A stretch of DNA of 64,000 nt from a virus (lineage: Duplodnaviria > Caudoviricetes). The notes beneath the pieces are model-generated. The model had not been told where the DNA came from. It searched no databases and saw nothing but the letters and a program-made list of their open reading frames with translations. Location: positions 22,369 through 86,368 of the IMG/VR virus record IMGVR_UViG_3300048121_000993. One strand, 5' to 3'. Positions 1 through 64,000 of this stretch are shown here, one piece after another. Made by a program: the position numbers and the translations under genes. How positions within the stretch are numbered: position 1 is the first letter of the stretch; each line of letters begins with the position of its first letter.

Positions 1-39
1 ATTATAGACCTAAGTGCAGTAAGCGAAGGTTGGTCGGAA

Positions 40-525
40 TTGCCTAGCATTAACAGAGAAAAATACCAAGAACGTGATGGATTAGAAGGCCCATTTCCTA
101 CAAAATCAGGAAAAGTAGTTTACTATGATCCAAAAGAAGGCAAGTATTACGATCCGGACACTGACATTTATTTGTCATATGATGAATGGAAATCATTAGA
201 CGAAGCATACGGAACAGCAAATACAGCACAACCAAGCAGAGCAACTATTAGAGCTCAAGGTACTAAGCCATCAGGATCAGAAAGACGCTATAATAATACA
301 GCACAAGATCAAGCCAGAGATGCAACTGTAATACCTAGAACAGTAGCAGGTGCTCCTCCTCAAGGCAATGTAGCAACAGGACAAGGCGCATCGAGAGCCG
401 GTAGTGAAGATCCAGATGATATACACAGACAAGAAATTGAAGATTTAGCGGCTCAAGGTCAGGGCCAAGCAAATATAAACGCACAAGAAATTGAACGCCT
501 AAGACAATTGGCGATGGGGAAATAA
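40..525 (+). CDS. hypothetical protein (may start upstream of the window)
   Basis: Open frame at the window edge; stop abuts the next ATG. Confidence 0.6.
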   Translation: MPSINREKYQERDGLEGPFPTKSGKVVYYDPKEGKYYDPDTDIYLSYDEWKSLDEAYGTANTAQPSRATIRAQGTKPSGSERRYNNTAQDQARDATVIPRTVAGAPPQGNVATGQGASRAGSEDPDDIHRQEIEDLAAQGQGQANINAQEIERLRQLAMGK

Positions 526-735
526 ATGAAAAGCATTGAAACCCCAGGCGGAATTCCAACATTTATTTCACTTCACGAGTGTGCAATGTACGAAAACTTA
601 TTAGAACGTACATGCAAAGACGATTTATCAGAGCGTGAAGTTTACCTAATTCAAAGCCTAGTTAACAAAAATATTGTTAAAAAGATAGTGGAGAATAATA
701 AAGTATATTATGAACGCATGAGAGGGAGCCTATAA
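526..735 (+). CDS. hypothetical protein
   Basis: 69 aa ORF, translationally coupled (TAATG) to the next gene. Confidence 0.65.
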   Translation: MKSIETPGGIPTFISLHECAMYENLLERTCKDDLSEREVYLIQSLVNKNIVKKIVENNKVYYERMRGSL

Positions 736-1352
736 TGCCAACAGAAGAAGTAAAAGGAATGATGGATATCATTGCTAAATTAAACGAATCAGTTGCAACA
801 GAACCAACTGCTGCACAAAAAGTTAAAAACGAGAAAAATAACCCATCTCCTACTATGTTAGGTAGTGTTAGTAAAAATGCAGAAGGTATGCTAAGTATTT
901 TACAAAAATTAGACGAAGCAACTACGCAGGTTACTAAAGAGATAGTAAAAGAATCAGAGCATGATATTGAATTATCAGCGATAGATAAAAAAGGTGATAC
1001 TGTTAGAGTAAACAACTACGAAATTACAATGGAAAAAACAACCATTGTTCCAGGAATTAAAAAAACATTTTATAATATCAAAGAAGGTGATGAAATTATT
1101 CACAGTGAATTAGCATTGTTTGAAACAGCAATGGGTATTGTAAAAGGTTTACTATTTGACAATGATAGCAAAGTAAATAGACTATTAGAGTTAGATAACA
1201 GATACGCAAGTTCGTTGCAAGAAGCAGCAACGTATAAAATGAAGTGCAAAACCATTGTAGAGAGCAGTAAACACGATATTGCAATGGCAAAACAAGGTGC
1301 AGCTGTTTATAAGATGAAAGAAATCAAAAAACAGATCAAAAGTGCCCTTTGA
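735..1352 (+). CDS. hypothetical protein
   Basis: 205 aa ORF with phage-like codon use. Confidence 0.75.
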   Translation: MPTEEVKGMMDIIAKLNESVATEPTAAQKVKNEKNNPSPTMLGSVSKNAEGMLSILQKLDEATTQVTKEIVKESEHDIELSAIDKKGDTVRVNNYEITMEKTTIVPGIKKTFYNIKEGDEIIHSELALFETAMGIVKGLLFDNDSKVNRLLELDNRYASSLQEAATYKMKCKTIVESSKHDIAMAKQGAAVYKMKEIKKQIKSAL

Positions 1353-1354
1353 GC

Positions 1355-1361
1355 ATAAATA
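1355..1361 (+). promoter_or_regulatory. late-type promoter (ATAAATA, T4 late TATAAATA-like)
   Basis: Same motif recurs just upstream of genes at about 5000, 13509, 29773, 34868, 37860, 38844, 41993, 42445, 53541, 58997, 61578, 62024. Confidence 0.6.
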
Positions 1362-1395
1362 CAATATATAACAAAAACTCTAGTGGGGTAATAAC

Positions 1396-2154
1396 ATGGA
1401 ATTAAAACAATTAAACGTAAAGAATCTAAACAAATTAGATTCAACACTTAAAGAAGTATTTGGTACAAGTTTTAACTTTGGTGCTGGCAATGCCAAATTA
1501 ACTAAAGTAAAAACAGTTACTGAAACAAAAATTAAAGCACTACGTGAAAGTGGTGTAGAAGTAAACAATAAGCAATATCAGAAGTTATTGCTAATTCTGG
1601 AAGGTATAAACACAGCTATGGAAAACAATCCAATAATGGAAAATGAACTAGACCAAGCAGAAGTCCTTTTAGCAGCAAAAAATATGGCAGACGATCTACA
1701 GAAAATGGCTGAAAATTTAGCTAGTATGCAAGTAGAAGAGTTAATGAGTATTACAAATGCAATGAAAGAAGAAGTCGGTACAGCAGAAGCAGATGCGTTT
1801 AACACATCAGCAGAAGCGGCAATTGGCTCGGCTCTCGAAGCAGTAAAAACAGCAAACGCACAAGTGGCAGATGCAGTTTTAGTAGCTCAAGGTCAAGCAC
1901 CAGAATCAGACATGGGAATGGATGATACAAGTATGGATGCAGGACTTGATGACATTGAAGGCGACATTGAAGTAGCACCAGAAATGGACGACTTTGAAGG
2001 TGCCGATGCTGCAAGTGCAGAAACAGACGATGGTGGAAGAGAAATGAAAGAAGATGCATATCTCCAAGCACTAAGTATGGTAAAAGAAGCACAGGCCGAC
2101 GGTAAAGTTAACAAAGAAATTTTAAAACAAGCATTCGCGGTATTAAAGAAGTAA
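1396..2154 (+). CDS. acidic helical protein, possible prohead core/scaffold-type
   Basis: Ala/Glu-rich coiled coil with a very acidic C-terminal tract, after a late-type promoter; function inferred only. Confidence 0.5.
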   Translation: MELKQLNVKNLNKLDSTLKEVFGTSFNFGAGNAKLTKVKTVTETKIKALRESGVEVNNKQYQKLLLILEGINTAMENNPIMENELDQAEVLLAAKNMADDLQKMAENLASMQVEELMSITNAMKEEVGTAEADAFNTSAEAAIGSALEAVKTANAQVADAVLVAQGQAPESDMGMDDTSMDAGLDDIEGDIEVAPEMDDFEGADAASAETDDGGREMKEDAYLQALSMVKEAQADGKVNKEILKQAFAVLKK

Positions 2155-2158
2155 TACA

Positions 2159-2485
2159 ATGAGATACACTGATCTTTTTGAAATATCAGTAGTAGATTCA
2201 AAAGTAATTGATCTACTGTCTATATTAAGTAGCGAAGGAGTCGAAAGCATTCCACTTGACGCACTAGTTGGAGAACTAGTAGCAATGGGTGTAGATGTTG
2301 ATGACCAGTCACTGTTTGATGAATTAGACAACATACCTATTGTTAATAATATTAAAGATGGTATAGTGTATTTTAATACTGCAAGTATGGGTGCTAGCAA
2401 TTTAAATAAAGTTGACCCAGAAAAAAATAAGAAAAAAGTCAAAGCAATGGCTAAGAAACAAGTAGATAAAGAGTTAAGCAAATGA
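2159..2485 (+). CDS. hypothetical protein
   Basis: 108 aa ORF in operon. Confidence 0.7.
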   Translation: MRYTDLFEISVVDSKVIDLLSILSSEGVESIPLDALVGELVAMGVDVDDQSLFDELDNIPIVNNIKDGIVYFNTASMGASNLNKVDPEKNKKKVKAMAKKQVDKELSK

Positions 2486-3099
2486 GTGTAGGATTAAACG
2501 CAGCCCAGGCAAGATCAAAAGCATCACAGGATATGATTGTGTATAGAGAAACACAGGCTATCATGGAAGCTATTATCACCCAAAGCGGCTTAGGAAAATT
2601 TGAAGCGTCAGTTGACGATAGTACTACAATGACAGTTTCAACACCAAGTATACAAAGAATTGGTACAGTTAACACCCCCACAGTTAACGTAGGTGACACA
2701 CTTATCATTGACAGCTCTACTATAACACTTGGTACATCAGGAACTTCTCTTAACGCAATTATATCTGATATAAATGATGCAAGTGTTCCAGGTGTAACAG
2801 CATCTAAGGACGCAGGTTACTTAGTATTAACAATTGAAGATAGTGCAGGCGCAACATGGGAATATGAGATTGGTGCCGGAACAGCAAATGCTTCACTTGG
2901 ATTTGTCGCAGGTGTATACGCACTTCCAAATCCAACTAGTGTAGAATATTACACAGTATGGCAAGGATCAGCAACTGATCGTGCTATTCAAAATCAAATG
3001 GCACAAGTAATAAAACACTTTGCAGACTTAGGATATAAAATTGAAAGATTAACAAATTCGTCTACTAATAGAACGTTTAAATGGTACGTGTATTGGTAG
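2482..3099 (+). CDS. putative virion structural protein
   Basis: Thr/Ser/Gly-rich beta-type sequence in a late operon. Confidence 0.5.
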   Translation: MSVGLNAAQARSKASQDMIVYRETQAIMEAIITQSGLGKFEASVDDSTTMTVSTPSIQRIGTVNTPTVNVGDTLIIDSSTITLGTSGTSLNAIISDINDASVPGVTASKDAGYLVLTIEDSAGATWEYEIGAGTANASLGFVAGVYALPNPTSVEYYTVWQGSATDRAIQNQMAQVIKHFADLGYKIERLTNSSTNRTFKWYVYW

Positions 3100-3103
3100 T
3101 AGT

Positions 3104-3478
3104 ATGCTTTCGCCAGTACACAAGCATATCATCCTAAGAATTGAAGCAAACAAGCCACCATTAGAAGATGAACTCAAAGCGTGGATGATTGAACTCGTGG
3201 ACAAAATTGGTATGAAAATACTAGAAGGTCCTATCTCAGCAAACATAGATTATATGCCCGGTAACAACGGACCAACTTGTGTTGTTATTATTGAAACATC
3301 ACACTTTGCTTGTCATGTATGGAATGATGTTGACCCAGCACTAATACAACTAGATGTATACACATGTGGACCATTTGACCCAAATGAAGTATTAGAACAC
3401 ATAAAGATTTGGGACCCAGTGAAAGTAGAATACAAATATTTAGACAGAGAATTTGGACTAACAGAAATAGAAATTTAA
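3104..3478 (+). CDS. speD: S-adenosylmethionine decarboxylase proenzyme (pyruvoyl type)
   Basis: GPTCVVIIETSHFACHVW and LDVYTCG match the AdoMetDC cleavage-site and C-terminal motifs. Confidence 0.8.
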   Translation: MLSPVHKHIILRIEANKPPLEDELKAWMIELVDKIGMKILEGPISANIDYMPGNNGPTCVVIIETSHFACHVWNDVDPALIQLDVYTCGPFDPNEVLEHIKIWDPVKVEYKYLDREFGLTEIEI

Positions 3479-3479
3479 T

Positions 3480-4295
3480 ATGAAAATTGCATTTATAGGT
3501 GATAGCTATATGGCCTATGACCAATATGAACAAGAAGAAAACTCTTGGACTTGGCTATTATCACAGCACTTCCGACAACACAAATATTATAATTACTCAC
3601 TTGGCGGTAGAGGATACGACTACTATCGGCTAGCATTACTGGATGCAAAAATAAATGATGTTGATGTTATAATAACTAGCGATACATTTAATCATAGAGT
3701 AATGATGCAAGCAGGTGACGGAGATGGAACTTTTGTAGAAGCACCAACTAGTAACCCCCATTATACACTAAAATGCCACTATAATCATTTTTGGAAAAGT
3801 GGACAGGGTAAAACCAATGGGGCAGGTATAGGCACAGCACCTATTCCATCTAGTATACTACCTCAACTAAACACTGCATTAGTAGTTAAGCAAACTTCAG
3901 AAGACTATCTAAGATATAATCAATTATGGTTTGATAACATTAATAAACTTTATAACTTTAAACATATAATAAAGTTATCTTTAATGTTCAACCCAAACGA
4001 TATCAAAGGGCAAGACATGGGAGGCGCAACATGGGAAATGACCAACCATTTTGGCGTTGAAAAATATATTTCCGAACAACTATTCCTACACGACTCTAAT
4101 AAACCTAATGAACTTGATAAAATTATGCAAGACAAAAAAGTTGACCCAATGACAGCACATGGCATACTTAAAAATGAGTTATTAATGAAACATGATTTAA
4201 TTGTTTCAATGGACGACGATCATTGGAGCCCTAAAGGAAATAAATGGGCATTTGATAACTATATTTTACCAAAAGTCGTTGACATCCTGTCTTAA
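3480..4295 (+). CDS. SGNH/GDSL hydrolase-like protein
   Basis: N-terminal IAFIGDSY; C-terminal DDHWSPKGN (DxxH block). Confidence 0.65.
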   Translation: MKIAFIGDSYMAYDQYEQEENSWTWLLSQHFRQHKYYNYSLGGRGYDYYRLALLDAKINDVDVIITSDTFNHRVMMQAGDGDGTFVEAPTSNPHYTLKCHYNHFWKSGQGKTNGAGIGTAPIPSSILPQLNTALVVKQTSEDYLRYNQLWFDNINKLYNFKHIIKLSLMFNPNDIKGQDMGGATWEMTNHFGVEKYISEQLFLHDSNKPNELDKIMQDKKVDPMTAHGILKNELLMKHDLIVSMDDDHWSPKGNKWAFDNYILPKVVDILS

Positions 4296-4307
4296 TTATA
4301 GTATACT
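4279..4307 (+). promoter_or_regulatory. sigma70-type early promoter
   Basis: TTGACA-17 nt-TATACT. Confidence 0.65.
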
Positions 4308-4313
4308 TTATGT

Positions 4314-5003
4314 ATGCCTAAAATTATAAATCAATACCCATATCAAGAATTTAAACGAACTAGTGTAGACGGTAAGCGTCTATATCAAAATCCTTGGGGC
4401 GATCCAGTTCCAAGTGTAACAACAATCCTAAGTGCTACACAACCAGCAGAAAAGCGACAAGCGTTAGCAAATTGGCGTAAGCGTGTTGGTACAGAAGAAG
4501 CACAGCGTATTACAACAACTGCCGCAAATCGTGGAACAGTTATGCACAATATATTAGAACATTGGGCATTAGGAGAATACGAAACATATAACCCAGGAAA
4601 CAATATAGTACATCAACAAGCTAAAGCAATGGCACAAGTGGTTGTGGATAACATTGAAAATGATATTGATGAAATATGGGGTACAGAAGTAAACTTAGTA
4701 GCAAAAGAATTGTATGCAGGCACAACAGATTTAGTTGGTGTATACAAAGGCGAAGCAACTATTATGGACTTTAAACAAACAAATAAACCTAAAAAGCGTG
4801 AATGGATTGATGATTATTTCCTACAAGGCGCCGCATACGCAAACGCACACAACGAGATGTATGGCACTGATATTAGCCGTATTGCTATCTTTATGTGTAG
4901 TGGCGATTGTGAATGGCAACTGTTTGAAAGTGACCCAGAAGATTTCAAAGATTGGGAAATGAAATGGGCTCAAAGGTTAGAAAAATTCTATCGCTTATCA
5001 TAA
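4314..5003 (+). CDS. PD-(D/E)XK exonuclease (Cas4/RecB-like phage family)
   Basis: PSVTTIL, RGTVMH, YAGTTD, MDFKQ, YFLQGAAY motifs. Confidence 0.8.
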   Translation: MPKIINQYPYQEFKRTSVDGKRLYQNPWGDPVPSVTTILSATQPAEKRQALANWRKRVGTEEAQRITTTAANRGTVMHNILEHWALGEYETYNPGNNIVHQQAKAMAQVVVDNIENDIDEIWGTEVNLVAKELYAGTTDLVGVYKGEATIMDFKQTNKPKKREWIDDYFLQGAAYANAHNEMYGTDISRIAIFMCSGDCEWQLFESDPEDFKDWEMKWAQRLEKFYRLS

Positions 5004-5027
5004 ATACATTAACATAAGGAAACAATA

Positions 5028-5804
5028 ATGGCAACAACAAACGCAAGAATCACTGCAAGAAAAGGAGTCCTATCTTCTCTCCCTATTTTACTTCCGGGCG
5101 AGTTAGGTCTTGCTACTGATCATCAACGATTATTCATAGGACAAGAACCAATTACAGGTGTATGCGATATTACTGCAAGCACAAATACTACAGCAAAAGT
5201 AGAATTTACTTCTGCAAATGGTGATGTAATTGATATGGATTTAATGGCGCCATTAGACAACTATTCATATAGCATAAAAATTAATCCAGACACTGATAAC
5301 ATAGATATATCGGCTAGTAATATCACATTTACTGATTCAAAAGCATCATTTACTCATGGACTGGTTGATACAGGTACACCACCAGCAGCAAGACTTCCTA
5401 CAAACAGTGATGTATTTGTACTTTATTATAATAAAGAAGTTGGCTATCATGCAGAAGCGTTTCCTAATCCAACACAAGAAATTTCCTTTACTGCTTCCGC
5501 ATCGGGAGTAGCACAAGCAACAGGTATAGAGTTTTTATGCGACAATAAAGAAAGTGTAATAATTGAATACACGCTAAGTACAAGTTCAGCATCAAGGCGA
5601 GGCACATTAACTATGCTACTTGATAACGCATCAGGAGTACCAACAACAAGCTCTATTAAAGATGAGTTTGATATTAGTACAGGTGCAATTCCAGTTGAAT
5701 TTAGTTTAACTGATAACAGTACAGATAAATTTATCCTTAATTTTAAAACAACAGATATAGTAAACGCACATACATTTACATATGTGCAAAAATCATTTAA
5801 GTAA
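5028..5804 (+). CDS. putative virion/tail-associated protein
   Basis: N-terminal RITARKG..LPILLPGELGLATD resembles the Mtd/hyaluronidase-type N-terminal module; late-type promoter. Confidence 0.55.
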   Translation: MATTNARITARKGVLSSLPILLPGELGLATDHQRLFIGQEPITGVCDITASTNTTAKVEFTSANGDVIDMDLMAPLDNYSYSIKINPDTDNIDISASNITFTDSKASFTHGLVDTGTPPAARLPTNSDVFVLYYNKEVGYHAEAFPNPTQEISFTASASGVAQATGIEFLCDNKESVIIEYTLSTSSASRRGTLTMLLDNASGVPTTSSIKDEFDISTGAIPVEFSLTDNSTDKFILNFKTTDIVNAHTFTYVQKSFK

Positions 5805-5809
5805 ATTAA

Positions 5810-6244
5810 ATGAAAGACACGTGGCAATTACCGCTGAAACCTAGACTTCGTAGGTGGCGCGAATTAAGAAAAGAAATAGTAGAAGTTTCAGATAAAAATG
5901 CACAACTAAGAGTTGTAATTGATTTTTGGAAAACTACGCCCTTGGGTACTAGAGTTATTGATCCGTATGATCACACTACATGGCCTAATCCTTGGGACTT
6001 GCTAAATACAAATCACTACGATGAAAATGTTGTAGGTTTGTGTATGGCATACACTCTACATTATTGTGATATTCCTTGTAGAATATTACATGTACAAAAT
6101 GTGGAAAATAGTGAAATAAAGTTAATAGTTTTAGTTGACAATATGTACATTTTAAACTATAATTATGATACTATAAACACAAAAGAAGTAATGAATGAAT
6201 TCAATGTACTTACTGAAATTGAAGTAAGTACCTTGGTAAAATAG
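5810..6244 (+). CDS. hypothetical protein
   Basis: 144 aa ORF. Confidence 0.7.
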   Translation: MKDTWQLPLKPRLRRWRELRKEIVEVSDKNAQLRVVIDFWKTTPLGTRVIDPYDHTTWPNPWDLLNTNHYDENVVGLCMAYTLHYCDIPCRILHVQNVENSEIKLIVLVDNMYILNYNYDTINTKEVMNEFNVLTEIEVSTLVK

Positions 6245-6281
6245 TTTTTTAAAACTATAAACGAAAGAAATTGGATGAATA

Positions 6282-8603
6282 ATGGGTAAAGATATAACAA
6301 TATTAAAACGCGATGGATCTCGCGAAGAATTAGATCTAGAGAAAATGCATAAAGTCGTATTTTATGCATGTAATGATGTAGCAGGAGTAAGTGCAAGTCA
6401 AGTAGAATTAAAAAGTCATTTACAATTCTATAACGGAATTGAAAGTGCAAATATTCAAGAAACACTAATTAAAGCGGCAGCTGATCTTATTAGTGAAGAG
6501 ACTCCAAATTATCAATGGGTAGCAGGCAGATTAATTAACTATCATTTGCGAAAGATAGTTTATCAATCTTTTGAGCCTCCTCATCTTAAAGAGATAGCAC
6601 TTAAAAATGTAGAACTAGGTTATTACGATAAAAGTTTTTTCTCCGTTTATAGCGAGGAAGAAATTGATCAACTAAACAATTACATTAAACACGACAGAGA
6701 TGAAAACATTACATATGTTGGCATGGAACAGTTTCGTGGAAAGTACTTAGTACAAAATCGTGTTACAGGTGAAATATTCGAAACACCGCAGATTGCATAC
6801 ATGATGATAGCCGCAACACTGTTTGCCAGTTATCCAAAAGAAACAAGATTAAAATATGTAAAGGAATACTATGACGCTATTAGTAATTTTGATATTAGTT
6901 TACCTACTCCTATCATGGCCGGACTCCGCACGCCGCAACGTCAATTCAGCAGTTGTGTACTTATTGAGACCGATGATAGTCTTGACTCTATTAATGCTAC
7001 TAGTAGTGCTATTGTAAAATATGTAAGTCAAAAAGCAGGCATTGGAATTGGTGCAGGCAGTATCCGTTCAATTGGAAGCCCAATTAGAAATGGTGACGCA
7101 TCACACACAGGTGTTATTCCATTTTTTAAACTATTCCAAAGTTCAGTTAAGTCATGCTCACAGGGTGGAGTACGAGGTGGAGCAGCAACACTATACTATC
7201 CAATTTGGCATATGGAAGCAGAAGAATTACTTGTTCTAAAGAACAATAAAGGTACAGAAGATAATCGTGTAAGACACATGGACTATGGAGTACAGTTTAA
7301 TAAACTTATGTACGAGCGTCTACTCACAGGCGGAGATATTAGTTTATTTTCACCAAGTGATGTTCCGGGTCTATATGAGGCCTTTTTTGATGATCAAGAC
7401 AAATTTAAAGAATTATATGAAGAAGCAGAGCGTACAGTAACACGAAAGAAAGTTATGCCAGCGGCAGAACTATTTGGACAGTTTATGGAAGAACGCAAAA
7501 ACACAGGACGCATTTACTTAATGAATGTGGATCATGCAAATACACATGGAGCGTTTAAGCCCGAAGTAGCACCTGTTAAGCAAAGCAATTTATGTTGTGA
7601 GATTAATTTGCCTACTAAACCGTTATCTTTTTTCAGTGACGAACAAGGCGAAATTAGTTTATGTACATTAAGTGCAATCAATTGGGGTAACATTAAATCT
7701 CCAAAAGATTTTGAACGAGTATGTAGACTTGCAGTGCGTGGACTAGATGAACTGTTGGATTATCAAAAGTATCCAGTATTAGCAGCAGAACTAAGTACAA
7801 TGAAAAGACGCCCGTTGGGTGTTGGTATTATTAACTTTGCATTTTGGTTAGCAAAGCATGATTTAAACTATCAAGACATTGATAATGATGGATTAGCATT
7901 AGTAGACGAATGGGCAGAGGCTTGGAGTTATTACTTAATTAAAGCAAGTGCAGATTTGGCTATTGATAAAGGAAACATTGATGGTATATATGAAACAAAA
8001 TACGGCGATGGAATTACTCCTAATCAAACATACAAAAAAGAATTAGATGAGCTAGTACCTCACAAAGAAAGACAAGATTGGAAAGGATTGCGTAAACAAC
8101 TTAAAGCAACAGGTATCCGTAATTCAACTCTAATGGCACTTATGCCTGCTGAAACATCAGCACAAATTAGTAATAGCACAAACGGTATTGAACCGCCTCG
8201 TGCATTTGTTAGTGTTAAGCAAAGCAAACACGGAGTACTAAAGCAAGTGGTTCCTGGTTATCCACGCTTAAAGAACAAATATGACCTACTGTGGGACCAG
8301 CGTAGTCCAGAAGGTTATTTAAAAATTATGGCAGTATTACAAAAATATATCGATCAAGGTATCAGTGTTAATACAAGCTATAACCCAGAATTCTATGAAG
8401 ATGAAAAGATACCAATGAGTGTCATGTTACAACATCTTGTAATGTTCTACAAGTATGGTGGTAAGCAATTGTATTACTTTAATACATTTGACGGACAGGG
8501 TGAAATTGATTTTGATAAGAAAAATAAAGAAGAACTATTAGGAAGAGATAGTTTTGAATCAGACGGCGAATATGAAGACTACTGTGATAGTTGCACAATT
8601 TAA
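6282..8603 (+). CDS. nrdA: ribonucleotide reductase class Ia alpha subunit
   Basis: ATP cone (KRDG), QFSSCVL, SNLCCEI, ALMPAETS, C-terminal CDSC; uninterrupted. Confidence 0.97.
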   Translation: MGKDITILKRDGSREELDLEKMHKVVFYACNDVAGVSASQVELKSHLQFYNGIESANIQETLIKAAADLISEETPNYQWVAGRLINYHLRKIVYQSFEPPHLKEIALKNVELGYYDKSFFSVYSEEEIDQLNNYIKHDRDENITYVGMEQFRGKYLVQNRVTGEIFETPQIAYMMIAATLFASYPKETRLKYVKEYYDAISNFDISLPTPIMAGLRTPQRQFSSCVLIETDDSLDSINATSSAIVKYVSQKAGIGIGAGSIRSIGSPIRNGDASHTGVIPFFKLFQSSVKSCSQGGVRGGAATLYYPIWHMEAEELLVLKNNKGTEDNRVRHMDYGVQFNKLMYERLLTGGDISLFSPSDVPGLYEAFFDDQDKFKELYEEAERTVTRKKVMPAAELFGQFMEERKNTGRIYLMNVDHANTHGAFKPEVAPVKQSNLCCEINLPTKPLSFFSDEQGEISLCTLSAINWGNIKSPKDFERVCRLAVRGLDELLDYQKYPVLAAELSTMKRRPLGVGIINFAFWLAKHDLNYQDIDNDGLALVDEWAEAWSYYLIKASADLAIDKGNIDGIYETKYGDGITPNQTYKKELDELVPHKERQDWKGLRKQLKATGIRNSTLMALMPAETSAQISNSTNGIEPPRAFVSVKQSKHGVLKQVVPGYPRLKNKYDLLWDQRSPEGYLKIMAVLQKYIDQGISVNTSYNPEFYEDEKIPMSVMLQHLVMFYKYGGKQLYYFNTFDGQGEIDFDKKNKEELLGRDSFESDGEYEDYCDSCTI

Positions 8604-8615
8604 GGAAACACATGA

Positions 8616-9743
8616 ATGACAATTTTAAACACAAAAAATGAAAAATACCACACTGAATGTAATGCATTTCTAGATGGCCAATTAGGCTTTCAACGATATG
8701 ATACTGTGAAATACAAACAGTTTGATAAACTAACTGATAAACAGTTGGGATTCTTTTGGCGTCCTGAAGAAGTGGATGTTAGTAAAGATTCACAGGATTT
8801 TAAAAATCTCACAGAGCATGAACAACATATCTTTACAAGTAATCTCAAAAGACAAATCCTACTAGACAGTGTACAGGGCAGAGCACCAGTAGAAGCATTT
8901 GGACCTATTGTAAGTTTACCAGAACTAGAAAACTGGATTATGACTTGGACATTTAGTGAAACAATTCACTCACGCAGTTATACACATATTATTCGTAACA
9001 TTTATTCTAATCCTACTGTAGTATTTGACGAGCTAATGGACAGTAAAGAAATTACAGACTGTGGTGATGATATTTCAAAATACTATGATGAGCTTATTGA
9101 ATTATCACAATACTACCAATTGTTAGGTGTAGGTAAACACAAAGTAAACGGTAAAACAGTTGAAGTAGATGAATATGAATTAAAGAAAAAGATTTGGTTA
9201 ACAATGAATAGTGTTAACATTTTAGAAGGAATTCGTTTCTATGTAAGTTTCGCATGCTCCTGGGCATTTGCAGAACTTAAAAAGATGGAAGGCAATGCTA
9301 AGATTATTAAGTTTATTGCCCGTGACGAAAACGTACACTTAGCAAGTACACAGTACTTGTTATCAAAAGTGTTAACAAAAGAAGACCCAGACTTCCTAAA
9401 GATTGCAGAAGAATGTAAAGATGAAGTAACACAAATGTTCGTTGATGCAGTTGAACAAGAAAAAGAATGGGCAAACTATTTGTTTAAGGATGGATCAATG
9501 ATTGGTCTTAATGCACAGTTGTTGAGCGATTACATTGAATGGATTTGTTGTAAGCGTATGATAGGACTTGGCATGAAGTGTCCTTATACAACTTCACAAG
9601 CAAACCCACTACCATGGACACAAAAATGGATTAGTGGAGCAGAAGTGCAAGTAGCACCACAAGAGACAGAGATTAGTTCTTATATTATTGGCGGTGTGAA
9701 AAAAGATGTAAGTGAAGATACATTTTCAGGGATGAGTTTATGA
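8616..9743 (+). CDS. nrdB: ribonucleotide reductase class Ia beta subunit
   Basis: FFWRPEE, ETIHSRSY, EGIRFY, RDENVH, VAPQETEISSY. Confidence 0.97.
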   Translation: MTILNTKNEKYHTECNAFLDGQLGFQRYDTVKYKQFDKLTDKQLGFFWRPEEVDVSKDSQDFKNLTEHEQHIFTSNLKRQILLDSVQGRAPVEAFGPIVSLPELENWIMTWTFSETIHSRSYTHIIRNIYSNPTVVFDELMDSKEITDCGDDISKYYDELIELSQYYQLLGVGKHKVNGKTVEVDEYELKKKIWLTMNSVNILEGIRFYVSFACSWAFAELKKMEGNAKIIKFIARDENVHLASTQYLLSKVLTKEDPDFLKIAEECKDEVTQMFVDAVEQEKEWANYLFKDGSMIGLNAQLLSDYIEWICCKRMIGLGMKCPYTTSQANPLPWTQKWISGAEVQVAPQETEISSYIIGGVKKDVSEDTFSGMSL

Positions 9744-9991
9744 TTACAATTTATGGAAAAACACAATGCGGTTATTGTGACGCCGCTAAAAGGTTATGCG
9801 AGTCTAGAGGTTTAGATTTTGAATACAAGCAGTTAGATAAAGATTTCACAAGAGAAGTTATGGTAGAAGAATTTCCAACTGCCAGAACATTCCCACAGAT
9901 TGTTGTTAGTGGCAACAAAATAGGTGGGTACGATCAACTAGTCAAGTACATTGAAGATACAAACTACAATGGCACTGGACATTCACTATAA
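9740..9991 (+). CDS. nrdC: glutaredoxin
   Basis: CGYC, RTFPQI, IGGY motifs, directly after nrdB. Confidence 0.9.
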   Translation: MITIYGKTQCGYCDAAKRLCESRGLDFEYKQLDKDFTREVMVEEFPTARTFPQIVVSGNKIGGYDQLVKYIEDTNYNGTGHSL

Positions 9992-10001
9992 AGGATAATA
10001 T

Positions 10002-10301
10002 ATGTTAATAGAAGCACAATACAAAGTAGGTGATGTAATAAGTATCAAACTTTCTTCAGGTGAAGAAATGATTGCACGTTTTGAAGATGAAAACGATGAT
10101 GTAGTTACAGTTGTTAAACCTTACATTTTAATTGCAGCACAGAACGGAATGGCATTAGCGCCATATATGTTTACAATTGCACCGGATACTAAAGTAAAAT
10201 TAAAGATAAATAATGTTATATGCGTAGTTAAGTCAGCAAAAGATGCCAGCGATATGTATATTAAACAAAGTACAGGAATAGCTCTTGCCACAAGTTCATA
10301 G
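10002..10301 (+). CDS. conserved phage hypothetical (Sm-like beta fold likely)
   Basis: IKLSSGEEMIAR...YIKQSTGI pattern typical of T4-like phage small proteins. Confidence 0.6.
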   Translation: MLIEAQYKVGDVISIKLSSGEEMIARFEDENDDVVTVVKPYILIAAQNGMALAPYMFTIAPDTKVKLKINNVICVVKSAKDASDMYIKQSTGIALATSS

Positions 10302-10575
10302 AAATGGAGATTCACGTAGTTGCGGTGCAAGTACAACTGCATCAAACAACTCTAACGTGTTTGTAAACAACCAACCAATCAGTGTTAGCGGTGATCCAAA
10401 TACGCATGGCGGTGGCAACTTAAATGCATCCAACAATAAAGTCAAGGTTGGTGGAATCCTAGTTGTCCTTAACGGCAACGGTGCTGAACCAGATTCATTA
10501 TGTCCATTACCGGGCGGAGCTCATTGCGGTCCTTCTGCAACTAGTGGTAGTCCAGATGTGGAAATAGGGGCATAG
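10285..10575 (+). CDS. PAAR-motif baseplate spike tip protein (gp5.4-like)
   Basis: VHRNGDSRSCG, VFVNNQP..GD..H, SGSPDVEIG; TTG start. Confidence 0.8.
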   Translation: MPQVHRNGDSRSCGASTTASNNSNVFVNNQPISVSGDPNTHGGGNLNASNNKVKVGGILVVLNGNGAEPDSLCPLPGGAHCGPSATSGSPDVEIGA

Positions 10576-10576
10576 C

Positions 10577-11863
10577 ATGAGCGACTTCCTAGAGCCAATA
10601 AAAGATGCAAGTGATTATCTTAACTCAACTAAAATAGATATACCTACAGGTAAGTTTGATGTAGACCCAGAATCAGGCACTGTAACCCCTCAAACACAAG
10701 CGTACAGCTTGAAAGAAATCATTTGTAGCCTATTAGCAGGAAATGGTATAAAACTACCTAATTTACAAGTATGTTTAAAAATTAACATAGGTAGACTAAT
10801 ACCCGAAATACCCGCAGGCTTAGAAGATTTACAAGATGCGTTAAGTGGTGCCGAAAAAGCACTAGATGATTTTACTGCACATACAAATATTGACAATGCA
10901 TTAGGTAGACTAAATGCAGCAATGTCAGAATTTGCCGCAATTGCTAATATGATTAACTTTTGTGGAACACCAGTAGTACCAAAAGCTATACCAAATGTAT
11001 TAAAAGATGCAATGGGAAGTTTCACAGGCGCAGGTAAAAGTATATTAGATACACTAGGCACTATGGCGGATAGTGATATAGGTGGATGTATAGGAGCAGA
11101 TGGAAAATTTACTCCAGATTTATTTACAGGCGGATTGTTACAACAATTAGGTGCTAATATCAATAACCTACTTGGAATGCCAGCTTCAGTAAAAGCACAA
11201 ATCATTGGTGATTTAAATAAATTTAAATCAGACATAGAAAACCTTATAACATTTGAAAATAACTTTAAAGGAACTAGCTCAACAGGCGGCAGCTTATTTG
11301 CACCAACTGATAGAATAAACACTGGAGTAGGAGTTGCGATTCCAGAAGATTTAACACTAGCAAAGAGTCAACAATATGCAAGTAATTTACAAGCATTGTT
11401 TAATAGTTTAAAAGGTTATCCAGTTGACGATCAAGGAAACAATATTTTTTATTACTTACTTGAACCAGAATTATTAGCAAAGTTAGAAAATGACGGAGAT
11501 CCTAGCATACAGTTAGTAGGACGAGAACCAGTTTATGATCATTGTGGTAGAGTAATTGATTGGACTGCATCAACATTACAAGCAGTACAACAGAAAAGTA
11601 TAGGTGCCGCAGCACAAAATACTACACAACCTGGCATAACTGGATTAGCAGAAAGTGGAATAGTAATTACATCACCGCCAGCAACTACAACAAACTTAAA
11701 CACATCTACTTCCATAATGAAAACAGTACCTAGCAGTTCAATAGGCAAAAGCGGCGATAAAAAAGGTGACATTGCAACAGATAATAACTATATATACATA
11801 GCTAACGCAGATTTTGATGGATCTACCGCTATTTGGCTTAGAGCTTCGTTATCTTCTTGGTAA
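10577..11863 (+). CDS. putative virion protein
   Basis: 428 aa; C-terminal PSSSIGKSGDKKGDIATDNNYIYI..W module seen in fibre/virion proteins. Confidence 0.55.
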   Translation: MSDFLEPIKDASDYLNSTKIDIPTGKFDVDPESGTVTPQTQAYSLKEIICSLLAGNGIKLPNLQVCLKINIGRLIPEIPAGLEDLQDALSGAEKALDDFTAHTNIDNALGRLNAAMSEFAAIANMINFCGTPVVPKAIPNVLKDAMGSFTGAGKSILDTLGTMADSDIGGCIGADGKFTPDLFTGGLLQQLGANINNLLGMPASVKAQIIGDLNKFKSDIENLITFENNFKGTSSTGGSLFAPTDRINTGVGVAIPEDLTLAKSQQYASNLQALFNSLKGYPVDDQGNNIFYYLLEPELLAKLENDGDPSIQLVGREPVYDHCGRVIDWTASTLQAVQQKSIGAAAQNTTQPGITGLAESGIVITSPPATTTNLNTSTSIMKTVPSSSIGKSGDKKGDIATDNNYIYIANADFDGSTAIWLRASLSSW

Positions 11864-11887
11864 ATCACAAAAAACAAGACATTTCGG

Positions 11888-11916
11888 TTGACAAAACCTT
11901 ATCTTACTAGTATAGT
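11888..11916 (+). promoter_or_regulatory. sigma70-type early promoter
   Basis: GGTTGACA-17 nt-TATAGT; half-site ATCTT in the spacer. Confidence 0.55.
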
Positions 11917-11977
11917 AGTACTTAATAAGCATAAAATCTTATTATAAAACAATTAAACATATTAACATGGTAAAAAA

Positions 11978-12259
11978 ATGAGAGCAACAGAATACAAGGA
12001 TGGAATAAAACGCATCAAAGCTAAGATTGAAGTTCCTATGAGTGAACTTGATGTAGGCAATTATATACTAAGTGCTCTTACAAGCAACGCAGTTAATTTG
12101 ACACAGATACAAAGACTTAATAAGCGTGAATTATTACAATTAGCGAAAAATGAAGTCAAAGAAAAAGGTATTAAATCTATTTCATTAGAATCTGTAGACA
12201 ACGACACTAATGTTATTGTAAGAAACTATATAAAGCAAATGTTTCCAGAACTACAATAA
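11978..12259 (+). CDS. hypothetical protein
   Basis: 93 aa ORF after a promoter. Confidence 0.65.
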   Translation: MRATEYKDGIKRIKAKIEVPMSELDVGNYILSALTSNAVNLTQIQRLNKRELLQLAKNEVKEKGIKSISLESVDNDTNVIVRNYIKQMFPELQ

Positions 12260-12423
12260 TGGGATACGATTATTACGATAAAGATGCAGTCTTTAATTCG
12301 TATATAAAAGATCTGGCTTTAGAGGAAACTTTAGAGTTTGACCCTCCAATCAAAGAAGGGACACTAGGACACGATATTTTTGATAAAGTAGTGCAATTAC
12401 ATGAGCAAGTTACTGAGTCATAA
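12259..12423 (+). CDS. small hypothetical protein (54 aa)
   Basis: TAATG coupling; MGYDYYDKDAVF...QVTES*; below the ORF-track cutoff. Confidence 0.55.
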   Translation: MGYDYYDKDAVFNSYIKDLALEETLEFDPPIKEGTLGHDIFDKVVQLHEQVTES

Positions 12424-12444
12424 ATAAAAGGGTAATAAAATTAT

Positions 12445-12520
12445 GCCGGTATAGCTCAGTTGGTAGAGCAACTGATTTGTAATCAGTAGGTCGAGTGTTC
12501 GAATCATTCTACCGGCACCA
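12445..12520 (+). tRNA. tRNA-Thr(UGU)
   Basis: Cloverleaf, anticodon loop TT-TGT-AA, encoded CCA. Confidence 0.95.
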
Positions 12521-12625
12521 TATAAAAAGAGAATATAAAATACGAGAGAGAGGCACAGGACGCCCAACTGTAACAAGTTGTAATCGGAAATACAAATAGA
12601 CAGAATAAAAAAGAAAGATATATAA

Positions 12626-12841
12626 ATGAAACTTAGAAATGAGATGTTAAAAACAGCTATACAACACGCAGACGGTGAAATTCAATTACATAAAATGAAT
12701 GTTGAAGTATATTTAACCAATCCTGCAGGTATAGGCGAACACAGTGATGTAATGGAAGCTATTCAAGTTGAACTTGATAAGATGTCTACTGCACACGATC
12801 GCAAAGAAATGCTGACTAAGTATTTTAAATTGGGGGATTAG
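12626..12841 (+). CDS. conserved T4-like marine phage hypothetical
   Basis: NVEVYLTNPAGIGEHSD motif; stop codon lies inside the 5' end of tRNA-Ala. Confidence 0.7.
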   Translation: MKLRNEMLKTAIQHADGEIQLHKMNVEVYLTNPAGIGEHSDVMEAIQVELDKMSTAHDRKEMLTKYFKLGD

Positions 12842-12907
12842 CTCAGCTGGGAGAGCGTCTGGTTTGCATCCAGAAGGTCAGCAGTTCGATCCTGCTATCC
12901 TCCACCA
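12832..12907 (+). tRNA. tRNA-Ala(UGC)
   Basis: Cloverleaf, G3:U70, loop TT-TGC-AT, CCA. Confidence 0.95.
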
Positions 12908-12915
12908 AAAACACA

Positions 12916-12942
12916 AAAGAGAGCCAATGGCTCTCTTTTTTT
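12916..12942 (+). terminator. intrinsic terminator
   Basis: aaaaGAGAGCC-aat-GGCTCTCtttttt. Confidence 0.8.
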
Positions 12943-12956
12943 GACTAAATAATTGT

Positions 12957-13499
12957 ATGCGTATAGGACTTACACAACGAGTATTTGAACACAACAATCA
13001 ATCATATGATGCAACAGATCAAGATTGGTACACATATTTTGATGACCATGAGATTATACCCATACCAAATCATCCACAAAACTTTGTAAGTTTAGCAGAC
13101 AGTTTAGACTTGTTAGTTATTACCGGCGGCAATGCTCCAAGTGAGCGTGTTAAAACAGAACTACAACTAGTTCGTGCTATGATGGATAATGCTAAACCTA
13201 TATTAGGAGTTTGCCATGGAGCATTTTTCTTAACTGAACTGTTTGGCGGCAAAGTTGTTGAATGCAGTGGACATCATAATACTGTACATAATGTTACAAT
13301 GGATAATGCTACAGTACAGGTAAACAGTTTCCACAATTTACAGATAAAAAATCCACCAGAGGTTGCTAAAGTCTTAGCAGTAGACGAAGATGGGTTTTGC
13401 GAAAGTTGGACACATGGTACTATTGGTGCAGTTGTTTGGCATCCTGAACGTGGAAATATATCAATACCAAACGATATAAAACTATTGTTAAATTTATAA
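12957..13499 (+). CDS. class I glutamine amidotransferase-like (peptidase C26/PuuD-like)
   Basis: ITGG, LGVCHG (nucleophile Cys), VNSFH, WHPE. Confidence 0.85.
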   Translation: MRIGLTQRVFEHNNQSYDATDQDWYTYFDDHEIIPIPNHPQNFVSLADSLDLLVITGGNAPSERVKTELQLVRAMMDNAKPILGVCHGAFFLTELFGGKVVECSGHHNTVHNVTMDNATVQVNSFHNLQIKNPPEVAKVLAVDEDGFCESWTHGTIGAVVWHPERGNISIPNDIKLLLNL

Positions 13500-13684
13500 T
13501 AACATAAGATAAATAATTATGTAGCAAAGAGCTTTGCTACTCATCGACTGATTCACATGTGTATAACAGAGCTGTTATATAATCTAAGGTGTGACTCATT
13601 TATTCCCTTTATATAAAAAGAATAAATGTTTTATTCATGGTTCACACAAGTGAACTTACATTAAGTCAAATGGAGAATATTACA

Positions 13685-14386
13685 ATGACTACAGCAACAC
13701 AATTCGTAGAACAACTACGTAAAGATAACGAAGCACTTTTCGAAGCTTCTAAAATGAACGTGAAAGCGTATTTCGAAAGCAAAGACAATTCAATGGAAGC
13801 TCTAGTAGAGCACTTCACAGGTAGAATGGTTAACGAGAGAATGAACATGGTTGAAATCTCACGTCAAGTAGCTAACATGCCTGCTGATGCAGACCCAATT
13901 GAATTACAAAACCTATCTAAGCAAGCGATGGACGAAGCAATCCACTTCCGTATGGTAAAAGAATGCATCGAAAAAATCACTGGTGAAGAATTAGACGTAG
14001 CGAAAGCTATGGCTGATGAAGCAGCTAAGCCAACGGCAAAAGGTGCAGATTTACTAGAAGCTTATGAGGCATCTTCTGATGCGGCAGCACTTGCAGTTTA
14101 CCAAATGGTAGCTGAAGGTCGTGCAGCAGCAGTATGGTCACAAATGGCTGAATCAATTGAAGATTCATTCATTGCTAAGTCTTATGCCAAAATTGCAAAA
14201 GACGAAGGTTTTCACTCAACTATCGGTGAAATGAAACTAGAATCAATCGCAACAACACCAGAAGTTCAAGCACACGTGCTTAACATCGTTGACGGTATGC
14301 GTAAAGACTTGTTTGATGTATCTTGTGCAAACACAACTACAGCAGCAGGTTCTAAAGAACTAGTAGCAGAAGCTTACGGTTGGTAA
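13685..14386 (+). CDS. ferritin-like diiron-carboxylate protein
   Basis: Two E...ExxH units (ERMN / DEAIH; EGRA / DEGFH); GGAG RBS before ATG 13685. Confidence 0.75.
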   Translation: MTTATQFVEQLRKDNEALFEASKMNVKAYFESKDNSMEALVEHFTGRMVNERMNMVEISRQVANMPADADPIELQNLSKQAMDEAIHFRMVKECIEKITGEELDVAKAMADEAAKPTAKGADLLEAYEASSDAAALAVYQMVAEGRAAAVWSQMAESIEDSFIAKSYAKIAKDEGFHSTIGEMKLESIATTPEVQAHVLNIVDGMRKDLFDVSCANTTTAAGSKELVAEAYGW

Positions 14387-14407
14387 TCTTTACTAAACAG
14401 TAGTATT

Positions 14408-14442
14408 AACCCAGTATACTTAATTGTGTACTGGGTTTTTTT
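14408..14442 (+). terminator. intrinsic terminator
   Basis: aaCCCAGTATAC-ttaatt-GTGTACTGGGttttttt. Confidence 0.85.
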
Positions 14443-14507
14443 ACGATCAATGCTATTGACTTATGGCTAAATATGTTGTATAATATATATTAATCAGGGG
14501 ATAATTC

Positions 14508-15380
14508 ATGGACATATCCATTTATCAAAATAATACAGGAAGTGCACCAGCAATACATTGGTGGCTTTCGCAAGAAATTAACATAGGACCACAACTGTAT
14601 GATTTCAATACAGGCTATGGTCGTCCTACTGGACATCATGTAGGTGCTATTGTTATTGAAAACGAAGAAGCAGAACATAGTAAATTACATACGGAATCAC
14701 TAGCAATATTAGACAAATCGTTGCCAGGAATTGTTGATGTAATGTCGCCATTTAAACATGTTAAAGATCAATTTGATTTTTTTCTTTGGAGCAATTACAC
14801 GAACAATTTATCAAATCCAGACAATATCATTAAAGCAGATAAAACAATACTTGTAGATAATAGTTTAGAAGAACAATTATTTTTCTATATAAGTCAGTAT
14901 GCATTTGTTCGTTTGGAATTTTTAGATGATGTAGAACAACAAACGCAATCATGGGCAAACGAACATAACACTTCGGATTGGAAAGAAGTATGGTATGGAA
15001 AATATCATGATGAGTTTTTACAAGCGTTTAAAGATAAAAAATTAAAGTATATGTGGCAACTTAATTTTGCACACCACGATTTACTGGATCAGTTATCAAA
15101 AGGCAAAGAAGATATTAAACTAGTAGACGCAGATGACCACGATAGATTGTTTGAAGTTAAAAAACAAGAAGAAGACTTTTCAGATACATTATTTGCATAT
15201 GCTAATTCAGAAGCCGATTATATGGTAGTAGGCGATGATTGGTTTGAAGATTATGAAAGTATATTAGATTATACAGGAATAATGCAATCATTCAGATTAA
15301 AAAAATATGTAATTGATTATACTAGGTTATATCAACGTAGAAAAAAATTATATACAGATAAGTTTTCAAAGTATCTATAA
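14508..15380 (+). CDS. hypothetical, paralog of 16423..17349
   Basis: Shared APAIHWWL.Q..GPQLY, WSNY, WKE.WY, YMWQLNFAH. Confidence 0.8.
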   Translation: MDISIYQNNTGSAPAIHWWLSQEINIGPQLYDFNTGYGRPTGHHVGAIVIENEEAEHSKLHTESLAILDKSLPGIVDVMSPFKHVKDQFDFFLWSNYTNNLSNPDNIIKADKTILVDNSLEEQLFFYISQYAFVRLEFLDDVEQQTQSWANEHNTSDWKEVWYGKYHDEFLQAFKDKKLKYMWQLNFAHHDLLDQLSKGKEDIKLVDADDHDRLFEVKKQEEDFSDTLFAYANSEADYMVVGDDWFEDYESILDYTGIMQSFRLKKYVIDYTRLYQRRKKLYTDKFSKYL

Positions 15381-16015
15381 TGCCAAGAGTTAGACGATTT
15401 GTTGTATATGCATGTAGTTTTGGACTTAATGGTTCTATGGAACCATATGTAGAATTTAATAATCAGGATTTTTGTTGGCCACATGCAGTAGCAGAACATT
15501 ATAAATTGCATCTTAGTAATAGAAGTAGACCTGGAACAAATATAGATATGCAATTTCAAGATATATTAAATGATGTTCAAAAAAGTAATATTAGACCAGA
15601 TGATGTTGTATTGGTACAGTGGACACATGTTGACAGATATTTTAGTGAAAAAAGTGGAACATTATTTCCTACTTCAAAAGGCAAACATGTAGAATGGTTG
15701 TTTACAGATATTTACAATGAACAATTTGCGACTAATAAATTAATAAGTTATATGACAGCATTAGATGCCTTGGGAATTAATGTTTGTTACAGTTTTGCTG
15801 ATGGATATAAGCAAATTAAAGATAATATGAATTCTAGTCTACACAAAACATTTAAAAGTTTTAAATATGTTGGTTTCAATGACATTGGTTTATTTTGGCA
15901 TATCAGTGCAGATAAAACAGGTGATGTACTTACACATGATTGTTGTCATCCCAATGACAAAGGCCATAAATTTATAGCAGATAGATATATAAAAAGCATT
16001 AAGCCGTATGTATAA
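15380..16015 (+). CDS. SGNH-like hydrolase
   Basis: YACSF, VLVQWT, DCCHPNDKGH. Confidence 0.55.
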   Translation: MPRVRRFVVYACSFGLNGSMEPYVEFNNQDFCWPHAVAEHYKLHLSNRSRPGTNIDMQFQDILNDVQKSNIRPDDVVLVQWTHVDRYFSEKSGTLFPTSKGKHVEWLFTDIYNEQFATNKLISYMTALDALGINVCYSFADGYKQIKDNMNSSLHKTFKSFKYVGFNDIGLFWHISADKTGDVLTHDCCHPNDKGHKFIADRYIKSIKPYV

Positions 16016-16301
16016 ACCACTTCCTGCTTTCTTAACAATCAAAAAATCACCTATTCATAAACTAGGACTGTTTGCTTTGGAAGATATCAGCAAAGGAACA
16101 AATCTAGGAAGATCGCATTTTGTAGTACAAGATGAATTTGTTCGTATGCCCTTGGGCGGATTTGTAAATCATTCAGATAACCCTAATGTTAGAATAACAA
16201 GAGAAAAAGGTACAAGATTTTTTCAGTTACTTGTAATTAATGATATTAAATCAGGCGAAGAGTTAGTTGCAAAATATCTTAATAAAGATGGAAATTATTA
16301 A
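16008..16301 (+). CDS. minimal SET-domain protein
   Basis: SPIHKLGLFA, FVNHSDNPN, DIKSGEELVAKY. Confidence 0.85.
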   Translation: MYKPLPAFLTIKKSPIHKLGLFALEDISKGTNLGRSHFVVQDEFVRMPLGGFVNHSDNPNVRITREKGTRFFQLLVINDIKSGEELVAKYLNKDGNY

Positions 16302-16329
16302 CAAGATAAATAAAGTATATACATAATAA

Positions 16330-16405
16330 TCCTCAGTAGCTCAGTTGGTAGAGCAACGGACTGTTAATCCGTTTGTCGTTGGTTCGAGCCCAGCCTGGGG
16401 AGCCA
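16330..16405 (+). tRNA. tRNA-Asn(GUU)
   Basis: Cloverleaf, loop CT-GTT-AA, G73, CCA. Confidence 0.95.
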
Positions 16406-16422
16406 AACTTAGAAACAAATAA

Positions 16423-17349
16423 ATGAACATAGCAATATATCAGTCAGTGAATGCACATGCACCAGCAATACATTGGTGGCTAGCACAGGACCCACGATTT
16501 GGCCCACAATTATATATGTGGGTAGCAAATTCAAAAGAAGATTTAACAAGCATTGTTGAGGAAATGAGAGAACCTACATTTCCTGGCCAAGATATATCAG
16601 CAGAGTTATATGATGTTCATCAAGAAACTCTTAGAGAAATGGAAAATAAAAAAGCAGTAGACGGAGTAGTAGATTGTACTTCTACTTATTTTAATTTTAC
16701 AAAAAACTACAAACACCCAGTCTGGAGTAATTACTTTGGAGCAACTTATGATCATACGAGTACTATAGCATGTGATAAACTTATATTTGCTGAAGCAACG
16801 GTAGAAGATAGTGTTATGTATTATGTTACACAGTATGCATTTAATAATCTCGATTTAGCTGCGATAGAAGAGCATTGTCAAGTATGGTGGACAGATCATA
16901 AACTAATGAACGGTGAAATATTAGACAATTGGAAAGAAATATGGTACAGAGATTATCATAATCAATGCATACAAGATTTCCATGATGGTAAATTGCAATA
17001 CATGTGGCAATTAAATTTTGCACATTGGGATTTGCACCATGCATTAGCCAATGGACTTAATGGATTTGTATTAAACTATTCAATGGAAAGATTGTTTAAC
17101 GAGAAATATCAACGAACTACTAGCGATTTAAAAGCAGAAGCTCACCAAATAAAATATGTAAAAGATAATAACATTGATCATTTGTGTGTCGGTACATATT
17201 GGTTTAATAACATTGATACTATACTTTCTTATCTTGGAGTTGAGAATAGTGATATATTAATACAATCAGCTGAACAGTATAAAAAAGAATTCATTAGGAT
17301 CAATACAGCATACAAAGAAATACTTAATAAATACTACAAAGGAAATTAA
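16423..17349 (+). CDS. hypothetical, paralog of 14508..15380
   Basis: Shares the motifs listed for 14508. Confidence 0.8.
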   Translation: MNIAIYQSVNAHAPAIHWWLAQDPRFGPQLYMWVANSKEDLTSIVEEMREPTFPGQDISAELYDVHQETLREMENKKAVDGVVDCTSTYFNFTKNYKHPVWSNYFGATYDHTSTIACDKLIFAEATVEDSVMYYVTQYAFNNLDLAAIEEHCQVWWTDHKLMNGEILDNWKEIWYRDYHNQCIQDFHDGKLQYMWQLNFAHWDLHHALANGLNGFVLNYSMERLFNEKYQRTTSDLKAEAHQIKYVKDNNIDHLCVGTYWFNNIDTILSYLGVENSDILIQSAEQYKKEFIRINTAYKEILNKYYKGN

Positions 17350-17352
17350 ATT

Positions 17353-17814
17353 ATGAATAGAAACATAGGTAGAGGATTAATTGTAATAGGAATGCTGATG
17401 TTAGGATTCCTTTTTGCAAATACAACATCAGCTAAAGAAGTTGATATGGTTGTTTACGACTTTGAAATAACCAGAGTAATTGACGGAGATACCGTAGCCT
17501 TTAGAGCAGACTTTTTGCCAGAGCCACTTAAACAAGAACTAAGCATTCGTGTTTACGGAGTTGACACACCTGAAAAGAGTTGGAGAGCAGAATGTGAATC
17601 TGAGGCAGCATGGGGCGAACAAGCAAGTCAATTTACCAAAGACCAATTAAATGGTGCAACAGTTATACAAGTAGCCATATACAAATGGGATAAGTTTGGT
17701 GGGCGTGTGTTAGGAGATATTATCATTGACGGTAAGAGTCTAAGACATATGCTTATTGAAAATGGATTTGCACGTGAATATTATGGTGACAAAAAAGAAT
17801 CCTGGTGTGCCTGA
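17353..17814 (+). CDS. thermonuclease (SNase-like), with N-terminal signal/TM segment
   Basis: RVIDGDT, RVYGVDTPE, DKFGGRVLG. Confidence 0.85.
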   Translation: MNRNIGRGLIVIGMLMLGFLFANTTSAKEVDMVVYDFEITRVIDGDTVAFRADFLPEPLKQELSIRVYGVDTPEKSWRAECESEAAWGEQASQFTKDQLNGATVIQVAIYKWDKFGGRVLGDIIIDGKSLRHMLIENGFAREYYGDKKESWCA

Positions 17815-18451
17815 ATATACAAATCACTCTATTGATTTTGCATTAACAACATACTGTCAAGCAAAGTGTCGCAGTTGTGCGAGAACTAACCAATACACTG
17901 GCGAGAAAGAATCTTGGCTACAATTAAAACACATGGATTTAGATGTGTTCAGACAGACATTAGAATCATCTCCTAATGTACATATTGCAGATATTGAATT
18001 TTGCGGAGAATTTGGTGATCCTATGATGCATCCTCAAATTGACAAGTTTATAGAAACTGCATTAGAATTTGCACCATCTGTTAGAATATCAACAAACGGT
18101 GGCTTACGAACTCCAGACTGGTATGAGTCTATTGCAAAGAAATATAAAAACAGATTAGAAATTAATTTTGCAATAGATGGGGCTACACATGATGTTAATT
18201 GGATGTATAGAGAAGGAGTCGATTGGCACCGAGCAATAGATAATATGACTAGTTATATGTCTGCAGGTGGATGGGGCAGCTGGTGGTTTATAATATTTGA
18301 ATGGAATTGGCACCAAATACCAGAGGCTAATAGTTTGGCAAATGATATAGGTATAGAATTAATGGTACGATACAATAACAGAGATTTTGGATTAATAACT
18401 CCAGAATCACGAATAAAAGCAGATGCAATAATTAAAGAACATGGATTATAA
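17807..18451 (+). CDS. radical SAM protein
   Basis: CQAKCRSC, FCGEFGDP, STNG; GTG start inferred. Confidence 0.85.
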   Translation: MPEYTNHSIDFALTTYCQAKCRSCARTNQYTGEKESWLQLKHMDLDVFRQTLESSPNVHIADIEFCGEFGDPMMHPQIDKFIETALEFAPSVRISTNGGLRTPDWYESIAKKYKNRLEINFAIDGATHDVNWMYREGVDWHRAIDNMTSYMSAGGWGSWWFIIFEWNWHQIPEANSLANDIGIELMVRYNNRDFGLITPESRIKADAIIKEHGL

Positions 18452-18453
18452 GC

Positions 18454-18837
18454 ATGAGTAAATACAATATAAGCTGTTTTGCAATAGAAGGTACTCGCAG
18501 AATGTGGGAAGTAGGACCAGATGGTTTTGTATGGCCTTGCTGTTATTTTGGTAATGCATGGGATAAGAGACTTATGATGCATGCAGATGAACTTGATGAT
18601 CCAATCGCGAAACAGTTAGCATCAAATAAACTAAATGATGAATCTGCACTGTTATTTGATGATCCAGTAATGTTACAACTAATGAAAGAAGATCCAAATT
18701 GGAACAATTTAGAATATCATTCATTAGAAGAAATAATTAACCACAAAATATATCAAACATATATTCATCCAACAGGGTGGGAAAGCGATAACCCACCATT
18801 AGTATGTGTAGATAATTGTAATAAATGCAAGACTTGA
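18454..18837 (+). CDS. stand-alone SPASM/twitch-like Fe-S domain
   Basis: C...VGPDGFVWPCCY...CVDNC, directly after the radical SAM gene. Confidence 0.7.
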   Translation: MSKYNISCFAIEGTRRMWEVGPDGFVWPCCYFGNAWDKRLMMHADELDDPIAKQLASNKLNDESALLFDDPVMLQLMKEDPNWNNLEYHSLEEIINHKIYQTYIHPTGWESDNPPLVCVDNCNKCKT

Positions 18838-18871
18838 CAAGTTACGAAAACTCGTCTATAATACATTTTAT

Positions 18872-18946
18872 GTTCGGTTCGTCTATCGGTTAGGACTCCA
18901 GGTTTTCATCCTGGCAAGAGGGGTTCGATTCCCCTACCGAATACCA
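18872..18946 (+). tRNA. tRNA-Glu(UUC)
   Basis: Cloverleaf, loop TT-TTC-AT, CCA; TTGACA-17-TATAAT just upstream. Confidence 0.93.
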
Positions 18947-18962
18947 ATTTAAAGGAAACATA

Positions 18963-19652
18963 ATGAGCAATATAACAGGCAATGATGTAGATTGCTACTT
19001 AGTTACACACTGTCAAGGTTATTATGGTAACATGTTCATGTGGCTGTTTAATTTACACAATGGATTCCTTGATGCACCACTTAGAGCTAGAAAAACTGTA
19101 GCAGATGATACTGAAGAATATCGCATAACAAACAACAAAGTAGAGCATTTTCATTTACGGCCTGATGATTATCATAAATGGTATTTAGATACTGCAACAT
19201 GGGATCAACATATAGAAAATATATTAGCTCAACAACAGAAACTAATATGGCGTCCAAATAAACATTTTGAAAAACTAATTGTTAAGCCAGGCACACATGC
19301 TCCACAACAATTAATAAAGCAACCAAACATATCTAAAATAAAAACAAAACTAATTTTAAATCTAACAGTTGATAAAGATAATATAGACTTTTTAACAAAA
19401 TTAGAAAATCGTGTTAAAATATTAACAACAAATATTATTGAAGATGGTTATATTAAATCACAACATGCAGCATCAGTTCGAGCTGTAGAAAAACTAAAAA
19501 AATATCACACTGTAGTAAATATTGATATAGATAAATTATTGTTTAAATTTGATGACGATGAATATAATAAAGTATTAGGCTACTTAGGCACTGAACCTAT
19601 TTTATTTTGGAAAAGAAAGTTAAAGTACGGAATGGAATTAATAAATGAGTAA
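18963..19652 (+). CDS. hypothetical, paralog family with 19645 and 50508
   Basis: G..GN...W....H..F N-terminus; IDIDKLLF..D..EY C-terminus. Confidence 0.75.
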   Translation: MSNITGNDVDCYLVTHCQGYYGNMFMWLFNLHNGFLDAPLRARKTVADDTEEYRITNNKVEHFHLRPDDYHKWYLDTATWDQHIENILAQQQKLIWRPNKHFEKLIVKPGTHAPQQLIKQPNISKIKTKLILNLTVDKDNIDFLTKLENRVKILTTNIIEDGYIKSQHAASVRAVEKLKKYHTVVNIDIDKLLFKFDDDEYNKVLGYLGTEPILFWKRKLKYGMELINE

Positions 19653-20334
19653 TGTAGAATGTCACTTATTAATGCATACTGCATGTATGAATGGAAACTT
19701 TTTGTTATGGTTTATGTCACAACACGATGATTTTTTACACTCTGATATATTTCCTAGAAATACACTAATAGATAAATTCTGGGGAGATAAGTCAGATGAC
19801 CCTTTGCATTTTGCAGTTGAAGATCACAACTTATGGAAAGGTGCAATTGGCAAGTCAGAAAATACAGAACACGCAAATCAAAAGAAACACAGTTGGCAAG
19901 ATCATGTAGATATGTATAAGTCAGATCAAGCATACACTAAAATAGCAGTAAAACCTAATCTTGTACATAACATAAAGCATGCAGTAAAGGGAGATATAAT
20001 AGAACAGTTAATGAGTACAGTAACACCAAAATGTTTATATCTACCAGATGTTGAAGATCAAGTACACTTTGAAAAAATTCTAAAAAGAGCAAATCTACTA
20101 AGGCCATATGGTATGGACAGAAACAAACATTTGTTAAAAAACAATTTGGAAGGCCAGCGTGAAAATGTAGAATTACTAAAAACATGTTGCCCAGTACATA
20201 TAATTGATATTGGTAAATTATTATTTGAGTATGATGAAGAAGAATACGAAAAGCTAGTTATAATGCTAGGGTCGGATAAAATAAATAATTGGAAAGAATT
20301 AGTAAAATCAAACATAGAGTTGGTTTATACATAA
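19645..20334 (+). CDS. hypothetical, paralog family with 18963 and 50508
   Basis: NGNFLLWFMSQH..F; IDIGKLLFEYDEEEY. Confidence 0.75.
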   Translation: MSNVECHLLMHTACMNGNFLLWFMSQHDDFLHSDIFPRNTLIDKFWGDKSDDPLHFAVEDHNLWKGAIGKSENTEHANQKKHSWQDHVDMYKSDQAYTKIAVKPNLVHNIKHAVKGDIIEQLMSTVTPKCLYLPDVEDQVHFEKILKRANLLRPYGMDRNKHLLKNNLEGQRENVELLKTCCPVHIIDIGKLLFEYDEEEYEKLVIMLGSDKINNWKELVKSNIELVYT

Positions 20335-20343
20335 GAGGATATA

Positions 20344-21126
20344 ATGGCAGCACACAAAGAAACAGTATTATCAGTAACACATTACACAGACACATTATTT
20401 CATATTACAACTACTCGAGATAGTAGTGTAAGGTTTAGAGATGGTGAGTTTATGATGATTGGATTAGACAACTGGTCAGAAAAACTACAAAAGAATAAAC
20501 CTATAATGAGAGCTTATTCAGTAGCAAGTCCAAACCATCAAGAAACACTAGAATTTTATAGTATCAAAGTACAAGACGGTCCACTTACAAGTAAATTGCA
20601 ACATGTAAAAGTAGGTGATGAGATACTAGTTAATCCTAAAGCAGTAGGCACCCTAGTACACGCAAATTTAAAGCCTGGACGCAATCTGTACTTACTGGCT
20701 ACCGGAACAGGAATCGCCCCTTTTATGAGTATTATACGCGGCGTAGACACATACGAACACTATGATAATGTCATTGTAGTATGGGGTACTAGAATAGCTA
20801 AAGAGCTGGCGTTTAGAGAGCTTATAGACGAGTTAAATAGCGATGAAATATATAGTCAAGTAACTGAAGGTAAACTTAAAACATACTTTACTTGCACACG
20901 TGAAGATTATGAGAATACAGGTCGTGTAACAACTGCAATGTATAATGGCGATGTTCAAAGGAAACTAGGACTAGTAGATTTGTCACCAATGCATGACAGA
21001 GTAATGATATGTGGCTCAATGCCAATGAATGCAGAATTAATTGAATACTTAAAAGGCGAAGGGTTTACAGAAGGCGACAGTAAAACACCAGGTGAGTATG
21101 TAGTAGAAAGAGCATTTGTAGGGTGA
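20344..21126 (+). CDS. fpr: ferredoxin/flavodoxin-NADP+ reductase
   Basis: RAYSVAS, GPLTSKL, ATGTGIAPF, MICGS, VERAFVG. Confidence 0.92.
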   Translation: MAAHKETVLSVTHYTDTLFHITTTRDSSVRFRDGEFMMIGLDNWSEKLQKNKPIMRAYSVASPNHQETLEFYSIKVQDGPLTSKLQHVKVGDEILVNPKAVGTLVHANLKPGRNLYLLATGTGIAPFMSIIRGVDTYEHYDNVIVVWGTRIAKELAFRELIDELNSDEIYSQVTEGKLKTYFTCTREDYENTGRVTTAMYNGDVQRKLGLVDLSPMHDRVMICGSMPMNAELIEYLKGEGFTEGDSKTPGEYVVERAFVG

Positions 21127-21818
21127 GAACAAACGCACAAAAGAAAGTAATAACTGACAGGTACGAAAGTGCAACAGTACATAAAGATATTGTAAATCAA
21201 GGTTTTATTGATTACTTGCTTAATCAATTTCATAATTCAAAACACATAGAAAAGAATACAGGACCAGTTGTAATGAATTATAGTCCGGATAGAGAAGGAC
21301 TACAAGAATGGTTTACTCCAGTACAACGATTTGTTGATAACTTGATTGGTGAAAGCCTAGTATGGGGTAGTAATATATTTCGAGTAGAACAACCACATAT
21401 TGTACACAATGATGATTATCACGAAAAGATATATGACATATTTAAAACAGTTGTGATACCATTAGAAATTTCAAAGCCAACTAATTTTGTAGTATTTGAT
21501 CAGTATTATTTAGACGGCCCTGTTAAATGTTTTAGAGGATGGGAAAATGTACCAGATACATATTACAACAAAAGTTTAACAGACTATACAGATATTGTTG
21601 GATACACAGACGAACCATTTAACAAGCAAATATACAATGAATATTTAACTCATGTACCATACGAATCATTGCATGGATTAACAGTAGAATCTATAGTAAG
21701 ATGGCAACCCGGAGATGCTATTACATTTGATATGGGAAAATTACATTCAGCAGTAGACTTTATTTCACATGGTATTGATTATAAAATTGGATACAGTATT
21801 TTTACTGCTAAATACTAA
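21123..21818 (+). CDS. putative 2OG-Fe(II)/cupin-fold protein
   Basis: HND (HxD) and distal WQPGDAITFD..KLHS. Confidence 0.55.
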   Translation: MRTNAQKKVITDRYESATVHKDIVNQGFIDYLLNQFHNSKHIEKNTGPVVMNYSPDREGLQEWFTPVQRFVDNLIGESLVWGSNIFRVEQPHIVHNDDYHEKIYDIFKTVVIPLEISKPTNFVVFDQYYLDGPVKCFRGWENVPDTYYNKSLTDYTDIVGYTDEPFNKQIYNEYLTHVPYESLHGLTVESIVRWQPGDAITFDMGKLHSAVDFISHGIDYKIGYSIFTAKY

Positions 21819-21917
21819 TAAGTAAAAAGTATACTTGGCCCGGTAAAATGTTGAGAGTTTTACCATAGGACAGTGCTAGCGGACATATTTTTTATGTAAT
21901 ACTAAAAGGAGTTTTGT

Positions 21918-22175
21918 ATGGCAGACTTATTTGGTCACAATAGTGGAGATAAAAAATTCATTATTAATATTAGCGATCTTTACGATGAGAAAGAACGCAA
22001 ACAAAAAGAGTTAGAATTTTACCAAGAAGAACTTGATAAATTAATGCTTAGATTAGGAATGTTACAACACGAAATAGGCGTCACTGAAACTATCATCAAT
22101 ATGATAGAAGGTGAATACTTAGTAGATCTTAAAGAGGCTATTAAAAAGAGGCAAATAATAAAAGGAATAAAATGA
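21918..22175 (+). CDS. hypothetical coiled-coil protein
   Basis: AGGAG RBS; 85 aa. Confidence 0.7.
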   Translation: MADLFGHNSGDKKFIINISDLYDEKERKQKELEFYQEELDKLMLRLGMLQHEIGVTETIINMIEGEYLVDLKEAIKKRQIIKGIK

Positions 22176-22921
22176 ACACATTATATTTAATATGTAGTCA
22201 CAGTTGTTTAAGTCAAATGGAAGTTCCATACTTGCTTAATAACAGCCCTATGCTACACGGTGAAAGCCAAGCAGGAGAACATTGGGCATCATATGAACTA
22301 GATGGAAAAGAAGTAGATCACGAACCAGGTCCGTTGGGAAAGATTCGTGTACATGATGATTATTGGAATATTTCAGATGAAGATAGAGAATGGTATAACT
22401 ATGATGTTAGAAATACTATGGAAATATCTACAGAGCAATTAGATGGATTATTAAATTTAATTAAAGATAAAAGCATATCAGTTTTGCTACATGCACAAAA
22501 TTATGAAGATATTTGGAAGTGGAGTAGAGATTTACCAGTACTATTAGTCAGAACAAGAATGGATGAATGGGAAAGCAACATTGTTAGTTGGGCTGCACGC
22601 GAATACAACTACTTAATGGAAGATGACAGAAACGCTAATTACAGTGATGATGATCATAGTTGGCCTGGTGTAGACAAAATTGTTGACGAATTTATATTGA
22701 AGAAAAAACTTAATAATAATATCATCGATGTCGAAGGAGATATTGTTTTAGATCAAAGCCAATGGTCAACTCTTAGCGGATTAGATACCTTATGGGATAG
22801 TGTTGGTATTGATAAACCAGACCAAAATTGGATACATCAGTATTATGAAGACTTTCAAAATCACCAAGAATTAAACAAAGAACTAGCAAAGGAACTAACA
22901 GATGCCTACAATAAAAGATAA
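22172..22921 (+). CDS. hypothetical protein
   Basis: 249 aa ORF, coupled. Confidence 0.75.
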   Translation: MNTLYLICSHSCLSQMEVPYLLNNSPMLHGESQAGEHWASYELDGKEVDHEPGPLGKIRVHDDYWNISDEDREWYNYDVRNTMEISTEQLDGLLNLIKDKSISVLLHAQNYEDIWKWSRDLPVLLVRTRMDEWESNIVSWAAREYNYLMEDDRNANYSDDDHSWPGVDKIVDEFILKKKLNNNIIDVEGDIVLDQSQWSTLSGLDTLWDSVGIDKPDQNWIHQYYEDFQNHQELNKELAKELTDAYNKR

Positions 22922-23282
22922 TAACAATGTAGTACTGTTTAATGATCCTATAAAAATTTATTTGTTTAAGGATGAACAACTAGTAAAGGTATCATTCAAG
23001 ATATCTGACTATGTAGTTACTAACCGAGATATTACACAAGAGGCATTTGAACATATATTAGAAAACTATAATATAGACGATGGTGTGCAAGGAATTGAGA
23101 TGCACGATAATGGAAAGATTTGGTGGTATCATAGTAAATTTGGTCCACGCCCAGAATGTATTCCAGCAGATATGGTGTGCATTAATTTTAACAGATTTAG
23201 TTTTAGAATTTCATCAGACGAAATGAATAGAATTAAAGAAAACTACTATCATCAAAAGAACAACAAAATGCATTGGGATTAA
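22902..23282 (+). CDS. hypothetical protein
   Basis: 126 aa ORF. Confidence 0.7.
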   Translation: MPTIKDNNNVVLFNDPIKIYLFKDEQLVKVSFKISDYVVTNRDITQEAFEHILENYNIDDGVQGIEMHDNGKIWWYHSKFGPRPECIPADMVCINFNRFSFRISSDEMNRIKENYYHQKNNKMHWD

Positions 23283-24358
23283 CCATGCGTGATTCCTTAC
23301 ATAATTTTAAAAAAGAAAACAATCAGATATGTATAGGTTGGCTTTTACAAGAAAACTCTAATACATTTATTAATGGCTTTTCGCAAAATCTTGCTGAGTA
23401 CTATTATGTTTCATTGGACATATTTGGTATAAAGCAATATATTGGACACAGTGTAGAAAGTCTGCAAGAACAATCACAAGATTATAAACAAATGCTAGTT
23501 ATTAAACAAGGTATAGTGTTTCGCGACTTAGCAGGATTTATAACAAACGTAGCAAATGAAAGCAATACAATAATATATGCAAGCGACTATGCAGATGATA
23601 TTATAGACTTTAATACAACTAATGCAGATAACATGTCTGAACTAACAGATATACTAAACTTACAAGTGAGCTTTGTAGCTAACACAGAACGGTTTATGTA
23701 CAGACCAACACCAGGGCAAAAATTTACTAAGTTAATAACTAGTTCAGGTGGGCTTAATCCAATACTTTATCCGTGGGCATTAAATATGACAAATGGTGCT
23801 ACAGTTGATGTAGTAGATTTAAGTAATATTGCACTAGTAAATGCAAAGCGTTGGGTTAATGAATGGGACGGTAAAGATTGCATAACTTTTGCTAATATGC
23901 TACTAGACTCAACTTCTGTTGATGGTCTTACATTTATAACAAGAGGTGGAGCTCATAAACACCGTATGCAAGAATTAGTCAATCAACAAGATGGATTTGA
24001 GACTTGGTTTAATAATACATTACCATATATTAACTATAATTATAGAAAACACGATTTTTTTAATAATACAGAAAACGATAAACTTGTAGAAAGCGTAAAA
24101 AACAATGTAGGCAACGTTTATATACATCTAAGTAACATATATCACTATCAACCTACAGCATTCTATTATAACCTAAAAAGCAGAATATCTATGCAAAATA
24201 GCCTAATAAACAAGCTAAAAGCGGCTAATTTAGGTAAAAAAGTAATGATTACCTGTATTGATGCACAGCATAGGCTACCACCGGCACCTATTTGGGTAGA
24301 TGACATAGAAACCCCAGAAATACTAGAAAAATACAATATTTTCCCCTGGCAACAGTAA
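23273..24358 (+). CDS. hypothetical, paralog of 43544..44902
   Basis: IGWLL, QNL..Y, KQGI, ANTE, GG..P, SN...Y shared. Confidence 0.75.
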   Translation: MGLTMRDSLHNFKKENNQICIGWLLQENSNTFINGFSQNLAEYYYVSLDIFGIKQYIGHSVESLQEQSQDYKQMLVIKQGIVFRDLAGFITNVANESNTIIYASDYADDIIDFNTTNADNMSELTDILNLQVSFVANTERFMYRPTPGQKFTKLITSSGGLNPILYPWALNMTNGATVDVVDLSNIALVNAKRWVNEWDGKDCITFANMLLDSTSVDGLTFITRGGAHKHRMQELVNQQDGFETWFNNTLPYINYNYRKHDFFNNTENDKLVESVKNNVGNVYIHLSNIYHYQPTAFYYNLKSRISMQNSLINKLKAANLGKKVMITCIDAQHRLPPAPIWVDDIETPEILEKYNIFPWQQ

Positions 24359-24377
24359 AATAATTAAAAAAACTTAT

Positions 24378-24403
24378 AAACCCTTGTACAGCAAGGGTTT
24401 TTT
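24378..24403 (+). terminator. intrinsic terminator
   Basis: aaaCCCTTG-tacag-CAAGGGtttttt. Confidence 0.8.
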
Positions 24404-24417
24404 CTTGACTAAAAAGG

Positions 24418-24446
24418 TTGACAACCAAGACATCTTACTGTATACT
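24418..24446 (+). promoter_or_regulatory. early promoter with AAGACATCTT spacer box
   Basis: TTGACA-accAAGACATCTTactg-TATACT. Confidence 0.85.
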
Positions 24447-24469
24447 ATAAGTATATAAACAATAAAGGA

Positions 24470-24898
24470 ATGAACAATATGGCATATGTATCACAAGAAA
24501 TGAAAAAAGCACTTACACCAGCTATTAAGGCAGTATTAAAAAAGCACCGTGTTAAGGCATCAATTAGTGTTAACAATCATTCAACACTATGTGTAAACAT
24601 CAAAGAAGGTGCTATTGACTTTATTGGTGAACAGAATAAAAAGAATATGGAAACTTGTCGTCAACGAGGTGTGCCGTTTGTAGAAAGCGATGGTTATATT
24701 CAAGTTAATGAATACTACCCAGAAACATACGGTGATGGAGCAGACTTTTTAGTAGAACTAGTAGATGCTATGAAAGGTCCAGATTACTTTAACAATGATG
24801 ATGCAATGACTGATTACTTTAGTCGTTCACATTATACTAGCATTAATGTTGGTAAGTGGAACAAGCCATATGTTTATAACGCATTTGTAGGACTTTAA
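24470..24898 (+). CDS. early hypothetical protein
   Basis: 142 aa, after an early promoter. Confidence 0.8.
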   Translation: MNNMAYVSQEMKKALTPAIKAVLKKHRVKASISVNNHSTLCVNIKEGAIDFIGEQNKKNMETCRQRGVPFVESDGYIQVNEYYPETYGDGADFLVELVDAMKGPDYFNNDDAMTDYFSRSHYTSINVGKWNKPYVYNAFVGL

Positions 24899-24910
24899 TA
24901 GGAGAATAAT

Positions 24911-25120
24911 ATGAAAACAATAATAAAATTTAATGAAGTAACAAATATAGAACTTGGTGGCGTTGATATGAACGACTACCCAGATTTCTGTGATGCATAT
25001 GTAGAAAGTGCAGAAAAGTTAGATGGTACGCCACTAACTGAAGTTGAACTAGAAGCGTTCAGCGAATTAGACGAAACAGCATCTTATATTAATGAGAATG
25101 CGTACGAAAGTTTATTTTAA
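24911..25120 (+). CDS. early hypothetical protein
   Basis: AGGAG RBS; DYPDFCDAY motif. Confidence 0.75.
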   Translation: MKTIIKFNEVTNIELGGVDMNDYPDFCDAYVESAEKLDGTPLTEVELEAFSELDETASYINENAYESLF

Positions 25121-25127
25121 AAAAAGG

Positions 25128-25156
25128 TTGACAAGTAAGACATCTTACTGTATACT
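25128..25156 (+). promoter_or_regulatory. early promoter with AAGACATCTT spacer box
   Basis: TTGACA-agtAAGACATCTTactg-TATACT. Confidence 0.85.
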
Positions 25157-25196
25157 ATAAGTATAAACACTAAAAAATTAACTACTGGAGAATAAT

Positions 25197-25544
25197 ATGA
25201 ATTTAGACTATGATGTAAATGAATTAAAAACAATTGTTGCCCAAGCTAAAAAGGCAGCATATGAGGCCGCTAGTGATTACCTTGTTGAGAAACTAGATGG
25301 TAAAGATAATTATCCTTGTGGATTTGCATGGGTTAACATTCACGGCATTAAAGGTAATACTAAATTAGGTCGTGCTATGAAACAAGCTGGTGTTAAACAA
25401 GATTACACTAAAGCATTTCAAATTTACAACCCTTCAGGTGTTAATGTGCAAAATGTTGATGTTAAAGAAGCAGGTGCAGAAGCGGCAGCAGATGTATTTA
25501 CAAGGTACGGCTTTAAAGCATACGCTGGTTCGAGGTTAGACTAA
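25197..25544 (+). CDS. early hypothetical protein
   Basis: CGFAWV...SRLD C-terminus; GGAG RBS. Confidence 0.8.
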   Translation: MNLDYDVNELKTIVAQAKKAAYEAASDYLVEKLDGKDNYPCGFAWVNIHGIKGNTKLGRAMKQAGVKQDYTKAFQIYNPSGVNVQNVDVKEAGAEAAADVFTRYGFKAYAGSRLD

Positions 25545-25545
25545 G

Positions 25546-25707
25546 TTGGATCAAGCGACTATAGAATTGTACGAACACAGAATTGATAATTGTGTTCGTA
25601 CTGCAAAACAAAATCCCAAAGACAGTTGGGCATATAATTTTTGGATGACAACTGCCGGAACACTTTTAAGAAAACTAACTAGGAGTACAAATGAAAAACT
25701 TAATTAA
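25546..25707 (+). CDS. possible small protein (53 aa, TTG start)
   Basis: Open frame filling the gap, GAGG upstream. Confidence 0.4.
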   Translation: MDQATIELYEHRIDNCVRTAKQNPKDSWAYNFWMTTAGTLLRKLTRSTNEKLN

Positions 25708-26836
25708 ATTACCAACTCTTTTTAAGCGTGATACAACTGGCAAGATTCGTATGTGGGAAGTTGAATATGCTGAAACTGATATTGCTGGAAGTGATAGGCA
25801 TTCAAGTGCAGGCACAAGAACAATCAGTGGTCTAGTTGATGGGCAAAAAGTCACTAGCGATTGGAATATGAGTACTCCAAAAAATGTTGGTAAAGTAAAT
25901 GAAACTACAAGTTTAAGTCAAGCAAAAGCTGAAGCCCAGGCATTATGGGATAAACGCATCGAAAAAGAGTATTTTGAAAACACAAAAGATGTTGACTCTT
26001 ATGAGCGATTCAAGCCAATGCTTGCACATGATTACACTAAGCGTCCACAAAGTGAAGGTTGGAGTCAACCTAAACTAGATGGAATCCGTTGTGTGGTTGA
26101 TAGTAGAGGTATGTGGACACGAGCAGGTAAGCCTATTACAAGTTGTCCTCATATTTGGGAATCACTAAAAGGTTATATGGAACAAAATCCACATCACATT
26201 TTAGATGGTGAACTTTACAATCATGAACTAAAAGCAAACTTTAATAAAATTACAAGTTTGGTTCGTAAGTTAAAAAGCACACCAGAAGATATGGCTGAAG
26301 CAAAAACTCTAGTTGAATATCATGTTTATGATATGTATGATAAATCAGCAACAGATATGAAGTTTACTAATCGTGTTAAACAAGCATATTGGACAAACAA
26401 CGATTATGTAAAAATTGTAAAAACTGATTACTGTGAATCACAAGATCAACTAGATGCATTGTACAGTGAATATATGGAACAAGGCTATGAAGGTCAAATG
26501 GTGCGTAATGATGCAACATATGACAACAAGCGTAGCAAAAATCTTCTAAAGCGTAAAGAGTTTAAAACTGAAGAATTTGATGTTATCCAAGTACTAGAAG
26601 GTAAAGGTAATTGGAGTGGATATGCTAAACGATTCGTATTGCGTGACAAAGAAGGTAAAGAATTTGGTAGTGGAGTTAGAGGTCAACAAGCACAATTAAA
26701 AGAATTGTGGGAGATGTTAAACACTGCTAAAGGAATGCCAAATTGGGCTACTTGCAGATACTTTGATTTAACACCAGACGGTGTTCCTAGGTTTCCAGTA
26801 ATCATTGATTACGGCTACGGAACACGACAAGATTAA
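25691..26836 (+). CDS. ATP-dependent DNA ligase
   Basis: QPKLDGIR (motif I), LDGELY, EGQMVR, LLKRK, PRFP. Confidence 0.92.
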   Translation: MKNLIKLPTLFKRDTTGKIRMWEVEYAETDIAGSDRHSSAGTRTISGLVDGQKVTSDWNMSTPKNVGKVNETTSLSQAKAEAQALWDKRIEKEYFENTKDVDSYERFKPMLAHDYTKRPQSEGWSQPKLDGIRCVVDSRGMWTRAGKPITSCPHIWESLKGYMEQNPHHILDGELYNHELKANFNKITSLVRKLKSTPEDMAEAKTLVEYHVYDMYDKSATDMKFTNRVKQAYWTNNDYVKIVKTDYCESQDQLDALYSEYMEQGYEGQMVRNDATYDNKRSKNLLKRKEFKTEEFDVIQVLEGKGNWSGYAKRFVLRDKEGKEFGSGVRGQQAQLKELWEMLNTAKGMPNWATCRYFDLTPDGVPRFPVIIDYGYGTRQD

Positions 26837-26891
26837 TTTAAATTAATTTCTAAGTCATTGGAAACGCAGGATTCTTTCTTGTGTTTTCTGG

Positions 26892-26920
26892 TTGACAACC
26901 AAGACATCTTGTTGTATAAT
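26892..26920 (+). promoter_or_regulatory. early promoter with AAGACATCTT spacer box
   Basis: TTGACA-accAAGACATCTTgttg-TATAAT. Confidence 0.85.
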
Positions 26921-26952
26921 AGTAGTACATTAAATAAAAAAAGGACTACATT

Positions 26953-27132
26953 ATGAAAACATTTACATTTGAAAATCATTTAGGTGAAATATTTACTGCA
27001 AAAGCAGAAAACGGACTTGATGTTATGGAAGATGCAAACAAGGCTATATTGTGGTCAAATTGGAAAGACGGAATGTGGAAACAAGTAAGCGACACAAAGT
27101 TTGTTTGGGTTTTAGGTAACTTTTTTGATTAA
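26953..27132 (+). CDS. small early protein (59 aa)
   Basis: AAGGA RBS; MKTFTFENHLGE...GNFFD*; lies between two promoters. Confidence 0.7.
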   Translation: MKTFTFENHLGEIFTAKAENGLDVMEDANKAILWSNWKDGMWKQVSDTKFVWVLGNFFD

Positions 27133-27137
27133 AAAGG

Positions 27138-27166
27138 TTGACAAGTAAGACATCTTGCCGTATACT
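27138..27166 (+). promoter_or_regulatory. early promoter with AAGACATCTT spacer box
   Basis: TTGACA-agtAAGACATCTTgccg-TATACT. Confidence 0.85.
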
Positions 27167-27199
27167 ATAAGTATAGTTAATAAAAAACAGGAGTTAAAA

Positions 27200-27538
27200 A
27201 TGCAAAACGAAATCCAAACATTGATCCAAAAGTGTAAAGTAGATTATACAAAGTTTGTTACTGCTAGTGATCGTGGAACACCAGATCCAGATAGTTACTT
27301 TGGTAAAACACTTGCTAACTTTGAAAATAGTTTTACTATCAAAGAAGGTAAAAAGTATATTAAGATTATACGCGATAATGGTGTATGGGGCTTTATTGTT
27401 AAAGAAGATGGTCCTAAGTTTAAAAAAGGTGATATCCTTAAAGCTGCAGGTTGGAATGCTCCAGCAACAAATGCCGCTCGTGGTAACATTTTTGAAGACT
27501 TTAGTGTTGCGTGGACAGGTCCACATTACTTGAAATAA
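27200..27538 (+). CDS. early hypothetical protein
   Basis: GKKYIKI, GDILKAAGWNAPA..ARGNI motif; AGGAG RBS. Confidence 0.8.
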   Translation: MQNEIQTLIQKCKVDYTKFVTASDRGTPDPDSYFGKTLANFENSFTIKEGKKYIKIIRDNGVWGFIVKEDGPKFKKGDILKAAGWNAPATNAARGNIFEDFSVAWTGPHYLK

Positions 27539-27542
27539 GGAA

Positions 27543-28061
27543 ATGAATATGGATGTTATTCAAAAAGCAGATTTGTTCGCTAGTGTGGCTCACGCAGCAA
27601 TTGGACAAAAACGCAAATACAGTGGAGTGGACTATATAGTTCACCCACGCAGAGTATCTAAAATGGTTGCTGATTACGAAGGCACAGAAGAAATGATCGC
27701 GGCCGCATTGTTACATGATGTGTTGGAAGATACATATGTAACCAGTGAAATGATTGCAGAAGAGTTTGGTTGGAAGATTCACAAGTTGGTTGTTGAGCTT
27801 ACTGATGTTAGCAAGCCAGAAGATGGAAACCGTGCAAAGCGTAAGGCAATAGATGCAGAGCGTTTAAGTCAAGCAAGTAGAGACGCACAAATTGTTAAAC
27901 TTGCTGATCTCATAGACAACAGTGATGACATTGAAGCAAACGATCCAAGTTTTGCTAAAGTGTTTTTAAAAGAAAAAGCACACCTTATAAGCGTTATGGA
28001 TAAAGTACATTTGCACCCTTTATATCCTATAGCACTTGGTGTAGTTAACGGAGGTAAATAG
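27543..28061 (+). CDS. HD-domain hydrolase, SpoT/Mesh1 (small alarmone hydrolase)-like
   Basis: AH..QKRK..DYIVHP, AALLHDVLEDT, VKLADLIDN. Confidence 0.85.
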   Translation: MNMDVIQKADLFASVAHAAIGQKRKYSGVDYIVHPRRVSKMVADYEGTEEMIAAALLHDVLEDTYVTSEMIAEEFGWKIHKLVVELTDVSKPEDGNRAKRKAIDAERLSQASRDAQIVKLADLIDNSDDIEANDPSFAKVFLKEKAHLISVMDKVHLHPLYPIALGVVNGGK

Positions 28062-28065
28062 TATT

Positions 28066-28281
28066 ATGATAGGATTAGATTTAATGATTATATTAGGCCT
28101 GTTTACAATGGCCTGTGCATACTTTAGTCAACGAACTGGATATAGACAGGGCGTAAATGAAGGTATGGAATCAACTTTACAATTACTTGAAAACGGAGGC
28201 TATATTAAAATAGTCGAAGACAAAGCAACTGGTATGCAAGAAATACAGAAGGTACCAAATGGAAACAACACCAGCACATAA
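28066..28281 (+). CDS. small membrane protein
   Basis: N-terminal hydrophobic helix. Confidence 0.65.
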   Translation: MIGLDLMIILGLFTMACAYFSQRTGYRQGVNEGMESTLQLLENGGYIKIVEDKATGMQEIQKVPNGNNTST

Positions 28282-29146
28282 ATTATTCACATACAAAGAA
28301 TTAAAAGATCATCAGCAAGCAGGTACATGGCCACTTGCTGATTCTACATTGTTGTCTACAAAATATGCAGACAGATGGGAAATGGCTAAACGACTGCACG
28401 ATATAGTTGACACAGATCTTTGGAAAAAATTTAACACAGATCCACAAATTGAACATTGGGCTAATGACGAAGTTCCTAATAAACTTTATTCCAATCTAAA
28501 CAGTGGAGATGTTTTTAGTTTTGATGAAGATTTTGTAGCAGGACCTAACGCATGGTTATTACCTGACGAAGATGGTAAACATGATGAGACGGTAAATAGA
28601 ACAAAGATTTATATAATGCAATATACTGGCCAAAATTATGAAAACGGCAATTTTGAACAAGCACCTGAAGAACTTAAATATTTTATAGAAATGCAAAAAG
28701 ACTTTCAACCAGTATTAGAGCATTACCTATATGAAAACTATTCAGATCAAATGCATCTATGGAACGATTGGCAAGGTGAACATGATCTTGGAGTTATTTA
28801 TAAACTAATGGTTATTAAATATTGGACACCGTGTGCGAACCCAGAAGATGTAACAGAGCATAGAAAACACGGTTCAGAGAGATACGGAAGACATCATTGC
28901 GATGAAACATTGGGTGGGTTACATTTAGGTGAAAACTATTCAGAGTTTTGGGCAGAGAATACTGAAACAAAAGAACGAAACATGATTACAGAACTAGCAG
29001 ATAATAAAATGTTATGGATGCATGGTGAAGATTCGGAACAAAGCGGATGGATACCTACATATCATGGAATGACACATAATCCACAAGATGACTTAGGTGA
29101 TCGATATAGTATAATTATGGATTTACAAGCAAGATATAAAGATTAA
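28259..29146 (+). CDS. putative 2OG-Fe(II) oxygenase (IPNS-like)
   Basis: HCD...GE...PTYH...RYSII pattern. Confidence 0.55.
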   Translation: METTPAHKLFTYKELKDHQQAGTWPLADSTLLSTKYADRWEMAKRLHDIVDTDLWKKFNTDPQIEHWANDEVPNKLYSNLNSGDVFSFDEDFVAGPNAWLLPDEDGKHDETVNRTKIYIMQYTGQNYENGNFEQAPEELKYFIEMQKDFQPVLEHYLYENYSDQMHLWNDWQGEHDLGVIYKLMVIKYWTPCANPEDVTEHRKHGSERYGRHHCDETLGGLHLGENYSEFWAENTETKERNMITELADNKMLWMHGEDSEQSGWIPTYHGMTHNPQDDLGDRYSIIMDLQARYKD

Positions 29147-29161
29147 CACACAGGAGATAAA

Positions 29162-29749
29162 ATGATAATACCAACAGTAATTGAGAGTACAGGAAGAGGC
29201 GAACGTGCATATGACATTTATAGTCGTTTGCTTAAAGATCGTATTGTAATGCTTAATGGAGAAGTTAATGACCATACGGCAAATTTAGTAGTTGCACAAA
29301 TGCTATTTTTGGAATCACAAAATAGTGCAGAAGATATTAATTTTTATATTAATAGTCCAGGTGGTGCAGTTACAGCCGGGCTTGGAATTTATGACACAAT
29401 GCAGTTTATTAAATCTCCAGTAAGCACAATTGTAATGGGTCAAGCATGTAGCATGGGTAGTTTCCTTGCTATGGCAGGTGAGCCGGGCAAGCGTTTAGTA
29501 TTGCCAAACTCACGCACAATGATTCACCAACCAAGTGGCGGCGCAGGCGGACAAGCAACTGATATGCAAATTCAAGTTGATGAGATTCTTAAGATGAAAA
29601 AGAACCTAACACAAATTTATGTTAATCATAATAGTGTAGGTAAAACATATGAAGAATTAGAAGCGGCTATGGAGCGTGATAATTTTATGTCAGCACAAGA
29701 AGCCGTAGATTTTGGTCTTGCTGATAAAGTTGTTGTTCGAAAAACATAA
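29162..29749 (+). CDS. clpP: Clp protease proteolytic subunit
   Basis: [23 protein letters not shown] (Ser), MIHQP (His), RDNFM (Asp). Confidence 0.96.
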
Positions 29750-29784
29750 TATATTTGTAATACTATATTTGTATAAATAATAGT

Positions 29785-30474
29785 ATGAAGATACATGATA
29801 TATTAGAAACAGAGCAAGTACTAGAAGGTCCAAACGATCCTCACATATTTAAAGCAGTATTCCTAGCCGGTGGTCCTGGCTCGGGTAAAAGCTATGTGGC
29901 ACAAAAACTATTAACTGGTGGTGGATTAAAACCTCTTAATAGTGATGATGTTTATGAGTATCTTGCTAAAAAACACAATATTGATTTAAGTGACCCTGAA
30001 GTTGTTGGAAGCAACAAGGGGCAAGAAATCCGTAACCGTGCTAAAGAAATTACTAAAACAAGAGAAGACTTATATCTAGATGGTCGCTTAGGTTTAGTAA
30101 TTGATGGCACAGGCAAGGATGTATCTAAAGTATCGCAAGCCAAAAGACAATTAAGTGAATTAGGTTACGATACTATGATGTTATTTGTTAACACAAGTGA
30201 AGAGGTAGCACAAGAACGCAACGCCGAAAGAGCTAGAACAATACCAGCAGACATGGTAAAGGTGATGTGGCAACGAGTTCAACAAAACATAATGAAATTC
30301 CAACAAGTCTTTGGAGCTGCAAAGTTCCATGTAATAGACAATAGTGGCGGGTTAGAAGACCCCGATCGAAAAGAAAACTTTGATAATGTATACAAAGCAA
30401 TACAACAGTTTCTAAACGATCCACCCACTAAGAGAGCCGCTAAGGCTTGGTTAAGCAAGAATACTAAAACATAG
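29785..30474 (+). CDS. P-loop kinase (zeta-toxin/AAA_33-like)
   Basis: AVFLAGGPGSGKS, VIDGTG, RNAER. Confidence 0.75.
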   Translation: MKIHDILETEQVLEGPNDPHIFKAVFLAGGPGSGKSYVAQKLLTGGGLKPLNSDDVYEYLAKKHNIDLSDPEVVGSNKGQEIRNRAKEITKTREDLYLDGRLGLVIDGTGKDVSKVSQAKRQLSELGYDTMMLFVNTSEEVAQERNAERARTIPADMVKVMWQRVQQNIMKFQQVFGAAKFHVIDNSGGLEDPDRKENFDNVYKAIQQFLNDPPTKRAAKAWLSKNTKT

Positions 30475-30552
30475 TATTTAAGTGACACTGATATCAGCAT
30501 AAATATTAAGCAGTTCAACTATTAACTGTTTTTATATTAGATAGGGAATTTT

Positions 30553-30903
30553 ATGTATACATATAAAGCAAAACTAGTAAGAGTAATAAACGGTGATACT
30601 TTGGACATTGAAATCGATTTAGGTTTCGATATCATTATTAAACAAAGATTAAAGTTATATGGTATTGATACACCTGATAGTAGATCAACAGATGTTGACA
30701 CTAAACAAAAAGGCCTTGACGTTAAGCAACGTTTAATGGACTTATTGAACAAAGAATTTAAAGTAGAAACTATACTTAACAAGCGTGGTAAGTATGGTCG
30801 TATACTTGGAAAGATCTATGTTGTTGTTAACAACAACGAGGTTTGTATAAACGAATTATTAGTAGATGAAGGTCTCGCAATTCGTTATAACATCGGGAAA
30901 TAA
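30553..30903 (+). CDS. thermonuclease-like protein
   Basis: RVINGDT, LYGIDTPD, GKYGRILG. Confidence 0.8.
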   Translation: MYTYKAKLVRVINGDTLDIEIDLGFDIIIKQRLKLYGIDTPDSRSTDVDTKQKGLDVKQRLMDLLNKEFKVETILNKRGKYGRILGKIYVVVNNNEVCINELLVDEGLAIRYNIGK

Positions 30904-30904
30904 T

Positions 30905-32383
30905 ATGAAGTTATTCGGTTATTGGACAGTTTTAGTTGCACTATCAATAAGTGCTGTGGCGGCCTACTACAGTATTGTTGGACTTGTGGCTATCTTTGCT
31001 AGTGCCGTTATACCGATTATTATTATGGGGTCTGTGCTAGAAGTAGGCAAATTGACATCAGCTGTCTGGTTGCACTTGAACTGGAAATCAGCTCCATTTT
31101 TAATTAAAACGTATCTCACTATAGCCGTCATAATGCTTATGTTTATTACAAGCATGGGTATTTTTGGATTTTTAAGTAAAGCACATATTGAACAAACTAG
31201 TGCGGCTAGTGAGAACGTTGCCCAAATTGAACGTATAGAAGAAAGCATAGTAAGAAATAAATTAATTATTACCAAGTCAGAAGATAAGATTATTAAACTT
31301 GAAGCAGTTGATATTTCTTTAGATGATGGAATACAAGAAAAAATACGCATAGAGCAACAAAGAATTGAAAATGCATATACAGGTGTACAACCATCAATAG
31401 ATGAACAGAATGCAATTATAGTTGCAGAAACAGAGGCTAAAGCAAATGCTATAGCACCGTTTGAAACAGAATTAGCTAACATTATTGAAAAACTAGCATT
31501 AATGGATCAGTATTCAATCAATGGTGAGATTGAAAAAATGCAAGGACTATTAGGTGTTAGACAAGATGGTATACTTGGTTGGAATACTAGAGAAGCATTA
31601 AAGAAATTTAAAGAAGATAATAATAAAGCAAAAGGCATGGCAGGATATCAGCTAAATAAAGTTAGAGATGAATTTGATGATTCTGTTATCAAAGATGCTA
31701 GAGCCGAAATTAAAAGAATTAGAATGTTAGCAGAACAACAGATTGCAGACTCTAATGCATTGATTACTAGGTTAAGAGCACAACTTGGACAAGGTCAACA
31801 ACAAGACAATACAGTATTAATTGATACCCAGCGTAATTTAATTGTTGATTCTGAAGCCAAGTTAGAAGAACTTTATACTACAAAATATACACTAGAAGGC
31901 GAAAGCAGAAAACTAGAAGCAGAAGTTGGACCGGTTAAGTATATTGCAGAATTAGTTTATGGACAAGAACCAGGCAGAAATGTCTTGGAAGAAACAGTAA
32001 GATATGTTATACTAATACTTGTATTTGTGTTTGATCCATTAGCAGTTGTACTTGTTCTTGCAGGAATATCTGGAATAGGATTACGCAAATCAACAAAAGG
32101 AACACATGAGCAAAAAGAAGAATCCACAAAGTCTAAAATTAATGAAGATACCAAAAATGTCACCGTCATTAAGAAAGATGTTGTGGGTAATAAAAAAGAC
32201 AACAAGTCTCCCAAAAAACCTGTTGTTCAAAATAAAATACATGAAGAAGATGTAGTGCATACGGATTCAAAAGGTAAAGAATATACAGTTGACAAACGTG
32301 GCAATAGAAAATACCTAATTGAACAATTGCAATACGACTTAAACGACAGATCAAAAAAATTACAACAACAAAAGAAAAGATAA
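30905..32383 (+). CDS. membrane-anchored coiled-coil protein
   Basis: Three N-terminal TM segments, long coiled coil with a short GVRQDGILG peptidoglycan-binding-like motif, C-terminal TM (VFDPLAV). Confidence 0.75.
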   Translation: MKLFGYWTVLVALSISAVAAYYSIVGLVAIFASAVIPIIIMGSVLEVGKLTSAVWLHLNWKSAPFLIKTYLTIAVIMLMFITSMGIFGFLSKAHIEQTSAASENVAQIERIEESIVRNKLIITKSEDKIIKLEAVDISLDDGIQEKIRIEQQRIENAYTGVQPSIDEQNAIIVAETEAKANAIAPFETELANIIEKLALMDQYSINGEIEKMQGLLGVRQDGILGWNTREALKKFKEDNNKAKGMAGYQLNKVRDEFDDSVIKDARAEIKRIRMLAEQQIADSNALITRLRAQLGQGQQQDNTVLIDTQRNLIVDSEAKLEELYTTKYTLEGESRKLEAEVGPVKYIAELVYGQEPGRNVLEETVRYVILILVFVFDPLAVVLVLAGISGIGLRKSTKGTHEQKEESTKSKINEDTKNVTVIKKDVVGNKKDNKSPKKPVVQNKIHEEDVVHTDSKGKEYTVDKRGNRKYLIEQLQYDLNDRSKKLQQQKKR

Positions 32384-32833
32384 ATGAAAATTGATAATAG
32401 CAGTTATACTGTTACCCCTCCAGACCTTTATATGACCGAACATGGAATAAGTATTCTTATTTCGAGTACCAATGCAACGTTTATTACATCAGTAAAGGAA
32501 GTCTTTGAAAAATTTATAGCAACAAGTATTGTTTTTCTTGAACAAAATAAAAAAACTAATTCAGAAACACTACCATGGATGTGGAATGTTTCTAAAACAT
32601 CTGATTTTATGATAGTTGATGTAGATACTTGTGCATGGGAAGATATCATGGCAGGGTTGTTAAAATCAAAAGAAGAAGAAAATACAGTGTTATTTTACAG
32701 CGATAAATACAAGCGAAGAGAAACTGTAAAATTAATAAATGCTACAGGCACTAATTTAGTTGTTAGATCAATAAGCGATATTAACAATTATATAAAACTA
32801 CAAATGAGCCCAGAATATTTTAATGAAGTCTAG
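32384..32833 (+). CDS. hypothetical protein
   Basis: 149 aa ORF. Confidence 0.7.
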   Translation: MKIDNSSYTVTPPDLYMTEHGISILISSTNATFITSVKEVFEKFIATSIVFLEQNKKTNSETLPWMWNVSKTSDFMIVDVDTCAWEDIMAGLLKSKEEENTVLFYSDKYKRRETVKLINATGTNLVVRSISDINNYIKLQMSPEYFNEV

Positions 32834-34046
32834 CAATCTAACCATATGCAATTTTTGTAACAAAGACACAACACAAGTAAAGAAACTACTAGCGGGTGAA
32901 AATGGTACCCACATATGTAGTGATTGTGTTGAGCTATGTTACGGCATAGTTAAAGAACAAAAGGTTGAAGCCATACATAAAAATTATGGTAAAAAATATC
33001 AAGTTCCTACTCCTAGAGAAATACATAATGATTTAGATAAACATGTAATCAGTCAAGACCATGCAAAAAAGACTTTGAGTGTAGCAATATACAATCACTA
33101 TAAAAGAATATCAACAACTACAAAAACAAAATTACAAAAAAGCAATGTACTATTATGCGGTCCTACAGGAACAGGCAAAACATTAATGGCACAAACACTT
33201 GCAGAATTCTTAGGTGTGCCAATGGTTGTAACTGATGCAACAGTTATTACTGAAAGTGGGTATGCAGGCGATGATGCAGAAGTACTAATACACAAATTAT
33301 TCCAAGCATCAAACTATAACAAAGAACGCACAGAACACGGTATTATATATGTTGACGAGATTGACAAAAAAGCAAAGCGTAATGACTATGTTAGTTTAAG
33401 CAGAGATGTATCTGGAGAAGGTGTACAACAGAGCCTTTTAAAGCTCATGGAAGGTACTATAGTACCGGTTCCTAACAAACCGCAACATAACCCGGAGAAG
33501 GTGGATATTGACACCAGTGAGATACTATTTGTAGTAGGTGGTGCCTTTGTTGGTCTACAAGATGTTGTGGTTAACAGGCTCGGTAAAGCAAAGATAGGAT
33601 TTAACGACGGTTTAGACGCCGATGTAGAACAGTGGGAAAAGCACTTACAAACACGAGATTTAGTGAAGTATGGGCTTATACCAGAATTTGTGGGTAGATT
33701 ACCGTCTGTAAACGCCTTAACACCGTTAAATAAGAACGATCTTGTACGAATACTAACTGAACCAATGGGTAGTATAATAGATCAAATAAAAGAGCTTTTT
33801 CTACTTGACAAAATACAAATAGAGTTTACAATAACAGCATTGGAACAAATTGCAGCAATTGCCATTGATGAAGAATTAGGTGCTAGAGGTTTACGTAAAA
33901 TATTAGACCAAGCACTATTAGAAACTCAATATCAATTGCCAGAATTATATGAAAAGGGAGTACGCAAAATTATTATAAATGAACAAGTTATTTCTAGAAA
34001 CGCACAACCACAATTTATTAAAGGTGAAAATGCAGAACAGAAATAA
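32823..34046 (+). CDS. clpX: ATP-dependent Clp protease ATPase ClpX
   Basis: Zn finger CNFC/CSDC, GPTGTGKT, DEIDK, RDVSGEGVQQ, IGF loop, GARGLR. Confidence 0.95.
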   Translation: MKSSNLTICNFCNKDTTQVKKLLAGENGTHICSDCVELCYGIVKEQKVEAIHKNYGKKYQVPTPREIHNDLDKHVISQDHAKKTLSVAIYNHYKRISTTTKTKLQKSNVLLCGPTGTGKTLMAQTLAEFLGVPMVVTDATVITESGYAGDDAEVLIHKLFQASNYNKERTEHGIIYVDEIDKKAKRNDYVSLSRDVSGEGVQQSLLKLMEGTIVPVPNKPQHNPEKVDIDTSEILFVVGGAFVGLQDVVVNRLGKAKIGFNDGLDADVEQWEKHLQTRDLVKYGLIPEFVGRLPSVNALTPLNKNDLVRILTEPMGSIIDQIKELFLLDKIQIEFTITALEQIAAIAIDEELGARGLRKILDQALLETQYQLPELYEKGVRKIIINEQVISRNAQPQFIKGENAEQK

Positions 34047-34560
34047 AGGATATAAACAACGTACAAAAGGCCCATTTGTAATCGCAAATGATCGAATAAG
34101 AGCAAAAGAAGTTAGAGTAAACTTTCCAGACGGTGAAAGCCAAGTGCTGTCTTTAAAGGATGCTTTGAATGAAGCAAAGTCGTTATATTTAGATTTAGTG
34201 TTGATCGCCGAAAAGGCAGACCCACCAGTTTGTAAAATAATTGATCTAAACAAGCATTTGTATTCATTAAAGCAAAAAGAAAAATTGGCAAAGAAAAAGC
34301 AACGAGAAAGCGTTGTAGAGACCAAAGAAGTGCGTATGGGACTAAACATAGATACACATGATTTAGAGACTAAGGCTAAAGCAGCTCGTAAATTTTTGGA
34401 TAAAAATAACAAAGTAACAGTTACAGTTGTTTTGCGTGGTAGAGAACGTGGGCGGCAAGACCTTGCAAGGGAATTGCTAAATACATTTGCTTATCTATTA
34501 GAAGTAGAATACGAGCAAATATCATCACAGAACAATCGAGTATCTGGTAAAATACAATAA
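34030..34560 (+). CDS. infC: translation initiation factor IF-3
   Basis: NDRIRAKEVR, LDLVLI, PPVCKI, KEVRM, RGRE. Confidence 0.92.
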   Translation: MQNRNKGYKQRTKGPFVIANDRIRAKEVRVNFPDGESQVLSLKDALNEAKSLYLDLVLIAEKADPPVCKIIDLNKHLYSLKQKEKLAKKKQRESVVETKEVRMGLNIDTHDLETKAKAARKFLDKNNKVTVTVVLRGRERGRQDLARELLNTFAYLLEVEYEQISSQNNRVSGKIQ

Positions 34561-34568
34561 AGGTAAAC

Positions 34569-34835
34569 ATGGGAAACTATAATAGAAATAATAAACGTGA
34601 CGACAAACCTCAGTTTGGTCCTGGACTATCTGTAGAAGTTAGAAATGGCAATGTAGAACAAGCTATGAGAAAACTTAAGAAGTTAGTTATGAAAACTGGA
34701 CTTATGAATGAAGTACGCGAACGCAGATACTTCGTTAGCAACACTGAAAAAAGACTTAAAGCAGAGGCGGCAGGCCGAGCTAGAAGGCGTAGAGAAATAG
34801 CTAAAGATTCAATCGTAAAGAAAAGACTATACTAA
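34569..34835 (+). CDS. rpsU: ribosomal protein bS21
   Basis: VEVRNGNVEQAMRKLKK...EVRERRYF. Confidence 0.85.
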   Translation: MGNYNRNNKRDDKPQFGPGLSVEVRNGNVEQAMRKLKKLVMKTGLMNEVRERRYFVSNTEKRLKAEAAGRARRRREIAKDSIVKKRLY

Positions 34836-34877
34836 TACGTTATAACTGAATTTGTTCACAAATGTGGATAAATAATA

Positions 34878-34966
34878 ATGTGTACAACAGGACTGATTCC
34901 TACCGTATACATAGAACGCCGAAAGGGTTCTAAATAATCTTGCTTAATATAAGGAGAAAAGATATG
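34878..34966 (+). promoter_or_regulatory. ROSE-like RNA thermometer leader
   Basis: Hairpins followed by TCTTGCT able to pair with the AAGGAG SD of hsp20. Confidence 0.6.
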
Positions 34967-35386
34967 ACTAGATTAACAACACTAAATCTTCCAGATTTTT
35001 ATAAGACTACAATAGGATTTGATAGTATGTTTGATGAAATGCAAAATGCATTCGCAACAAACACAGGCGGTTACCCACCTTACAACATTGTAAAGGAAAG
35101 TGACACTAGCTATTCAATTAGCCTAGCAGTAGCAGGTTTTAATAAAGACGAGATAAAAATCGAACAAGACGGTAATACACTTTCAATTAATGCTGAAAAG
35201 AAACCAATCGAGGAAGAGATTGAATATTTACACAAAGGCATTGGAACTAGAAACTTTACAAAAGAATTTAGTTTAGCTGATTATGTAGAAGTAACATCGT
35301 CAAAGCTAGATAACGGTATCTTAGTAGTTACATTGGAACAAAATATTCCAGACGAAAAGAAACCACGAACTATTAAAATTGACTAA
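34964..35386 (+). CDS. small heat shock protein (Hsp20/IbpA family)
   Basis: YPPYNI, LAVAGF, YLHKGI..RNF, NGIL, KPRTIKI. Confidence 0.93.
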   Translation: MTRLTTLNLPDFYKTTIGFDSMFDEMQNAFATNTGGYPPYNIVKESDTSYSISLAVAGFNKDEIKIEQDGNTLSINAEKKPIEEEIEYLHKGIGTRNFTKEFSLADYVEVTSSKLDNGILVVTLEQNIPDEKKPRTIKID

Positions 35387-35400
35387 TATAAGGTAAAAAA

Positions 35401-35703
35401 ATGACTCAAGCATCATCAAGTAGCGTAGCAGAAATAACTAAATTAAAACCACCATCACGGTACAATGTTGTATTGTTAAATGATGACTCTACGCCACAGG
35501 AGTTTGTAGTAAATGTTTTACTGACAATTTATAATAGGTCAACGGAACAAGCAAACTCCGTGATGCTTGAAGTCCACGAAAAGGGCCGAGGCATTGCAGG
35601 CACATACAGTTACGAAGTAGCTGAACAAAAATGTGTGGAAACTATCACTGACGCACGGAAAAACCAATTTCCATTAGATGTCACAATAGAAAAAGCAGAA
35701 TAA
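35401..35703 (+). CDS. clpS: Clp protease adaptor ClpS
   Basis: YNVVLLNDDSTPQEFVV, MLEVHEKG, EVAEQK, FPL. Confidence 0.92.
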   Translation: MTQASSSSVAEITKLKPPSRYNVVLLNDDSTPQEFVVNVLLTIYNRSTEQANSVMLEVHEKGRGIAGTYSYEVAEQKCVETITDARKNQFPLDVTIEKAE

Positions 35704-35711
35704 ACAATTAA

Positions 35712-36281
35712 ATGAAAATAGCAATCACGCAACGTGTGATTGAATTTCGAAACGGACCGTACGATAGCATTGATCATGGATTTTATGAAATGTTTTCAGG
35801 TCATACATTGTTACCAATACCAAACCATTTAGAGCATTATAGAACAGATACAATAGTTAATAGTGACTTAGTAGTGTTTACAGGCGGCAATAGTATGATA
35901 CCAGGAAACTGGCAATACAATGAAAATCGTTTACGAGTTGAGAAACACACGTTAGATTTAGCAAAACTATACAATAAACCAATATTAGGAATCAGCAGAG
36001 GCTGTCAGTTTCTGACGGTTGCTCATGGTGGATCTTTAGAAGAAAACGGTAGACATCACATCAATCATAGTGTAAACTATAAGGGTAGTAATGTAGAAGT
36101 ATGCAGTAGGCATGAAGAAATTTTAAAAACTATACCTACTGGTGCAACAGTATTAGCAACAGATGATTATGGATTTTGTGAAAGTTGGAAATTAGACAAT
36201 ATGATAACAGTGTTATGGCACCCAGAACGGATGAAAACACATTGGCTTCCATACGAAGCATACGGAATTTTAGGATTATAA
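35712..36281 (+). CDS. class I glutamine amidotransferase-like, paralog of 12957
   Basis: TQRV, TGGN, LGISRG (Ser at the nucleophile position), WHPE. Confidence 0.8.
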   Translation: MKIAITQRVIEFRNGPYDSIDHGFYEMFSGHTLLPIPNHLEHYRTDTIVNSDLVVFTGGNSMIPGNWQYNENRLRVEKHTLDLAKLYNKPILGISRGCQFLTVAHGGSLEENGRHHINHSVNYKGSNVEVCSRHEEILKTIPTGATVLATDDYGFCESWKLDNMITVLWHPERMKTHWLPYEAYGILGL

Positions 36282-36282
36282 T

Positions 36283-36699
36283 ATGAAAATAGGATTTACA
36301 TGTAGTACATTTGATTTGTTACACGCAGGTCATATAGGCATGCTCAGAGAAGCAAAAGCAAATTGTGATGTTTTAATTGTAGGATTACAAAGTGATCCAA
36401 CTATTGATCGCCCAGATACAAAGAATAAGCCTATACAAACAATGGTAGAACGTTATGCACAACTCAATGCATTAAAATTTGTAGATGAGATTGTACCATA
36501 TCAAACAGAACAAGATTTAATTGACATACTGGAACTGTTTCAGTTAGATGTTAGATTTTTAGGCGATGAATATAAAGAAAAAGAATTTACTGGAAAAGAT
36601 GTATGTCGTAAGCGTGGTATTGAGCTACACTTTAATAAACGAGATCATAGATTCAGTACAACAGATTTAAGACATAGGGTATGTAAAAATGAGAATTGA
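36283..36699 (+). CDS. cytidylyltransferase (TagD-like)
   Basis: [16 protein letters not shown]. Confidence 0.88.
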
Positions 36700-37798
36700 T
36701 CAAGACATTAAACTAGACTACAGTGACGTTTTAATTCGTCCAAAGCGTAGTACATTAAGTTCACGCAAACAAGTAAGACTTGAACGCAAGTTTAAATTTA
36801 GAAACAGCAGACACGAGTACGAAGGTATTCCTATTATGGCTGCTAACATGGATGGTGTTGGAACATTTGAAATGGCAGATGAACTTGCACAACAAAATAT
36901 ATTTACATGTTTAGTAAAAACATATTCAGTGGAAGAACTTGTAGATTTTTTTAACAATGATTATCCGGATAATAGAAGAACACAAAACATTGCTATGAGC
37001 ATTGGTACAGGAACAATAGACTTTGATAAGTTAGAAGCTGTGTATAATAAAGTAAGCAATAAACTAAAATATGTATGTATGGATATTGCAAATGGTTACA
37101 GTGATCACTTTGCACAACATGTTAAAAAAGTTCGTAATGCATTTCCTAATTTAGTAATTATAGCAGGTAATGTAGTAACCGGAGAGATGACAGAGGAGTT
37201 AATTTTAAATGGAGCAGACATCGTTAAAGTCGGAATTGGACCAGGAAGCGTGTGTACAACACGAATCCAAACAGGAGTCGGGTATCCGCAACTTAGTGCA
37301 GTCATTGAATGTGCAGATGCGGCACATGGACTTGGTGGACATATTATCGCTGATGGGGGCTGTAACTCTAGTGGTGATGTGGCTAAAGCATTTGCTGGCG
37401 GCGCCGATTATGTAATGCTAGGCGGTATGCTTGCAGGACATGATCAAGGTGGCGGCGAAGTTATTAGTAAGATGTATGCAACCAATGAATGGCTTACAGC
37501 AGAAAAGCCAGTACTTGAACAAAAACAGTTTGTGGCTTTTTACGGAATGAGCAGTGATGCTGCAAACACAAAACACTTTGGAGGACTAAAAGACTATCGT
37601 GCAAGCGAAGGACGAGAAGTATTAGTTCCATACAGAGGTGCAGTACAACACACCGTACAAGCAATCTTAGGTGGGTTGCGTAGTACCTGTACATATGCAG
37701 GTGCAATGAAACTTAAACAACTTAGTAAATGTACTACGTTTGTTCGCGTTAACAATCAGTTTAACAAAACATACGAAAGCACAACAACTAAGATTTAG
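36689..37798 (+). CDS. guaC: GMP reductase
   Basis: [42 protein letters not shown]. Confidence 0.95.
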
Positions 37799-37869
37799 CT
37801 ATGTTGTACATGCATAGCGTCTTTGCAGCAGATAAGTAAGTGATTCTGCGGTATTATAGATAAATAGAT

Positions 37870-38090
37870 GTGTAATAAAAATGGCACAATGTTGTGTTAT
37901 AGTTACATGTACAAAGTAGTACAGAGCGACCTCGGCTCAGAAAAAAAGAGCGGCAGTTAGTGCCACGCTAACTGACTCTGGGAAAGACCAGGGCATAACC
38001 CATGCCTTACAAGCGATACATTATGAGGTATCGTGGTAGCGGCCAGGAGAGACTGGCAAATAACGGATGCTTTCCCAAAAACATCCACAC
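37870..38090 (+). ncRNA. unassigned structured RNA / leader
   Basis: About 8 consecutive hairpins, GC-richer than the surrounding genome, plus GGGAAAG/CTTTCCC long-range complement. Confidence 0.6.
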
Positions 38091-38109
38091 ATATAACGGA
38101 GAATATAAA

Positions 38110-38316
38110 ATGGCTAACACTTTTTTTAGTGCATGGTCGGGATTATTCAATGGCTCACGTAGAAGTCGTGTGGCTTACAATAACACCCTAATGACTTATG
38201 CAAAAACAGAATATGGTTCTGATTGGCAATATGCCTACAACTATATGCTAGAACACAAAGGATCTGCACCAAAGATGGGTCTTGCAGATATCAATATCAA
38301 GGCAGCAGTAAAATGA
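38110..38316 (+). CDS. small protein
   Basis: GGAG RBS; YAKTEYGSDWQYAY. Confidence 0.7.
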   Translation: MANTFFSAWSGLFNGSRRSRVAYNNTLMTYAKTEYGSDWQYAYNYMLEHKGSAPKMGLADINIKAAVK

Positions 38317-38498
38317 CAACAACATTAATATACAAACAAACATGTAGTGTTTGTGAAAAAATTAAACAAGCATCATTAAAAGTAATGATGGCTATTTGGT
38401 CATTTGGTGAATCGGCAGGTCGTGCAAGAGCAGCCGCTGAATTACATAGACAAGGCTACACAGAAGAAGCAAAAAAACTAATGCTGGAGAGTAGATAA
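38313..38498 (+). CDS. small protein
   Basis: ATGA overlap; GRARAAAELHRQGY.EEAK. Confidence 0.7.
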   Translation: MTTTLIYKQTCSVCEKIKQASLKVMMAIWSFGESAGRARAAAELHRQGYTEEAKKLMLESR

Positions 38499-38689
38499 TG
38501 ATTAATACTATAACAAACAAATTAAGTTGGTTAAAACGTGCTTATACAAACAGTCAAGGACGCAGAGCAACTGAAAAGGCTTTGTCGGAATTAAACGACT
38601 TTGAATTAAATGATATTGGATTATGCAGAGGCGACATTAGATCAGTTGCTCGCGGTGATCTTAAAGCATATAAAAGATCAGTTAAGTAA
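38498..38689 (+). CDS. DUF1127 (YjiS-like) small protein
   Basis: RRATEKALSELNDFELNDIGLCRGDI matches the DUF1127 pattern L..L.D..L.DIG..R.DI. Confidence 0.85.
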   Translation: MINTITNKLSWLKRAYTNSQGRRATEKALSELNDFELNDIGLCRGDIRSVARGDLKAYKRSVK

Positions 38690-38823
38690 TGTTTAAAAAG
38701 TTTTTAAAAGCAATGGAATACAGAAGTTATTGCATGAGCATCAGGCAACTTCGTCAATTAGGCGAACATGAAAAAGCTAATGAAATTTCTGAATATAAAC
38801 ATAAGATGTATAACACATTTTAA
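38689..38823 (+). CDS. small protein (44 aa)
   Basis: TAATG coupling; QLRQLGEHEKANE resembles the 38313 protein. Confidence 0.6.
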   Translation: MFKKFLKAMEYRSYCMSIRQLRQLGEHEKANEISEYKHKMYNTF

Positions 38824-38855
38824 TTTAGTGTAGTTTTAATTGCATAAATAGTTGT

Positions 38856-39833
38856 ATGAGTAAAGTACATCTATTAACAGAAATAATAATAAAATTACAG
38901 AACCTTAGTACTCAGGATGAGAAACTAAAGCTTCTGCATACCTATAATAAAGAAATCATACTACAACGTATAATTACTATAGCGTATAATCCTTGGATTG
39001 ATTTTGGAATGAAAGATTTTGTGCCAAAGCGTTTAGGTAAAAAGTTTGGTATGGGTTTGAGTAAATTCCTACATATTTTAACAGACATCATAGACGAAAA
39101 ATATGATGAAAGAGAAAAGAACTTTTCTTGTCAAATGGCTATGCAACATATAGATGAGCGTGATGCTGAACTATTTGTTAATTTACTAAGACAAGATCTG
39201 GACTTAGGACTCGAATTAGAAACAATAAATGCAGTATGGCCTGGATTAATAATGATTTATCCAATAAGCTCGCCTACTGTAGCAGACTATAAAACATTTA
39301 ATAAATATCCAGCCGCAGTACAACCTATTAGTAGAGGTTTACGAGTTAATGTAATTGTACATAAAGATATAGTTACTTACAGAGACAAAGAAGGTAACAA
39401 TATCGAAGGTTGGAATATACACGACGAACAGTTTGTAAATTTAGCACAAAACAATAGTACAGTATTTGATGGTCACGCAGTTGTGGTTAATGGTACAACT
39501 ATTGTCGAGACTGATAATCAAAAAGTATTAGAAGCAGACCCGGAAAACATCAGATTTAATTTTTGGGATGTTATTAGATATGATGGATTTATTACTGGTA
39601 CAGATACTCGTATAGGTTATAATTGGCGTAATAATGGATTAGAACATATGATTATACTTGCTATAGATAAGAATAAAACACCTTGCTATGACATTGTAAA
39701 GGCTGATCTAGTAGGAAGTGATGAACAATTAGCGTTAACTGTTGAAAAGTATAAATCTAAATGTGTTATTAAAGCATTAGACGGCACATGGGTACATGGA
39801 ACTGATCCAACACAAGTTATTTACGAGTCTTAA
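38856..39833 (+). CDS. degenerate DNA ligase-like protein (T4 gp30-type)
   Basis: Ligase-type N-terminal domain; motif I reads QPISRGLR (no Lys); VFDG and FWDV retained; no OB domain. Confidence 0.65.
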   Translation: MSKVHLLTEIIIKLQNLSTQDEKLKLLHTYNKEIILQRIITIAYNPWIDFGMKDFVPKRLGKKFGMGLSKFLHILTDIIDEKYDEREKNFSCQMAMQHIDERDAELFVNLLRQDLDLGLELETINAVWPGLIMIYPISSPTVADYKTFNKYPAAVQPISRGLRVNVIVHKDIVTYRDKEGNNIEGWNIHDEQFVNLAQNNSTVFDGHAVVVNGTTIVETDNQKVLEADPENIRFNFWDVIRYDGFITGTDTRIGYNWRNNGLEHMIILAIDKNKTPCYDIVKADLVGSDEQLALTVEKYKSKCVIKALDGTWVHGTDPTQVIYES

Positions 39834-40572
39834 TTTTCTTAATATATTGATTTCCAAAGTGATCGTATAACCCATCAAAGAACTGAAACTTAGTAATAGC
39901 TTTACCAGTTCCTTTCATTCTATCTTTAAATCGTTGCCACCATGTTACTTTGGTTTTGATATGCACATCATATGTAATATATTCTATTTGCCCTACATGT
40001 TTGTAATATCCAAAGAATGGAACTCTAGTAACGACATCATTGTTATTAACAAATCTATACGCCTCTATATCATTGAACTGTTTACCCCATTCTCTGTCAC
40101 CTACTTTTGGTGACCCATATGTATATAAAACTAAATCTGCACCTGCTTGGTGAAATCTACTAGCACATATAGTTGCCATTGCAGCTCCCAAACTATGTCC
40201 AGTAATTACTATTTTTTTAGTAGTTAGTTTTTTACCTAACCATTTAATAATTTCAGGATATAGTTTATCTAGCTCAGTTTTAAATCCAGAATGTACTGTA
40301 CCTGTTGTATCAGCACTTGCTGGCCAAGCCTTAATATCTGCTATTAAGTCGCCCATTTGAGCGCCTTCAGTACCTCTAAAAGCAACGATCACATAGTCAG
40401 GCATAACAATACCATAACCTTGTGCGTTTTCTTTTTCAAAGAATTTAACACTCGAATGTTTTATTTTATTATCTTTTAGGAATTTAACTACTTCTGGTTT
40501 TTCTTCGTATACTATTTTTGATACATCTATACATAATTCTGCCAGATGCCAATCTATATTATTTTTTAACAA
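39817..40572 (-). CDS. class 3 lipase
   Basis: VAFRGT, VHSGF, TGHSLG, TYGSPKVG, DVVTRVP. Confidence 0.9.
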   Translation of the reverse strand: MLKNNIDWHLAELCIDVSKIVYEEKPEVVKFLKDNKIKHSSVKFFEKENAQGYGIVMPDYVIVAFRGTEGAQMGDLIADIKAWPASADTTGTVHSGFKTELDKLYPEIIKWLGKKLTTKKIVITGHSLGAAMATICASRFHQAGADLVLYTYGSPKVGDREWGKQFNDIEAYRFVNNNDVVTRVPFFGYYKHVGQIEYITYDVHIKTKVTWWQRFKDRMKGTGKAITKFQFFDGLYDHFGNQYIKKIKTRK

Positions 40573-40870
40573 TTAATTTCTCCAGTCTGTGTGTAGGTAT
40601 GCGGGTATTATAGATATATCTCCACACCTTACCACGACCATTATCAATTTCAAATATAGTTTCTCGCATACCTATACTAATAATAGTGGCTTTTTCTCCA
40701 TCTAAGAATACTTCGTCGCCGGGTTCAAATCCAGGCTTCATTTTCCAACGAAGACTTGCTACAAAATCTCCTACAGCTTCTTTAAACCATAATACTATTA
40801 TTGCAGTAATTCCTAGCCCTATTAACGGTTCTAATAACATTGATATTTTCATTGCTTCTGATTCTAACAT
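40559..40870 (-). CDS. MscS-like small membrane protein
   Basis: TM helix then FEPGDEV..DG....ISIGMRET...IYN. Confidence 0.6.
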   Translation of the reverse strand: MLESEAMKISMLLEPLIGLGITAIIVLWFKEAVGDFVASLRWKMKPGFEPGDEVFLDGEKATIISIGMRETIFEIDNGRGKVWRYIYNTRIPTHRLEKLIVKK

Positions 40871-40960
40871 ACTATAACTATTTATTAAAAATAGACAAAA
40901 ACTATTGACAAACAGATAATAATATACTATAATTACACTAATGAAATAAAGGAGTCTATA

Positions 40961-41497
40961 ATGACGAAAGAAAATAGCAATGTACCAGCAGTTACATTTA
41001 AAGTACGAGTACCAGATCCGTCAAACAGTAAAACAAATTCCTGTGAGATTGTACCATCAACTTGGGCAGAGCTAACAACAGATGAAATCTTCAAAGATAA
41101 ACTAGTTGTAGTGTTTAGTTTACCGGGTGCATTTACACCAACATGTAGTACATTCCAGTTACCTGGATTTGAATTATATGCACAGGATTTTTATGATATA
41201 GGTGTAAGCGACATTTACTGTATCAGTGTTAATGATTCATTTGTTATGAATGCATGGCGTGATGCTAATAATCTTAAGAATGTTAAAGTATTGCCAGATG
41301 GTAATGGAACATTTACAGAAGCCATGGGTCAGTTAATTGACATGAGTGGTGTAGGATTTAACAAGCGTAGTAGACGATATGCAATGATTGTTGAGAACGG
41401 TGTAATTAACAAAATGTTTATTGAACCCGATGCATCAGCAGAAGATTCTGATCCGTATGGTGAAACAACACCAGAAAATGTTTTTGCATCTTTATAG
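40961..41497 (+). CDS. peroxiredoxin (Prx5 type)
   Basis: LPGAFTPTCS, SVNDSFVM, DGNG.F, RS.RYAM. Confidence 0.92.
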   Translation: MTKENSNVPAVTFKVRVPDPSNSKTNSCEIVPSTWAELTTDEIFKDKLVVVFSLPGAFTPTCSTFQLPGFELYAQDFYDIGVSDIYCISVNDSFVMNAWRDANNLKNVKVLPDGNGTFTEAMGQLIDMSGVGFNKRSRRYAMIVENGVINKMFIEPDASAEDSDPYGETTPENVFASL

Positions 41498-41508
41498 AGG
41501 AGTAGCAA

Positions 41509-42000
41509 TTGAAAATATTTAAAGAATCAATTGATAACTTCTTCAGGTGGGTTAACTCTAGCGAATTAGTAGAGTTAACTGATATTGATGTAAGTGAAGA
41601 TCCAGTAAGACCTGATTTGGACTTAGAATTCAGAACAAGTTATGGTAGAAAAATTTATGGACTAAAATACAAAGATAATATTGAAGGTATTATCTGTGTA
41701 GCATTTTGCAATGATTTGCCACAAAGTGAAAGAGAACTTAGCTTAATCAGTGAGAATGCACATTTACTTGAGAACGCCAATATTGCAGTTGCATATACAG
41801 TATGGTCACGTAAAAGAGGCGCAGGTAGAGAAATAGTAGCAAAACTAAAGCAACACATAGTAGAAAAAACAGATATTGAACGAATAGTTACATTATCGCC
41901 ATTAACACCAATGGCAGCACATTTTCATATAAGCAACGGTGCTAAGTTAGTACAGTATAATGCAACTACTCAGAATTTTGAGTATAAATTAGATAAATAG
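41509..42000 (+). CDS. GNAT-like protein (malonyl-CoA decarboxylase C-terminal-like motifs)
   Basis: AYTVWS..GAGR, TLSP, FHISNGA. Confidence 0.6.
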   Translation: MKIFKESIDNFFRWVNSSELVELTDIDVSEDPVRPDLDLEFRTSYGRKIYGLKYKDNIEGIICVAFCNDLPQSERELSLISENAHLLENANIAVAYTVWSRKRGAGREIVAKLKQHIVEKTDIERIVTLSPLTPMAAHFHISNGAKLVQYNATTQNFEYKLDK

Positions 42001-42021
42001 TATTTCAAATAGGAAGAAATT

Positions 42022-42432
42022 ATGGCATATAGCGAAAAAGTGCTAGACCATTACAATAATCCAAGAAATGTAGGTAAGTTCGACCCCAAGGAAGATAATA
42101 TCGGAACTGGAATGGTAGGCGCACCTGCATGTGGTGATGTAATGCGTTTACAAATTAAAGTAACAGAAGATGGCATTATTGAAGATGCAAAATTCAAAAC
42201 ATACGGTTGTGGAAGTGCAATTGCTAGTTCAAGTATGGTAACAACTATGCTTAAAGGTATGACACTAGATCAAGCACAAGAGATTAAAAACACAACAATA
42301 GTAGAAGAACTTGCATTGCCACCAGTTAAGATACACTGTAGCGTATTGGCAGAAGATGCCATTAAAGCCGCAGTTAGAGATTATTCTGGAAAAAAACAAC
42401 AAATAAACGCAAAACCGGTTGACATAACTTAA
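42022..42432 (+). CDS. iscU: Fe-S cluster scaffold protein
   Basis: GAPACGD, GCGSAIASS, LPPVKIHCS. Confidence 0.96.
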   Translation: MAYSEKVLDHYNNPRNVGKFDPKEDNIGTGMVGAPACGDVMRLQIKVTEDGIIEDAKFKTYGCGSAIASSSMVTTMLKGMTLDQAQEIKNTTIVEELALPPVKIHCSVLAEDAIKAAVRDYSGKKQQINAKPVDIT

Positions 42433-42454
42433 TTTTGTGTTATCATAAATAATA

Positions 42455-42741
42455 CGCAATGTTGAAATTTACTCAACGCTGATTCAGGACTCCGGGGCGG
42501 TACCGGACAACTCCACCATAAACACATTGTTACTAGTAGTTCATAGTGTGTTTTTGATGGGGTTGAAATAGGTTCGACTGGGTAGCTAATAGGTAAAGGG
42601 AGTTGCCGGGATGTAAGCGCCGTTACCGCGAACAAACTTTATAATTGCAAATGACAATTATTCGCCAGAAATGGCATTAGCAGCCTAATTTAGGTATGTA
42701 GGGGTTTTTGCAAGTTGAGCCTGGCAACAGAATCAACTTGC
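42455..42741 (+). ncRNA. ssrA: two-piece (circularly permuted) tmRNA
   Basis: Acceptor piece ends CAACTCCACCA (42518) with T-loop GGCGGTA; intervening hairpin; coding piece starts GGGGTTGAAATAGGTTCGAC (42559); tag 42647..42688 ANDNYSPEMALAA*; terminal CCTGGCAACAG hairpin. Confidence 0.92.
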
Positions 42742-42795
42742 TACTATAATGCAATTAGCGTTAAAGTATGTAATAATAAAAATCAAGGAAATATT

Positions 42796-43380
42796 ATGAG
42801 AAATATTATAATGACGGCGGCTCTAATGGTCGCTTTAACTGGAACGGCACAAGCCGAGAACTATGACAATACAACAGTCTCAATGGCTGCCGAATCGGCA
42901 ACTATGGGAGTTTCATTGTCAACTAACGATACATCTAGATCAATTGATGTGTACACAATGGGAAGATCATTAGATTTTGGAGCAGGAGTAAGTGATAACG
43001 GAACTAACCGTGATTATAGTGTTTCTGTTGGAAAAACTTTAGATGTTCTTAATGTAGGACCAGTTGGTACTTACCTAAGTGGTGAAGCTGAATACAATTG
43101 GGGAGATACATTTACTAAATCAGAAATGCATTTCACTCCAACTGTAGGTGGTAAAATGGACCTAGGTCTTATTGCCCCATATGCTGAAGTTGACTATATG
43201 TTAAAATCAGTAGAAGGTGACTTTACAAGTATTGATAAAGCAACACCAAACTTTACTATCGGTACGAAAGTTGCGTTAGGTACATCTACTTCATTAAATG
43301 CCAAGTTGACTAATTCACTTAACAGTGATTGGAAATCAACTGACAAAGAAGTTAGTGTAGGACTTACAGTTAGTTTTTAA
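42796..43380 (+). CDS. outer-membrane beta-barrel protein
   Basis: Signal peptide (AQA), alternating beta strands, C-terminal VGLTVSF. Confidence 0.75.
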   Translation: MRNIIMTAALMVALTGTAQAENYDNTTVSMAAESATMGVSLSTNDTSRSIDVYTMGRSLDFGAGVSDNGTNRDYSVSVGKTLDVLNVGPVGTYLSGEAEYNWGDTFTKSEMHFTPTVGGKMDLGLIAPYAEVDYMLKSVEGDFTSIDKATPNFTIGTKVALGTSTSLNAKLTNSLNSDWKSTDKEVSVGLTVSF

Positions 43381-43397
43381 ACTTAACAAATAAGTTA

Positions 43398-43425
43398 AAA
43401 AGGTCGCTTTATGCGGCCTTTTTTT
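43398..43425 (+). terminator. intrinsic terminator
   Basis: aaaaGGTCGC-ttta-tGCGGCCttttttt. Confidence 0.8.
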
Positions 43426-43465
43426 ATGGTTGACTAATCGGGTTAAATGTTATATATTAATGAAT

Positions 43466-43542
43466 GGACCCGTAGCTCAGTTGGATAGAGCATTGGTTTG
43501 CGGAACCAAAGGCCAGAGGTTCGAATCCTCTCGGGTCCGCCA
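43466..43542 (+). tRNA. tRNA-Arg(GCG)
   Basis: Cloverleaf, loop TT-GCG-GA, D-loop A20, CCA. Confidence 0.9.
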
Positions 43543-43543
43543 A

Positions 43544-44902
43544 TTAGAATTTTTGCCAAGGAAACAATTTAGGCAAGTATTCAAATTTAGGATGATTGTT
43601 CATGCTTTGTATCACAAATCCTTTGGCTATAAATTTATCTTTATAATTGTCAAAGAATTTAATATAGTCTGCTTCTGTATTTAATCTAATATTTTTACTG
43701 TATAATGTTGCATTTACTTCATAGTTAAAAGCATTACTAACATCAATAAAAATCTTTTCATCATCTTCTATTCTATGCATTGAATCTATTAAGTGCATAG
43801 TCATCGTGTTAATGTCCATTAAGTCAATCTCTTCAAATTGTAATAAAAAAGTTTTTGCAGTAGTATTCCACCATTCTTGAAATGGTTCACCTAAGGCATC
43901 TATATATGCATCTACTTCATCTAAAAAATCTGTACATGCAAAATGATGTCCTAATATTGGATTTTCTTCCATGTAATCTAAAACAAGTTGTTTCCAATTA
44001 CGACCATCCCAATTATTAAACATATAATTTTGCATATGTACTGCTAATGGATCAGCATCATAAAATACAAGTTCACCACCTGGTTTAAGATTTCTTATAT
44101 ATGCATTTGAAATAGGACTTATTCCTCCACAAGTACTGTATACAGAACTTGTAATTTGCTCTTGTACTTCTTTATCCAGTGTTTCGGTATTTGCTGCAAA
44201 CCATCTAGAAACCCATAACTGTTTTCCAATGCTATGTACTTTTTCATAATGATCTAAATTTTCACCATATACATATTCTTTACCTCGGCGCAGATCTTTA
44301 TTCCATATTCCTACTTTTTGATTATCTTGCATTGCTACATTAAGTAAATTATGACCAGCCCATTTGCCTACTGCATTTACTGTTTCGTTTGTAGCAGTAA
44401 TTGAAACTGGATTATATGTTTGCCAATCACTTAATGTTTCTTCACTTCTTTCAATGTTAGTTGCAGTCCATTCTACATTTTCTTCAAAGTCTCCAAATTC
44501 TGGCTTGCCTACACTAGCCCACCATTCCAAGTCTATCCACATTGTTTGTGGGTGTATTTGCCACCATGCGTCACCTCGGTCTAATATATGTCCTACAATT
44601 ACACAGTCTTTATATTCAGTATCCCAATATGGTTTAGATTTTTCTACAAAATTATTTAATATTATACCTTGCTTACACATTAATAGACCTTTAAATCCGG
44701 CATCTATTCCCTTATTACACAATTCAACAAAATCATCTGAAGATACCTGTGGTATGCGTCGATATTTAAAACTGTAAAAGTCTAATAAGTTTTGTGTAGT
44801 TCCTTCTACTGCTTTATCTATAATTCTATTGTTTAGTAACCAGCCTATGCCAGTCATTGGTGGTAGCTTATCCGGTGTATGTTCGAAGTTATAATGTTTC
44901 AT
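43544..44902 (-). CDS. hypothetical, paralog of 23273..24358 (possible methyltransferase-like C-terminal half)
   Basis: 452 aa; shared motifs; AAGGA RBS. Confidence 0.8.
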   Translation of the reverse strand: MKHYNFEHTPDKLPPMTGIGWLLNNRIIDKAVEGTTQNLLDFYSFKYRRIPQVSSDDFVELCNKGIDAGFKGLLMCKQGIILNNFVEKSKPYWDTEYKDCVIVGHILDRGDAWWQIHPQTMWIDLEWWASVGKPEFGDFEENVEWTATNIERSEETLSDWQTYNPVSITATNETVNAVGKWAGHNLLNVAMQDNQKVGIWNKDLRRGKEYVYGENLDHYEKVHSIGKQLWVSRWFAANTETLDKEVQEQITSSVYSTCGGISPISNAYIRNLKPGGELVFYDADPLAVHMQNYMFNNWDGRNWKQLVLDYMEENPILGHHFACTDFLDEVDAYIDALGEPFQEWWNTTAKTFLLQFEEIDLMDINTMTMHLIDSMHRIEDDEKIFIDVSNAFNYEVNATLYSKNIRLNTEADYIKFFDNYKDKFIAKGFVIQSMNNHPKFEYLPKLFPWQKF

Positions 44903-45102
44903 ATTTTTCCTTAAAAAAGTGTTGACTTAGTCATGTGTATGTCGTATAATGTATGCATTGTTGTTGGAATAGTCGATTTCATTAACAAAGTATATTACTA
45001 TTTATTATCTTAGGTAAACAGTATATATAAGATAAAATAAATAGTTGACAGAGATATGACTATTGTGTTATACTAATAACACTAAAACAAGGAAGAGCGG
45101 AT

Positions 45103-45336
45103 ATGATTAGTAGTAGACAAATTGTGGAAATCATCAAAGATGAAATGAACAAAGAAGAGAACAGCCAGGAAGTCCGTATGGCACTGAAAAAAGTTAAGGA
45201 ACGCATAGAGATTTTGGAAGAAATTGATTATGTGAATACAGTTAAACAACCTTATTTAGAAGAACCAACTAGTAAACAAAGTAAAGAAAAGCAAACAGCA
45301 GCACAAGCCTTTGAGGAATTATTTGGCTTAAAATAA
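45103..45336 (+). CDS. hypothetical protein
   Basis: After a TTGACA...TATACT promoter. Confidence 0.7.
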   Translation: MISSRQIVEIIKDEMNKEENSQEVRMALKKVKERIEILEEIDYVNTVKQPYLEEPTSKQSKEKQTAAQAFEELFGLK

Positions 45337-45518
45337 TGAATCTGGAATATAGTGAAATTGTTAACAAGATAGAAGTTTCGCAAGAATTAATAGAGGTGTT
45401 CAAAAGCCGTATCAAGCCAAGTGCTACTGGATACCTCTATACAACAATAAGCACACTAGAACAATATATAACAGAACTTGAAAAACAATTAGTAACAATG
45501 GAAAATAACAATGCTTAA
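45336..45518 (+). CDS. hypothetical protein
   Basis: TAATG coupling. Confidence 0.65.
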   Translation: MNLEYSEIVNKIEVSQELIEVFKSRIKPSATGYLYTTISTLEQYITELEKQLVTMENNNA

Positions 45519-45801
45519 ACTAAAAGATGTAAAATGGGACAACACAACAACTCCTACTGGAGTAGCAGCTACCATTGGTTTTGGCAATGAGTACAAAATA
45601 AGCATCATTCAAAATGATATATCATATGGTGGTGATAAAGGCTTGTACGAAATTGCAGTATTGCACAAAGATGAATTTACATCACTTCCTGGTATTACTA
45701 ATCCAAATGATACAGTCGCCGGCTATCTCACTGAAGATAGCGTTAATAACATCTTACTCAAGATGTACACTCTAACAAAAAGAACCCCTTTACAAATTTA
45801 A
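45511..45801 (+). CDS. conserved phage hypothetical
   Basis: SYGG..GLYEIAV...D.V.GYLT motif. Confidence 0.75.
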   Translation: MLKLKDVKWDNTTTPTGVAATIGFGNEYKISIIQNDISYGGDKGLYEIAVLHKDEFTSLPGITNPNDTVAGYLTEDSVNNILLKMYTLTKRTPLQI

Positions 45802-45810
45802 ACCAATTAT

Positions 45811-45887
45811 CCGCTCTTAGCTCAGCTGGATAGAGCAACTGCCTTCTAAGCAGTAGGTCACAGGTTCGAATCCTGTAGAGCGGGCCA
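45811..45887 (+). tRNA. tRNA-Arg(UCU)
   Basis: Loop CT-TCT-AA, CCA. Confidence 0.95.
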
Positions 45888-45918
45888 ACACAACCGAAGT
45901 AACAGAAAGAAGATTAAA

Positions 45919-46209
45919 ATGACAAGTTTTATAATTGACTGGTATAATGTAATAATGGATAGTGAAAAGAATCCATTAAGTAATATCAAAGATTTAAGAG
46001 TACGCCATATGGTGATGCAAATATTAGCATGGATGTGGTGCATAGTGTTTACTGCAATGACAGGTACTTGGATGTATCTAGGTGCTAACATACTAATACA
46101 CACATTACTATTAGGTGCAGTATGTTTAACAGTAGCAACATTTGAAGCAGCTAAACGCAAACCACAAATATTTTATACATTGCGTGGTGACGGCGGCGAA
46201 CACGAATAA
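45919..46209 (+). CDS. small membrane protein
   Basis: NPL..I.D..VRHMVMQILAWMWCIVF; two TM segments. Confidence 0.75.
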   Translation: MTSFIIDWYNVIMDSEKNPLSNIKDLRVRHMVMQILAWMWCIVFTAMTGTWMYLGANILIHTLLLGAVCLTVATFEAAKRKPQIFYTLRGDGGEHE

Positions 46210-46217
46210 GAATTAGT

Positions 46218-46301
46218 GCTCGCATGATGGAATGGTAGACATAACAGACTTAAAATCTGTGGCCGTAAGGCGTCCCGGTTCGAGTCCGGGTGCGAGTACC
46301 A
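46218..46301 (+). tRNA. tRNA-Leu(UAA)
   Basis: Loop CT-TAA-AA, long variable arm, CCA. Confidence 0.93.
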
Positions 46302-46312
46302 AAGAATAGTGT

Positions 46313-46387
46313 GGGACTGTAGCTTAGTGGTAGAGCAAGACGCTCATAACGTCCAGGTCGTTGGTTCGATCCCAACCAGTCCCACCA
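46313..46387 (+). tRNA. tRNA with CAU anticodon (Ile2 or elongator Met)
   Basis: Loop CT-CAT-AA; paired 1-72, so not an initiator; CCA. Confidence 0.9.
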
Positions 46388-46405
46388 TGAAAGAAGGAAC
46401 TATGT

Positions 46406-46630
46406 ATGTTTACAGTAGAAGAAGAATTCGATGAAAGCATTATAACAGTAATGGATACTAAAGAAAAGTTTCAAGATGTTAAAGTGTATTTCCAAGAAGA
46501 TGTTATTTACATTACACAATATAACGAAGAGTTTGACACTCATGATGTAGTGAAAGTATCAACTGAAATGTGGGAAATGTTAATTGAAGGATACAATCGT
46601 ACACAAGGAACATACATAATTACTAAATAA
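46406..46630 (+). CDS. hypothetical protein
   Basis: AAGGA RBS; lies between tRNAs. Confidence 0.7.
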   Translation: MFTVEEEFDESIITVMDTKEKFQDVKVYFQEDVIYITQYNEEFDTHDVVKVSTEMWEMLIEGYNRTQGTYIITK

Positions 46631-46718
46631 GGACAGTTGGCTGAGTGGTCGAAAGCACCGGTTTACTAAACCGACGAAGGGCAACCTTCCTAGGGTTCGA
46701 ATCCCTAACTGTCCGCCA
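46631..46718 (+). tRNA. tRNA-Ser(ACU)
   Basis: Long variable arm, G73, loop TT-ACT-AA, CCA. Confidence 0.88.
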
Positions 46719-46729
46719 GTTACTGGTAA

Positions 46730-46804
46730 TGGAACGTAGCATAATGGTAATGCACCGCTTTTTGGTAGCGTAGAGTATAGGTTCGAGTCCTATCGTTCCA
46801 GCCA
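46730..46804 (+). tRNA. tRNA-Gln(UUG)
   Basis: U1-A72, loop TT-TTG-GT, CCA. Confidence 0.9.
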
Positions 46805-46811
46805 CAGTTAT

Positions 46812-46885
46812 AGGGGTGTAGTGAAATGGTATCACGGCGGATTCCAAATCCGCAAGTAGGAGTTCGATTCTCTTCACCTTTGCCA
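46812..46885 (+). tRNA. tRNA-Trp(CCA)
   Basis: Loop TT-CCA-AA, G73, CCA. Confidence 0.92.
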
Positions 46886-47034
46886 ATATTATGAATAAAT
46901 ACACTTGACATATACACATTTCTAGTGTAAACTAATTTAATATAGCAACTCAGGCAACAATCGTCTGAGTTATCTATGTTAAAAATGTGAGAAGATTCTC
47001 ACAGTAGACTATATAATATAAAAAGGAGATCAAT

Positions 47035-47202
47035 ATGATTGAATGGATTAAAGATAGACTAAGCGAACGTACATCTTGGGATGGCGGCGCTCTAATTGCC
47101 GTAGGAGTTATTACACTTTTCTTTAGTGCAATTATTCCAGTAAACTTATTAGCCTGGGCAGCCATTGTATATGGTGCTTGGACATTGCTTAAAAGCGAAT
47201 AA
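47035..47202 (+). CDS. small two-TM protein, possible holin
   Basis: AGGAG RBS; MIEWIKDRLSERTSWDG followed by hydrophobic helices; directly before the endolysin. Confidence 0.6.
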   Translation: MIEWIKDRLSERTSWDGGALIAVGVITLFFSAIIPVNLLAWAAIVYGAWTLLKSE

Positions 47203-47207
47203 GTTTA

Positions 47208-48035
47208 ATGCAATTTGATTTTAAAGTAGAGCAAGTCGCAGAACTACTGCCACGCATTGAAGCACAAGTATGGTTTGATGCTATGACTAGAGTTTTGCCC
47301 AAGTGGGATATAGATACAGTTGATAGAGTTGCAGGGTTTATTGCCCAAACAAGTCATGAATCAGCTGGATATTCTGTTCTAACTGAGAATCTAAACTACA
47401 GTGCCGAAGCACTGGATAAGATTTTTCCAAAGTATTTTAAACGAGCAGGACGAGATGCAAGAAATTATCATAGGCAACCTGAAAAGATTGCAAATATGAT
47501 TTATGCAAATCGTATGGATAATGGTGGTATAGATAGTGGAGATGGCTGGCGCTTTAGAGGTGGCGGTATTCTTCAACTAACTGGACGATATAATTATACA
47601 CAATTTGGTAAAGCAGAAGATATGAGTGCAGAAGAAGCCACAGAGTTTGTTCGCAGTCCTATTGGAGCATTAGCAAGTGCATGCTGGTTTTGGGATACTA
47701 ACAACATTAACCGTTATTGTGATAATCAGGATATAACTGGTATGACAAAACGCATTAATGGTGGAACTATCGGACTGGAAGATCGCAAAAAACATTACGC
47801 ACATGCTTTAGAAGTTTTAGGTGGACATTATACTCCACGCAAAGTATATGAAACAGTGCGTCTTGGATCTCGAGGTCCAACTGTAGCAAAATTACAAGAA
47901 ACACTTGGACTTACTGCAGACGGTATCTTTGGAAAAGGTACAGAAGCAAAACTTAAAGGTTGGCAATCACTTAGAGGATTAACACCAGACGGTATTGCAG
48001 GACCTAATACGTTAGGAATCTTATTTAATGATTAA
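47208..48035 (+). CDS. GH19 endolysin with C-terminal peptidoglycan-binding domain
   Basis: FIAQTSHES, ENLNYS, FRGGGILQLTG, RINGG; ADGIFG..T, PDGIAGP.T. Confidence 0.9.
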   Translation: MQFDFKVEQVAELLPRIEAQVWFDAMTRVLPKWDIDTVDRVAGFIAQTSHESAGYSVLTENLNYSAEALDKIFPKYFKRAGRDARNYHRQPEKIANMIYANRMDNGGIDSGDGWRFRGGGILQLTGRYNYTQFGKAEDMSAEEATEFVRSPIGALASACWFWDTNNINRYCDNQDITGMTKRINGGTIGLEDRKKHYAHALEVLGGHYTPRKVYETVRLGSRGPTVAKLQETLGLTADGIFGKGTEAKLKGWQSLRGLTPDGIAGPNTLGILFND

Positions 48036-48038
48036 TGG

Positions 48039-49238
48039 GTGAGGACAATGGACAATAATTTACACAGTAAAAGTTGGTGTCCACTCCCATTTAACGCTAT
48101 TAGCTTTCATCCTACAGGAGCATTAACTCGTTGCATGATGAGTAATATTCCAATGGGTGAAAGTTTTGATAGTGTACAAATGCAACAGCTACGCCAAGAT
48201 ATGCTTGACGGTAAGTGGGATAAAGAAGGTTGCATTAGTTGTTGGAAAAAAGAAGAACAAGGCAACATAAGCCAAAGACAAAAATGGCTACAAAGAAACC
48301 CACAAGATTTTAAAAGTCCTGAAGGATATAATAATCCACAATTAACAGGCAATCCAATAAATCATATGTTTGTAAATTATAGCAACATATGTAATTTTAA
48401 ATGTAGAATGTGTGGACCTAATTACAGTAATAGTCTTATTCCAGAACACAAACATTTACATTCTATTGGATTAGGAAAACAAGTAAAAGTAGAGTCTATT
48501 AAAAATAGAAACTTTATAAATGATTACTTAAAAAATAACCCAAACAGCTTAGATAATGTAAACAGTATATGGATAACAGGCGGTGAGCCTCTTATGGATG
48601 ATAATTGTTATGAACTTATTGATATTTTAGATGACTATGATAAATCATGGGAAACTGATATGGTTATTACAACCAACGGTTCTAAGGTTGATTTAGATAA
48701 ATTACAAAAGTTTGATAACTTGAAGTTCTTTGAACTTGATTTAAGTTTAGATACTCCGGGCAGTATGTTTGAATATATGCGTAGTGCAGGCATATTCACA
48801 TGGGAGCAAATGAAAAAACTAATAGATGATTTGGCACACTTTAAAAAAGAAAACAGTAGTTGGTTTCATATGTGTTTTAACGCAAGTATACAAGCATACA
48901 ACTTTGATACAGTATTAGAATTTGACAAAATATGCAGAGATGCAAATGCACTAAATAATACTAGGATGTTAATATTTCCAGAACACTTTAGATTAGATGT
49001 ACTACCACTGGAAATGAGACAAGCAGAATTAAGAAAAATAAAAGACTACACAGTTGCAGCATACGATCCTAGGTTCCAACGAACATTCACAGATATATGC
49101 AATAGTATGGCTAAGCCACAAGCAAGCAATGAAATAGTAGACAAGTTTAAACAAATAACAAAAGCACAAGATACATACAGAGGTATGCACATAACAGATT
49201 ACCACACACAATTAGCAGAATTTATATATGACAGATAA
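48039..49238 (+). CDS. radical SAM protein with N-terminal twitch-like domain
   Basis: WCPLPF..RC, CISC, CNFKCRMC, TGGEP, TTNG. Confidence 0.9.
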   Translation: MRTMDNNLHSKSWCPLPFNAISFHPTGALTRCMMSNIPMGESFDSVQMQQLRQDMLDGKWDKEGCISCWKKEEQGNISQRQKWLQRNPQDFKSPEGYNNPQLTGNPINHMFVNYSNICNFKCRMCGPNYSNSLIPEHKHLHSIGLGKQVKVESIKNRNFINDYLKNNPNSLDNVNSIWITGGEPLMDDNCYELIDILDDYDKSWETDMVITTNGSKVDLDKLQKFDNLKFFELDLSLDTPGSMFEYMRSAGIFTWEQMKKLIDDLAHFKKENSSWFHMCFNASIQAYNFDTVLEFDKICRDANALNNTRMLIFPEHFRLDVLPLEMRQAELRKIKDYTVAAYDPRFQRTFTDICNSMAKPQASNEIVDKFKQITKAQDTYRGMHITDYHTQLAEFIYDR

Positions 49239-50520
49239 AAAATTAATACCAGAGCGTTGGGTTGTTCATCACGATAATGCAGGTACAACAGTAAAAGAAA
49301 ATGATAAATGGAAAAACTTGCATAGCCCAAGTTGGTGTCCAGTTCCCTTTAATACAATAAGTTGGCATCCATCTGGAATAGTAAGTCGTTGCATGATGAG
49401 TGACGATCCAATGGGAACTTCACATGAAAGTGATGTAATGCAAGAACTACGAAAAAACATGCTTGCTGGTAAGTGGGATACACATGGATGTTTAAACTGT
49501 TTACAAAAAGAACGCAATGGTTTTAAAAGCCAGCGTATGAATTGGTTACATCATGACTTCAGAGAAAGACTTGGAGATCCTGAACCATATACTAATCCAA
49601 AAATAACTGGAAATAAGATAAGTCATTTATTTGTGAACTTTTCAAATGTATGTAATTTTAAATGTAGAATGTGCAATGCAAACTTTAGTAACAGTTTAAT
49701 TCCAGAAAACAAACATATGTACTCATTGTTTCCTGAAGAATATCATAAGGTTCCTTTACAACAAACAAAAAACTTTAATAATATTAATGAATACTTAGAA
49801 GCAACTCCAGAAGTATTAGATGGAATAACAAGCATATGGATGACTGGTGGTGAACCATTTATGGATGATAGTCCATACAAACTAATGGAGCTTATTGAAG
49901 AATATGGGCATCCAGAAAAGATTAAGATGGTTATTACTACTAATGGGTCTAAATTAGATTTTAACAAATTAAGTAAATTTAATAAACTAAAAAGTCTTAT
50001 ACTAGATATTAGTATAGATGCAGTAGGACCTATGTTTGAATACATGCGTAGTAATGGAGTATTTACATGGAGTCAAATGGAAGCAACATGTGGACAGTTG
50101 AAAAATTTTAAAGAAACTAACAAAGAGTGGTTTAAATTTCAAATTAATAGCAGTTACCAAATATTTAATTATGATAATACTTGGGACTTTTTAGAGTTTA
50201 TTGATGATCATGAATGTGATAGTAATATGAGATTGGTTGTGTATCCTGAACATTTGAGAGCAGGAAATTTACCACAAAGTTTTAAAAACGAAGCATATGC
50301 TATGTGTGATAAAATAGAATTGCGATACGGAAACAAAGATCAACATCAGATTAAAATGTTAGACGATATAAGACAAGCGTTAAGTGTAGAAGAAAAACAC
50401 TATAAATCATTTAAACGAGTTGTAACAGAACAAGACAAGTTTAGAGGAAAGTACTTATATGAATATAATGAGAAACTTGGTGAACTGCTTTATGGAACTA
50501 AACAACAATGCCTATTTTAA
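49228..50520 (+). CDS. radical SAM protein, tandem paralog of 48039
   Basis: WCPVPF..RC, CLNC, CNFKCRMC, TGGEP. Confidence 0.9.
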   Translation: MTDKKLIPERWVVHHDNAGTTVKENDKWKNLHSPSWCPVPFNTISWHPSGIVSRCMMSDDPMGTSHESDVMQELRKNMLAGKWDTHGCLNCLQKERNGFKSQRMNWLHHDFRERLGDPEPYTNPKITGNKISHLFVNFSNVCNFKCRMCNANFSNSLIPENKHMYSLFPEEYHKVPLQQTKNFNNINEYLEATPEVLDGITSIWMTGGEPFMDDSPYKLMELIEEYGHPEKIKMVITTNGSKLDFNKLSKFNKLKSLILDISIDAVGPMFEYMRSNGVFTWSQMEATCGQLKNFKETNKEWFKFQINSSYQIFNYDNTWDFLEFIDDHECDSNMRLVVYPEHLRAGNLPQSFKNEAYAMCDKIELRYGNKDQHQIKMLDDIRQALSVEEKHYKSFKRVVTEQDKFRGKYLYEYNEKLGELLYGTKQQCLF

Positions 50521-51242
50521 GACCACCACATAAAAGTTATACAGTTGTATTTGAAGAAGGCCTTCCTGGAGATTGGCTTGGATGGTTTATTAATAAACAC
50601 TATAAATTTCCACAAATAAAGCCTTTACAGATAAGAGACGGAAGAATAGGACACCAGGGTAGGTATTGGACTCCTATAGATAGAAGTATATATAATAAAC
50701 ATGGCGAAAGTTGGAGTGAAAAGTCATTTCCATTCAATACAGTTATTGACAAAGCATTAGAAATGGGCTACGGCGACTTTGAAAAACTAATATTTAAAGT
50801 TGGACCAAAGGGCCATTACTTAAATTACTTGTATGAAAACTTTGATGCTATTCATACCAAAGAGGCAAACATAACAAATCATATAGTAGTAGAATTCTCA
50901 GATAATGATATGCTTTCATTATACGAAAACGAAATAGAAGATAGACGAGGCAACTTAGAATCTCACTATAAGCATTTAAAAATACTTGATGGAGTTGATG
51001 CAAGTACAGCCGAACGAGAAGCTGCAGAAGAAGTGATGCAAGATAGTTATTCAACCTATAAACAAAAGTTTAATGAACGTGGAATTCATGTAGATAAAAT
51101 AGATGTAAGTAAAATTATGAAACATGATGTATATGAGTATTATAGATTATGCTTAATAATTGACAGCCCACCTTTAACAAACTGGCGAGAATTAGCTACT
51201 GATTTTGTAGAATTCAGTTTACAAAATTATAAAACAGATTGA
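50508..51242 (+). CDS. hypothetical, paralog family with 18963/19645
   Basis: GLPGDWLGWFINKH..F; IDVSKIM..D..EY...NW. Confidence 0.7.
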   Translation: MPILRPPHKSYTVVFEEGLPGDWLGWFINKHYKFPQIKPLQIRDGRIGHQGRYWTPIDRSIYNKHGESWSEKSFPFNTVIDKALEMGYGDFEKLIFKVGPKGHYLNYLYENFDAIHTKEANITNHIVVEFSDNDMLSLYENEIEDRRGNLESHYKHLKILDGVDASTAEREAAEEVMQDSYSTYKQKFNERGIHVDKIDVSKIMKHDVYEYYRLCLIIDSPPLTNWRELATDFVEFSLQNYKTD

Positions 51243-51301
51243 CAAATAGCATAATTTACGCTATAATGTAAATGTAACAAATTTACTATGGAGCGTAAAA
51301 T

Positions 51302-51739
51302 ATGACGATGCAATTACTTGGTCCACATATGACCACAACTCAATATAGTCGGAAGAAAAGCAAAAAGGCTTTGAGTCCAGTAAAACTAGAAAAACTACGT
51401 GTACAATGGCGACAACACAACAAAGATTGTCGTAGGCGACATATCCACTCGGCACAGTTTGCAGAGTTTGATGATTATGTTGCATATGTAAGCGGTACAT
51501 ACAAAGCCCCAAAAAGCACAGCAAAGCCTAAAGCATACGAACCTCCTAAGGTGCGTGAAACAACACATTATCCAAGTCTTAGCAATAATGTTAGTGGTAA
51601 TGGCACACGCAAAGAGCCAATGCAATACACAGGCGAACGCAAATTACTAGGCATTGCAACAATGCACAAAAGTAATATGGTTCCTATCTTTGAAGATCAA
51701 AAAGAACAGGCAGTCGAAATAGCACAAATGAGGCGCTAA
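51302..51739 (+). CDS. conserved T4-like phage hypothetical
   Basis: YTG..LLGIATMHKSNMVPIF; TTGACA-17-TATAAT upstream. Confidence 0.8.
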   Translation: MTMQLLGPHMTTTQYSRKKSKKALSPVKLEKLRVQWRQHNKDCRRRHIHSAQFAEFDDYVAYVSGTYKAPKSTAKPKAYEPPKVRETTHYPSLSNNVSGNGTRKEPMQYTGERKLLGIATMHKSNMVPIFEDQKEQAVEIAQMRR

Positions 51740-52038
51740 TGACAAAAGTTTGGAGTGTTACTATCAAAGGCAAAAACGACACAGTTGTAATGACTGATGA
51801 ACAAGCAATGATAGTTAAAATGAAGTTTGCACCAAACATCGATATGCATGACTTAACTACACTACATGGACTAACACCAGAATACTTACACAAAATAGAA
51901 CGAAATAAATCATTTGAAGGCGAAGATAAAAGTCTACTTTGGATGAAAAACAGTCTAGAAATGGGAGTATATGGCGGTTGGCCAGGTGAGTATGAGAAAG
52001 CAGTCTGGGAATATCAAGACCTAATTAATATGAAATAA
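51739..52038 (+). CDS. hypothetical protein
   Basis: TAATG coupling. Confidence 0.7.
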   Translation: MTKVWSVTIKGKNDTVVMTDEQAMIVKMKFAPNIDMHDLTTLHGLTPEYLHKIERNKSFEGEDKSLLWMKNSLEMGVYGGWPGEYEKAVWEYQDLINMK

Positions 52039-52042
52039 AAGG

Positions 52043-52071
52043 TTGACAACCAAGACATCTTGTCGTATAAT
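52043..52071 (+). promoter_or_regulatory. early promoter with AAGACATCTT spacer box
   Basis: TTGACA-accAAGACATCTTgtcg-TATAAT. Confidence 0.85.
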
Positions 52072-52104
52072 ATATACATAATGTTAGAAAAAAGAGGAAT
52101 AAAG

Positions 52105-52686
52105 TTGGAAGATAAAATCATACTTACAGATTGCGATGGTGTACTACTTGATTGGGAAAGTGCGTTTCATAAATGGATGGAATCACATGGACATGTTAAA
52201 GTAGCACATGGAATGTACGATATTAGTCAACAGTATGGGTTTGAAAAGGCTCAAGGTAAACAACTAATTAAAATATTTAACGAAAGTGCATGGATGGGCT
52301 ATTTAAAAGCATTCCGTGATGCACGAAGTGGTGTTGCTAAACTATACGAACATGGATACCGATTTCATTGTATTACAAGTTTAAGTTTAGACAAAAAAGC
52401 AATTCGTCTAAGAAAGTACAACTTAGAGAATGTATTTGGTAAGGGTACTTTTAAAGAAGTACTATGTTTGGATACTGGTGCAGACAAAGACGAAGCATTG
52501 GCACCATATGTTGGAAGTGATGCATTTTGGATCGAGGACAAACTCGAAAATGCAGAGTGTGGGGCTAAGTTAGGATTAAAAAGTATTCTACTAAAACACG
52601 ATCATAACAAAGATGAAGTCTTAATGGACGGAATAAAAATGGCAGGCAATTGGGCCGATATAGTTGACATGATTGTCAACAGTTAA
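52105..52686 (+). CDS. HAD-superfamily hydrolase (5'-nucleotidase-like)
   Basis: LTDCDGVLLDW, ITS, WIEDK; start inferred from the RBS. Confidence 0.8.
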   Translation: MEDKIILTDCDGVLLDWESAFHKWMESHGHVKVAHGMYDISQQYGFEKAQGKQLIKIFNESAWMGYLKAFRDARSGVAKLYEHGYRFHCITSLSLDKKAIRLRKYNLENVFGKGTFKEVLCLDTGADKDEALAPYVGSDAFWIEDKLENAECGAKLGLKSILLKHDHNKDEVLMDGIKMAGNWADIVDMIVNS

Positions 52687-52687
52687 T

Positions 52688-53422
52688 TTATTCTTCGTCT
52701 CCGTAAATAGTTAGAACTTCAGTAACAGCGACATGTCGTTCAACATCACCTTTGGTAAAGCTGACAACTCCAATTATATCACTACCTCTTTGTTCTAGTA
52801 GTTTTACGAAATTTTTAAGACCGTTGTCTTCGAATCCACGGTCGTGTTGTGCTAAGTCTCCTGTTACAATAATTTTAGAATTCTCGCCAATGCGTGTTAA
52901 TAACATCTTCATTTGAGATGGTGTCGCATTTTGCATTTCGTCTGCTATAATCCAAGAATTCTTAAAAGTTCTACCACGCATATATGCCAGTGGTGCAATC
53001 TCGATAATGTTCTCATTAATCATATTTTCGATTGTACTTGGTGACCAATATTCTTCCATTACGTCAAATATAGGTCTTGTCCATGGTGCCATTTTTTCTA
53101 CTAATGTTCCTGGTAGAAAACCATGTTGTTCATCAACACTAACCGCAGGTCGTGTAATAACAATTTTACTACATAAGTTTGAATTGTATGCGTCAATAGC
53201 CGCTAACACGCCTAGCAATGTTTTACCTGTACCTGCAGGTCCCATTGCAAACACAATGTTACGTTTTTCATCGTCAAGAAGCTCTACATAATCTTCTTGT
53301 GCGAGATTACGTGGAACAATTTGTACATGTCGTTTTCTGTGTGCGTTGAGTTGGACTATCTTATCCTGTGAATGTTCTTGTTGATATTGTTGTTTTTTTG
53401 TTTTTCGAGCTCGTTTAGCCAT
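52688..53422 (-). CDS. phoH: PhoH-like ATPase
   Basis: GPAGTGKT, TRPAV, GFLPG, AYMRGRTF, DEMQN, GDLAQ. Confidence 0.95.
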   Translation of the reverse strand: MAKRARKTKKQQYQQEHSQDKIVQLNAHRKRHVQIVPRNLAQEDYVELLDDEKRNIVFAMGPAGTGKTLLGVLAAIDAYNSNLCSKIVITRPAVSVDEQHGFLPGTLVEKMAPWTRPIFDVMEEYWSPSTIENMINENIIEIAPLAYMRGRTFKNSWIIADEMQNATPSQMKMLLTRIGENSKIIVTGDLAQHDRGFEDNGLKNFVKLLEQRGSDIIGVVSFTKGDVERHVAVTEVLTIYGDEE

Positions 53423-53570
53423 GTGTTCTCCTATTTGGATGCTTGGGCCCTTTACTGCCTGCTCATATGTATTTAACACTTTGAGAATTAAGTTAAGTTA
53501 GCATAAAAAGAATAAAAGTTGACACTACGAACTAACTGTCATAAATAAGTATATATTAAAGGAATTCACA

Positions 53571-54098
53571 ATGGATCAAAATTATATTTTAAACAACCTA
53601 AGAGCAAACACTAGTCGAGATAGTGCGTTAGAAACACTAATGGACTTTGAGCGTGTAATGGATAATGCCAACATTTATGCATATAAAAACTGGATGGAAG
53701 GCGAAATCGTCGAAGGTCCACATATTGATAGATATTGGGTAACAGTTACATTAATGTATTATAAGAATCAAATGCCAGATCCTGAAGGTGCAATGCGTTT
53801 AACAAGAAATGGTTGTAAAGTATATTTTGCAGAAGAAGAATACATTACGGCTGCTAAACTAAGAAGTCCAGACGACAGTGAAGGACAAGACGGAGCAGAC
53901 GGTAGAAGACCAGGGCAAACTCGTGCTAAAAGAGTTATTAAGCCTATTTGGTTAGTAACAATAGTAATGCCTAGAAAATATATGAATGATGTAGAAGCAG
54001 CTAAATTGCGTGTTGATGATCAAGGTATTGATAGTAATGCAGTAGAGCAAGCATACACAGATGAAATATCTGCAGCAGACGAAGGATTAGACTTATGA
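53571..54098 (+). CDS. hypothetical protein
   Basis: 175 aa; late-type promoter upstream. Confidence 0.75.
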   Translation: MDQNYILNNLRANTSRDSALETLMDFERVMDNANIYAYKNWMEGEIVEGPHIDRYWVTVTLMYYKNQMPDPEGAMRLTRNGCKVYFAEEEYITAAKLRSPDDSEGQDGADGRRPGQTRAKRVIKPIWLVTIVMPRKYMNDVEAAKLRVDDQGIDSNAVEQAYTDEISAADEGLDL

Positions 54099-54562
54099 GC
54101 ATACAACACAATGATTTAATAGATTTAGTACAATCAACATTTAGTGTAGATCAATACAAAAGTAAAATAGGCGATGATAAGAATGTTGTAGTATTAGCAT
54201 TTGAAGTTAAAGATGCCGATCCAGCAAAAGATTTAAGTCTGTTTATTGAAACAGGACATGACTGTATTGATGTAGATGTATCGCCGGGTCCAGACAAAGA
54301 CGGAAATTACAAAGTCTTTGTTGAATTACAACGAAACAGTAAGTTATTTGATTCAATTGATAACATACTAAAAGATATCACTCGTGTAGACGAATCAGCA
54401 AACAGCTTTATGTTTAATGCATACAAAAGCGATATGCCTTCAAATTGGAATAGACAAAACTTTGAAAGTAGTGTATACTCAAGTAGTTACGATTATGAAA
54501 TGGCCACTAACCCAAAAGCTCAAGAAATATCGGAACGCATTAAATTTTTAAACAAGTATTAA
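54095..54562 (+). CDS. hypothetical protein
   Basis: 155 aa, coupled. Confidence 0.75.
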   Translation: MSIQHNDLIDLVQSTFSVDQYKSKIGDDKNVVVLAFEVKDADPAKDLSLFIETGHDCIDVDVSPGPDKDGNYKVFVELQRNSKLFDSIDNILKDITRVDESANSFMFNAYKSDMPSNWNRQNFESSVYSSSYDYEMATNPKAQEISERIKFLNKY

Positions 54563-54566
54563 TATT

Positions 54567-55040
54567 ATGATATTAGGAAAACTTAAATTACTTCTTATAA
54601 TGACTGCTGTACTCGGTGCAGTAGGATTAGGTGCGTGGAAGTATTACACATACACACAAGAACAAATTCGTGTATATGCCACAAACGCCGCAACTGCCGA
54701 ACAAGCCGCAGAAGCTTCACAGGCCGCATTTGTATCAGTACAAAAAGATTTAGCAGAAGTACAAAAACAATTTAATGAAGTAAGCAAAGAATTTGCATCA
54801 GCACAATCACGTGTTGATACACTTGAAGAAAAACTAAGCGAACATGACTTAGGTCAACTTGCACAAGCAAGACCTGGATTAGTTGAAAAAATAATTGACA
54901 AAGCCAGTAACAACGTAGCAAGATGTATAGAGATACTAAGCGGTTCACCATTAACGGAGAAAGAAATCAATGTTACAAAAAAATCAAAAGCCAATACTGA
55001 ATGTCCTGGCATTGCTAATCCTAACTACGTTCCTAAGTAG
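54567..55040 (+). CDS. i-spanin (Rz)-like
   Basis: N-terminal TM, periplasmic coiled coil, C-terminal Cys. Confidence 0.6.
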   Translation: MILGKLKLLLIMTAVLGAVGLGAWKYYTYTQEQIRVYATNAATAEQAAEASQAAFVSVQKDLAEVQKQFNEVSKEFASAQSRVDTLEEKLSEHDLGQLAQARPGLVEKIIDKASNNVARCIEILSGSPLTEKEINVTKKSKANTECPGIANPNYVPK

Positions 55041-55419
55041 TTGTGCAACTACCCCACAGGTAATTTCATATAAAGCAGAGCCTATTGAAAAGCCAGCACT
55101 AGTATTACCTGCAACGGGTACACTAGAATTAAGAGATGCTGATTGGGATATTATTACACCAGATGCATTGGGTCAAGTGTTTGATAAGTTACAAGCAGAT
55201 GGCGAACCTGTAGTTATATATGCATTAACAACAGAAGGCTATGAGCAACTTTCATTAAACATGGCAGATATACTTAAATTGTTATCACAACAAAAAGCAA
55301 TTATTGAAGCATACAAAGAATACTACGAACAAACAGAAAAAAATATAGATGATTACAACAGCAAAAACAAAGAAGTTCCTGTTGAAAAAACAGGAATACT
55401 CGATAAATTTCTTAATTAA
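54970..55419 (+). CDS. o-spanin (Rz1)-like lipoprotein
   Basis: Lipobox LSSC; overlaps the end of the i-spanin gene. Confidence 0.6.
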   Translation: MLQKNQKPILNVLALLILTTFLSSCATTPQVISYKAEPIEKPALVLPATGTLELRDADWDIITPDALGQVFDKLQADGEPVVIYALTTEGYEQLSLNMADILKLLSQQKAIIEAYKEYYEQTEKNIDDYNSKNKEVPVEKTGILDKFLN

Positions 55420-55464
55420 AAACACTAACGTTTAAGGCTCTTCATAATGTCAATAAATACTACG

Positions 55465-56145
55465 ATGAAGAAAATGAACAATCCTTGGTTTATACTCGGC
55501 CTCGAACCAGGTGCTACATTTAAAGAGGTCAAATTAGCATACAAAAAATTAGCTCTAAAAAATCACCCAGACAAGGGCGGTACTATCGCAGACTGGTTGG
55601 CTATCAGTGATGCTTACGAAGAAATTCAAAAAAAGAATCATGTTCCTATATTAAAATCAACAGATGTGCAAATGATAGATCTAGCATTAACAATCGAACA
55701 ACAAATTAGTGGTGTAAATGATTATGTTAAAATTGATGAAGAAGAAGACTTATATTTAAAAGTAAATATTCCAGCAGGCGTACTAGCTGGAGATAAGTTT
55801 AAAATAACTGATAAGCGAAAAAAATATATAATAAATGTGAAAGAAAAGGCAAATAAAGTCTTTACAAGATCGGGAAATAATATTATAATGTATAAGACAT
55901 TGGATGTTATTGATGTAATGAAACTAAATTCATTTATGATAATGACACCAACAGGAGAACGCTGTGAAATTGATATTCCAATAGATACAGTGACAGGAAG
56001 TATAATAGTGCTAAAGGGACATGGGTTATACAATAGAAAGAGTAAAAGAAAAGGTAATTTAAGGATACATATAAAGGTGAAGATACCTTACTTAAATAGT
56101 ACTAATATAGAAGAATTTATAACGAGGTTAAGGACAAATGACTGA
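55465..56145 (+). CDS. J-domain co-chaperone (CbpA/DnaJ type II-like)
   Basis: AYKKLALKNHPDKGG plus DnaJ C-terminal motifs (IPAG, LKGHGL, GNL). Confidence 0.85.
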   Translation: MKKMNNPWFILGLEPGATFKEVKLAYKKLALKNHPDKGGTIADWLAISDAYEEIQKKNHVPILKSTDVQMIDLALTIEQQISGVNDYVKIDEEEDLYLKVNIPAGVLAGDKFKITDKRKKYIINVKEKANKVFTRSGNNIIMYKTLDVIDVMKLNSFMIMTPTGERCEIDIPIDTVTGSIIVLKGHGLYNRKSKRKGNLRIHIKVKIPYLNSTNIEEFITRLRTND

Positions 56146-58393
56146 TATTGAAAAAATTGTAATAACTGCTATCAATTTAGCAAAGAAATTAAAACACGAA
56201 TATGTAACTATTGAACATTTAGCAGCAGTTATTTTAGATGACCCACAAGTGCAAGCAATGTGTTTTGAAATAAATGCCGATTTTGAAACTTTGCAAATTG
56301 CATTAGTAGAGTACCTGGAAAAACATTGTAACGAATTAGTTAAGAATGATAACGAGGAACCAAATCCTTTTAAAACACAAATGCTTGAAAGAGTATTTAA
56401 TAGAGCATTAACACAAGCATTGTTTCAAGGTAAAAAACATCTTAATCAATTAGACTTAGTATTAAGTATATTAGGCGAAGAAAATAGTATAGCGGCACAG
56501 TACGCAGAGCAGATGGGTCTTAACAAAAACAAAGTTATAGGTTGGATGCAAGAAACACAAGCACTAGAAAATGAACAAATTTTTGGACCTTCAGATAGTT
56601 TGGGAGATCCTCGTAGACCTCAAGGTGCAATGACACCTAGAGATGTATTAGCACAGTTTTGTACTAACATGAATGAAGCATATGATGAGTATGATGACTT
56701 AATTGGTCGTAGACACGAATTAAAAGAATTAGTACAAGCAGTAGCACGAAAGAAAAAGTCTAATGCTATTTTAACAGGCGGAAGCGGTGTTGGTAAAACA
56801 GCAGTTGTACAAGGACTAGCAAAACTTATTGTAGAAGGACATGTTCCTGATATTATTAAAGATAAGGTTGTGTGGGAATTAGATATGACTAAATTAGTTG
56901 CCGGTACAAAATACAGAGGTGACTTTGAAGAACGCATGAAGCAATTAGGCGAAGCATTAATACAAGAGCCTAATATTATTTTGTTTGTAGATGAGATACA
57001 CACAATCATTGGTGCAGGTAGTACAAATGGTACTATGGATGCAGGTAATATGTTAAAGCCAGCATTAAGCAATGGTAAACTAAAAGTTATTGGCGCAACT
57101 ACAGATGAAGAGTATAGAAAAGTATTTGAAAAAGAAACAGCACTAGCACGTAGATTTACAAAAGTTGTTGTATCAGAACCTAACTTAATAGACGCAAAAG
57201 AAGTTGTTTATAACTCGCTAATATCATATGAAGCATTTCACGATGTTACTATTAGACCAGAAGCAGCAGATCTTTCAGTTGAATTAAGTAATCAATATAT
57301 CTTTAACAAGAAACTTCCAGATAAAGCATTTGATATTATTGATAGAGCATGTGCATTTAATAGAATATTACCACCCGAAGAACGCTTAGACATATTGGGC
57401 GAAGATGAAATTAAAGCAGAGGTGGCAAGACTAACTGGTATTCCAAAAGAACATTTAGGAAAAGCAGAAGACGAATCAACAAACAAAAAGCACTCAGAAG
57501 TTAGAGAGTTTTTAGAAAGCACAGTATTCGGTCAACAAGCGGCAATTGATTGCGTAGTTGACAGTATTACAGTTAGCATGGCAGGACTTAAAGATCCTAT
57601 TAAACCTATTGCAAGTTATTTGCTTACAGGTCCAACAGGTGTTGGTAAAACAGAACTTGCTAAACGTTTAGCACAGTCAATGAGCATGAAACTATGTAGA
57701 TACGATATGGCAGAATATCAAGAACGCCACACAGTATCAAAACTAATTGGTTCACCTCCAGGATATGTAGGACACGGTGATGGTAAAGCAGGTGATGGTT
57801 TACTTATTAACCAATTAGAAGATAATCCTAATTGTGTGTTATTATTGGACGAAGTAGAAAAAGCACACCCAGATTTAATGAGCGTATTGTTAAGTTTATT
57901 AGATGAAGGTACAATTACATCAAGTACAGGTAAAGTAGTAAGTGCCAAGAACGCTATTGTTATTATGACAAGTAACCTTGGAGCCAGAGACGCGGCAGTT
58001 AAAAGCATTGGCTTTAATGAAGAAACATATAATGCAAAAGCAGTAGACGATGCAGTAAACAATTACTTTGCACCAGAGTTCCGTAACAGACTAGATGGTG
58101 TTGTTAAGTTTAATGCACTAACAAGAAACGACATGAAGCGTATTGTTATTAAGTTCTTAGGTGAACTTGAAACATATGTAGAAGGCAGACACATTGTAAT
58201 TAATTGGGGTCCTGAACTATTAGCAATGCTAGAAGATAAAGGATACGACCCGGCAATGGGTGCAAGGCCACTTGCAAGGTTAATTAATGAAAGTGTTAAA
58301 CTTCCATTAGCAAAACACTTGCTAGATCACAACAAAGATTTTACATTGGATCTAGACTGGAAAAAAGACGCACTAACTATTAATGGAAAATAA
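56138..58393 (+). CDS. clpA: ATP-dependent Clp protease ATPase ClpA
   Basis: HEYVTIEHL N-domain, two AAA modules (GVGKT twice), AGTKYRGDFEER, IGF loop; no ClpB middle domain. Confidence 0.93.
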   Translation: MTDIEKIVITAINLAKKLKHEYVTIEHLAAVILDDPQVQAMCFEINADFETLQIALVEYLEKHCNELVKNDNEEPNPFKTQMLERVFNRALTQALFQGKKHLNQLDLVLSILGEENSIAAQYAEQMGLNKNKVIGWMQETQALENEQIFGPSDSLGDPRRPQGAMTPRDVLAQFCTNMNEAYDEYDDLIGRRHELKELVQAVARKKKSNAILTGGSGVGKTAVVQGLAKLIVEGHVPDIIKDKVVWELDMTKLVAGTKYRGDFEERMKQLGEALIQEPNIILFVDEIHTIIGAGSTNGTMDAGNMLKPALSNGKLKVIGATTDEEYRKVFEKETALARRFTKVVVSEPNLIDAKEVVYNSLISYEAFHDVTIRPEAADLSVELSNQYIFNKKLPDKAFDIIDRACAFNRILPPEERLDILGEDEIKAEVARLTGIPKEHLGKAEDESTNKKHSEVREFLESTVFGQQAAIDCVVDSITVSMAGLKDPIKPIASYLLTGPTGVGKTELAKRLAQSMSMKLCRYDMAEYQERHTVSKLIGSPPGYVGHGDGKAGDGLLINQLEDNPNCVLLLDEVEKAHPDLMSVLLSLLDEGTITSSTGKVVSAKNAIVIMTSNLGARDAAVKSIGFNEETYNAKAVDDAVNNYFAPEFRNRLDGVVKFNALTRNDMKRIVIKFLGELETYVEGRHIVINWGPELLAMLEDKGYDPAMGARPLARLINESVKLPLAKHLLDHNKDFTLDLDWKKDALTINGK

Positions 58394-58997
58394 TATAACA
58401 GTACTGCCTACAGAAACTGTATTTTATAGATACTTTGATACACGACTTAAAATAGTAAAAATACCACGCAACTTTCATTTTAAATACGATAAGTTTGATT
58501 CTCTAGCAAGACTACAATACAGAGTAGTAAAGGTGTATAGAAGCAAACATGAATATGATTGTAACTTATACACATCGAATACAGAAATTGTACAAGATGT
58601 ATTAAACAATTTTGAAGTAGAAGAAATAACTCAACCGTTAAATGAAACACATAGAGAACTACTACATAAGCGTGATAGAAAAGTAGTTATACGCAACAAG
58701 TTATGGTTTAACAGATACAAGCACAAAGTAACTGCATGGCATAATTGGGACAAGAATACAACCCGTGAAGAAAGTGTAAAAATGATTCAATGGGTATATG
58801 AACACTTTCCCAAAGGTGAGAATAGAATCGTATCCACCTCATATGGTTCCTACTTTGGAACAATTAATAGATTAGCACAACCACCCACTATATTCACAAA
58901 CAGTGAAGAAACTATGATGTTATACAAGTTAGCATACAGTGATATGCTTAGAATGACTATGGAAACTTGTATAACGCTTCAAGAATTGGATAATTGA
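58383..58997 (+). CDS. hypothetical protein
   Basis: 204 aa ORF. Confidence 0.7.
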   Translation: MENNITVLPTETVFYRYFDTRLKIVKIPRNFHFKYDKFDSLARLQYRVVKVYRSKHEYDCNLYTSNTEIVQDVLNNFEVEEITQPLNETHRELLHKRDRKVVIRNKLWFNRYKHKVTAWHNWDKNTTREESVKMIQWVYEHFPKGENRIVSTSYGSYFGTINRLAQPPTIFTNSEETMMLYKLAYSDMLRMTMETCITLQELDN

Positions 58998-59028
58998 TAA
59001 ATACTTGTAAGATTAAAGGAGATTATTA

Positions 59029-59400
59029 ATGGCTAGTTCTAACATAGTTCTAACAAATAAAAACGAACTTACATATACAAGTGACGCTGTAAAAGGCGAT
59101 GGTTACTATGGATTTGCTGACGGTTTACATACAATGAGTTTCCATGTAAGTAACTTTACTGGAAGAATTCACTTAGAAGCAACAATTGTAGAACAACCAA
59201 CAGAAAACGATTGGTTTCCTATTGATTTGGATAACTTAGCACCATATTTACAATATACTGCAGAAACTACTACCAAAGGTTCGACCTTTGAAGGTAACTT
59301 TGTTTATTTGCGTGTTAAAGTTGACAGATCATATTTAGGTGCAGGATCATATGATAAAGCACTGCATGGCGTTATTGACAAAGTCGTTGTGCTAATTTAA
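59029..59400 (+). CDS. putative virion protein
   Basis: Late-type promoter; beta-rich; precedes the tail fibre. Confidence 0.6.
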   Translation: MASSNIVLTNKNELTYTSDAVKGDGYYGFADGLHTMSFHVSNFTGRIHLEATIVEQPTENDWFPIDLDNLAPYLQYTAETTTKGSTFEGNFVYLRVKVDRSYLGAGSYDKALHGVIDKVVVLI

Positions 59401-59413
59401 AGGAGAAATACAC

Positions 59414-61570
59414 TTGGCGATTCAAGCATTTAGTGGTGGTATTCAACAACTACCTACACCAGATTTTAATTTAACAACTACCATTGCTGATGGCGATCTT
59501 TTGGTATACAGAAGCGTTGATAAAGCATTTCACAACGAAACAAGTTCATTTACAACACTTGCACAAGTTAATCAACTAATTGCAAACATACAAAGTGGCG
59601 GTGGAGTAGATTTAAGTGGATATGTGTTATCAACAACATTGGCAGCCGAGATAGCAACACTCAACACTGCTATATCAGTTAAAGCAGATACTACTTATGT
59701 AGACGCCCAAATAGCAGCTATACCTAATACAGATTTAAGTAGTTATGTAACTACAGCTGCATTAAGCGGTGCATTAGTAAATTACGATACTTCTACTGAA
59801 GTTACGGGTAAAATTAATACTGCAATTGCAAATGCTACATTCTTTGATGGCGATTATAATAATCTTACTAACACACCAGTAATTCCAGATTTAACAGGAT
59901 ATGCGACACAAGCCTGGGTACAAAATCAAATAGCAACCACTGATATAAAAGATTTGTTAGATGTAACAAATTTATTAAATGGCGGTGGTGGAGCAACTAC
60001 ACTAGGTGCTTTAACTGATGTAAGTACAACTGCTCCAACAACAGGACAAGTTTTAAAATATAATGGTACAGTATGGGCACCAGCGTCAGACAATACATCA
60101 GGTGCCGGTGGAAGTAATGCAGATACATTAGACAGTCAAGACGGTACATATTATTTAGACTATAATAACTTTACTAATACTCCAAGCATTCCAACACCAT
60201 TTAGTGGTGACTATGACGACTTAACAAACAAGCCAACATTATTTGATGGACAGTTTAGTTCACTAACTAGCACACCAACTACACTAGCAGGTTATGGAAT
60301 TACAGATGGCGGCAGTGGCGTTTGGGCAGATATTACTGGCAAACCAACTACAATAGCAGGCTTTGGTATTACTGATGCGTTTGACGGTGACTATACAAAC
60401 TTAACAAACAAACCAACTATACCAGTAGATGTAAGTGATTTAACTGATACAACTAATTTATTAACTGGTGCAGCTTATACAGATGCTAGTGTTGATACAC
60501 ATCTTAACAGAAGTTCAGCAGCAACTAACCAAGTATTAAGTTGGGATGGCACAGATTATGCATGGGTTAACAATTCAGGAGGGGGCGGTGGCGCTACTTC
60601 TTTGGGTGGATTATCTGATGTATCAAGTACTGCTCCTTCAAACGGTCAAGTACTTAAATGGGATAGTGCAAATTCAACTTGGGCACCAGCATTAGATGCC
60701 ACTTCAGGAATTGGCGGTAGTAGTTATGCAACAGAAGCCTATGTAGATCAGAAACTATTAGAGCGTGGCGATCACTTTAGTGGCGATTATAACGATTTAA
60801 CAAACACACCTGTATTGTTCTCAGGTGATTATGCAGACTTACTTAATAAGCCTGCAGGTAATTCAGATCTAAGTTTACAAATTGTAGGAACAGATTTAAA
60901 ACTTTTAAATATTGAACCAGATCCTGATACAGTAATTAGTACAGTAAGTTTAGCATCATTAGGTAGTGCTATAGCATCTAGTATTGACTATACAGACTTA
61001 GCAAACAAGCCTAATTTATTCAGTGGTGATTATAACGACTTAGTAAATAGACCAAATCTATTCTCAGGTAGTTACACAGACTTATCAAATAAACCTTATA
61101 TTCCAAGTATTGCAGGATTGGCATCAACCTCATATGTTGATTCAAAAGTAATAGAACCTAATGTAATCAGAGAAGTAAGAGTATCTAATGTAGTATTAGC
61201 AACACATGATAATTATGTTATGTCAATTACTACAACAGATGCTACACCAACAGAAGCATTATTAACTACCGGAAATAGAATAGTAATAGACAACAATAGT
61301 ACAGTTATGTACAATGTACACATAATTGGTGCAGACGGCACTGACAATTATGGTATTAAATTACAAGGTATTATTGATAAAACTAGTGGAACATTAACAT
61401 TAATCGGCACTCCAAGTAGAGAAACCCTAGCAGATACTACAAGTGATACTTGGTCTGGTAGTGTTTCAGCAGATACTGTTAACAGTAGTTTAAAGATTTC
61501 TGTCACAGGCGAAGCGGCAAAAACAGTAAATTGGACTATTTTTGTTGAACAAAACGCCGTAAAAAGATAG
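59414..61570 (+). CDS. tail fibre-like protein with internal repeats
   Basis: About 11 FSGDYNDLTNKP-like repeats, 3 GQVL(K/S)(Y/W)..W units, 2 PTT.AG.GITD units; TTG start after AGGAG. Confidence 0.8.
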   Translation: MAIQAFSGGIQQLPTPDFNLTTTIADGDLLVYRSVDKAFHNETSSFTTLAQVNQLIANIQSGGGVDLSGYVLSTTLAAEIATLNTAISVKADTTYVDAQIAAIPNTDLSSYVTTAALSGALVNYDTSTEVTGKINTAIANATFFDGDYNNLTNTPVIPDLTGYATQAWVQNQIATTDIKDLLDVTNLLNGGGGATTLGALTDVSTTAPTTGQVLKYNGTVWAPASDNTSGAGGSNADTLDSQDGTYYLDYNNFTNTPSIPTPFSGDYDDLTNKPTLFDGQFSSLTSTPTTLAGYGITDGGSGVWADITGKPTTIAGFGITDAFDGDYTNLTNKPTIPVDVSDLTDTTNLLTGAAYTDASVDTHLNRSSAATNQVLSWDGTDYAWVNNSGGGGGATSLGGLSDVSSTAPSNGQVLKWDSANSTWAPALDATSGIGGSSYATEAYVDQKLLERGDHFSGDYNDLTNTPVLFSGDYADLLNKPAGNSDLSLQIVGTDLKLLNIEPDPDTVISTVSLASLGSAIASSIDYTDLANKPNLFSGDYNDLVNRPNLFSGSYTDLSNKPYIPSIAGLASTSYVDSKVIEPNVIREVRVSNVVLATHDNYVMSITTTDATPTEALLTTGNRIVIDNNSTVMYNVHIIGADGTDNYGIKLQGIIDKTSGTLTLIGTPSRETLADTTSDTWSGSVSADTVNSSLKISVTGEAAKTVNWTIFVEQNAVKR

Positions 61571-61639
61571 AAATTAGATAAATAAAAGTAGTGCAACAGC
61601 ACAGAACTTTAAAAATAAACATTATTAGGAGAATATATA

Positions 61640-61945
61640 ATGGCAACAAGAAATCCAGCAAATGTAATTGAATTTGGTAAATTCAACTATGGCGCAACAA
61701 TGACAGACTTCGTAATCACTGCAGCAGCAGATGTATCAGGTGAAGTTAACCCAGGTGAAGAAATGGAAGCAATTCTAGAAGCAGTAGCTCAAAAAGGTAC
61801 AGTTATCGGTCTTAGCAACCACTCAACTGGTGGTACAGTATTTACTGTAGTAGTTGAAGGCTCAGCTTGGGCTGACGCAGCTGAACTACAAACTGCACTA
61901 CAGGCATTATCACTTGCAACAGCAGGCGCAATGACAGTAGCATAA
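61640..61945 (+). CDS. small, probably abundant virion protein
   Basis: Late-type promoter, strong RBS, own terminator, C-ending codon bias. Confidence 0.6.
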   Translation: MATRNPANVIEFGKFNYGATMTDFVITAAADVSGEVNPGEEMEAILEAVAQKGTVIGLSNHSTGGTVFTVVVEGSAWADAAELQTALQALSLATAGAMTVA

Positions 61946-61966
61946 GTTACAGTTAAGTAATTAAAG

Positions 61967-62001
61967 AAAACCCAGTCTTAGAAATAGGATTGGGTTTTTT
62001 T
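61967..62001 (+). terminator. intrinsic terminator
   Basis: aaaaCCCAGTCTTA-gaaa-TAGGATTGGGttttttt. Confidence 0.85.
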
Positions 62002-62054
62002 GTGACTAGTAATTCTAAATTGGATAAATACAATTATACAAGGAGATACAAATA

Positions 62055-62408
62055 ATGGCAAACACAGATTTAAATAATGACGGTAAAATATCAAAACTGG
62101 AAGCATTTCCATATTGGTTTGATAAATTACGTTTATTCCCTCGTGCATTTATTAGTATGTACATTTATTTACTATATCAAGTAACAGAATGGTTTATGGC
62201 TTTACCAGATCCAAGCATGCCACAAGCAGGACTGGTTAGTGTTGTAGTTGGAGCAGGCGCGGCATGGTTTGGTCTTTATGTAAACAGTACAAGTGAAAAC
62301 GATCAAAAGATTGTAGTACAAACAGATACTTCCACTTCGGGAACTCGAGCTAGTTATAGCGGTTCAGCAAGTGCAGAAGCAGATTATTCTAAAAAGAGCA
62401 AATACTAA
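62055..62408 (+). CDS. two-TM membrane protein (holin-like)
   Basis: RLFPRAF..WFMALPDP..QAGLVSVVVGAGAAWFGLY. Confidence 0.6.
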   Translation: MANTDLNNDGKISKLEAFPYWFDKLRLFPRAFISMYIYLLYQVTEWFMALPDPSMPQAGLVSVVVGAGAAWFGLYVNSTSENDQKIVVQTDTSTSGTRASYSGSASAEADYSKKSKY

Positions 62409-62963
62409 ATGTATCAACATCATGTAATATTAAAAACTACAGAAGCACTAGATAGTGAAACTGCATTAGATTGGTTGGGAACTTGTAAACGTTTTGGACC
62501 AGAAGGAGTTGTATTTTCATATCAACATGGTGCTAACGAAGTTGCAATGGAATACGGAATAGACGAAGGTTGTCCGGAATTTCCAAACACATACACAGTT
62601 CCGTTAATAAGAGATTTAACACAAGAAGAAGCAGCAATTGTTGTTGCTGCATGGGATTATAAATTTATTCCAGACTTTAATATTGAAATTTCTAACCAAT
62701 ACGATACAATGCAGGATGTAGAACTTGAGATAGATCCAGAAGTAATGGAATCAGCTACATTAGACTTAAACAAATGGCATCACAATAGATGGCGTGATGA
62801 GATGCTTAAAGAAGGATGGCATTATGGATTGTATTTTAGCGAAAGTAAAAAATCACACCCAGCATTAAGAGATTGGGATTCATTACCAGAGAGTCACAGA
62901 CGAAGTCCACAGTTTGATAACAAAGAAATCTTTGAATGGCTTCGTAAAAACGGCGTAGCCTAA
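62409..62963 (+). CDS. RyR-domain protein
   Basis: HNRW....EGWHYG....KKSHPAL..WDSLPE. Confidence 0.75.
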   Translation: MYQHHVILKTTEALDSETALDWLGTCKRFGPEGVVFSYQHGANEVAMEYGIDEGCPEFPNTYTVPLIRDLTQEEAAIVVAAWDYKFIPDFNIEISNQYDTMQDVELEIDPEVMESATLDLNKWHHNRWRDEMLKEGWHYGLYFSESKKSHPALRDWDSLPESHRRSPQFDNKEIFEWLRKNGVA

Positions 62964-62964
62964 A

Positions 62965-63876
62965 ATGATTGAAAACAATATGTTGCTTGTGCTAACTCAC
63001 GACAACAAAATAAAAACCTCACAAACACAATATTTAATTAAGAATAATGTTACACTATTCTTAGAATGGCGTTGTGAAGTTTTTGATCACACAAAAACAA
63101 TAACATCACAATTAGGAACAACTGGATATACTGCATGTGGCAATAAGTCACGCACATGTGATGTGGCAATATGTGCATGTCCTACTGACATAAACTTACC
63201 AAAAGCAATTAACAAAGATACACTTGTTAATTTTAGAGAATTAGTGTCTAATATTACAAAATATTCTATAATCGAAGATTACAATGTTGACACAGACGGA
63301 GATATTATTGCATGTGGTGTATATGGATTATTACAAAATAATCGTTTTGTAGTTGATTGGAATTTATTAAGAAGATGTAATTTTAGTTGTACATATTGTG
63401 CACCAGACATACACGACCTAGACAGTGGGTTTCCTTCGTTAATACAATACAAAAAAGAATTTGAAGAAATAGAAGTTCCACCTGGCAGAGAAATACATTT
63501 TAACCTCAATGGCGGCGAACCAACCTTACATCCTAATATTTTAGATATCGTAAAAATGTGTAAAAAAAGAGGTACTGTTGAATTATTATCTAATGGAACA
63601 GCATCCATAAAATTATACAATGAATTATTAGAACATACTAAAATTAATATAAGTTTGCATCATGAATTAATAAATGAAAAACATATGCAGAAGTTTATTG
63701 ATATTGCACTACTTGGTAAGGGACAATTAGTGTTTAAATACTTTAATACATTTGATGAAGAAAAATTTAAAAAATATCTTAATATATTAGAACAATTTGA
63801 AAATGTATCTATTATATCCAACAAGCGTCTTATACTTAGAGGACAACGAAATAAAGAAAAAACTTGGGCAACTTAA
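62965..63876 (+). CDS. radical SAM protein
   Basis: CNFSCTYC, NGGEPTLHP, LSNG; N-terminal Cys cluster (C..CDVAICACPTD). Confidence 0.85.
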   Translation: MIENNMLLVLTHDNKIKTSQTQYLIKNNVTLFLEWRCEVFDHTKTITSQLGTTGYTACGNKSRTCDVAICACPTDINLPKAINKDTLVNFRELVSNITKYSIIEDYNVDTDGDIIACGVYGLLQNNRFVVDWNLLRRCNFSCTYCAPDIHDLDSGFPSLIQYKKEFEEIEVPPGREIHFNLNGGEPTLHPNILDIVKMCKKRGTVELLSNGTASIKLYNELLEHTKINISLHHELINEKHMQKFIDIALLGKGQLVFKYFNTFDEEKFKKYLNILEQFENVSIISNKRLILRGQRNKEKTWAT

Positions 63877-63938
63877 CGGTTGACATAACCAACCAATCTT
63901 GCTATAATATACACATAACTTAATTTATAGAGGTACTT

Positions 63939-64000
63939 ATGGTAGGCAAGGTAGGCTTTGCGTGTAAATATTTACACCACGATCAGACACAAAAAAAGAA
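63939..64000 (+). CDS. possible UV-damage endonuclease (UvsE/UVDE), 5' fragment
   Basis: MVGKVGFACKY N-terminal motif; TTGACA-17-TATAAT promoter at 63880; truncated by the window end. Confidence 0.5.
   Translation, partial: MVGKVGFACKYLHHDQTQKK

Follow-up and report, generated by a model that had tools for sequence, protein, structure and literature searches.

A conserved proteostasis and translation gene set with a two-piece tmRNA in a marine jumbo myophage lineage

Genes and features of the locus

The window analyzed here spans 64 kb of a phage record from IMG/VR that is 86 kb long and ~24% complete. It carries genes for ClpP, ClpX, ClpS, and a ClpA-like unfoldase, together with IF3, bS21, a small heat-shock protein, a J-domain protein, and a tmRNA (Table 1). 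Every gene named in the earlier note is present and looks intact, and Pfam recovers both the clpX-infC-rpsU-hsp20-clpS run and the J-protein-clpA pair, at or near the boundaries first assigned to them. The 29 kb span is not one unit. Between the named genes lie genes for a nuclease, a GATase, IMPDH/GMP reductase, a lipase, a peroxiredoxin, IscU, an endolysin, two radical-SAM proteins, PhoH, two virion proteins, and spanins, as well as seven tRNAs.

Table 1. Coordinates of the genes, RNA, and sequence elements within the window
Feature	Position	Strand	Basis
clpP, 195 aa, Ser/His/Asp triad present, no propeptide	29162..29749	+	Pfam CLP_protease 265 bits, E 3.6e-79
clpX, 407 aa, C4 zinc finger, Walker A/B	32823..34046	+	Pfam zf-C4_ClpX and AAA_2; PDB alignment
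clpX pore-1 loop, GYAG	33258-33269	+	Loop comparison
clpX RKH loop, shortened	about 33474-33500	+	Loop comparison
clpX IGF docking loop, aa 258-260	33594-33602	+	PDB alignment, loop comparison
infC (IF3), N and C domains	33979..34560	+	Pfam IF3_N, IF3_C; TIGR00168 142 > 60
rpsU (bS21), N-terminal extension of ~20 aa	34569..34835	+	Pfam Ribosomal_S21, aa 21-73; TIGR00030 45.2 > 28.95
Small heat-shock protein (Hsp20 family)	34940..35386	+	Pfam HSP20 68.4 bits
clpS, 100 aa	35401..35703	+	Pfam ClpS 95 bits
Two-piece (permuted) alpha-type tmRNA	42398..42779	+	ARAGORN (call spans 42426-42779), Rfam, covariation over 15 phage tmRNAs
Candidate promoter-like TTGACA-N16-TATCAT, directly upstream of tmRNA	42419..42446	+	Read from sequence
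J-domain protein, HPD at aa 40-42, DnaJ C-terminal domain	55447..56145	+	Pfam DnaJ 33.9, DnaJ_C 62.4 bits
clpA-like two-ring AAA+ unfoldase, 751 aa	56138..58393	+	Alignment to E. coli ClpA 1ksf
clpA IGF docking loop, aa 624-626	58007-58015	+	Aligns to E. coli IGL

Motif comparisons support the view that the encoded Clp machines have intact ATPase, docking, and catalytic motifs. ClpP aligns end to end with solved ClpP (aa 2-192, E 2.6e-74), which bears out the catalytic triad reported earlier, and the IGF loop is confirmed in both ATPases. ClpX passes two NCBIfam ClpX equivalogs (482.8 > 359 and 438.9 > 370.75). The ClpA-like protein aligns with E. coli ClpA over aa 10-747 (E 3.6e-163), with the N-domain and the KYR and GYVG pore loops present; it matches TIGR02639 over its full length, yet scores 741.9 against a cut-off of 993.15. 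ClpS, for which Caulobacter ClpS 3dnj is the closest solved structure, retains the NDD and His residues of the pocket, and in the clade alignment its gatekeeper Met is replaced by Gln. The listed infC frame overlaps the 3' end of clpX, and its real start may lie further downstream. Both chaperone proteins score below the respective equivalog cut-offs (119.3 < 212 for Hsp20 against IbpA; 79.3 < 377.2 for the J-domain protein against DnaJ), and the Pfam search reported no zinc-finger domain in the J-domain protein.

The two-piece tmRNA is borne out by ARAGORN and by Rfam, with 124.8 bits for RF04321 and 116.9 bits for RF01849 against gathering scores of 47 and 50. The acceptor piece has its CCA end at 42518 and is followed by a 40-nt intervening segment, after which the coding piece opens with GGGG at 42559. 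The tag frame (42647-42688) reads ANDNYSPEMALAA, then stop. Relative to the alpha model the RNA is trimmed, with model positions about 272-325 missing from the Rfam alignment.

Relatives and known systems

ClpP, ClpX, ClpS, and ClpA occur together in PA5oct-like Pseudomonas phages, Agrobacterium phage Atu_ph07, and Sinorhizobium phage Phosso, in the conserved order clpX-[infC]-rpsU...hsp20-clpS and dnaJ-clpA. A relative of ClpS marks 57 loci in IMG/VR, which collapse to 38 clusters at 98% identity. Where enough flank is available, these loci include ClpX (41/44), ClpP (31/36), IF3 (42/50), S21 (46/53), and Hsp20 (46/55), and a permuted tmRNA lies at most 10 kb away in 20 of 32. Records were searched whole for the 24 loci on contigs of at least 40 kb; alpha-type tmRNA is found in 14 of them, ClpA in 12, and ClpS, tmRNA, and ClpA together in 10. 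Because cultured as well as uncultured relatives have these genes in this order, the module is real and inherited but not new. The earlier note had thought the full set unusual, and had itself counted a routine occurrence in related phages against its proposal. The survey finds set and order to be routine there, and both are published for AP-J-162 (PMC11242549). Huge phages bearing tmRNA, IF3, and S21 have also been published. TerL, ClpA, ClpX, ClpS, and ClpP all have their best matches within one jumbo-phage clade. In a ClpX tree a single branch (SH-aLRT 90) divides the 28 phage sequences from the 31 bacterial ones, and a marine clade of 23 has support 100.

The rhizobial soil phages Phosso (PV764938) and AP-J-162 share ClpP, ClpX, ClpA, ClpS, S21, and sHsp with the window, as well as infC directly after clpX, a DnaJ-like gene adjoining clpA, and a permuted alpha-type tmRNA (PMC11242549 for AP-J-162). 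That paper gives AP-J-162 six Clp ORFs, clpX beside IF-3, Hsp20, DnaJ, S21, and one tmRNA. These phages differ in size (about 470 kb), in GC (47% for AP-J-162, PMC11242549), in the longer stretch over which the module extends, and in sequence, with identities to the window's proteins of 43% for ClpX, 42% for ClpA, and 66% for ClpP. Unlike the window, Phosso retains GGRKNP and GYVG in ClpX; in its tmRNA the intervening segment measures ~410 nt and the tag reads ANDNVSTKVALAA. The Phosso gene order (clpX-infC, Hsp20-tdk-clpS, dnaJ-(pdf)-clpA) is that of Atu_ph07 (NC_042013), which resembles the window in clpX-infC, Hsp20-tdk-clpS, dnaJ-clpA, and clpP, but is 490 kb long and has no tmRNA (also Table 1 of PMC11242549).

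The closest cultured TerL (55%) belongs to the PA5oct group (Arenbergviridae, Wroclawvirus), in which a J-like gene adjoins clpA and PhoH lies on the opposite strand, as in the window. Paride (OR805295) shares the order clpX-S21-..-Hsp20-clpS ... ligase ... clpP ... PhoH(-) ... 2 virion genes-229 aa gene-clpA; it differs in having a gammaproteobacterial host, no IF3 annotated near clpX, no tmRNA, and yet another form of the ClpX loop. Methylophilales phage Melnitz and the pelagimyophages have genomes of roughly 140-150 kb. They are marine and, like the window, encode a permuted alpha-lineage ssrA, for which the authors propose ribosome maintenance or protein tagging for degradation; they differ in being T4-like, and "Clp" has 0 occurrences in the available text (PMC9004378). 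The Melnitz ssrA bears a glutamine riboswitch according to that text (PMC9004378), whereas the window has none at the Rfam gathering score.

With the bacterial trans-translation and ClpXP/ClpAP-ClpS systems of E. coli and Caulobacter the phage shares an ANDN...ALAA-type tag, the ClpP triad, the ClpX zinc finger, AAA+ motifs, IGF/IGL loops, and ClpS pocket residues. Unlike them, it has the trimmed tmRNA, Gln at the ClpS gatekeeper, the altered ClpX loops described below, and neither SmpB nor SspB where these were sought.

Tag writing and tag reading

The earlier note envisaged a self-contained circuit encoding the tag writer and all its readers. The tmRNA and the Clp machines are indeed there; the system is not self-contained, because SmpB and SspB were not found wherever they were searched. 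SmpB, already reported missing from the window, is absent from the whole 86 kb record (0/1), from four cultured relatives (0/4), two of them complete genomes of distant relatives (Atu_ph07 and Phosso), and from 24 IMG/VR relative records, each searched whole (0/24); the IMG/VR records are all fragments, none above 60% completeness, and SmpB could sit in this phage's unsampled sequence. SspB was found in none of five records. No phage contig of two MAGs bears SmpB, and their sole match, on contig C35 of G025, has no phage-gene homologues in the 3.4 kb examined.

Tag reading by the phage ClpX is doubtful, because each of the three elements used for ssrA-tag reading in E. coli is altered: GYAG replaces GYVG, pore-2 carries T199S, and the RKH loop is shortened. 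Among 28 phage ClpX sequences of the clade, 22 have GYAG, 24 have SRDVSGEG, and 22 have an RKH loop three residues shorter and devoid of Arg-Lys-His, whereas the 31 bacterial sequences have GYVG (31/31), GGRKHP (30/31), and TRDVSGEG (29/31). The corresponding E. coli residues are critical for ssrA recognition and binding (PMC7652416). A His inside the shortened loop is not conserved across tmRNA-bearing relatives. The reader could be any Ala-Ala reader, host or phage, and the phage ClpA would be a better candidate than the phage ClpX.

These changes weigh against the reading in which phage ClpXP and ClpAP are dedicated readers of the phage tag, clearing stalled ribosomes and redirecting proteolysis. 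It draws on the presence of writer and candidate readers together in the window and in 10 of 24 relative records, on a hydrophobic-Ala-Ala tag end in 20/20 distinct phage tmRNAs, on the ending PEMA[LMI]AA, which is lineage-specific (16/20 phage tmRNAs against 0/27 sampled bacterial tags), and on the intact pore loops and IGF docking loop of ClpA. We consider it unlikely. Besides the altered ClpX and the missing SmpB and SspB, the components are separable: the four Clp genes occur without a tmRNA in Atu_ph07 and Paride, and a 335 kb relative has a tmRNA with a PEMA-type tag, ClpA, and ClpS, yet lacks ClpP and ClpX. The genes also lie 7-13 kb apart, with unrelated genes between them. Co-retention of tmRNA and Clp genes, counted in fragmentary records, together with the lineage-specific tag, would nevertheless also be expected from a coupled writer and reader, which counts against the inherited set favored below.

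The tmRNA is under structural selection, with compensatory changes in 24 of 60 predicted pairs over 15 phage tmRNAs, located in the acceptor stem, T-arm, and P2-like helix, and with the acceptor-stem G.U pair invariant in 15/15. A passively carried remnant with no role in infection, such as an attachment-site copy or a recent host capture, is hard to credit, even though prophages commonly integrate at ssrA and hold fragments of it (PMC9004378). The RNA is full length, with both pieces, resume codon, and stop, and its position is constant even where ClpS identity between relatives falls to 55-72%. With the alpha model, phage copies reach 91-132 bits, compared with at least 158 bits in 75 of 81 sampled cellular genomes; the RNA is thus old and has diverged in phages. 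Across ~185,000 species genomes scanned, the tag pattern turned up on two contigs only, each with phage genes.

Still less probable is a ClpP that serves solely as prohead protease. Homologues in PA5oct-like phages and Atu_ph07 are sometimes annotated "head maturation protease," but the ClpP-related head-maturation model scores 115.3 bits, below its cut-off of 120. By contrast, the protein passes the model for the cellular ClpP subfamily, NF001368 (301.9 > 249), and the alignment with solved ClpP runs end to end. A separate T4 gp21-type protease (Peptidase_S77) is present in four of four large relatives (Paride, Atu_ph07, Phosso, and the 335 kb contig), although the 86 kb record that holds the window yielded none. 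In addition, two partner ATPases with docking loops are encoded, and clpP sits among replication and metabolic genes rather than head genes.

A marine phage lineage and its likely host factors

The contig is viral, and a cellular or chimeric origin, with co-occurrence an assembly artefact, can practically be dismissed: some bacterial MAGs do contain binned relatives of this phage, but the record itself bears TerL, gp32-like SSB, UvsX, primase, DnaB-like helicase, RNR, and DNA ligase, its GC is even (0.33-0.36), its gene order is identical in independently assembled records and cultured phage genomes, and of the words sampled from a 10 kb stretch, seawater DNA runs from many studies contain 66-96%. 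The source is an abundant marine giant phage. Contigs from RNA libraries cover the genes, which is compatible with transcription or with DNA carry-over.

The locus is probably best explained as a set of proteostasis and translation genes inherited within a widespread marine jumbo myophage lineage, related to PA5oct, Atu_ph07, AP-J-162, and Phosso; most likely the set acts together with host factors and is not a closed circuit. From the gene content we infer the activities, their timing, and the protease that would read the tag. Once transcribed and processed to its two-piece form, the phage tmRNA would receive alanine from host AlaRS, and its delivery would involve host SmpB and EF-Tu. It would add ribosome-rescue capacity during infection, and truncated products would receive an alpha-type tag ending in Ala-Ala. 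IF3 and bS21 may bias initiation, and phage ClpXP, ClpAP-ClpS, the sHsp, and the J-protein, the last with host DnaK, would act in protein remodeling and degradation over an infection that is long and protein-heavy.

The record and its gene set

The parent IMG/VR record, of which the window is bases 22369-86368, comprises 86,368 bases, carries no end repeats and is estimated by CheckV to be 24% complete, which implies a genome of approximately 360 kb. It is phage and not cellular DNA: hallmark genes for TerL, a gp32-like SSB, a UvsX-like recombinase and a primase lie on it, which settles a doubt raised in the earlier note. GC content is uniform along the window (0.33-0.36), and a simple gene call yields 132 ORFs, almost all on one strand. 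No close cultured relative is seen at the DNA level, as megablast of 8.6 kb of the window against phage records returned zero matches. At the protein level, a tblastn search of 50,697 phage records places TerL nearest to those of PA5oct-like Pseudomonas jumbo phages (55%), the Sinorhizobium phage Phosso (51%) and the Agrobacterium phage Atu_ph07 (49%), followed by Vibrio phage 2.275.O (47%) and 121Q/PBECO4-type coliphages (45%).

Positions of the features discussed (window coordinates unless stated otherwise)
Feature	Position	Strand	Remarks
Large terminase, TerL	within the 22 kb upstream of window		phrog_36964, E 1.2e-131
gp32-like SSB, UvsX-like recombinase, helicase, primase, DnaB-like helicase	within the 22 kb upstream of window		
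Class I ribonucleotide reductase, DNA ligases	inside window		
Radical-SAM protein, smaller	17756-18451	+	
HD_4 / RelA-SpoT hydrolase-domain protein	27543-28061	+	172 aa, stand-alone
Exact TATAAATA copy	29772-29779		before the kinase gene
Zeta_toxin/AAA_33-type P-loop kinase	29785-30474	+	directly after clpP
IscU Fe-S scaffold	42022-42432	+	immediately upstream of tmRNA
tmRNA acceptor piece	CCA end at 42518		upstream of coding piece; from sequence
tmRNA intervening segment	between CCA at 42518 and 42559		40 nt
tmRNA coding piece	begins at 42559		GGGG start; from sequence
tmRNA tag frame with resume codon	42647-42688		ANDNYSPEMALAA then stop; hydrophobic Ala-Ala end
194-aa protein	42796-43380	+	directly 3' of tmRNA
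Seven-tRNA cluster	45811-46885		
tRNA-Ser, anticodon ACT	46631-46718	+	ARAGORN; long-arm; within the cluster
Two adjacent radical-SAM proteins	48039-50520	+	~400 aa
L156 (G025:C57), contig of a relative	PBPT01000016.1, 335,231 bp		MAG labelled Neomarinimicrobiota
L157, contig of a relative	PALK01000009.1, 29,883 bp		MAG labelled Rickettsiales

The genes proposed in the earlier note are real, and Pfam finds ClpP, ClpX, IF3, bS21, Hsp20, ClpS, the J-protein and a ClpA-like ATPase where they had been placed. Four proteins pass equivalog models of NCBI: ClpX (NF003745, 482.8 against a cut-off of 359; TIGR00382, 438.9 against 370.75), IF3 (TIGR00168, 142 against 60, with both domains found by Pfam), bS21 (TIGR00030, 45.2 against 28.95) and IscU (TIGR01999, 219 against 192). 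ClpX has the zinc finger plus AAA+ architecture in Pfam, and its C4 zinc finger, Walker A/B, sensor-II and IGF motifs are all found in alignment to solved ClpX. ClpA aligns to the E. coli protein over residues 10-747 of 751 and consists of an N-domain and two AAA+ modules, without the middle domain of ClpB. Both Walker A/B pairs are present, with GGSGVGKT and KYRGDFE in D1 and GPTGVGKT and GYVG in D2. ClpA is the top-scoring model for this unfoldase over the full length, though it falls below the equivalog cut-offs (TIGR02639, 741.9 against 993.15; NF008263, 599.4 against 1350). Alignments to solved structures bear out the IGF docking loops reported for both ATPases; the ClpA loop occupies the site where E. 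coli reads IGL.

ClpP scores 265.3 bits with Pfam and exceeds the ClpP subfamily model (NF001368, 301.9 against 249), falling narrowly short of the TIGR00493 equivalog (285.5 against 308.6). The Ser/His/Asp triad claimed for it is intact when aligned to solved ClpP, its members lying in GQACSMG (Ser), MIHQP (His) and ERDNF (Asp). That ClpP might act only as a prohead protease had been named as a way in which the proposal could fail. ClpP is not the head protease: it scores below the cut-off of the "ClpP-related head maturation protease" model (115.3 against 120), and a separate T4 gp21-type Peptidase_S77 is encoded by all four large relatives (Paride, Atu_ph07, Phosso and the 335 kb contig C57). 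No gp21-type Peptidase_S77 was found in the 86 kb fragment that constitutes the record itself.

ClpS is a full-length family match (Pfam, 95 against 23) below the NCBIfam equivalog cut-offs (best, 101.2 against 149). Its N-degron pocket, NDD plus His in alignment to Caulobacter ClpS, is conserved across the clade. The gatekeeper position of the pocket (Met53 in Caulobacter ClpS) is Gln in the window and its nearest relatives, which form its subclade, and Met in remoter clade members; the Gln might change N-degron specificity. The DnaJ-like gene encodes a J-protein and not canonical DnaJ, with a J-domain (33.9 bits, HPD at residue 40) and DnaJ_C, no zinc-finger domain reported by Pfam, and a DnaJ equivalog score far below cut-off (79.3 against 377.2).

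The span containing these genes is not a single unit. Interspersed are genes for the Zeta/AAA_33-type kinase, a nuclease, a GATase, a cytidylyltransferase, IMPDH/GMP reductase, a lipase, a peroxiredoxin, IscU, an endolysin, two radical-SAM proteins, two virion proteins, an Rz-like spanin pair and PhoH (opposite strand), together with seven tRNAs. The window holds 11 tRNAs altogether, including the tRNA-Ser with its unusual ACT anticodon; a third radical-SAM gene lies far from the adjacent pair. For the HD_4 protein, a candidate role is that of a small alarmone (ppGpp) hydrolase.

The two-piece tmRNA and its tag

A permuted tmRNA is called both by ARAGORN and by two Rfam models (RF01849, 116.9 bits against a gathering threshold of 50; RF04321, 124.8 bits against 47), which bears out the two-piece gene recognized earlier. 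It lacks alpha-model positions of about 272-325. We recovered 20 distinct phage tmRNA sequences, 15 of which were used for an RNAalifold consensus. This contains 60 pairs, 24 with changes on both sides that preserve pairing, located in the T-arm, the acceptor stem and a P2-like helix. The U-G pair at position 3 of the acceptor stem (columns 95/251), the counterpart of the alanine identity element G3.U70, is invariant in 15/15 while neighboring pairs covary. To judge by this pattern of substitution, the tmRNA is probably functional, and its model scores point to a long history within phages. The phage tmRNAs score 91-132 bits with the alpha model, compared with at least 158 bits for 75 of 81 sampled bacterial genomes, all from a single bacterial class and one flagged as unpublished. 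The phage tag is of alpha type, since 25 of the 27 bacterial tags read begin ANDN and 10 end ALAA. The ending PEMA[LMI]AA is found in 16/20 distinct phage tmRNAs versus 0/27 bacterial ones.

Its alpha type hints that the tmRNA came from alphaproteobacteria, but the case of phage Melnitz (PMC9004378) shows that tmRNA type need not match host class. No host was identified by scanning genome contigs with the tag pattern. Over ~185,000 species genomes, a degenerate form of the tag-coding pattern matched two MAG contigs and no others. Both are probably misbinned jumbo-phage contigs, because they carry homologs of the window phage's genes. We note that TerL, a prohead protease, ClpA, tmRNA and RNR are among the jumbo-phage genes on L156 and L157, and that L156 is present twice in its assembly (C57 and C77, with identical TerL matches).

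Several features flank the tmRNA. The pairing with iscU is retained in many relatives, and even the remote 335 kb contig encodes an IscU with 78% identity. The gene on the 3' side encodes a protein unmatched in Pfam or PHROG. Its sequence is rich in predicted beta structure, begins with a signal peptide and ends in Phe, so that it resembles a small outer-membrane barrel. Fourteen distinct relatives have it at this place; one of them is the 335 kb contig, where identity falls to 26%. On these characteristics it was rejected as a candidate SmpB substitute. In another relative (L125:19525-20057), the segment between the tmRNA pieces is ~200 nt longer and resembles a small ORF, running from ATG to stop. 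The motif TATAAATA, the T4 late-promoter consensus, is much rarer in the window than expected (2 matches against 13.4). An exact copy lies just upstream of the tmRNA in 9/15 aligned relatives (alignment columns about 20-33), replaced by CATAAATA in the window and the other five.

Distribution among relatives and probable dependence on the host

The earlier note regarded the full set as unusual and the circuit as self-contained. The genes and tmRNA on which that reading was built are confirmed; neither of its two qualifiers is supported. Set and gene order are routine in related phages, both cultured and in IMG/VR. By tblastn, ClpA matches 195 phage records, ClpX 181, ClpP 1668 and ClpS only 21, and the PA5oct-like phages, Phosso and Atu_ph07 are among the matches of each. 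They rank first for ClpA and ClpP and are outscored by a few short unannotated records in the case of ClpX and ClpS. Paride, a PA5oct-like phage, has the order clpX-S21-x-QueD-Hsp20-clpS. DNA ligase, clpP and PhoH come next, the last of these on the opposite strand, and two virion genes then lead to a 229-aa gene that abuts clpA. Atu_ph07 and Phosso have infC directly after clpX, Hsp20-tdk-clpS and dnaJ-(pdf)-clpA. One report describes phage AP-J-162 with six Clp ORFs, clpX beside IF-3, Hsp20, DnaJ, S21 and one tmRNA, and lists Atu_ph07 without a tmRNA (PMC11242549). Huge phages with tmRNAs, SmpB, IF3 and S21 are also reported (PMC7162821), and one survey counts tmRNAs in 402 of 18,146 phage genomes, 53 of them two-piece and 50 of those 53 marine or aquatic (PMC9004378).

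Among uncultured relatives, TerL identifies at least 600 IMG/VR stretches, the best 80 at 69-98% identity. ClpS anchors 57 IMG/VR loci (38 clusters at 98% identity). Counting loci with enough flank and including near-duplicate contigs, its neighbors are ClpX (41/44), ClpP (31/36), IF3 (42/50), S21 (46/53), Hsp20 (46/55) and IMPDH (48/52), in one order throughout, with a permuted tmRNA within 10 kb downstream in 20/32. We surveyed co-occurrence in the 24 of the 57 records that reach 40 kb, none of which is more than 60% complete. The alpha tmRNA occurs in 14/24 and ClpA in 12/24 (11 of them at 68% identity or more), and ClpS, tmRNA and ClpA jointly in 10/24.

Of four cultured relatives, the alpha model detects a tmRNA in Phosso and none in Paride, Atu_ph07 or the Vibrio phage, and the one-piece model RF00023 gives only tRNA-sized matches in the four, none above cut-off. 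The Phosso tmRNA has the tag ANDNVSTKVALAA and an intervening segment of about 410 nt; Rfam detects it where ARAGORN reports nothing, probably because this segment is long. Conversely, C57 carries TerL (55%), the prohead protease, a tmRNA with the tag ANDNYAPEMAMAA, S21, Hsp20, ClpS and a J-like gene adjoining clpA, and ClpP, ClpX and IF3 were not found on its 335,231 bases. The tmRNA and ClpXP are thus separable both ways, with Clp genes alone in Atu_ph07 and Paride and a tmRNA without ClpXP on C57.

This separation, together with the failure to find SmpB or SspB in the records searched, speaks against a self-contained circuit. SmpB (PF01668) has no match in the 86 kb record, which is only about 24% complete, in the four cultured relatives or in the 24 IMG/VR records, and the same search succeeded every time in 10 bacterial genomes; SspB was found in none of five records. 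The sole SmpB of the MAG that contains C57 lies on a different contig, with no phage-gene homologs in the 3.4 kb fetched. Most likely, SmpB at least has to come from the host for the module to work.

ClpX remodeling and the reading of the tag

The earlier note took C-terminal LAA tags to be read by ClpXP and ClpAP. According to a study of E. coli ClpX (PMC7652416), ssrA binding depends critically on Y153/V154 in pore-1, T199/V202 in pore-2 and R228/H230 in the RKH loop, and R228A and V154F raise KM 50-fold or more. The window ClpX has GYAG at pore-1 and SRDV at pore-2, where Ser replaces Thr and Val is unchanged; its RKH loop is shortened to NKPQHNPEK. Of the 31 bacterial sequences compared, GYVG occurs in 31, GGRKHP in 30 and TRDVSGEG in 29; among 28 phage sequences, GYAG occurs in 22 and SRDVSGEG in 24, and 22 have an RKH loop three residues shorter and lacking Arg-Lys-His. 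The His of the shortened loop is variable among tmRNA-bearing relatives. Phosso and Atu_ph07 ClpX retain GGRKNP, and the pore loops of ClpA are canonical.

The Clp phylogeny proposed earlier was run for ClpX as a quick maximum-likelihood tree, with bacterial sequences from one class plus two MAGs. One branch splits phage from bacteria (SH-aLRT 90, not decisive), and a marine clade of 23 has support of 100 and a long stem. Loop changes and tree oppose ClpX as the established reader of the phage tag and, at the level of sequence, favor a long vertical descent in which specificity has shifted. It is a rather improbable extension that the tag (...Y-x-P-E-M-A-[LMI]-A-A) and a re-specified ClpX or ClpA are a co-evolved private pair, or that ClpX has been made blind to Ala-Ala. 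Were the former true, the phage could tell proteins that it has tagged itself from those tagged by the host; were the latter true, ClpX would be left free for other substrates. Our literature search found no paper testing a functional tie between phage tmRNA and phage Clp proteases, and in the PhageExpressionAtlas preprint, ssrA and clp are the host's and not phage copies.

Of the sampled words of a 10 kb stretch, 66-96% recur in DNA runs labeled as seawater or marine metagenomes and 31-42% in six metatranscriptome runs; the 20 matching entries come from 17 studies. Metatranscriptome contigs over S21-hsp20-clpS and the tmRNA come from four runs in four studies; they carry no information on strand, ends or level and could derive from DNA.

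The Clp/tmRNA set is a known, conserved jumbo-phage module, and only the altered loops of ClpX and the lineage-specific tag go beyond prior description; the finding is otherwise ordinary for this clade. An abundant ocean jumbo-phage lineage stably keeps a Clp/chaperone/IF3/bS21 block plus its own tmRNA, and the same gene set occurs in cultured Sinorhizobium phages, where its role could be tested. Modestly new are the lineage-wide remodeling of three ssrA-reading elements of ClpX and a tag motif unseen in the sampled bacteria. Together, these make which protease reads the phage tag a concrete biochemical question.

Follow-up and report, generated by a model that had tools for sequence, protein, structure and literature searches.

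According to the sections of one study that concern the CIN1 loci of Alphaproteobacteria (PMC8034643), the cuckoo, CcsR and NfeR RNAs (Rfam ar14 and RSs0680) are co-transcribed with a DUF1127 gene, and in S. meliloti such RNAs apparently derive from the 5' UTR of this gene. Each cuckoo/CcsR RNA contains two hairpins with the anti-Shine-Dalgarno motif CCUCCUCCC in each loop. CcaF1, a DUF1127 protein, binds CcsR1, which is a hairpin RNA, and no longer does so when four nucleotides of the loop are changed; the tandem RNAs CcsR1-4 are bound by more than one protein (PMC8034643). Here we describe a structured leader RNA encoded in the window, which is the whole 64-kb stretch of phage DNA analyzed. 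It comprises the following regions.

37872-38109, + strand: 5' leader, non-coding, of a late-transcribed microprotein operon in an uncultured jumbo phage of marine origin
37974-38087, + strand: conserved core of the leader (match to covariance model R1), built of modular, independently folding hairpins

The leader resembles the CIN1 loci, as far as they are described in that source, in that, in the window, tandem small hairpins with conserved loops share a transcript with the gene for a small arginine-rich DUF1127 protein. It differs from them in that its loops are purine-rich (NANAGA) and not CCUCCUCCC, its host is a giant phage and not a bacterium, no terminator follows the leader RNA, and DUF1127 is encoded in only 48 of 96 leader operons (within 1.8 kb), whereas a microprotein termed family A is constant. 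The CCTCC motif is absent from 37860-38110, where the only CU-rich sequences are CCUC (in hairpin H2) and UUUCCC (in element P4), and neither ar14 nor RSs0680 gives a match in 37700-38900 (E<=10), in the window (gathering score) or in eight relatives (E<=1). No account of the leader RNA was found in the literature on phage DUF1127, DUF3563 and cuckoo sRNAs.

RNAs of the CsrB/RsmZ type titrate proteins by repeated GGA loop motifs. The leader likewise has several hairpins with the same short loop motif, but GGA is not invariant in it (CAAAGA loops, 16, and CC-AAA-GG loops, 43, contain no GGA), and it is part of an mRNA and not a free-standing sRNA gene. The mRNAs of T4 gene 32, regA and gene 43 carry autoregulatory translational operators. 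Like these, the leader is a structured phage mRNA leader that may be bound by a protein which its own transcript encodes; unlike these, its core lies 8-30 nt upstream of the Shine-Dalgarno sequence without overlapping it, its transcript is late and not early or middle, and the binding is only putative. Hairpins of the lambda-type nut boxB are bound by arginine-rich peptides. The leader is similar to boxB in that a phage promoter is closely followed by a short hairpin whose purine loop is A-rich and GNRA-like, and arginine-rich small proteins are encoded nearby, but its hexaloops begin with G, A or C and occur in several copies, and neither a boxA-like partner nor downstream terminators are identified.

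Results

T4-late-type promoter octamer and presence in RNA libraries

37859-37866, + strand: T4-late-type promoter octamer GATAAATA, with G at its first position

The T4 late promoter consensus, as quoted in PMC1524935, is TATAAATA at -13 to -6, and GATAAATA at 37859-37866 qualifies as a promoter of this type, so placed that transcription probably starts at about 37872. GATAAATA occurs ten times in the window, each time on the + strand and in an intergenic position. Of 107 leaders, 93 have the sequence [TG]ATAAATA within 160 nt upstream of hairpin P1, where the background expectation is 0.018 per 160 nt; the octamer is TATAAATA in 66 of the 107 leaders and GATAAATA in 27. A late sigma factor of the gp55 type is found in the relatives G001 and G004, and the ORF of G001 matches phrog_12791 with an E of 3.8e-80. 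The search with phrog_12791 gives no match in the window's own record, which is 24% complete, and none in the control genomes either. No terminator-like site is found on the + strand in 37600-39000, three are found on the - strand, and a promoter-like CATAAATA precedes the next gene downstream of the operon.

The leader and the ORFs are covered by contigs in all four RNA libraries, which come from four studies; this coverage, being that of assembled contigs, indicates presence in RNA libraries only. Contigs that bridge the leader and ORF1 extend over 38060-38261 in libraries X2 and X4 and over 37903-38455 in X6. The bin just upstream, 37797-37867, is without contig cover in all four libraries, and bin 37726-37796 is without cover in X2, X4 and X6. 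The contig depth is 11-2065 over 37939-38790 and 0-9 in the bins beyond 38862, where depth is a sum over strains and is neither a measure of expression nor proof of transcript ends. In X6, one contig of 588 nt begins in adapter sequence some 12 nt ahead of 37903.

The leader as an RNA family

The leader is almost certainly a genuine conserved structured RNA. The + strand of 37860-38115 folds with -75.7 kcal/mol (z -4.64; none of 200 shuffles is as good), the - strand with a z of -2.23, and the GC content reaches 0.54 in 37950-38049 against a background of roughly 0.33. Covariance model R1 gives 99 matches over 100 sources (698 kb), at most one per source; the window is among the matched sources (37974-38087, 42 bits, E 3.4e-8), and L020 is the sole source without a match. 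These matches form an RNA family whose functional strand is the + strand.

The suggestion of an earlier note, made from the letters of this DNA, that the RNA cannot be assigned to a known family agrees with the Rfam searches, which give no match at the gathering score in the 64-kb window. At E<=10 just four weak, unrelated matches are obtained in 37700-38900, the best one in the leader region being PK-PYVV, whose 20.9 bits compare with a required gathering score of 65 (Rfam 15), and at E<=1 the leader is unmatched in eight relatives.

There is one copy of the leader per genome. The model search finds a single copy in the window's 86-kb record and a single copy in each of five large relatives, including the complete 342.6-kb genome G001, in which the leader retains the 21-nt element, a single hairpin and a P1 that is weak, and nothing more. 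A pattern scan of IMG/VR gives at least 120 leader-bearing stretches, and the family A microprotein has 292 relatives there. No match is obtained among 50,697 records of named phages, a set from which near records may be missing, by blastn, with 37700-38900 or with the leader of a relative, or by tblastn with ORF1. Among 185,579 bacterial species genomes, family A is found at one locus, on a MAG contig of 20 kb in which the leader is present too.

Hairpins of the conserved core

37978-37991, + strand: P1, CTGG-GAAAGA-CCAG, first hexaloop hairpin of the core
37992-38006, + strand: P2, GGCAT-AACCC-ATGCC
38007-38013, + strand: conserved junction TTACAAG, as defined by column counts
38013-38034, + strand: P3a, GCGATAC-ATTATGAG-GTATCGT
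38042-38057, + strand: P3b, GCCAG-GAGAGA-CTGGC, second hexaloop hairpin
38065-38086, + strand: P4 element GGATGCTTTCCCAAAAACATCC, stem GGATG/CATCC, near-invariant in sequence
38098-38101, + strand: Shine-Dalgarno sequence GGAG of ORF1

P1, P2, P3a and P3b are real hairpins with conserved loops. Covariation, which the earlier note had named as a check, is seen at each of these local hairpins: both sides change in 4/4 pairs of P1 and 5/5 of P2, and 7/8 model pairs of P3a and 4/5 pairs of P3b covary. For example, the arms of P3a are GCGACAC/GTGTCGT or GTGGCGC/GCGTCGT in relatives. Over 95 distinct rows, 96.6% of the cells are paired as compared with 80.1% in shuffles, two-sided changes occur in 21 of 30 pairs, and none of 500 shuffles matches any measure, with the reservation that these counts come from an alignment fitted to the model and are biased towards structure. 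G-U pairs are abundant (columns 106/174 in 51 rows, columns 185/240 in 45), and because they would be C-A on the opposite strand, they fix the + strand as the functional one.

The loop of P1 is GANAGA, whose third position is occupied by A (52 rows), T (42), G (2) or C (2). The junction columns are T86, T80, A97, C70, A92, A91 and G87 over 99 rows. The P4 element has GGTATTGCTTTCCTCAAGCATCC as its counterpart in other subtypes, and its hairpin is unproven, because just 1/8 pairs change on both sides. The architecture of the core varies, P3a being missing in L167 and L191, and P2 and the junction in the G001 lineage. The distance from the end of the core to the Shine-Dalgarno site also varies, from 8 to 30 nt; GGAG or GGA is located 4-12 nt ahead of the ATG in the collected leaders.

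Hairpins specific to subtypes

37881-37888 and 37893-37900, + strand: H1, arms ATGGCACA and TGTGTTAT, clade-specific fold at the 5' end of the leader
37908-37923, + strand: hairpin TGTAC-AAAGTA-GTACA of the MFE fold
37924-37949, + strand: H2, GAGC-GACCTCG-GCTC, followed by the A-run AGAAAAAAAGA
37924-37927 and 37935-37938, + strand: H2 stem, GAGC and GCTC
37954-37960 and 37968-37974, + strand: H3, CAGTTAG and CTAACTG, folded insertion specific to the window's subtype

All stems listed in the earlier note are present by direct reading of the sequence; the hairpin at 37908-37923, whose TGTAC/GTACA stem has ATAC..GTAT as its counterpart in relatives, was absent from that list. The arms of H1 differ in close relatives yet still pair (CAATAC/GTGTTG and AACACA/TGTGTT, by reading). 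Of 107 leaders, 27 have an H2 with the arms GAGC/GCTC and 8 have one with AAGC/GCTT, which makes 35 in all. Other subtypes are without H3, and in them GAGTGGCAC is continuous with P1.

Repeated hexaloops

The hallmark of the family is an array of one to four, mostly two or three, hairpins of the NANAGA type closed by G-C, which is followed by a near-invariant 21-nt CU-rich element and then by the Shine-Dalgarno site. One such hairpin is present in 5 leaders, two in 42, three in 62 and four in 2. When the local folds of 111 distinct leaders are compared, the loops are GAAAGA (60), AAAAGA (40), GATAGA (39), GAGAGA (21) and CAAAGA (16), in addition to CC-AAA-GG (43) and GAAGT (47), and each loop type except GAAGT is carried by several distinct compensated stems. 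In the stretch from the junction to P4, as many as three NANAGA hairpins follow one another, with TGAC ahead of each.

P1 and P3b are the sole G[NANAGA]C hairpins of at least 4 bp on either strand of the 64-kb window. The idea of a regulon was considered and dropped: the window contains no further hairpin of this type (shuffle mean 1.4), and its record contains no second match to the covariance model. Likewise, no clean rule ties the hairpin type to gene content, in a comparison that is confounded by relatedness.

Long-range pairing

The earlier note had proposed a loop-loop pairing between GGGAAAG (37980-37986) and CTTTCCC (38070-38076). The complementarity is exact, but the pairing does not covary and is not conserved. 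GGANAG:CUUUCC is paired in 87.2% of cases as compared with 87.7% in shuffles, in an alignment in which the window's subtype, with its twelve to thirteen rows, is out of register by one column and thereby loses one of six pairs; 452 of 500 shuffles reach the observed level, and the covariation score is 0.044 as compared with 0.050. GGATAGAC occurs alongside unchanged TGCTTTCCTC/T in 34 rows, and the central pair of GGGAAAG:CTTTCCC is broken in 45 of 94 sequences. This pairing is thermodynamically possible in the window's subtype and is not a conserved feature of the family; the two folds of the window are 2.5 kcal/mol apart (-39.3 for the nested long-range fold and -36.8 for P1 plus P4). A helix between the junction and P4 (AAGYGAU:AUUGCUU) was rejected, with 85.6% pairing as compared with 86.0% in shuffles and no covariation. 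The Shine-Dalgarno sequence is partly paired in thermodynamic models (mean P(unpaired) 0.33 over 107 leaders), so that its occlusion is a prediction from model values.

The microprotein operon

38110-38316, + strand: ORF1, 68 aa, unnamed microprotein family A (AKTEY..DW..AY)
38313-38498, + strand: ORF2, 61 aa, family B (FGESAGRARAAAEL..GY..EAK)
38498-38689, + strand: ORF3, 63 aa, DUF1127 (PF06568)
38689-38823, + strand: ORF4, 44 aa, family D (MFKKFLKAMEYRSYC..)

The view that the leader precedes a small-protein operon of a phage is borne out. The four coupled ORFs are real and are joined by ATGA or TAATG overlaps, and the DUF1127 protein is ORF3 (PF06568, 32.5 bits against a gathering cut-off of 23.3, E 7.2e-8). 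The motif L..G..E.A, which had been thought common to two of the ORFs, does not hold up, since BLASTP of ORF2 against ORF4 gives an E of 0.32 over 8 residues. The emphasis that had been placed on DUF1127 is not supported either, because the constant neighbor of the leader, with DUF1127 in half of the 96 leaders, is family A.

The leader is coupled to the family A gene, which comes first downstream of 93 of the 96 leaders; the same holds for 66 of the 70 loci that the RNA pattern alone brings up. A search of 5.8 billion proteins with family A gives 318 clusters, all unnamed and without Pfam domains. The structure predicted for it, two helices at moderate confidence (mean pLDDT 66.4), is too simple to be searched for related folds, and the residues that are invariant in the family are acidic or aromatic. 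Family B, for which ORF2 gives no Pfam match above the cut-off, is encoded downstream of 47 of 96 leaders, and family D downstream of 25 of 96. DUF3563 (PF12086, cut-off 26.9) is encoded in operons of relatives (L027:2508-2681, 32.5; L042:2542-2712, 32.8; L026:11828-12013, 27.5); none is found in the 64-kb window. DUF1127 is rare where hexaloops are most numerous, being present with 2 of 11 leaders that have two extra AGAC hairpins and with 1 of 5 that have three. The published likeness of DUF1127 to Smaug/SAM is not reproduced, because the DUF1127 model has no significant neighbor in the PDB (Foldseek, best E 4.9).

Discussion

We tentatively favor, at somewhat less than an even chance, the reading that the leader is a modular protein-binding element which controls the late operon in cis. 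The NANAGA hexaloops closed by G-C and the 21-nt CU-rich element would then be repeated protein recognition sites, the most economical candidate for the binder would be a product of the operon itself, either family A or, where present, DUF1127, and the bound protein would determine in cis how stable the operon mRNA is and/or how well it is translated. The loop-dependent binding of CcsR1 by CcaF1 is a precedent for this reading. Several observations speak against it. Half of the leaders have no DUF1127 gene within 1.8 kb downstream, the acidic and aromatic invariant residues of family A are atypical of RNA binders, and the core ends at a variable distance of 8-30 nt before the Shine-Dalgarno sequence, which is unusual for translational operators. 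Another DUF1127 protein, YjiS, showed no association with RNA according to the part of PMC11707872 that deals with it. It is possible, though doubtful, that the hexaloop array is the cognate RNA partner of family A, alone or together with DUF1127, DUF3563 and GRARAA proteins.

Repeated identical loops are a design of protein sponges, and the leader shares this trait. An unlikely alternative is that RNA from the leader, whether the whole of it or a piece cleaved off, builds up as an sRNA or sponge resembling the CcsR/cuckoo RNAs and acts in trans, either by titrating a host or phage RNA-binding protein via its loops or by pairing of the CU-rich loops GACCUCG in H2 and UUUCC(C/U) in P4 with Shine-Dalgarno regions. 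The variable distance from the core to the Shine-Dalgarno site suggests a module that is complete in itself, RNA libraries from several studies contain the leader, and CcsR RNAs with their anti-Shine-Dalgarno loops derive from the 3' or 5' UTR of DUF1127 genes, as described in the relevant part of PMC8034643. However, no terminator or defined 3' end is seen from the core to ORF1, the library contigs continue from the leader into ORF1, most subtypes have one CU-rich loop, as H2 is confined to 35 of 107 leaders, no CCUCCUCCC motif occurs, and the 64-kb window holds neither a second target-like site nor a further hexaloop hairpin. It is rather improbable that the leader merely stabilizes the 5' end of the mRNA or enhances translation without a specific partner. 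Its stable hairpins directly behind the promoter, its A-rich spacers and the freedom with which its stems may vary would suit such a role, but protection does not need loops, a junction and a 21-nt element that are conserved across wholly diverged stems. This conservation of unpaired nucleotides (TTACAAG, the loops and the 21-nt element) would suit a riboswitch-like element, in which a core of P1, P2, the junction and P4 binds a metabolite or ion and toggles between the hairpins and the GGGAAAG:CUUUCCC fold to control ORF1, and so would the two folds of the window within 2.5 kcal/mol of each other and the partial pairing of the Shine-Dalgarno sequence in models. Such a mechanism is nevertheless decidedly improbable, since the variable number of hexaloop hairpins (one to four) and the loss of P2 and the junction in the G001 lineage argue against a fixed aptamer, neither the long-range pairing nor the junction:P4 helix covaries, the + strand has no terminator in 37600-39000, and the controlled genes encode microproteins and not enzymes or transporters.

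The put RNAs of phage HK022 act in cis on RNA polymerase in processive antitermination. The leader shares with an RNA of this kind its site immediately behind the promoter, its several hairpins in the nascent RNA and its single copy per genome, but 37600-39000 offers no + strand terminator-like site to be read through and the promoter-like CATAAATA precedes the next gene, and this function is very improbable. It is extremely improbable that the region is no RNA element of the + strand and is instead the translated extension of an ORF from 38002 or a minus-strand feature, such as the terminator-like hairpin with a T-run at 37950-37974. The window does keep the 38002 ORF in frame and free of stops, and there are the three - strand terminator-like sites, but the in-frame extension, which the earlier note had named as an outcome that would speak against its RNA, is open in only 5 of 107 distinct leaders and its ATG is missing in 43, indels of +4 and -1 nt occur in the leader among close relatives, the many G-U pairs would turn into C-A if the other strand were the functional one, and the fold of the - strand is weaker by its z score.

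The RNA family to which the leader belongs is widespread, turns up in RNA libraries and lacks an entry in Rfam. It is carried by phages of about 340 kb without a cultured representative, and it ties a modular array of hairpins to an operon of tiny proteins of fewer than 90 residues, which include two domains of unknown function (DUF1127 and DUF3563). If the hexaloop array is indeed the cognate partner of these microproteins, giant marine phages would use a self-contained RNA-microprotein switch late in infection, either as an autoregulatory operator or as a decoy for a host RNA-binding factor, with a capacity set by the number of hairpins. Identification of the binder would give a function to microprotein families, would make a compact pair of RNA and loop-specific protein available as a tool, and would test whether the partnership of DUF1127 protein and hairpin RNA known from Rhodobacter is a general one that phages have taken up.

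Structure of the locus

The earlier note listed a series of stems followed by four translationally coupled small ORFs, one of them encoding a DUF1127 protein. Direct reading of window 37500-39200 locates all of these stems at their positions and shows that the ORFs consist of 68, 61, 63 and 44 codons, with stops and starts overlapping as ATGA, TAATG and TAATG. ORF3 matches PF06568 (E 7.2e-8), as claimed, and ORF1, ORF2 and ORF4 have no match above the cut-off in Pfam, NCBIfam or PHROGs. The GC content peaks at 0.54 in the leader, as compared with ~0.33 in the surrounding genome region. The + strand of 37860-38115 folds with -75.7 kcal/mol (z -4.64), which none of 200 shuffles equals, and the - strand of the same region with a z of -2.23. 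A terminator-like hairpin with a T-run is present on the minus strand at 37950-37974; it mirrors the conserved A-run AGAAAAAAAGA of the + strand leader and the adjoining hairpin. A gene of the DNA ligase (ATP-dependent) family phrog_114 (38856-39833, E 2.1e-22), preceded by CATAAATA, comes after the microprotein operon; another is located at 25691-26836 (E 1.7e-62).

In the whole window, the sole Rfam 15 matches at the gathering score are tRNAs and a tmRNA in two pieces. At E<=10, 37700-38900 gives four weak matches, all unrelated, and at E<=1 the leaders of eight relatives give none. The leader thus agrees with its earlier description as an RNA of no known family.

Putative late promoter

The octamer that precedes the leader is one of ten in the window, all of which are intergenic.

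GATAAATA octamers in the window (window scan)
10205, + strand
13508, + strand
16305, + strand
32702, + strand
34867, + strand
37859, + strand (37859-37866 by direct reading; before the leader)
41992, + strand
58996, + strand
61577, + strand
62023, + strand

One octamer lies directly before tRNA-Asn and another upstream of tmRNA. The canonical TATAAATA is depleted in the window (2 found, 13.4 expected). Of 107 leaders, 93 have [TG]ATAAATA 29-113 nt 5' of P1, the first core helix; the background frequency is 0.018 per 160 nt. Transcription probably starts at ~37872, because the T4 late promoter consensus TATAAATA sits at -13 to -6 according to PMC1524935. A T4 gp55 query weakly matches two of four records; in the complete relative, PHROGs identifies the ORF concerned as a late sigma factor (E 3.8e-80). 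None is found in the window's own fragment, whose record is an estimated 24% complete.

Leaders and their hosts

The ORF1 query matches 21 IMG/VR loci, and the ORF1-family profile 292 loci, 80 of which were kept. An RNA pattern spanning the core retrieves 67 stretches (41 distinct), of which ~25 are true copies and 16 distinct ones, inside genes, look like chance matches; the 21-nt element alone retrieves at least 120 stretches. From the retrieved loci, 111 distinct leaders were gathered. The INPHARED phage collection yields no match by DNA or protein search, and a single MAG contig is matched among 185,579 species genomes. Since carrier records reach 342.6 kb and the window's own 86-kb record is so incomplete, the carriers are uncultured jumbo phages of one lineage.

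Among the proteins encoded in the window are ribonucleotide reductase, a Lon-like protease, a ClpX-like ATPase and radical-SAM proteins. Its tmRNA (42398-42779; tag ANDNYSPEMALAA) is of the two-piece, permuted alphaproteobacterial type (alpha_tmRNA 116.9 bits, tmRNA_permuted 124.8 bits), which may hint at an alphaproteobacterial host. Eleven tRNA genes are located at 12445-18946 and 43466-46885; according to ARAGORN, one tRNA-Ser (46631-46718) has the unusual anticodon ACT and one tRNA-Arg has GCG.

Architecture and covariation of the leader

All leaders have the same 5'-to-3' arrangement: P1 (4-5 bp, loop GANAGA), P2 (4-5 bp, variable loop), a junction with the consensus UUACAAGYGAUUGAC, one to three further hairpins usually just preceded by UGAC, a near-invariant element (GGUAUUGCUUUCCUYAAGCAUCC; GGAUGCUUUCCCAAAAACAUCC in the subtype of the window), a spacer rich in A that varies in length, and GGAG with the start codon. 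The loops of the further hairpins are NAAAGA (AAAAGA, CAAAGA, GAGAGA, GAUAGA), CC-AAA-GG or the fixed CCGGG-GAAGU-UCCGG. Except for the fixed GAAGU hairpin, many distinct compensated stems lie beneath these loop types in the 111 leaders, which contain one (5 leaders), two (42), three (62) or four (2) NANAGA-type hairpins. The complete-genome lineage is reduced to a weak P1, one hairpin and the 21-nt element. Upstream of P1 the content varies by subtype: hairpins H1 and H3 are specific to the window's subtype, and H2 with the A-run, which 35 of 107 leaders possess, shows one compensatory change (GAGC/GCTC in 27 leaders, AAGC/GCTT in 8).

A covariance model built from 12 gapless seeds, with the structure drawn by hand, gives 99 matches among 100 sources (at most one per source), including the window at 37974-38087 (42 bits); the sole source without a match is the contig L020. 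The RNA is thus present once per genome. On the alignment of 95 distinct rows, which favours the structure because it is fitted to the model, 96.6% of cells are paired, as compared with 80.1% in shuffles, and both partners vary in 21 of the 30 pairs; none of 500 shuffles reaches any measure, and pairing falls to 33-49% when the partners are slid. An independent stem listing agrees. Both-side changes are found in 4/4 pairs of P1, 5/5 of P2, 7/8 of P3a, 4/5 of P3b and 1/8 of P4.

The earlier note also proposed a loop-loop pairing of GGGAAAG (37980-37986) with CTTTCCC (38070-38076). These sequences are exactly complementary in the window, and the minimum fold, which is nested, uses them (-39.3 kcal/mol; -36.8 for the P1+P4 fold). 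When it is scored as a helix across the alignment, however, shuffles do just as well, and 45 of 94 rows lack its central pair. The third position of the P1 loop is occupied by A in 52 of the 99 rows, by T in 42, and by G and C in 2 each, and the partner column has T in 92; 34 distinct rows combine GGATAGAC with TGCTTTCCTC or TGCTTTCCTT in unchanged form. Thus, covariation supports the P1, P2, P3a and P3b hairpins but not the 7-bp pairing, which could be relevant to the window's subtype. A second candidate helix, which would pair the junction with the 5' half of P4, likewise finds no support as a conserved feature.

Genes downstream of the leader

Downstream sequence of 700 nt or more is available for 96 leaders. 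The first ORF belongs to family A, represented by ORF1, in 93 of them (86 with the strict motif, 7 evident variants), and in 66 of 70 loci retrieved by the RNA pattern alone. Within 1.8 kb, these 96 leaders are followed by DUF1127 (48), family B (47), family F (29), family D (25) and DUF3563 (20). Among 5.8 billion proteins, family A forms 318 clusters, every one of them unnamed and without a Pfam domain; it is predicted to form a short and a long helix (pLDDT 66.4). The DUF1127 model (pLDDT 70.5) has no significant neighbour in PDB. In L020 and L021 (93-95 kb contigs), distant family-A homologues follow a (G)ATAAATA octamer without the leader core, indicating that the protein can exist without the RNA. 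In one lineage the leader (L048:3013-3121) lies directly 5' of a family-F gene (87 aa) that replaces family A.

The microproteins are modular (L013:3180-3437, L027:2508-2681, L026:11828-12013, L120:2149-2391 and others). DUF1127 and DUF3563 members have the C-terminal tail N.NL[RK]G[WSHF]V in common, and some DUF1127 proteins bear the family-F C-terminus (YE.GDHY.RGK..ATW.GKAH). These tails look like a shared docking peptide.

A search of sequencing runs with part of 37800-38900 gives 20 rows from 18 studies, 14 of them on record as RNA. Contigs of four runs cover and bridge the leader and ORFs, though, being contigs, they give no information on transcript ends, strand or expression level. Contigs of two RNA-library runs (X2, X4) join the leader end (38093) to the family-D gene start (38689), and probably derive from relatives with a different gene order after the leader.

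Possible functions of the leader

It is extremely improbable that the region is a coding sequence or a minus-strand feature. The extension of an ORF to 38002 is open and in frame in only 5 of 107 leaders; of the others, 43 have no equivalent ATG, 47 have it out of frame and 12 are interrupted by in-frame stops. G-U pairs, which are frequent, assign the RNA to the + strand. A small RNA or sponge derived from the leader is an unlikely but still appreciable alternative. A stabiliser that acts without ligand is quite improbable, a riboswitch slightly more so, and an antitermination RNA very improbable. Conserved loops on freely varying stems, their variable copy number and a conserved, single-stranded-looking tail suggest a repeated set of recognition sites and not a single folded pocket.

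CcaF1 is the closest documented parallel: according to PMC8034643, this DUF1127 protein binds the CcsR RNAs, tandem hairpins that are part of its own transcript, and the binding depends on the loops. The phage RNA falls outside the CcsR family, because its loops differ, it matches nothing in Rfam and the phages can do without DUF1127. Other DUF1127 proteins, YjiS (PMC11707872) and those binding PhoR (PMC12501420), reportedly act without RNA. Based on the recognition-site-like features and the CcaF1 case, we tentatively favour a cis-acting, protein-binding leader, in which the repeated hairpin loops would be recognition sites for a protein and the most economical candidate binder would be a product of the same operon.
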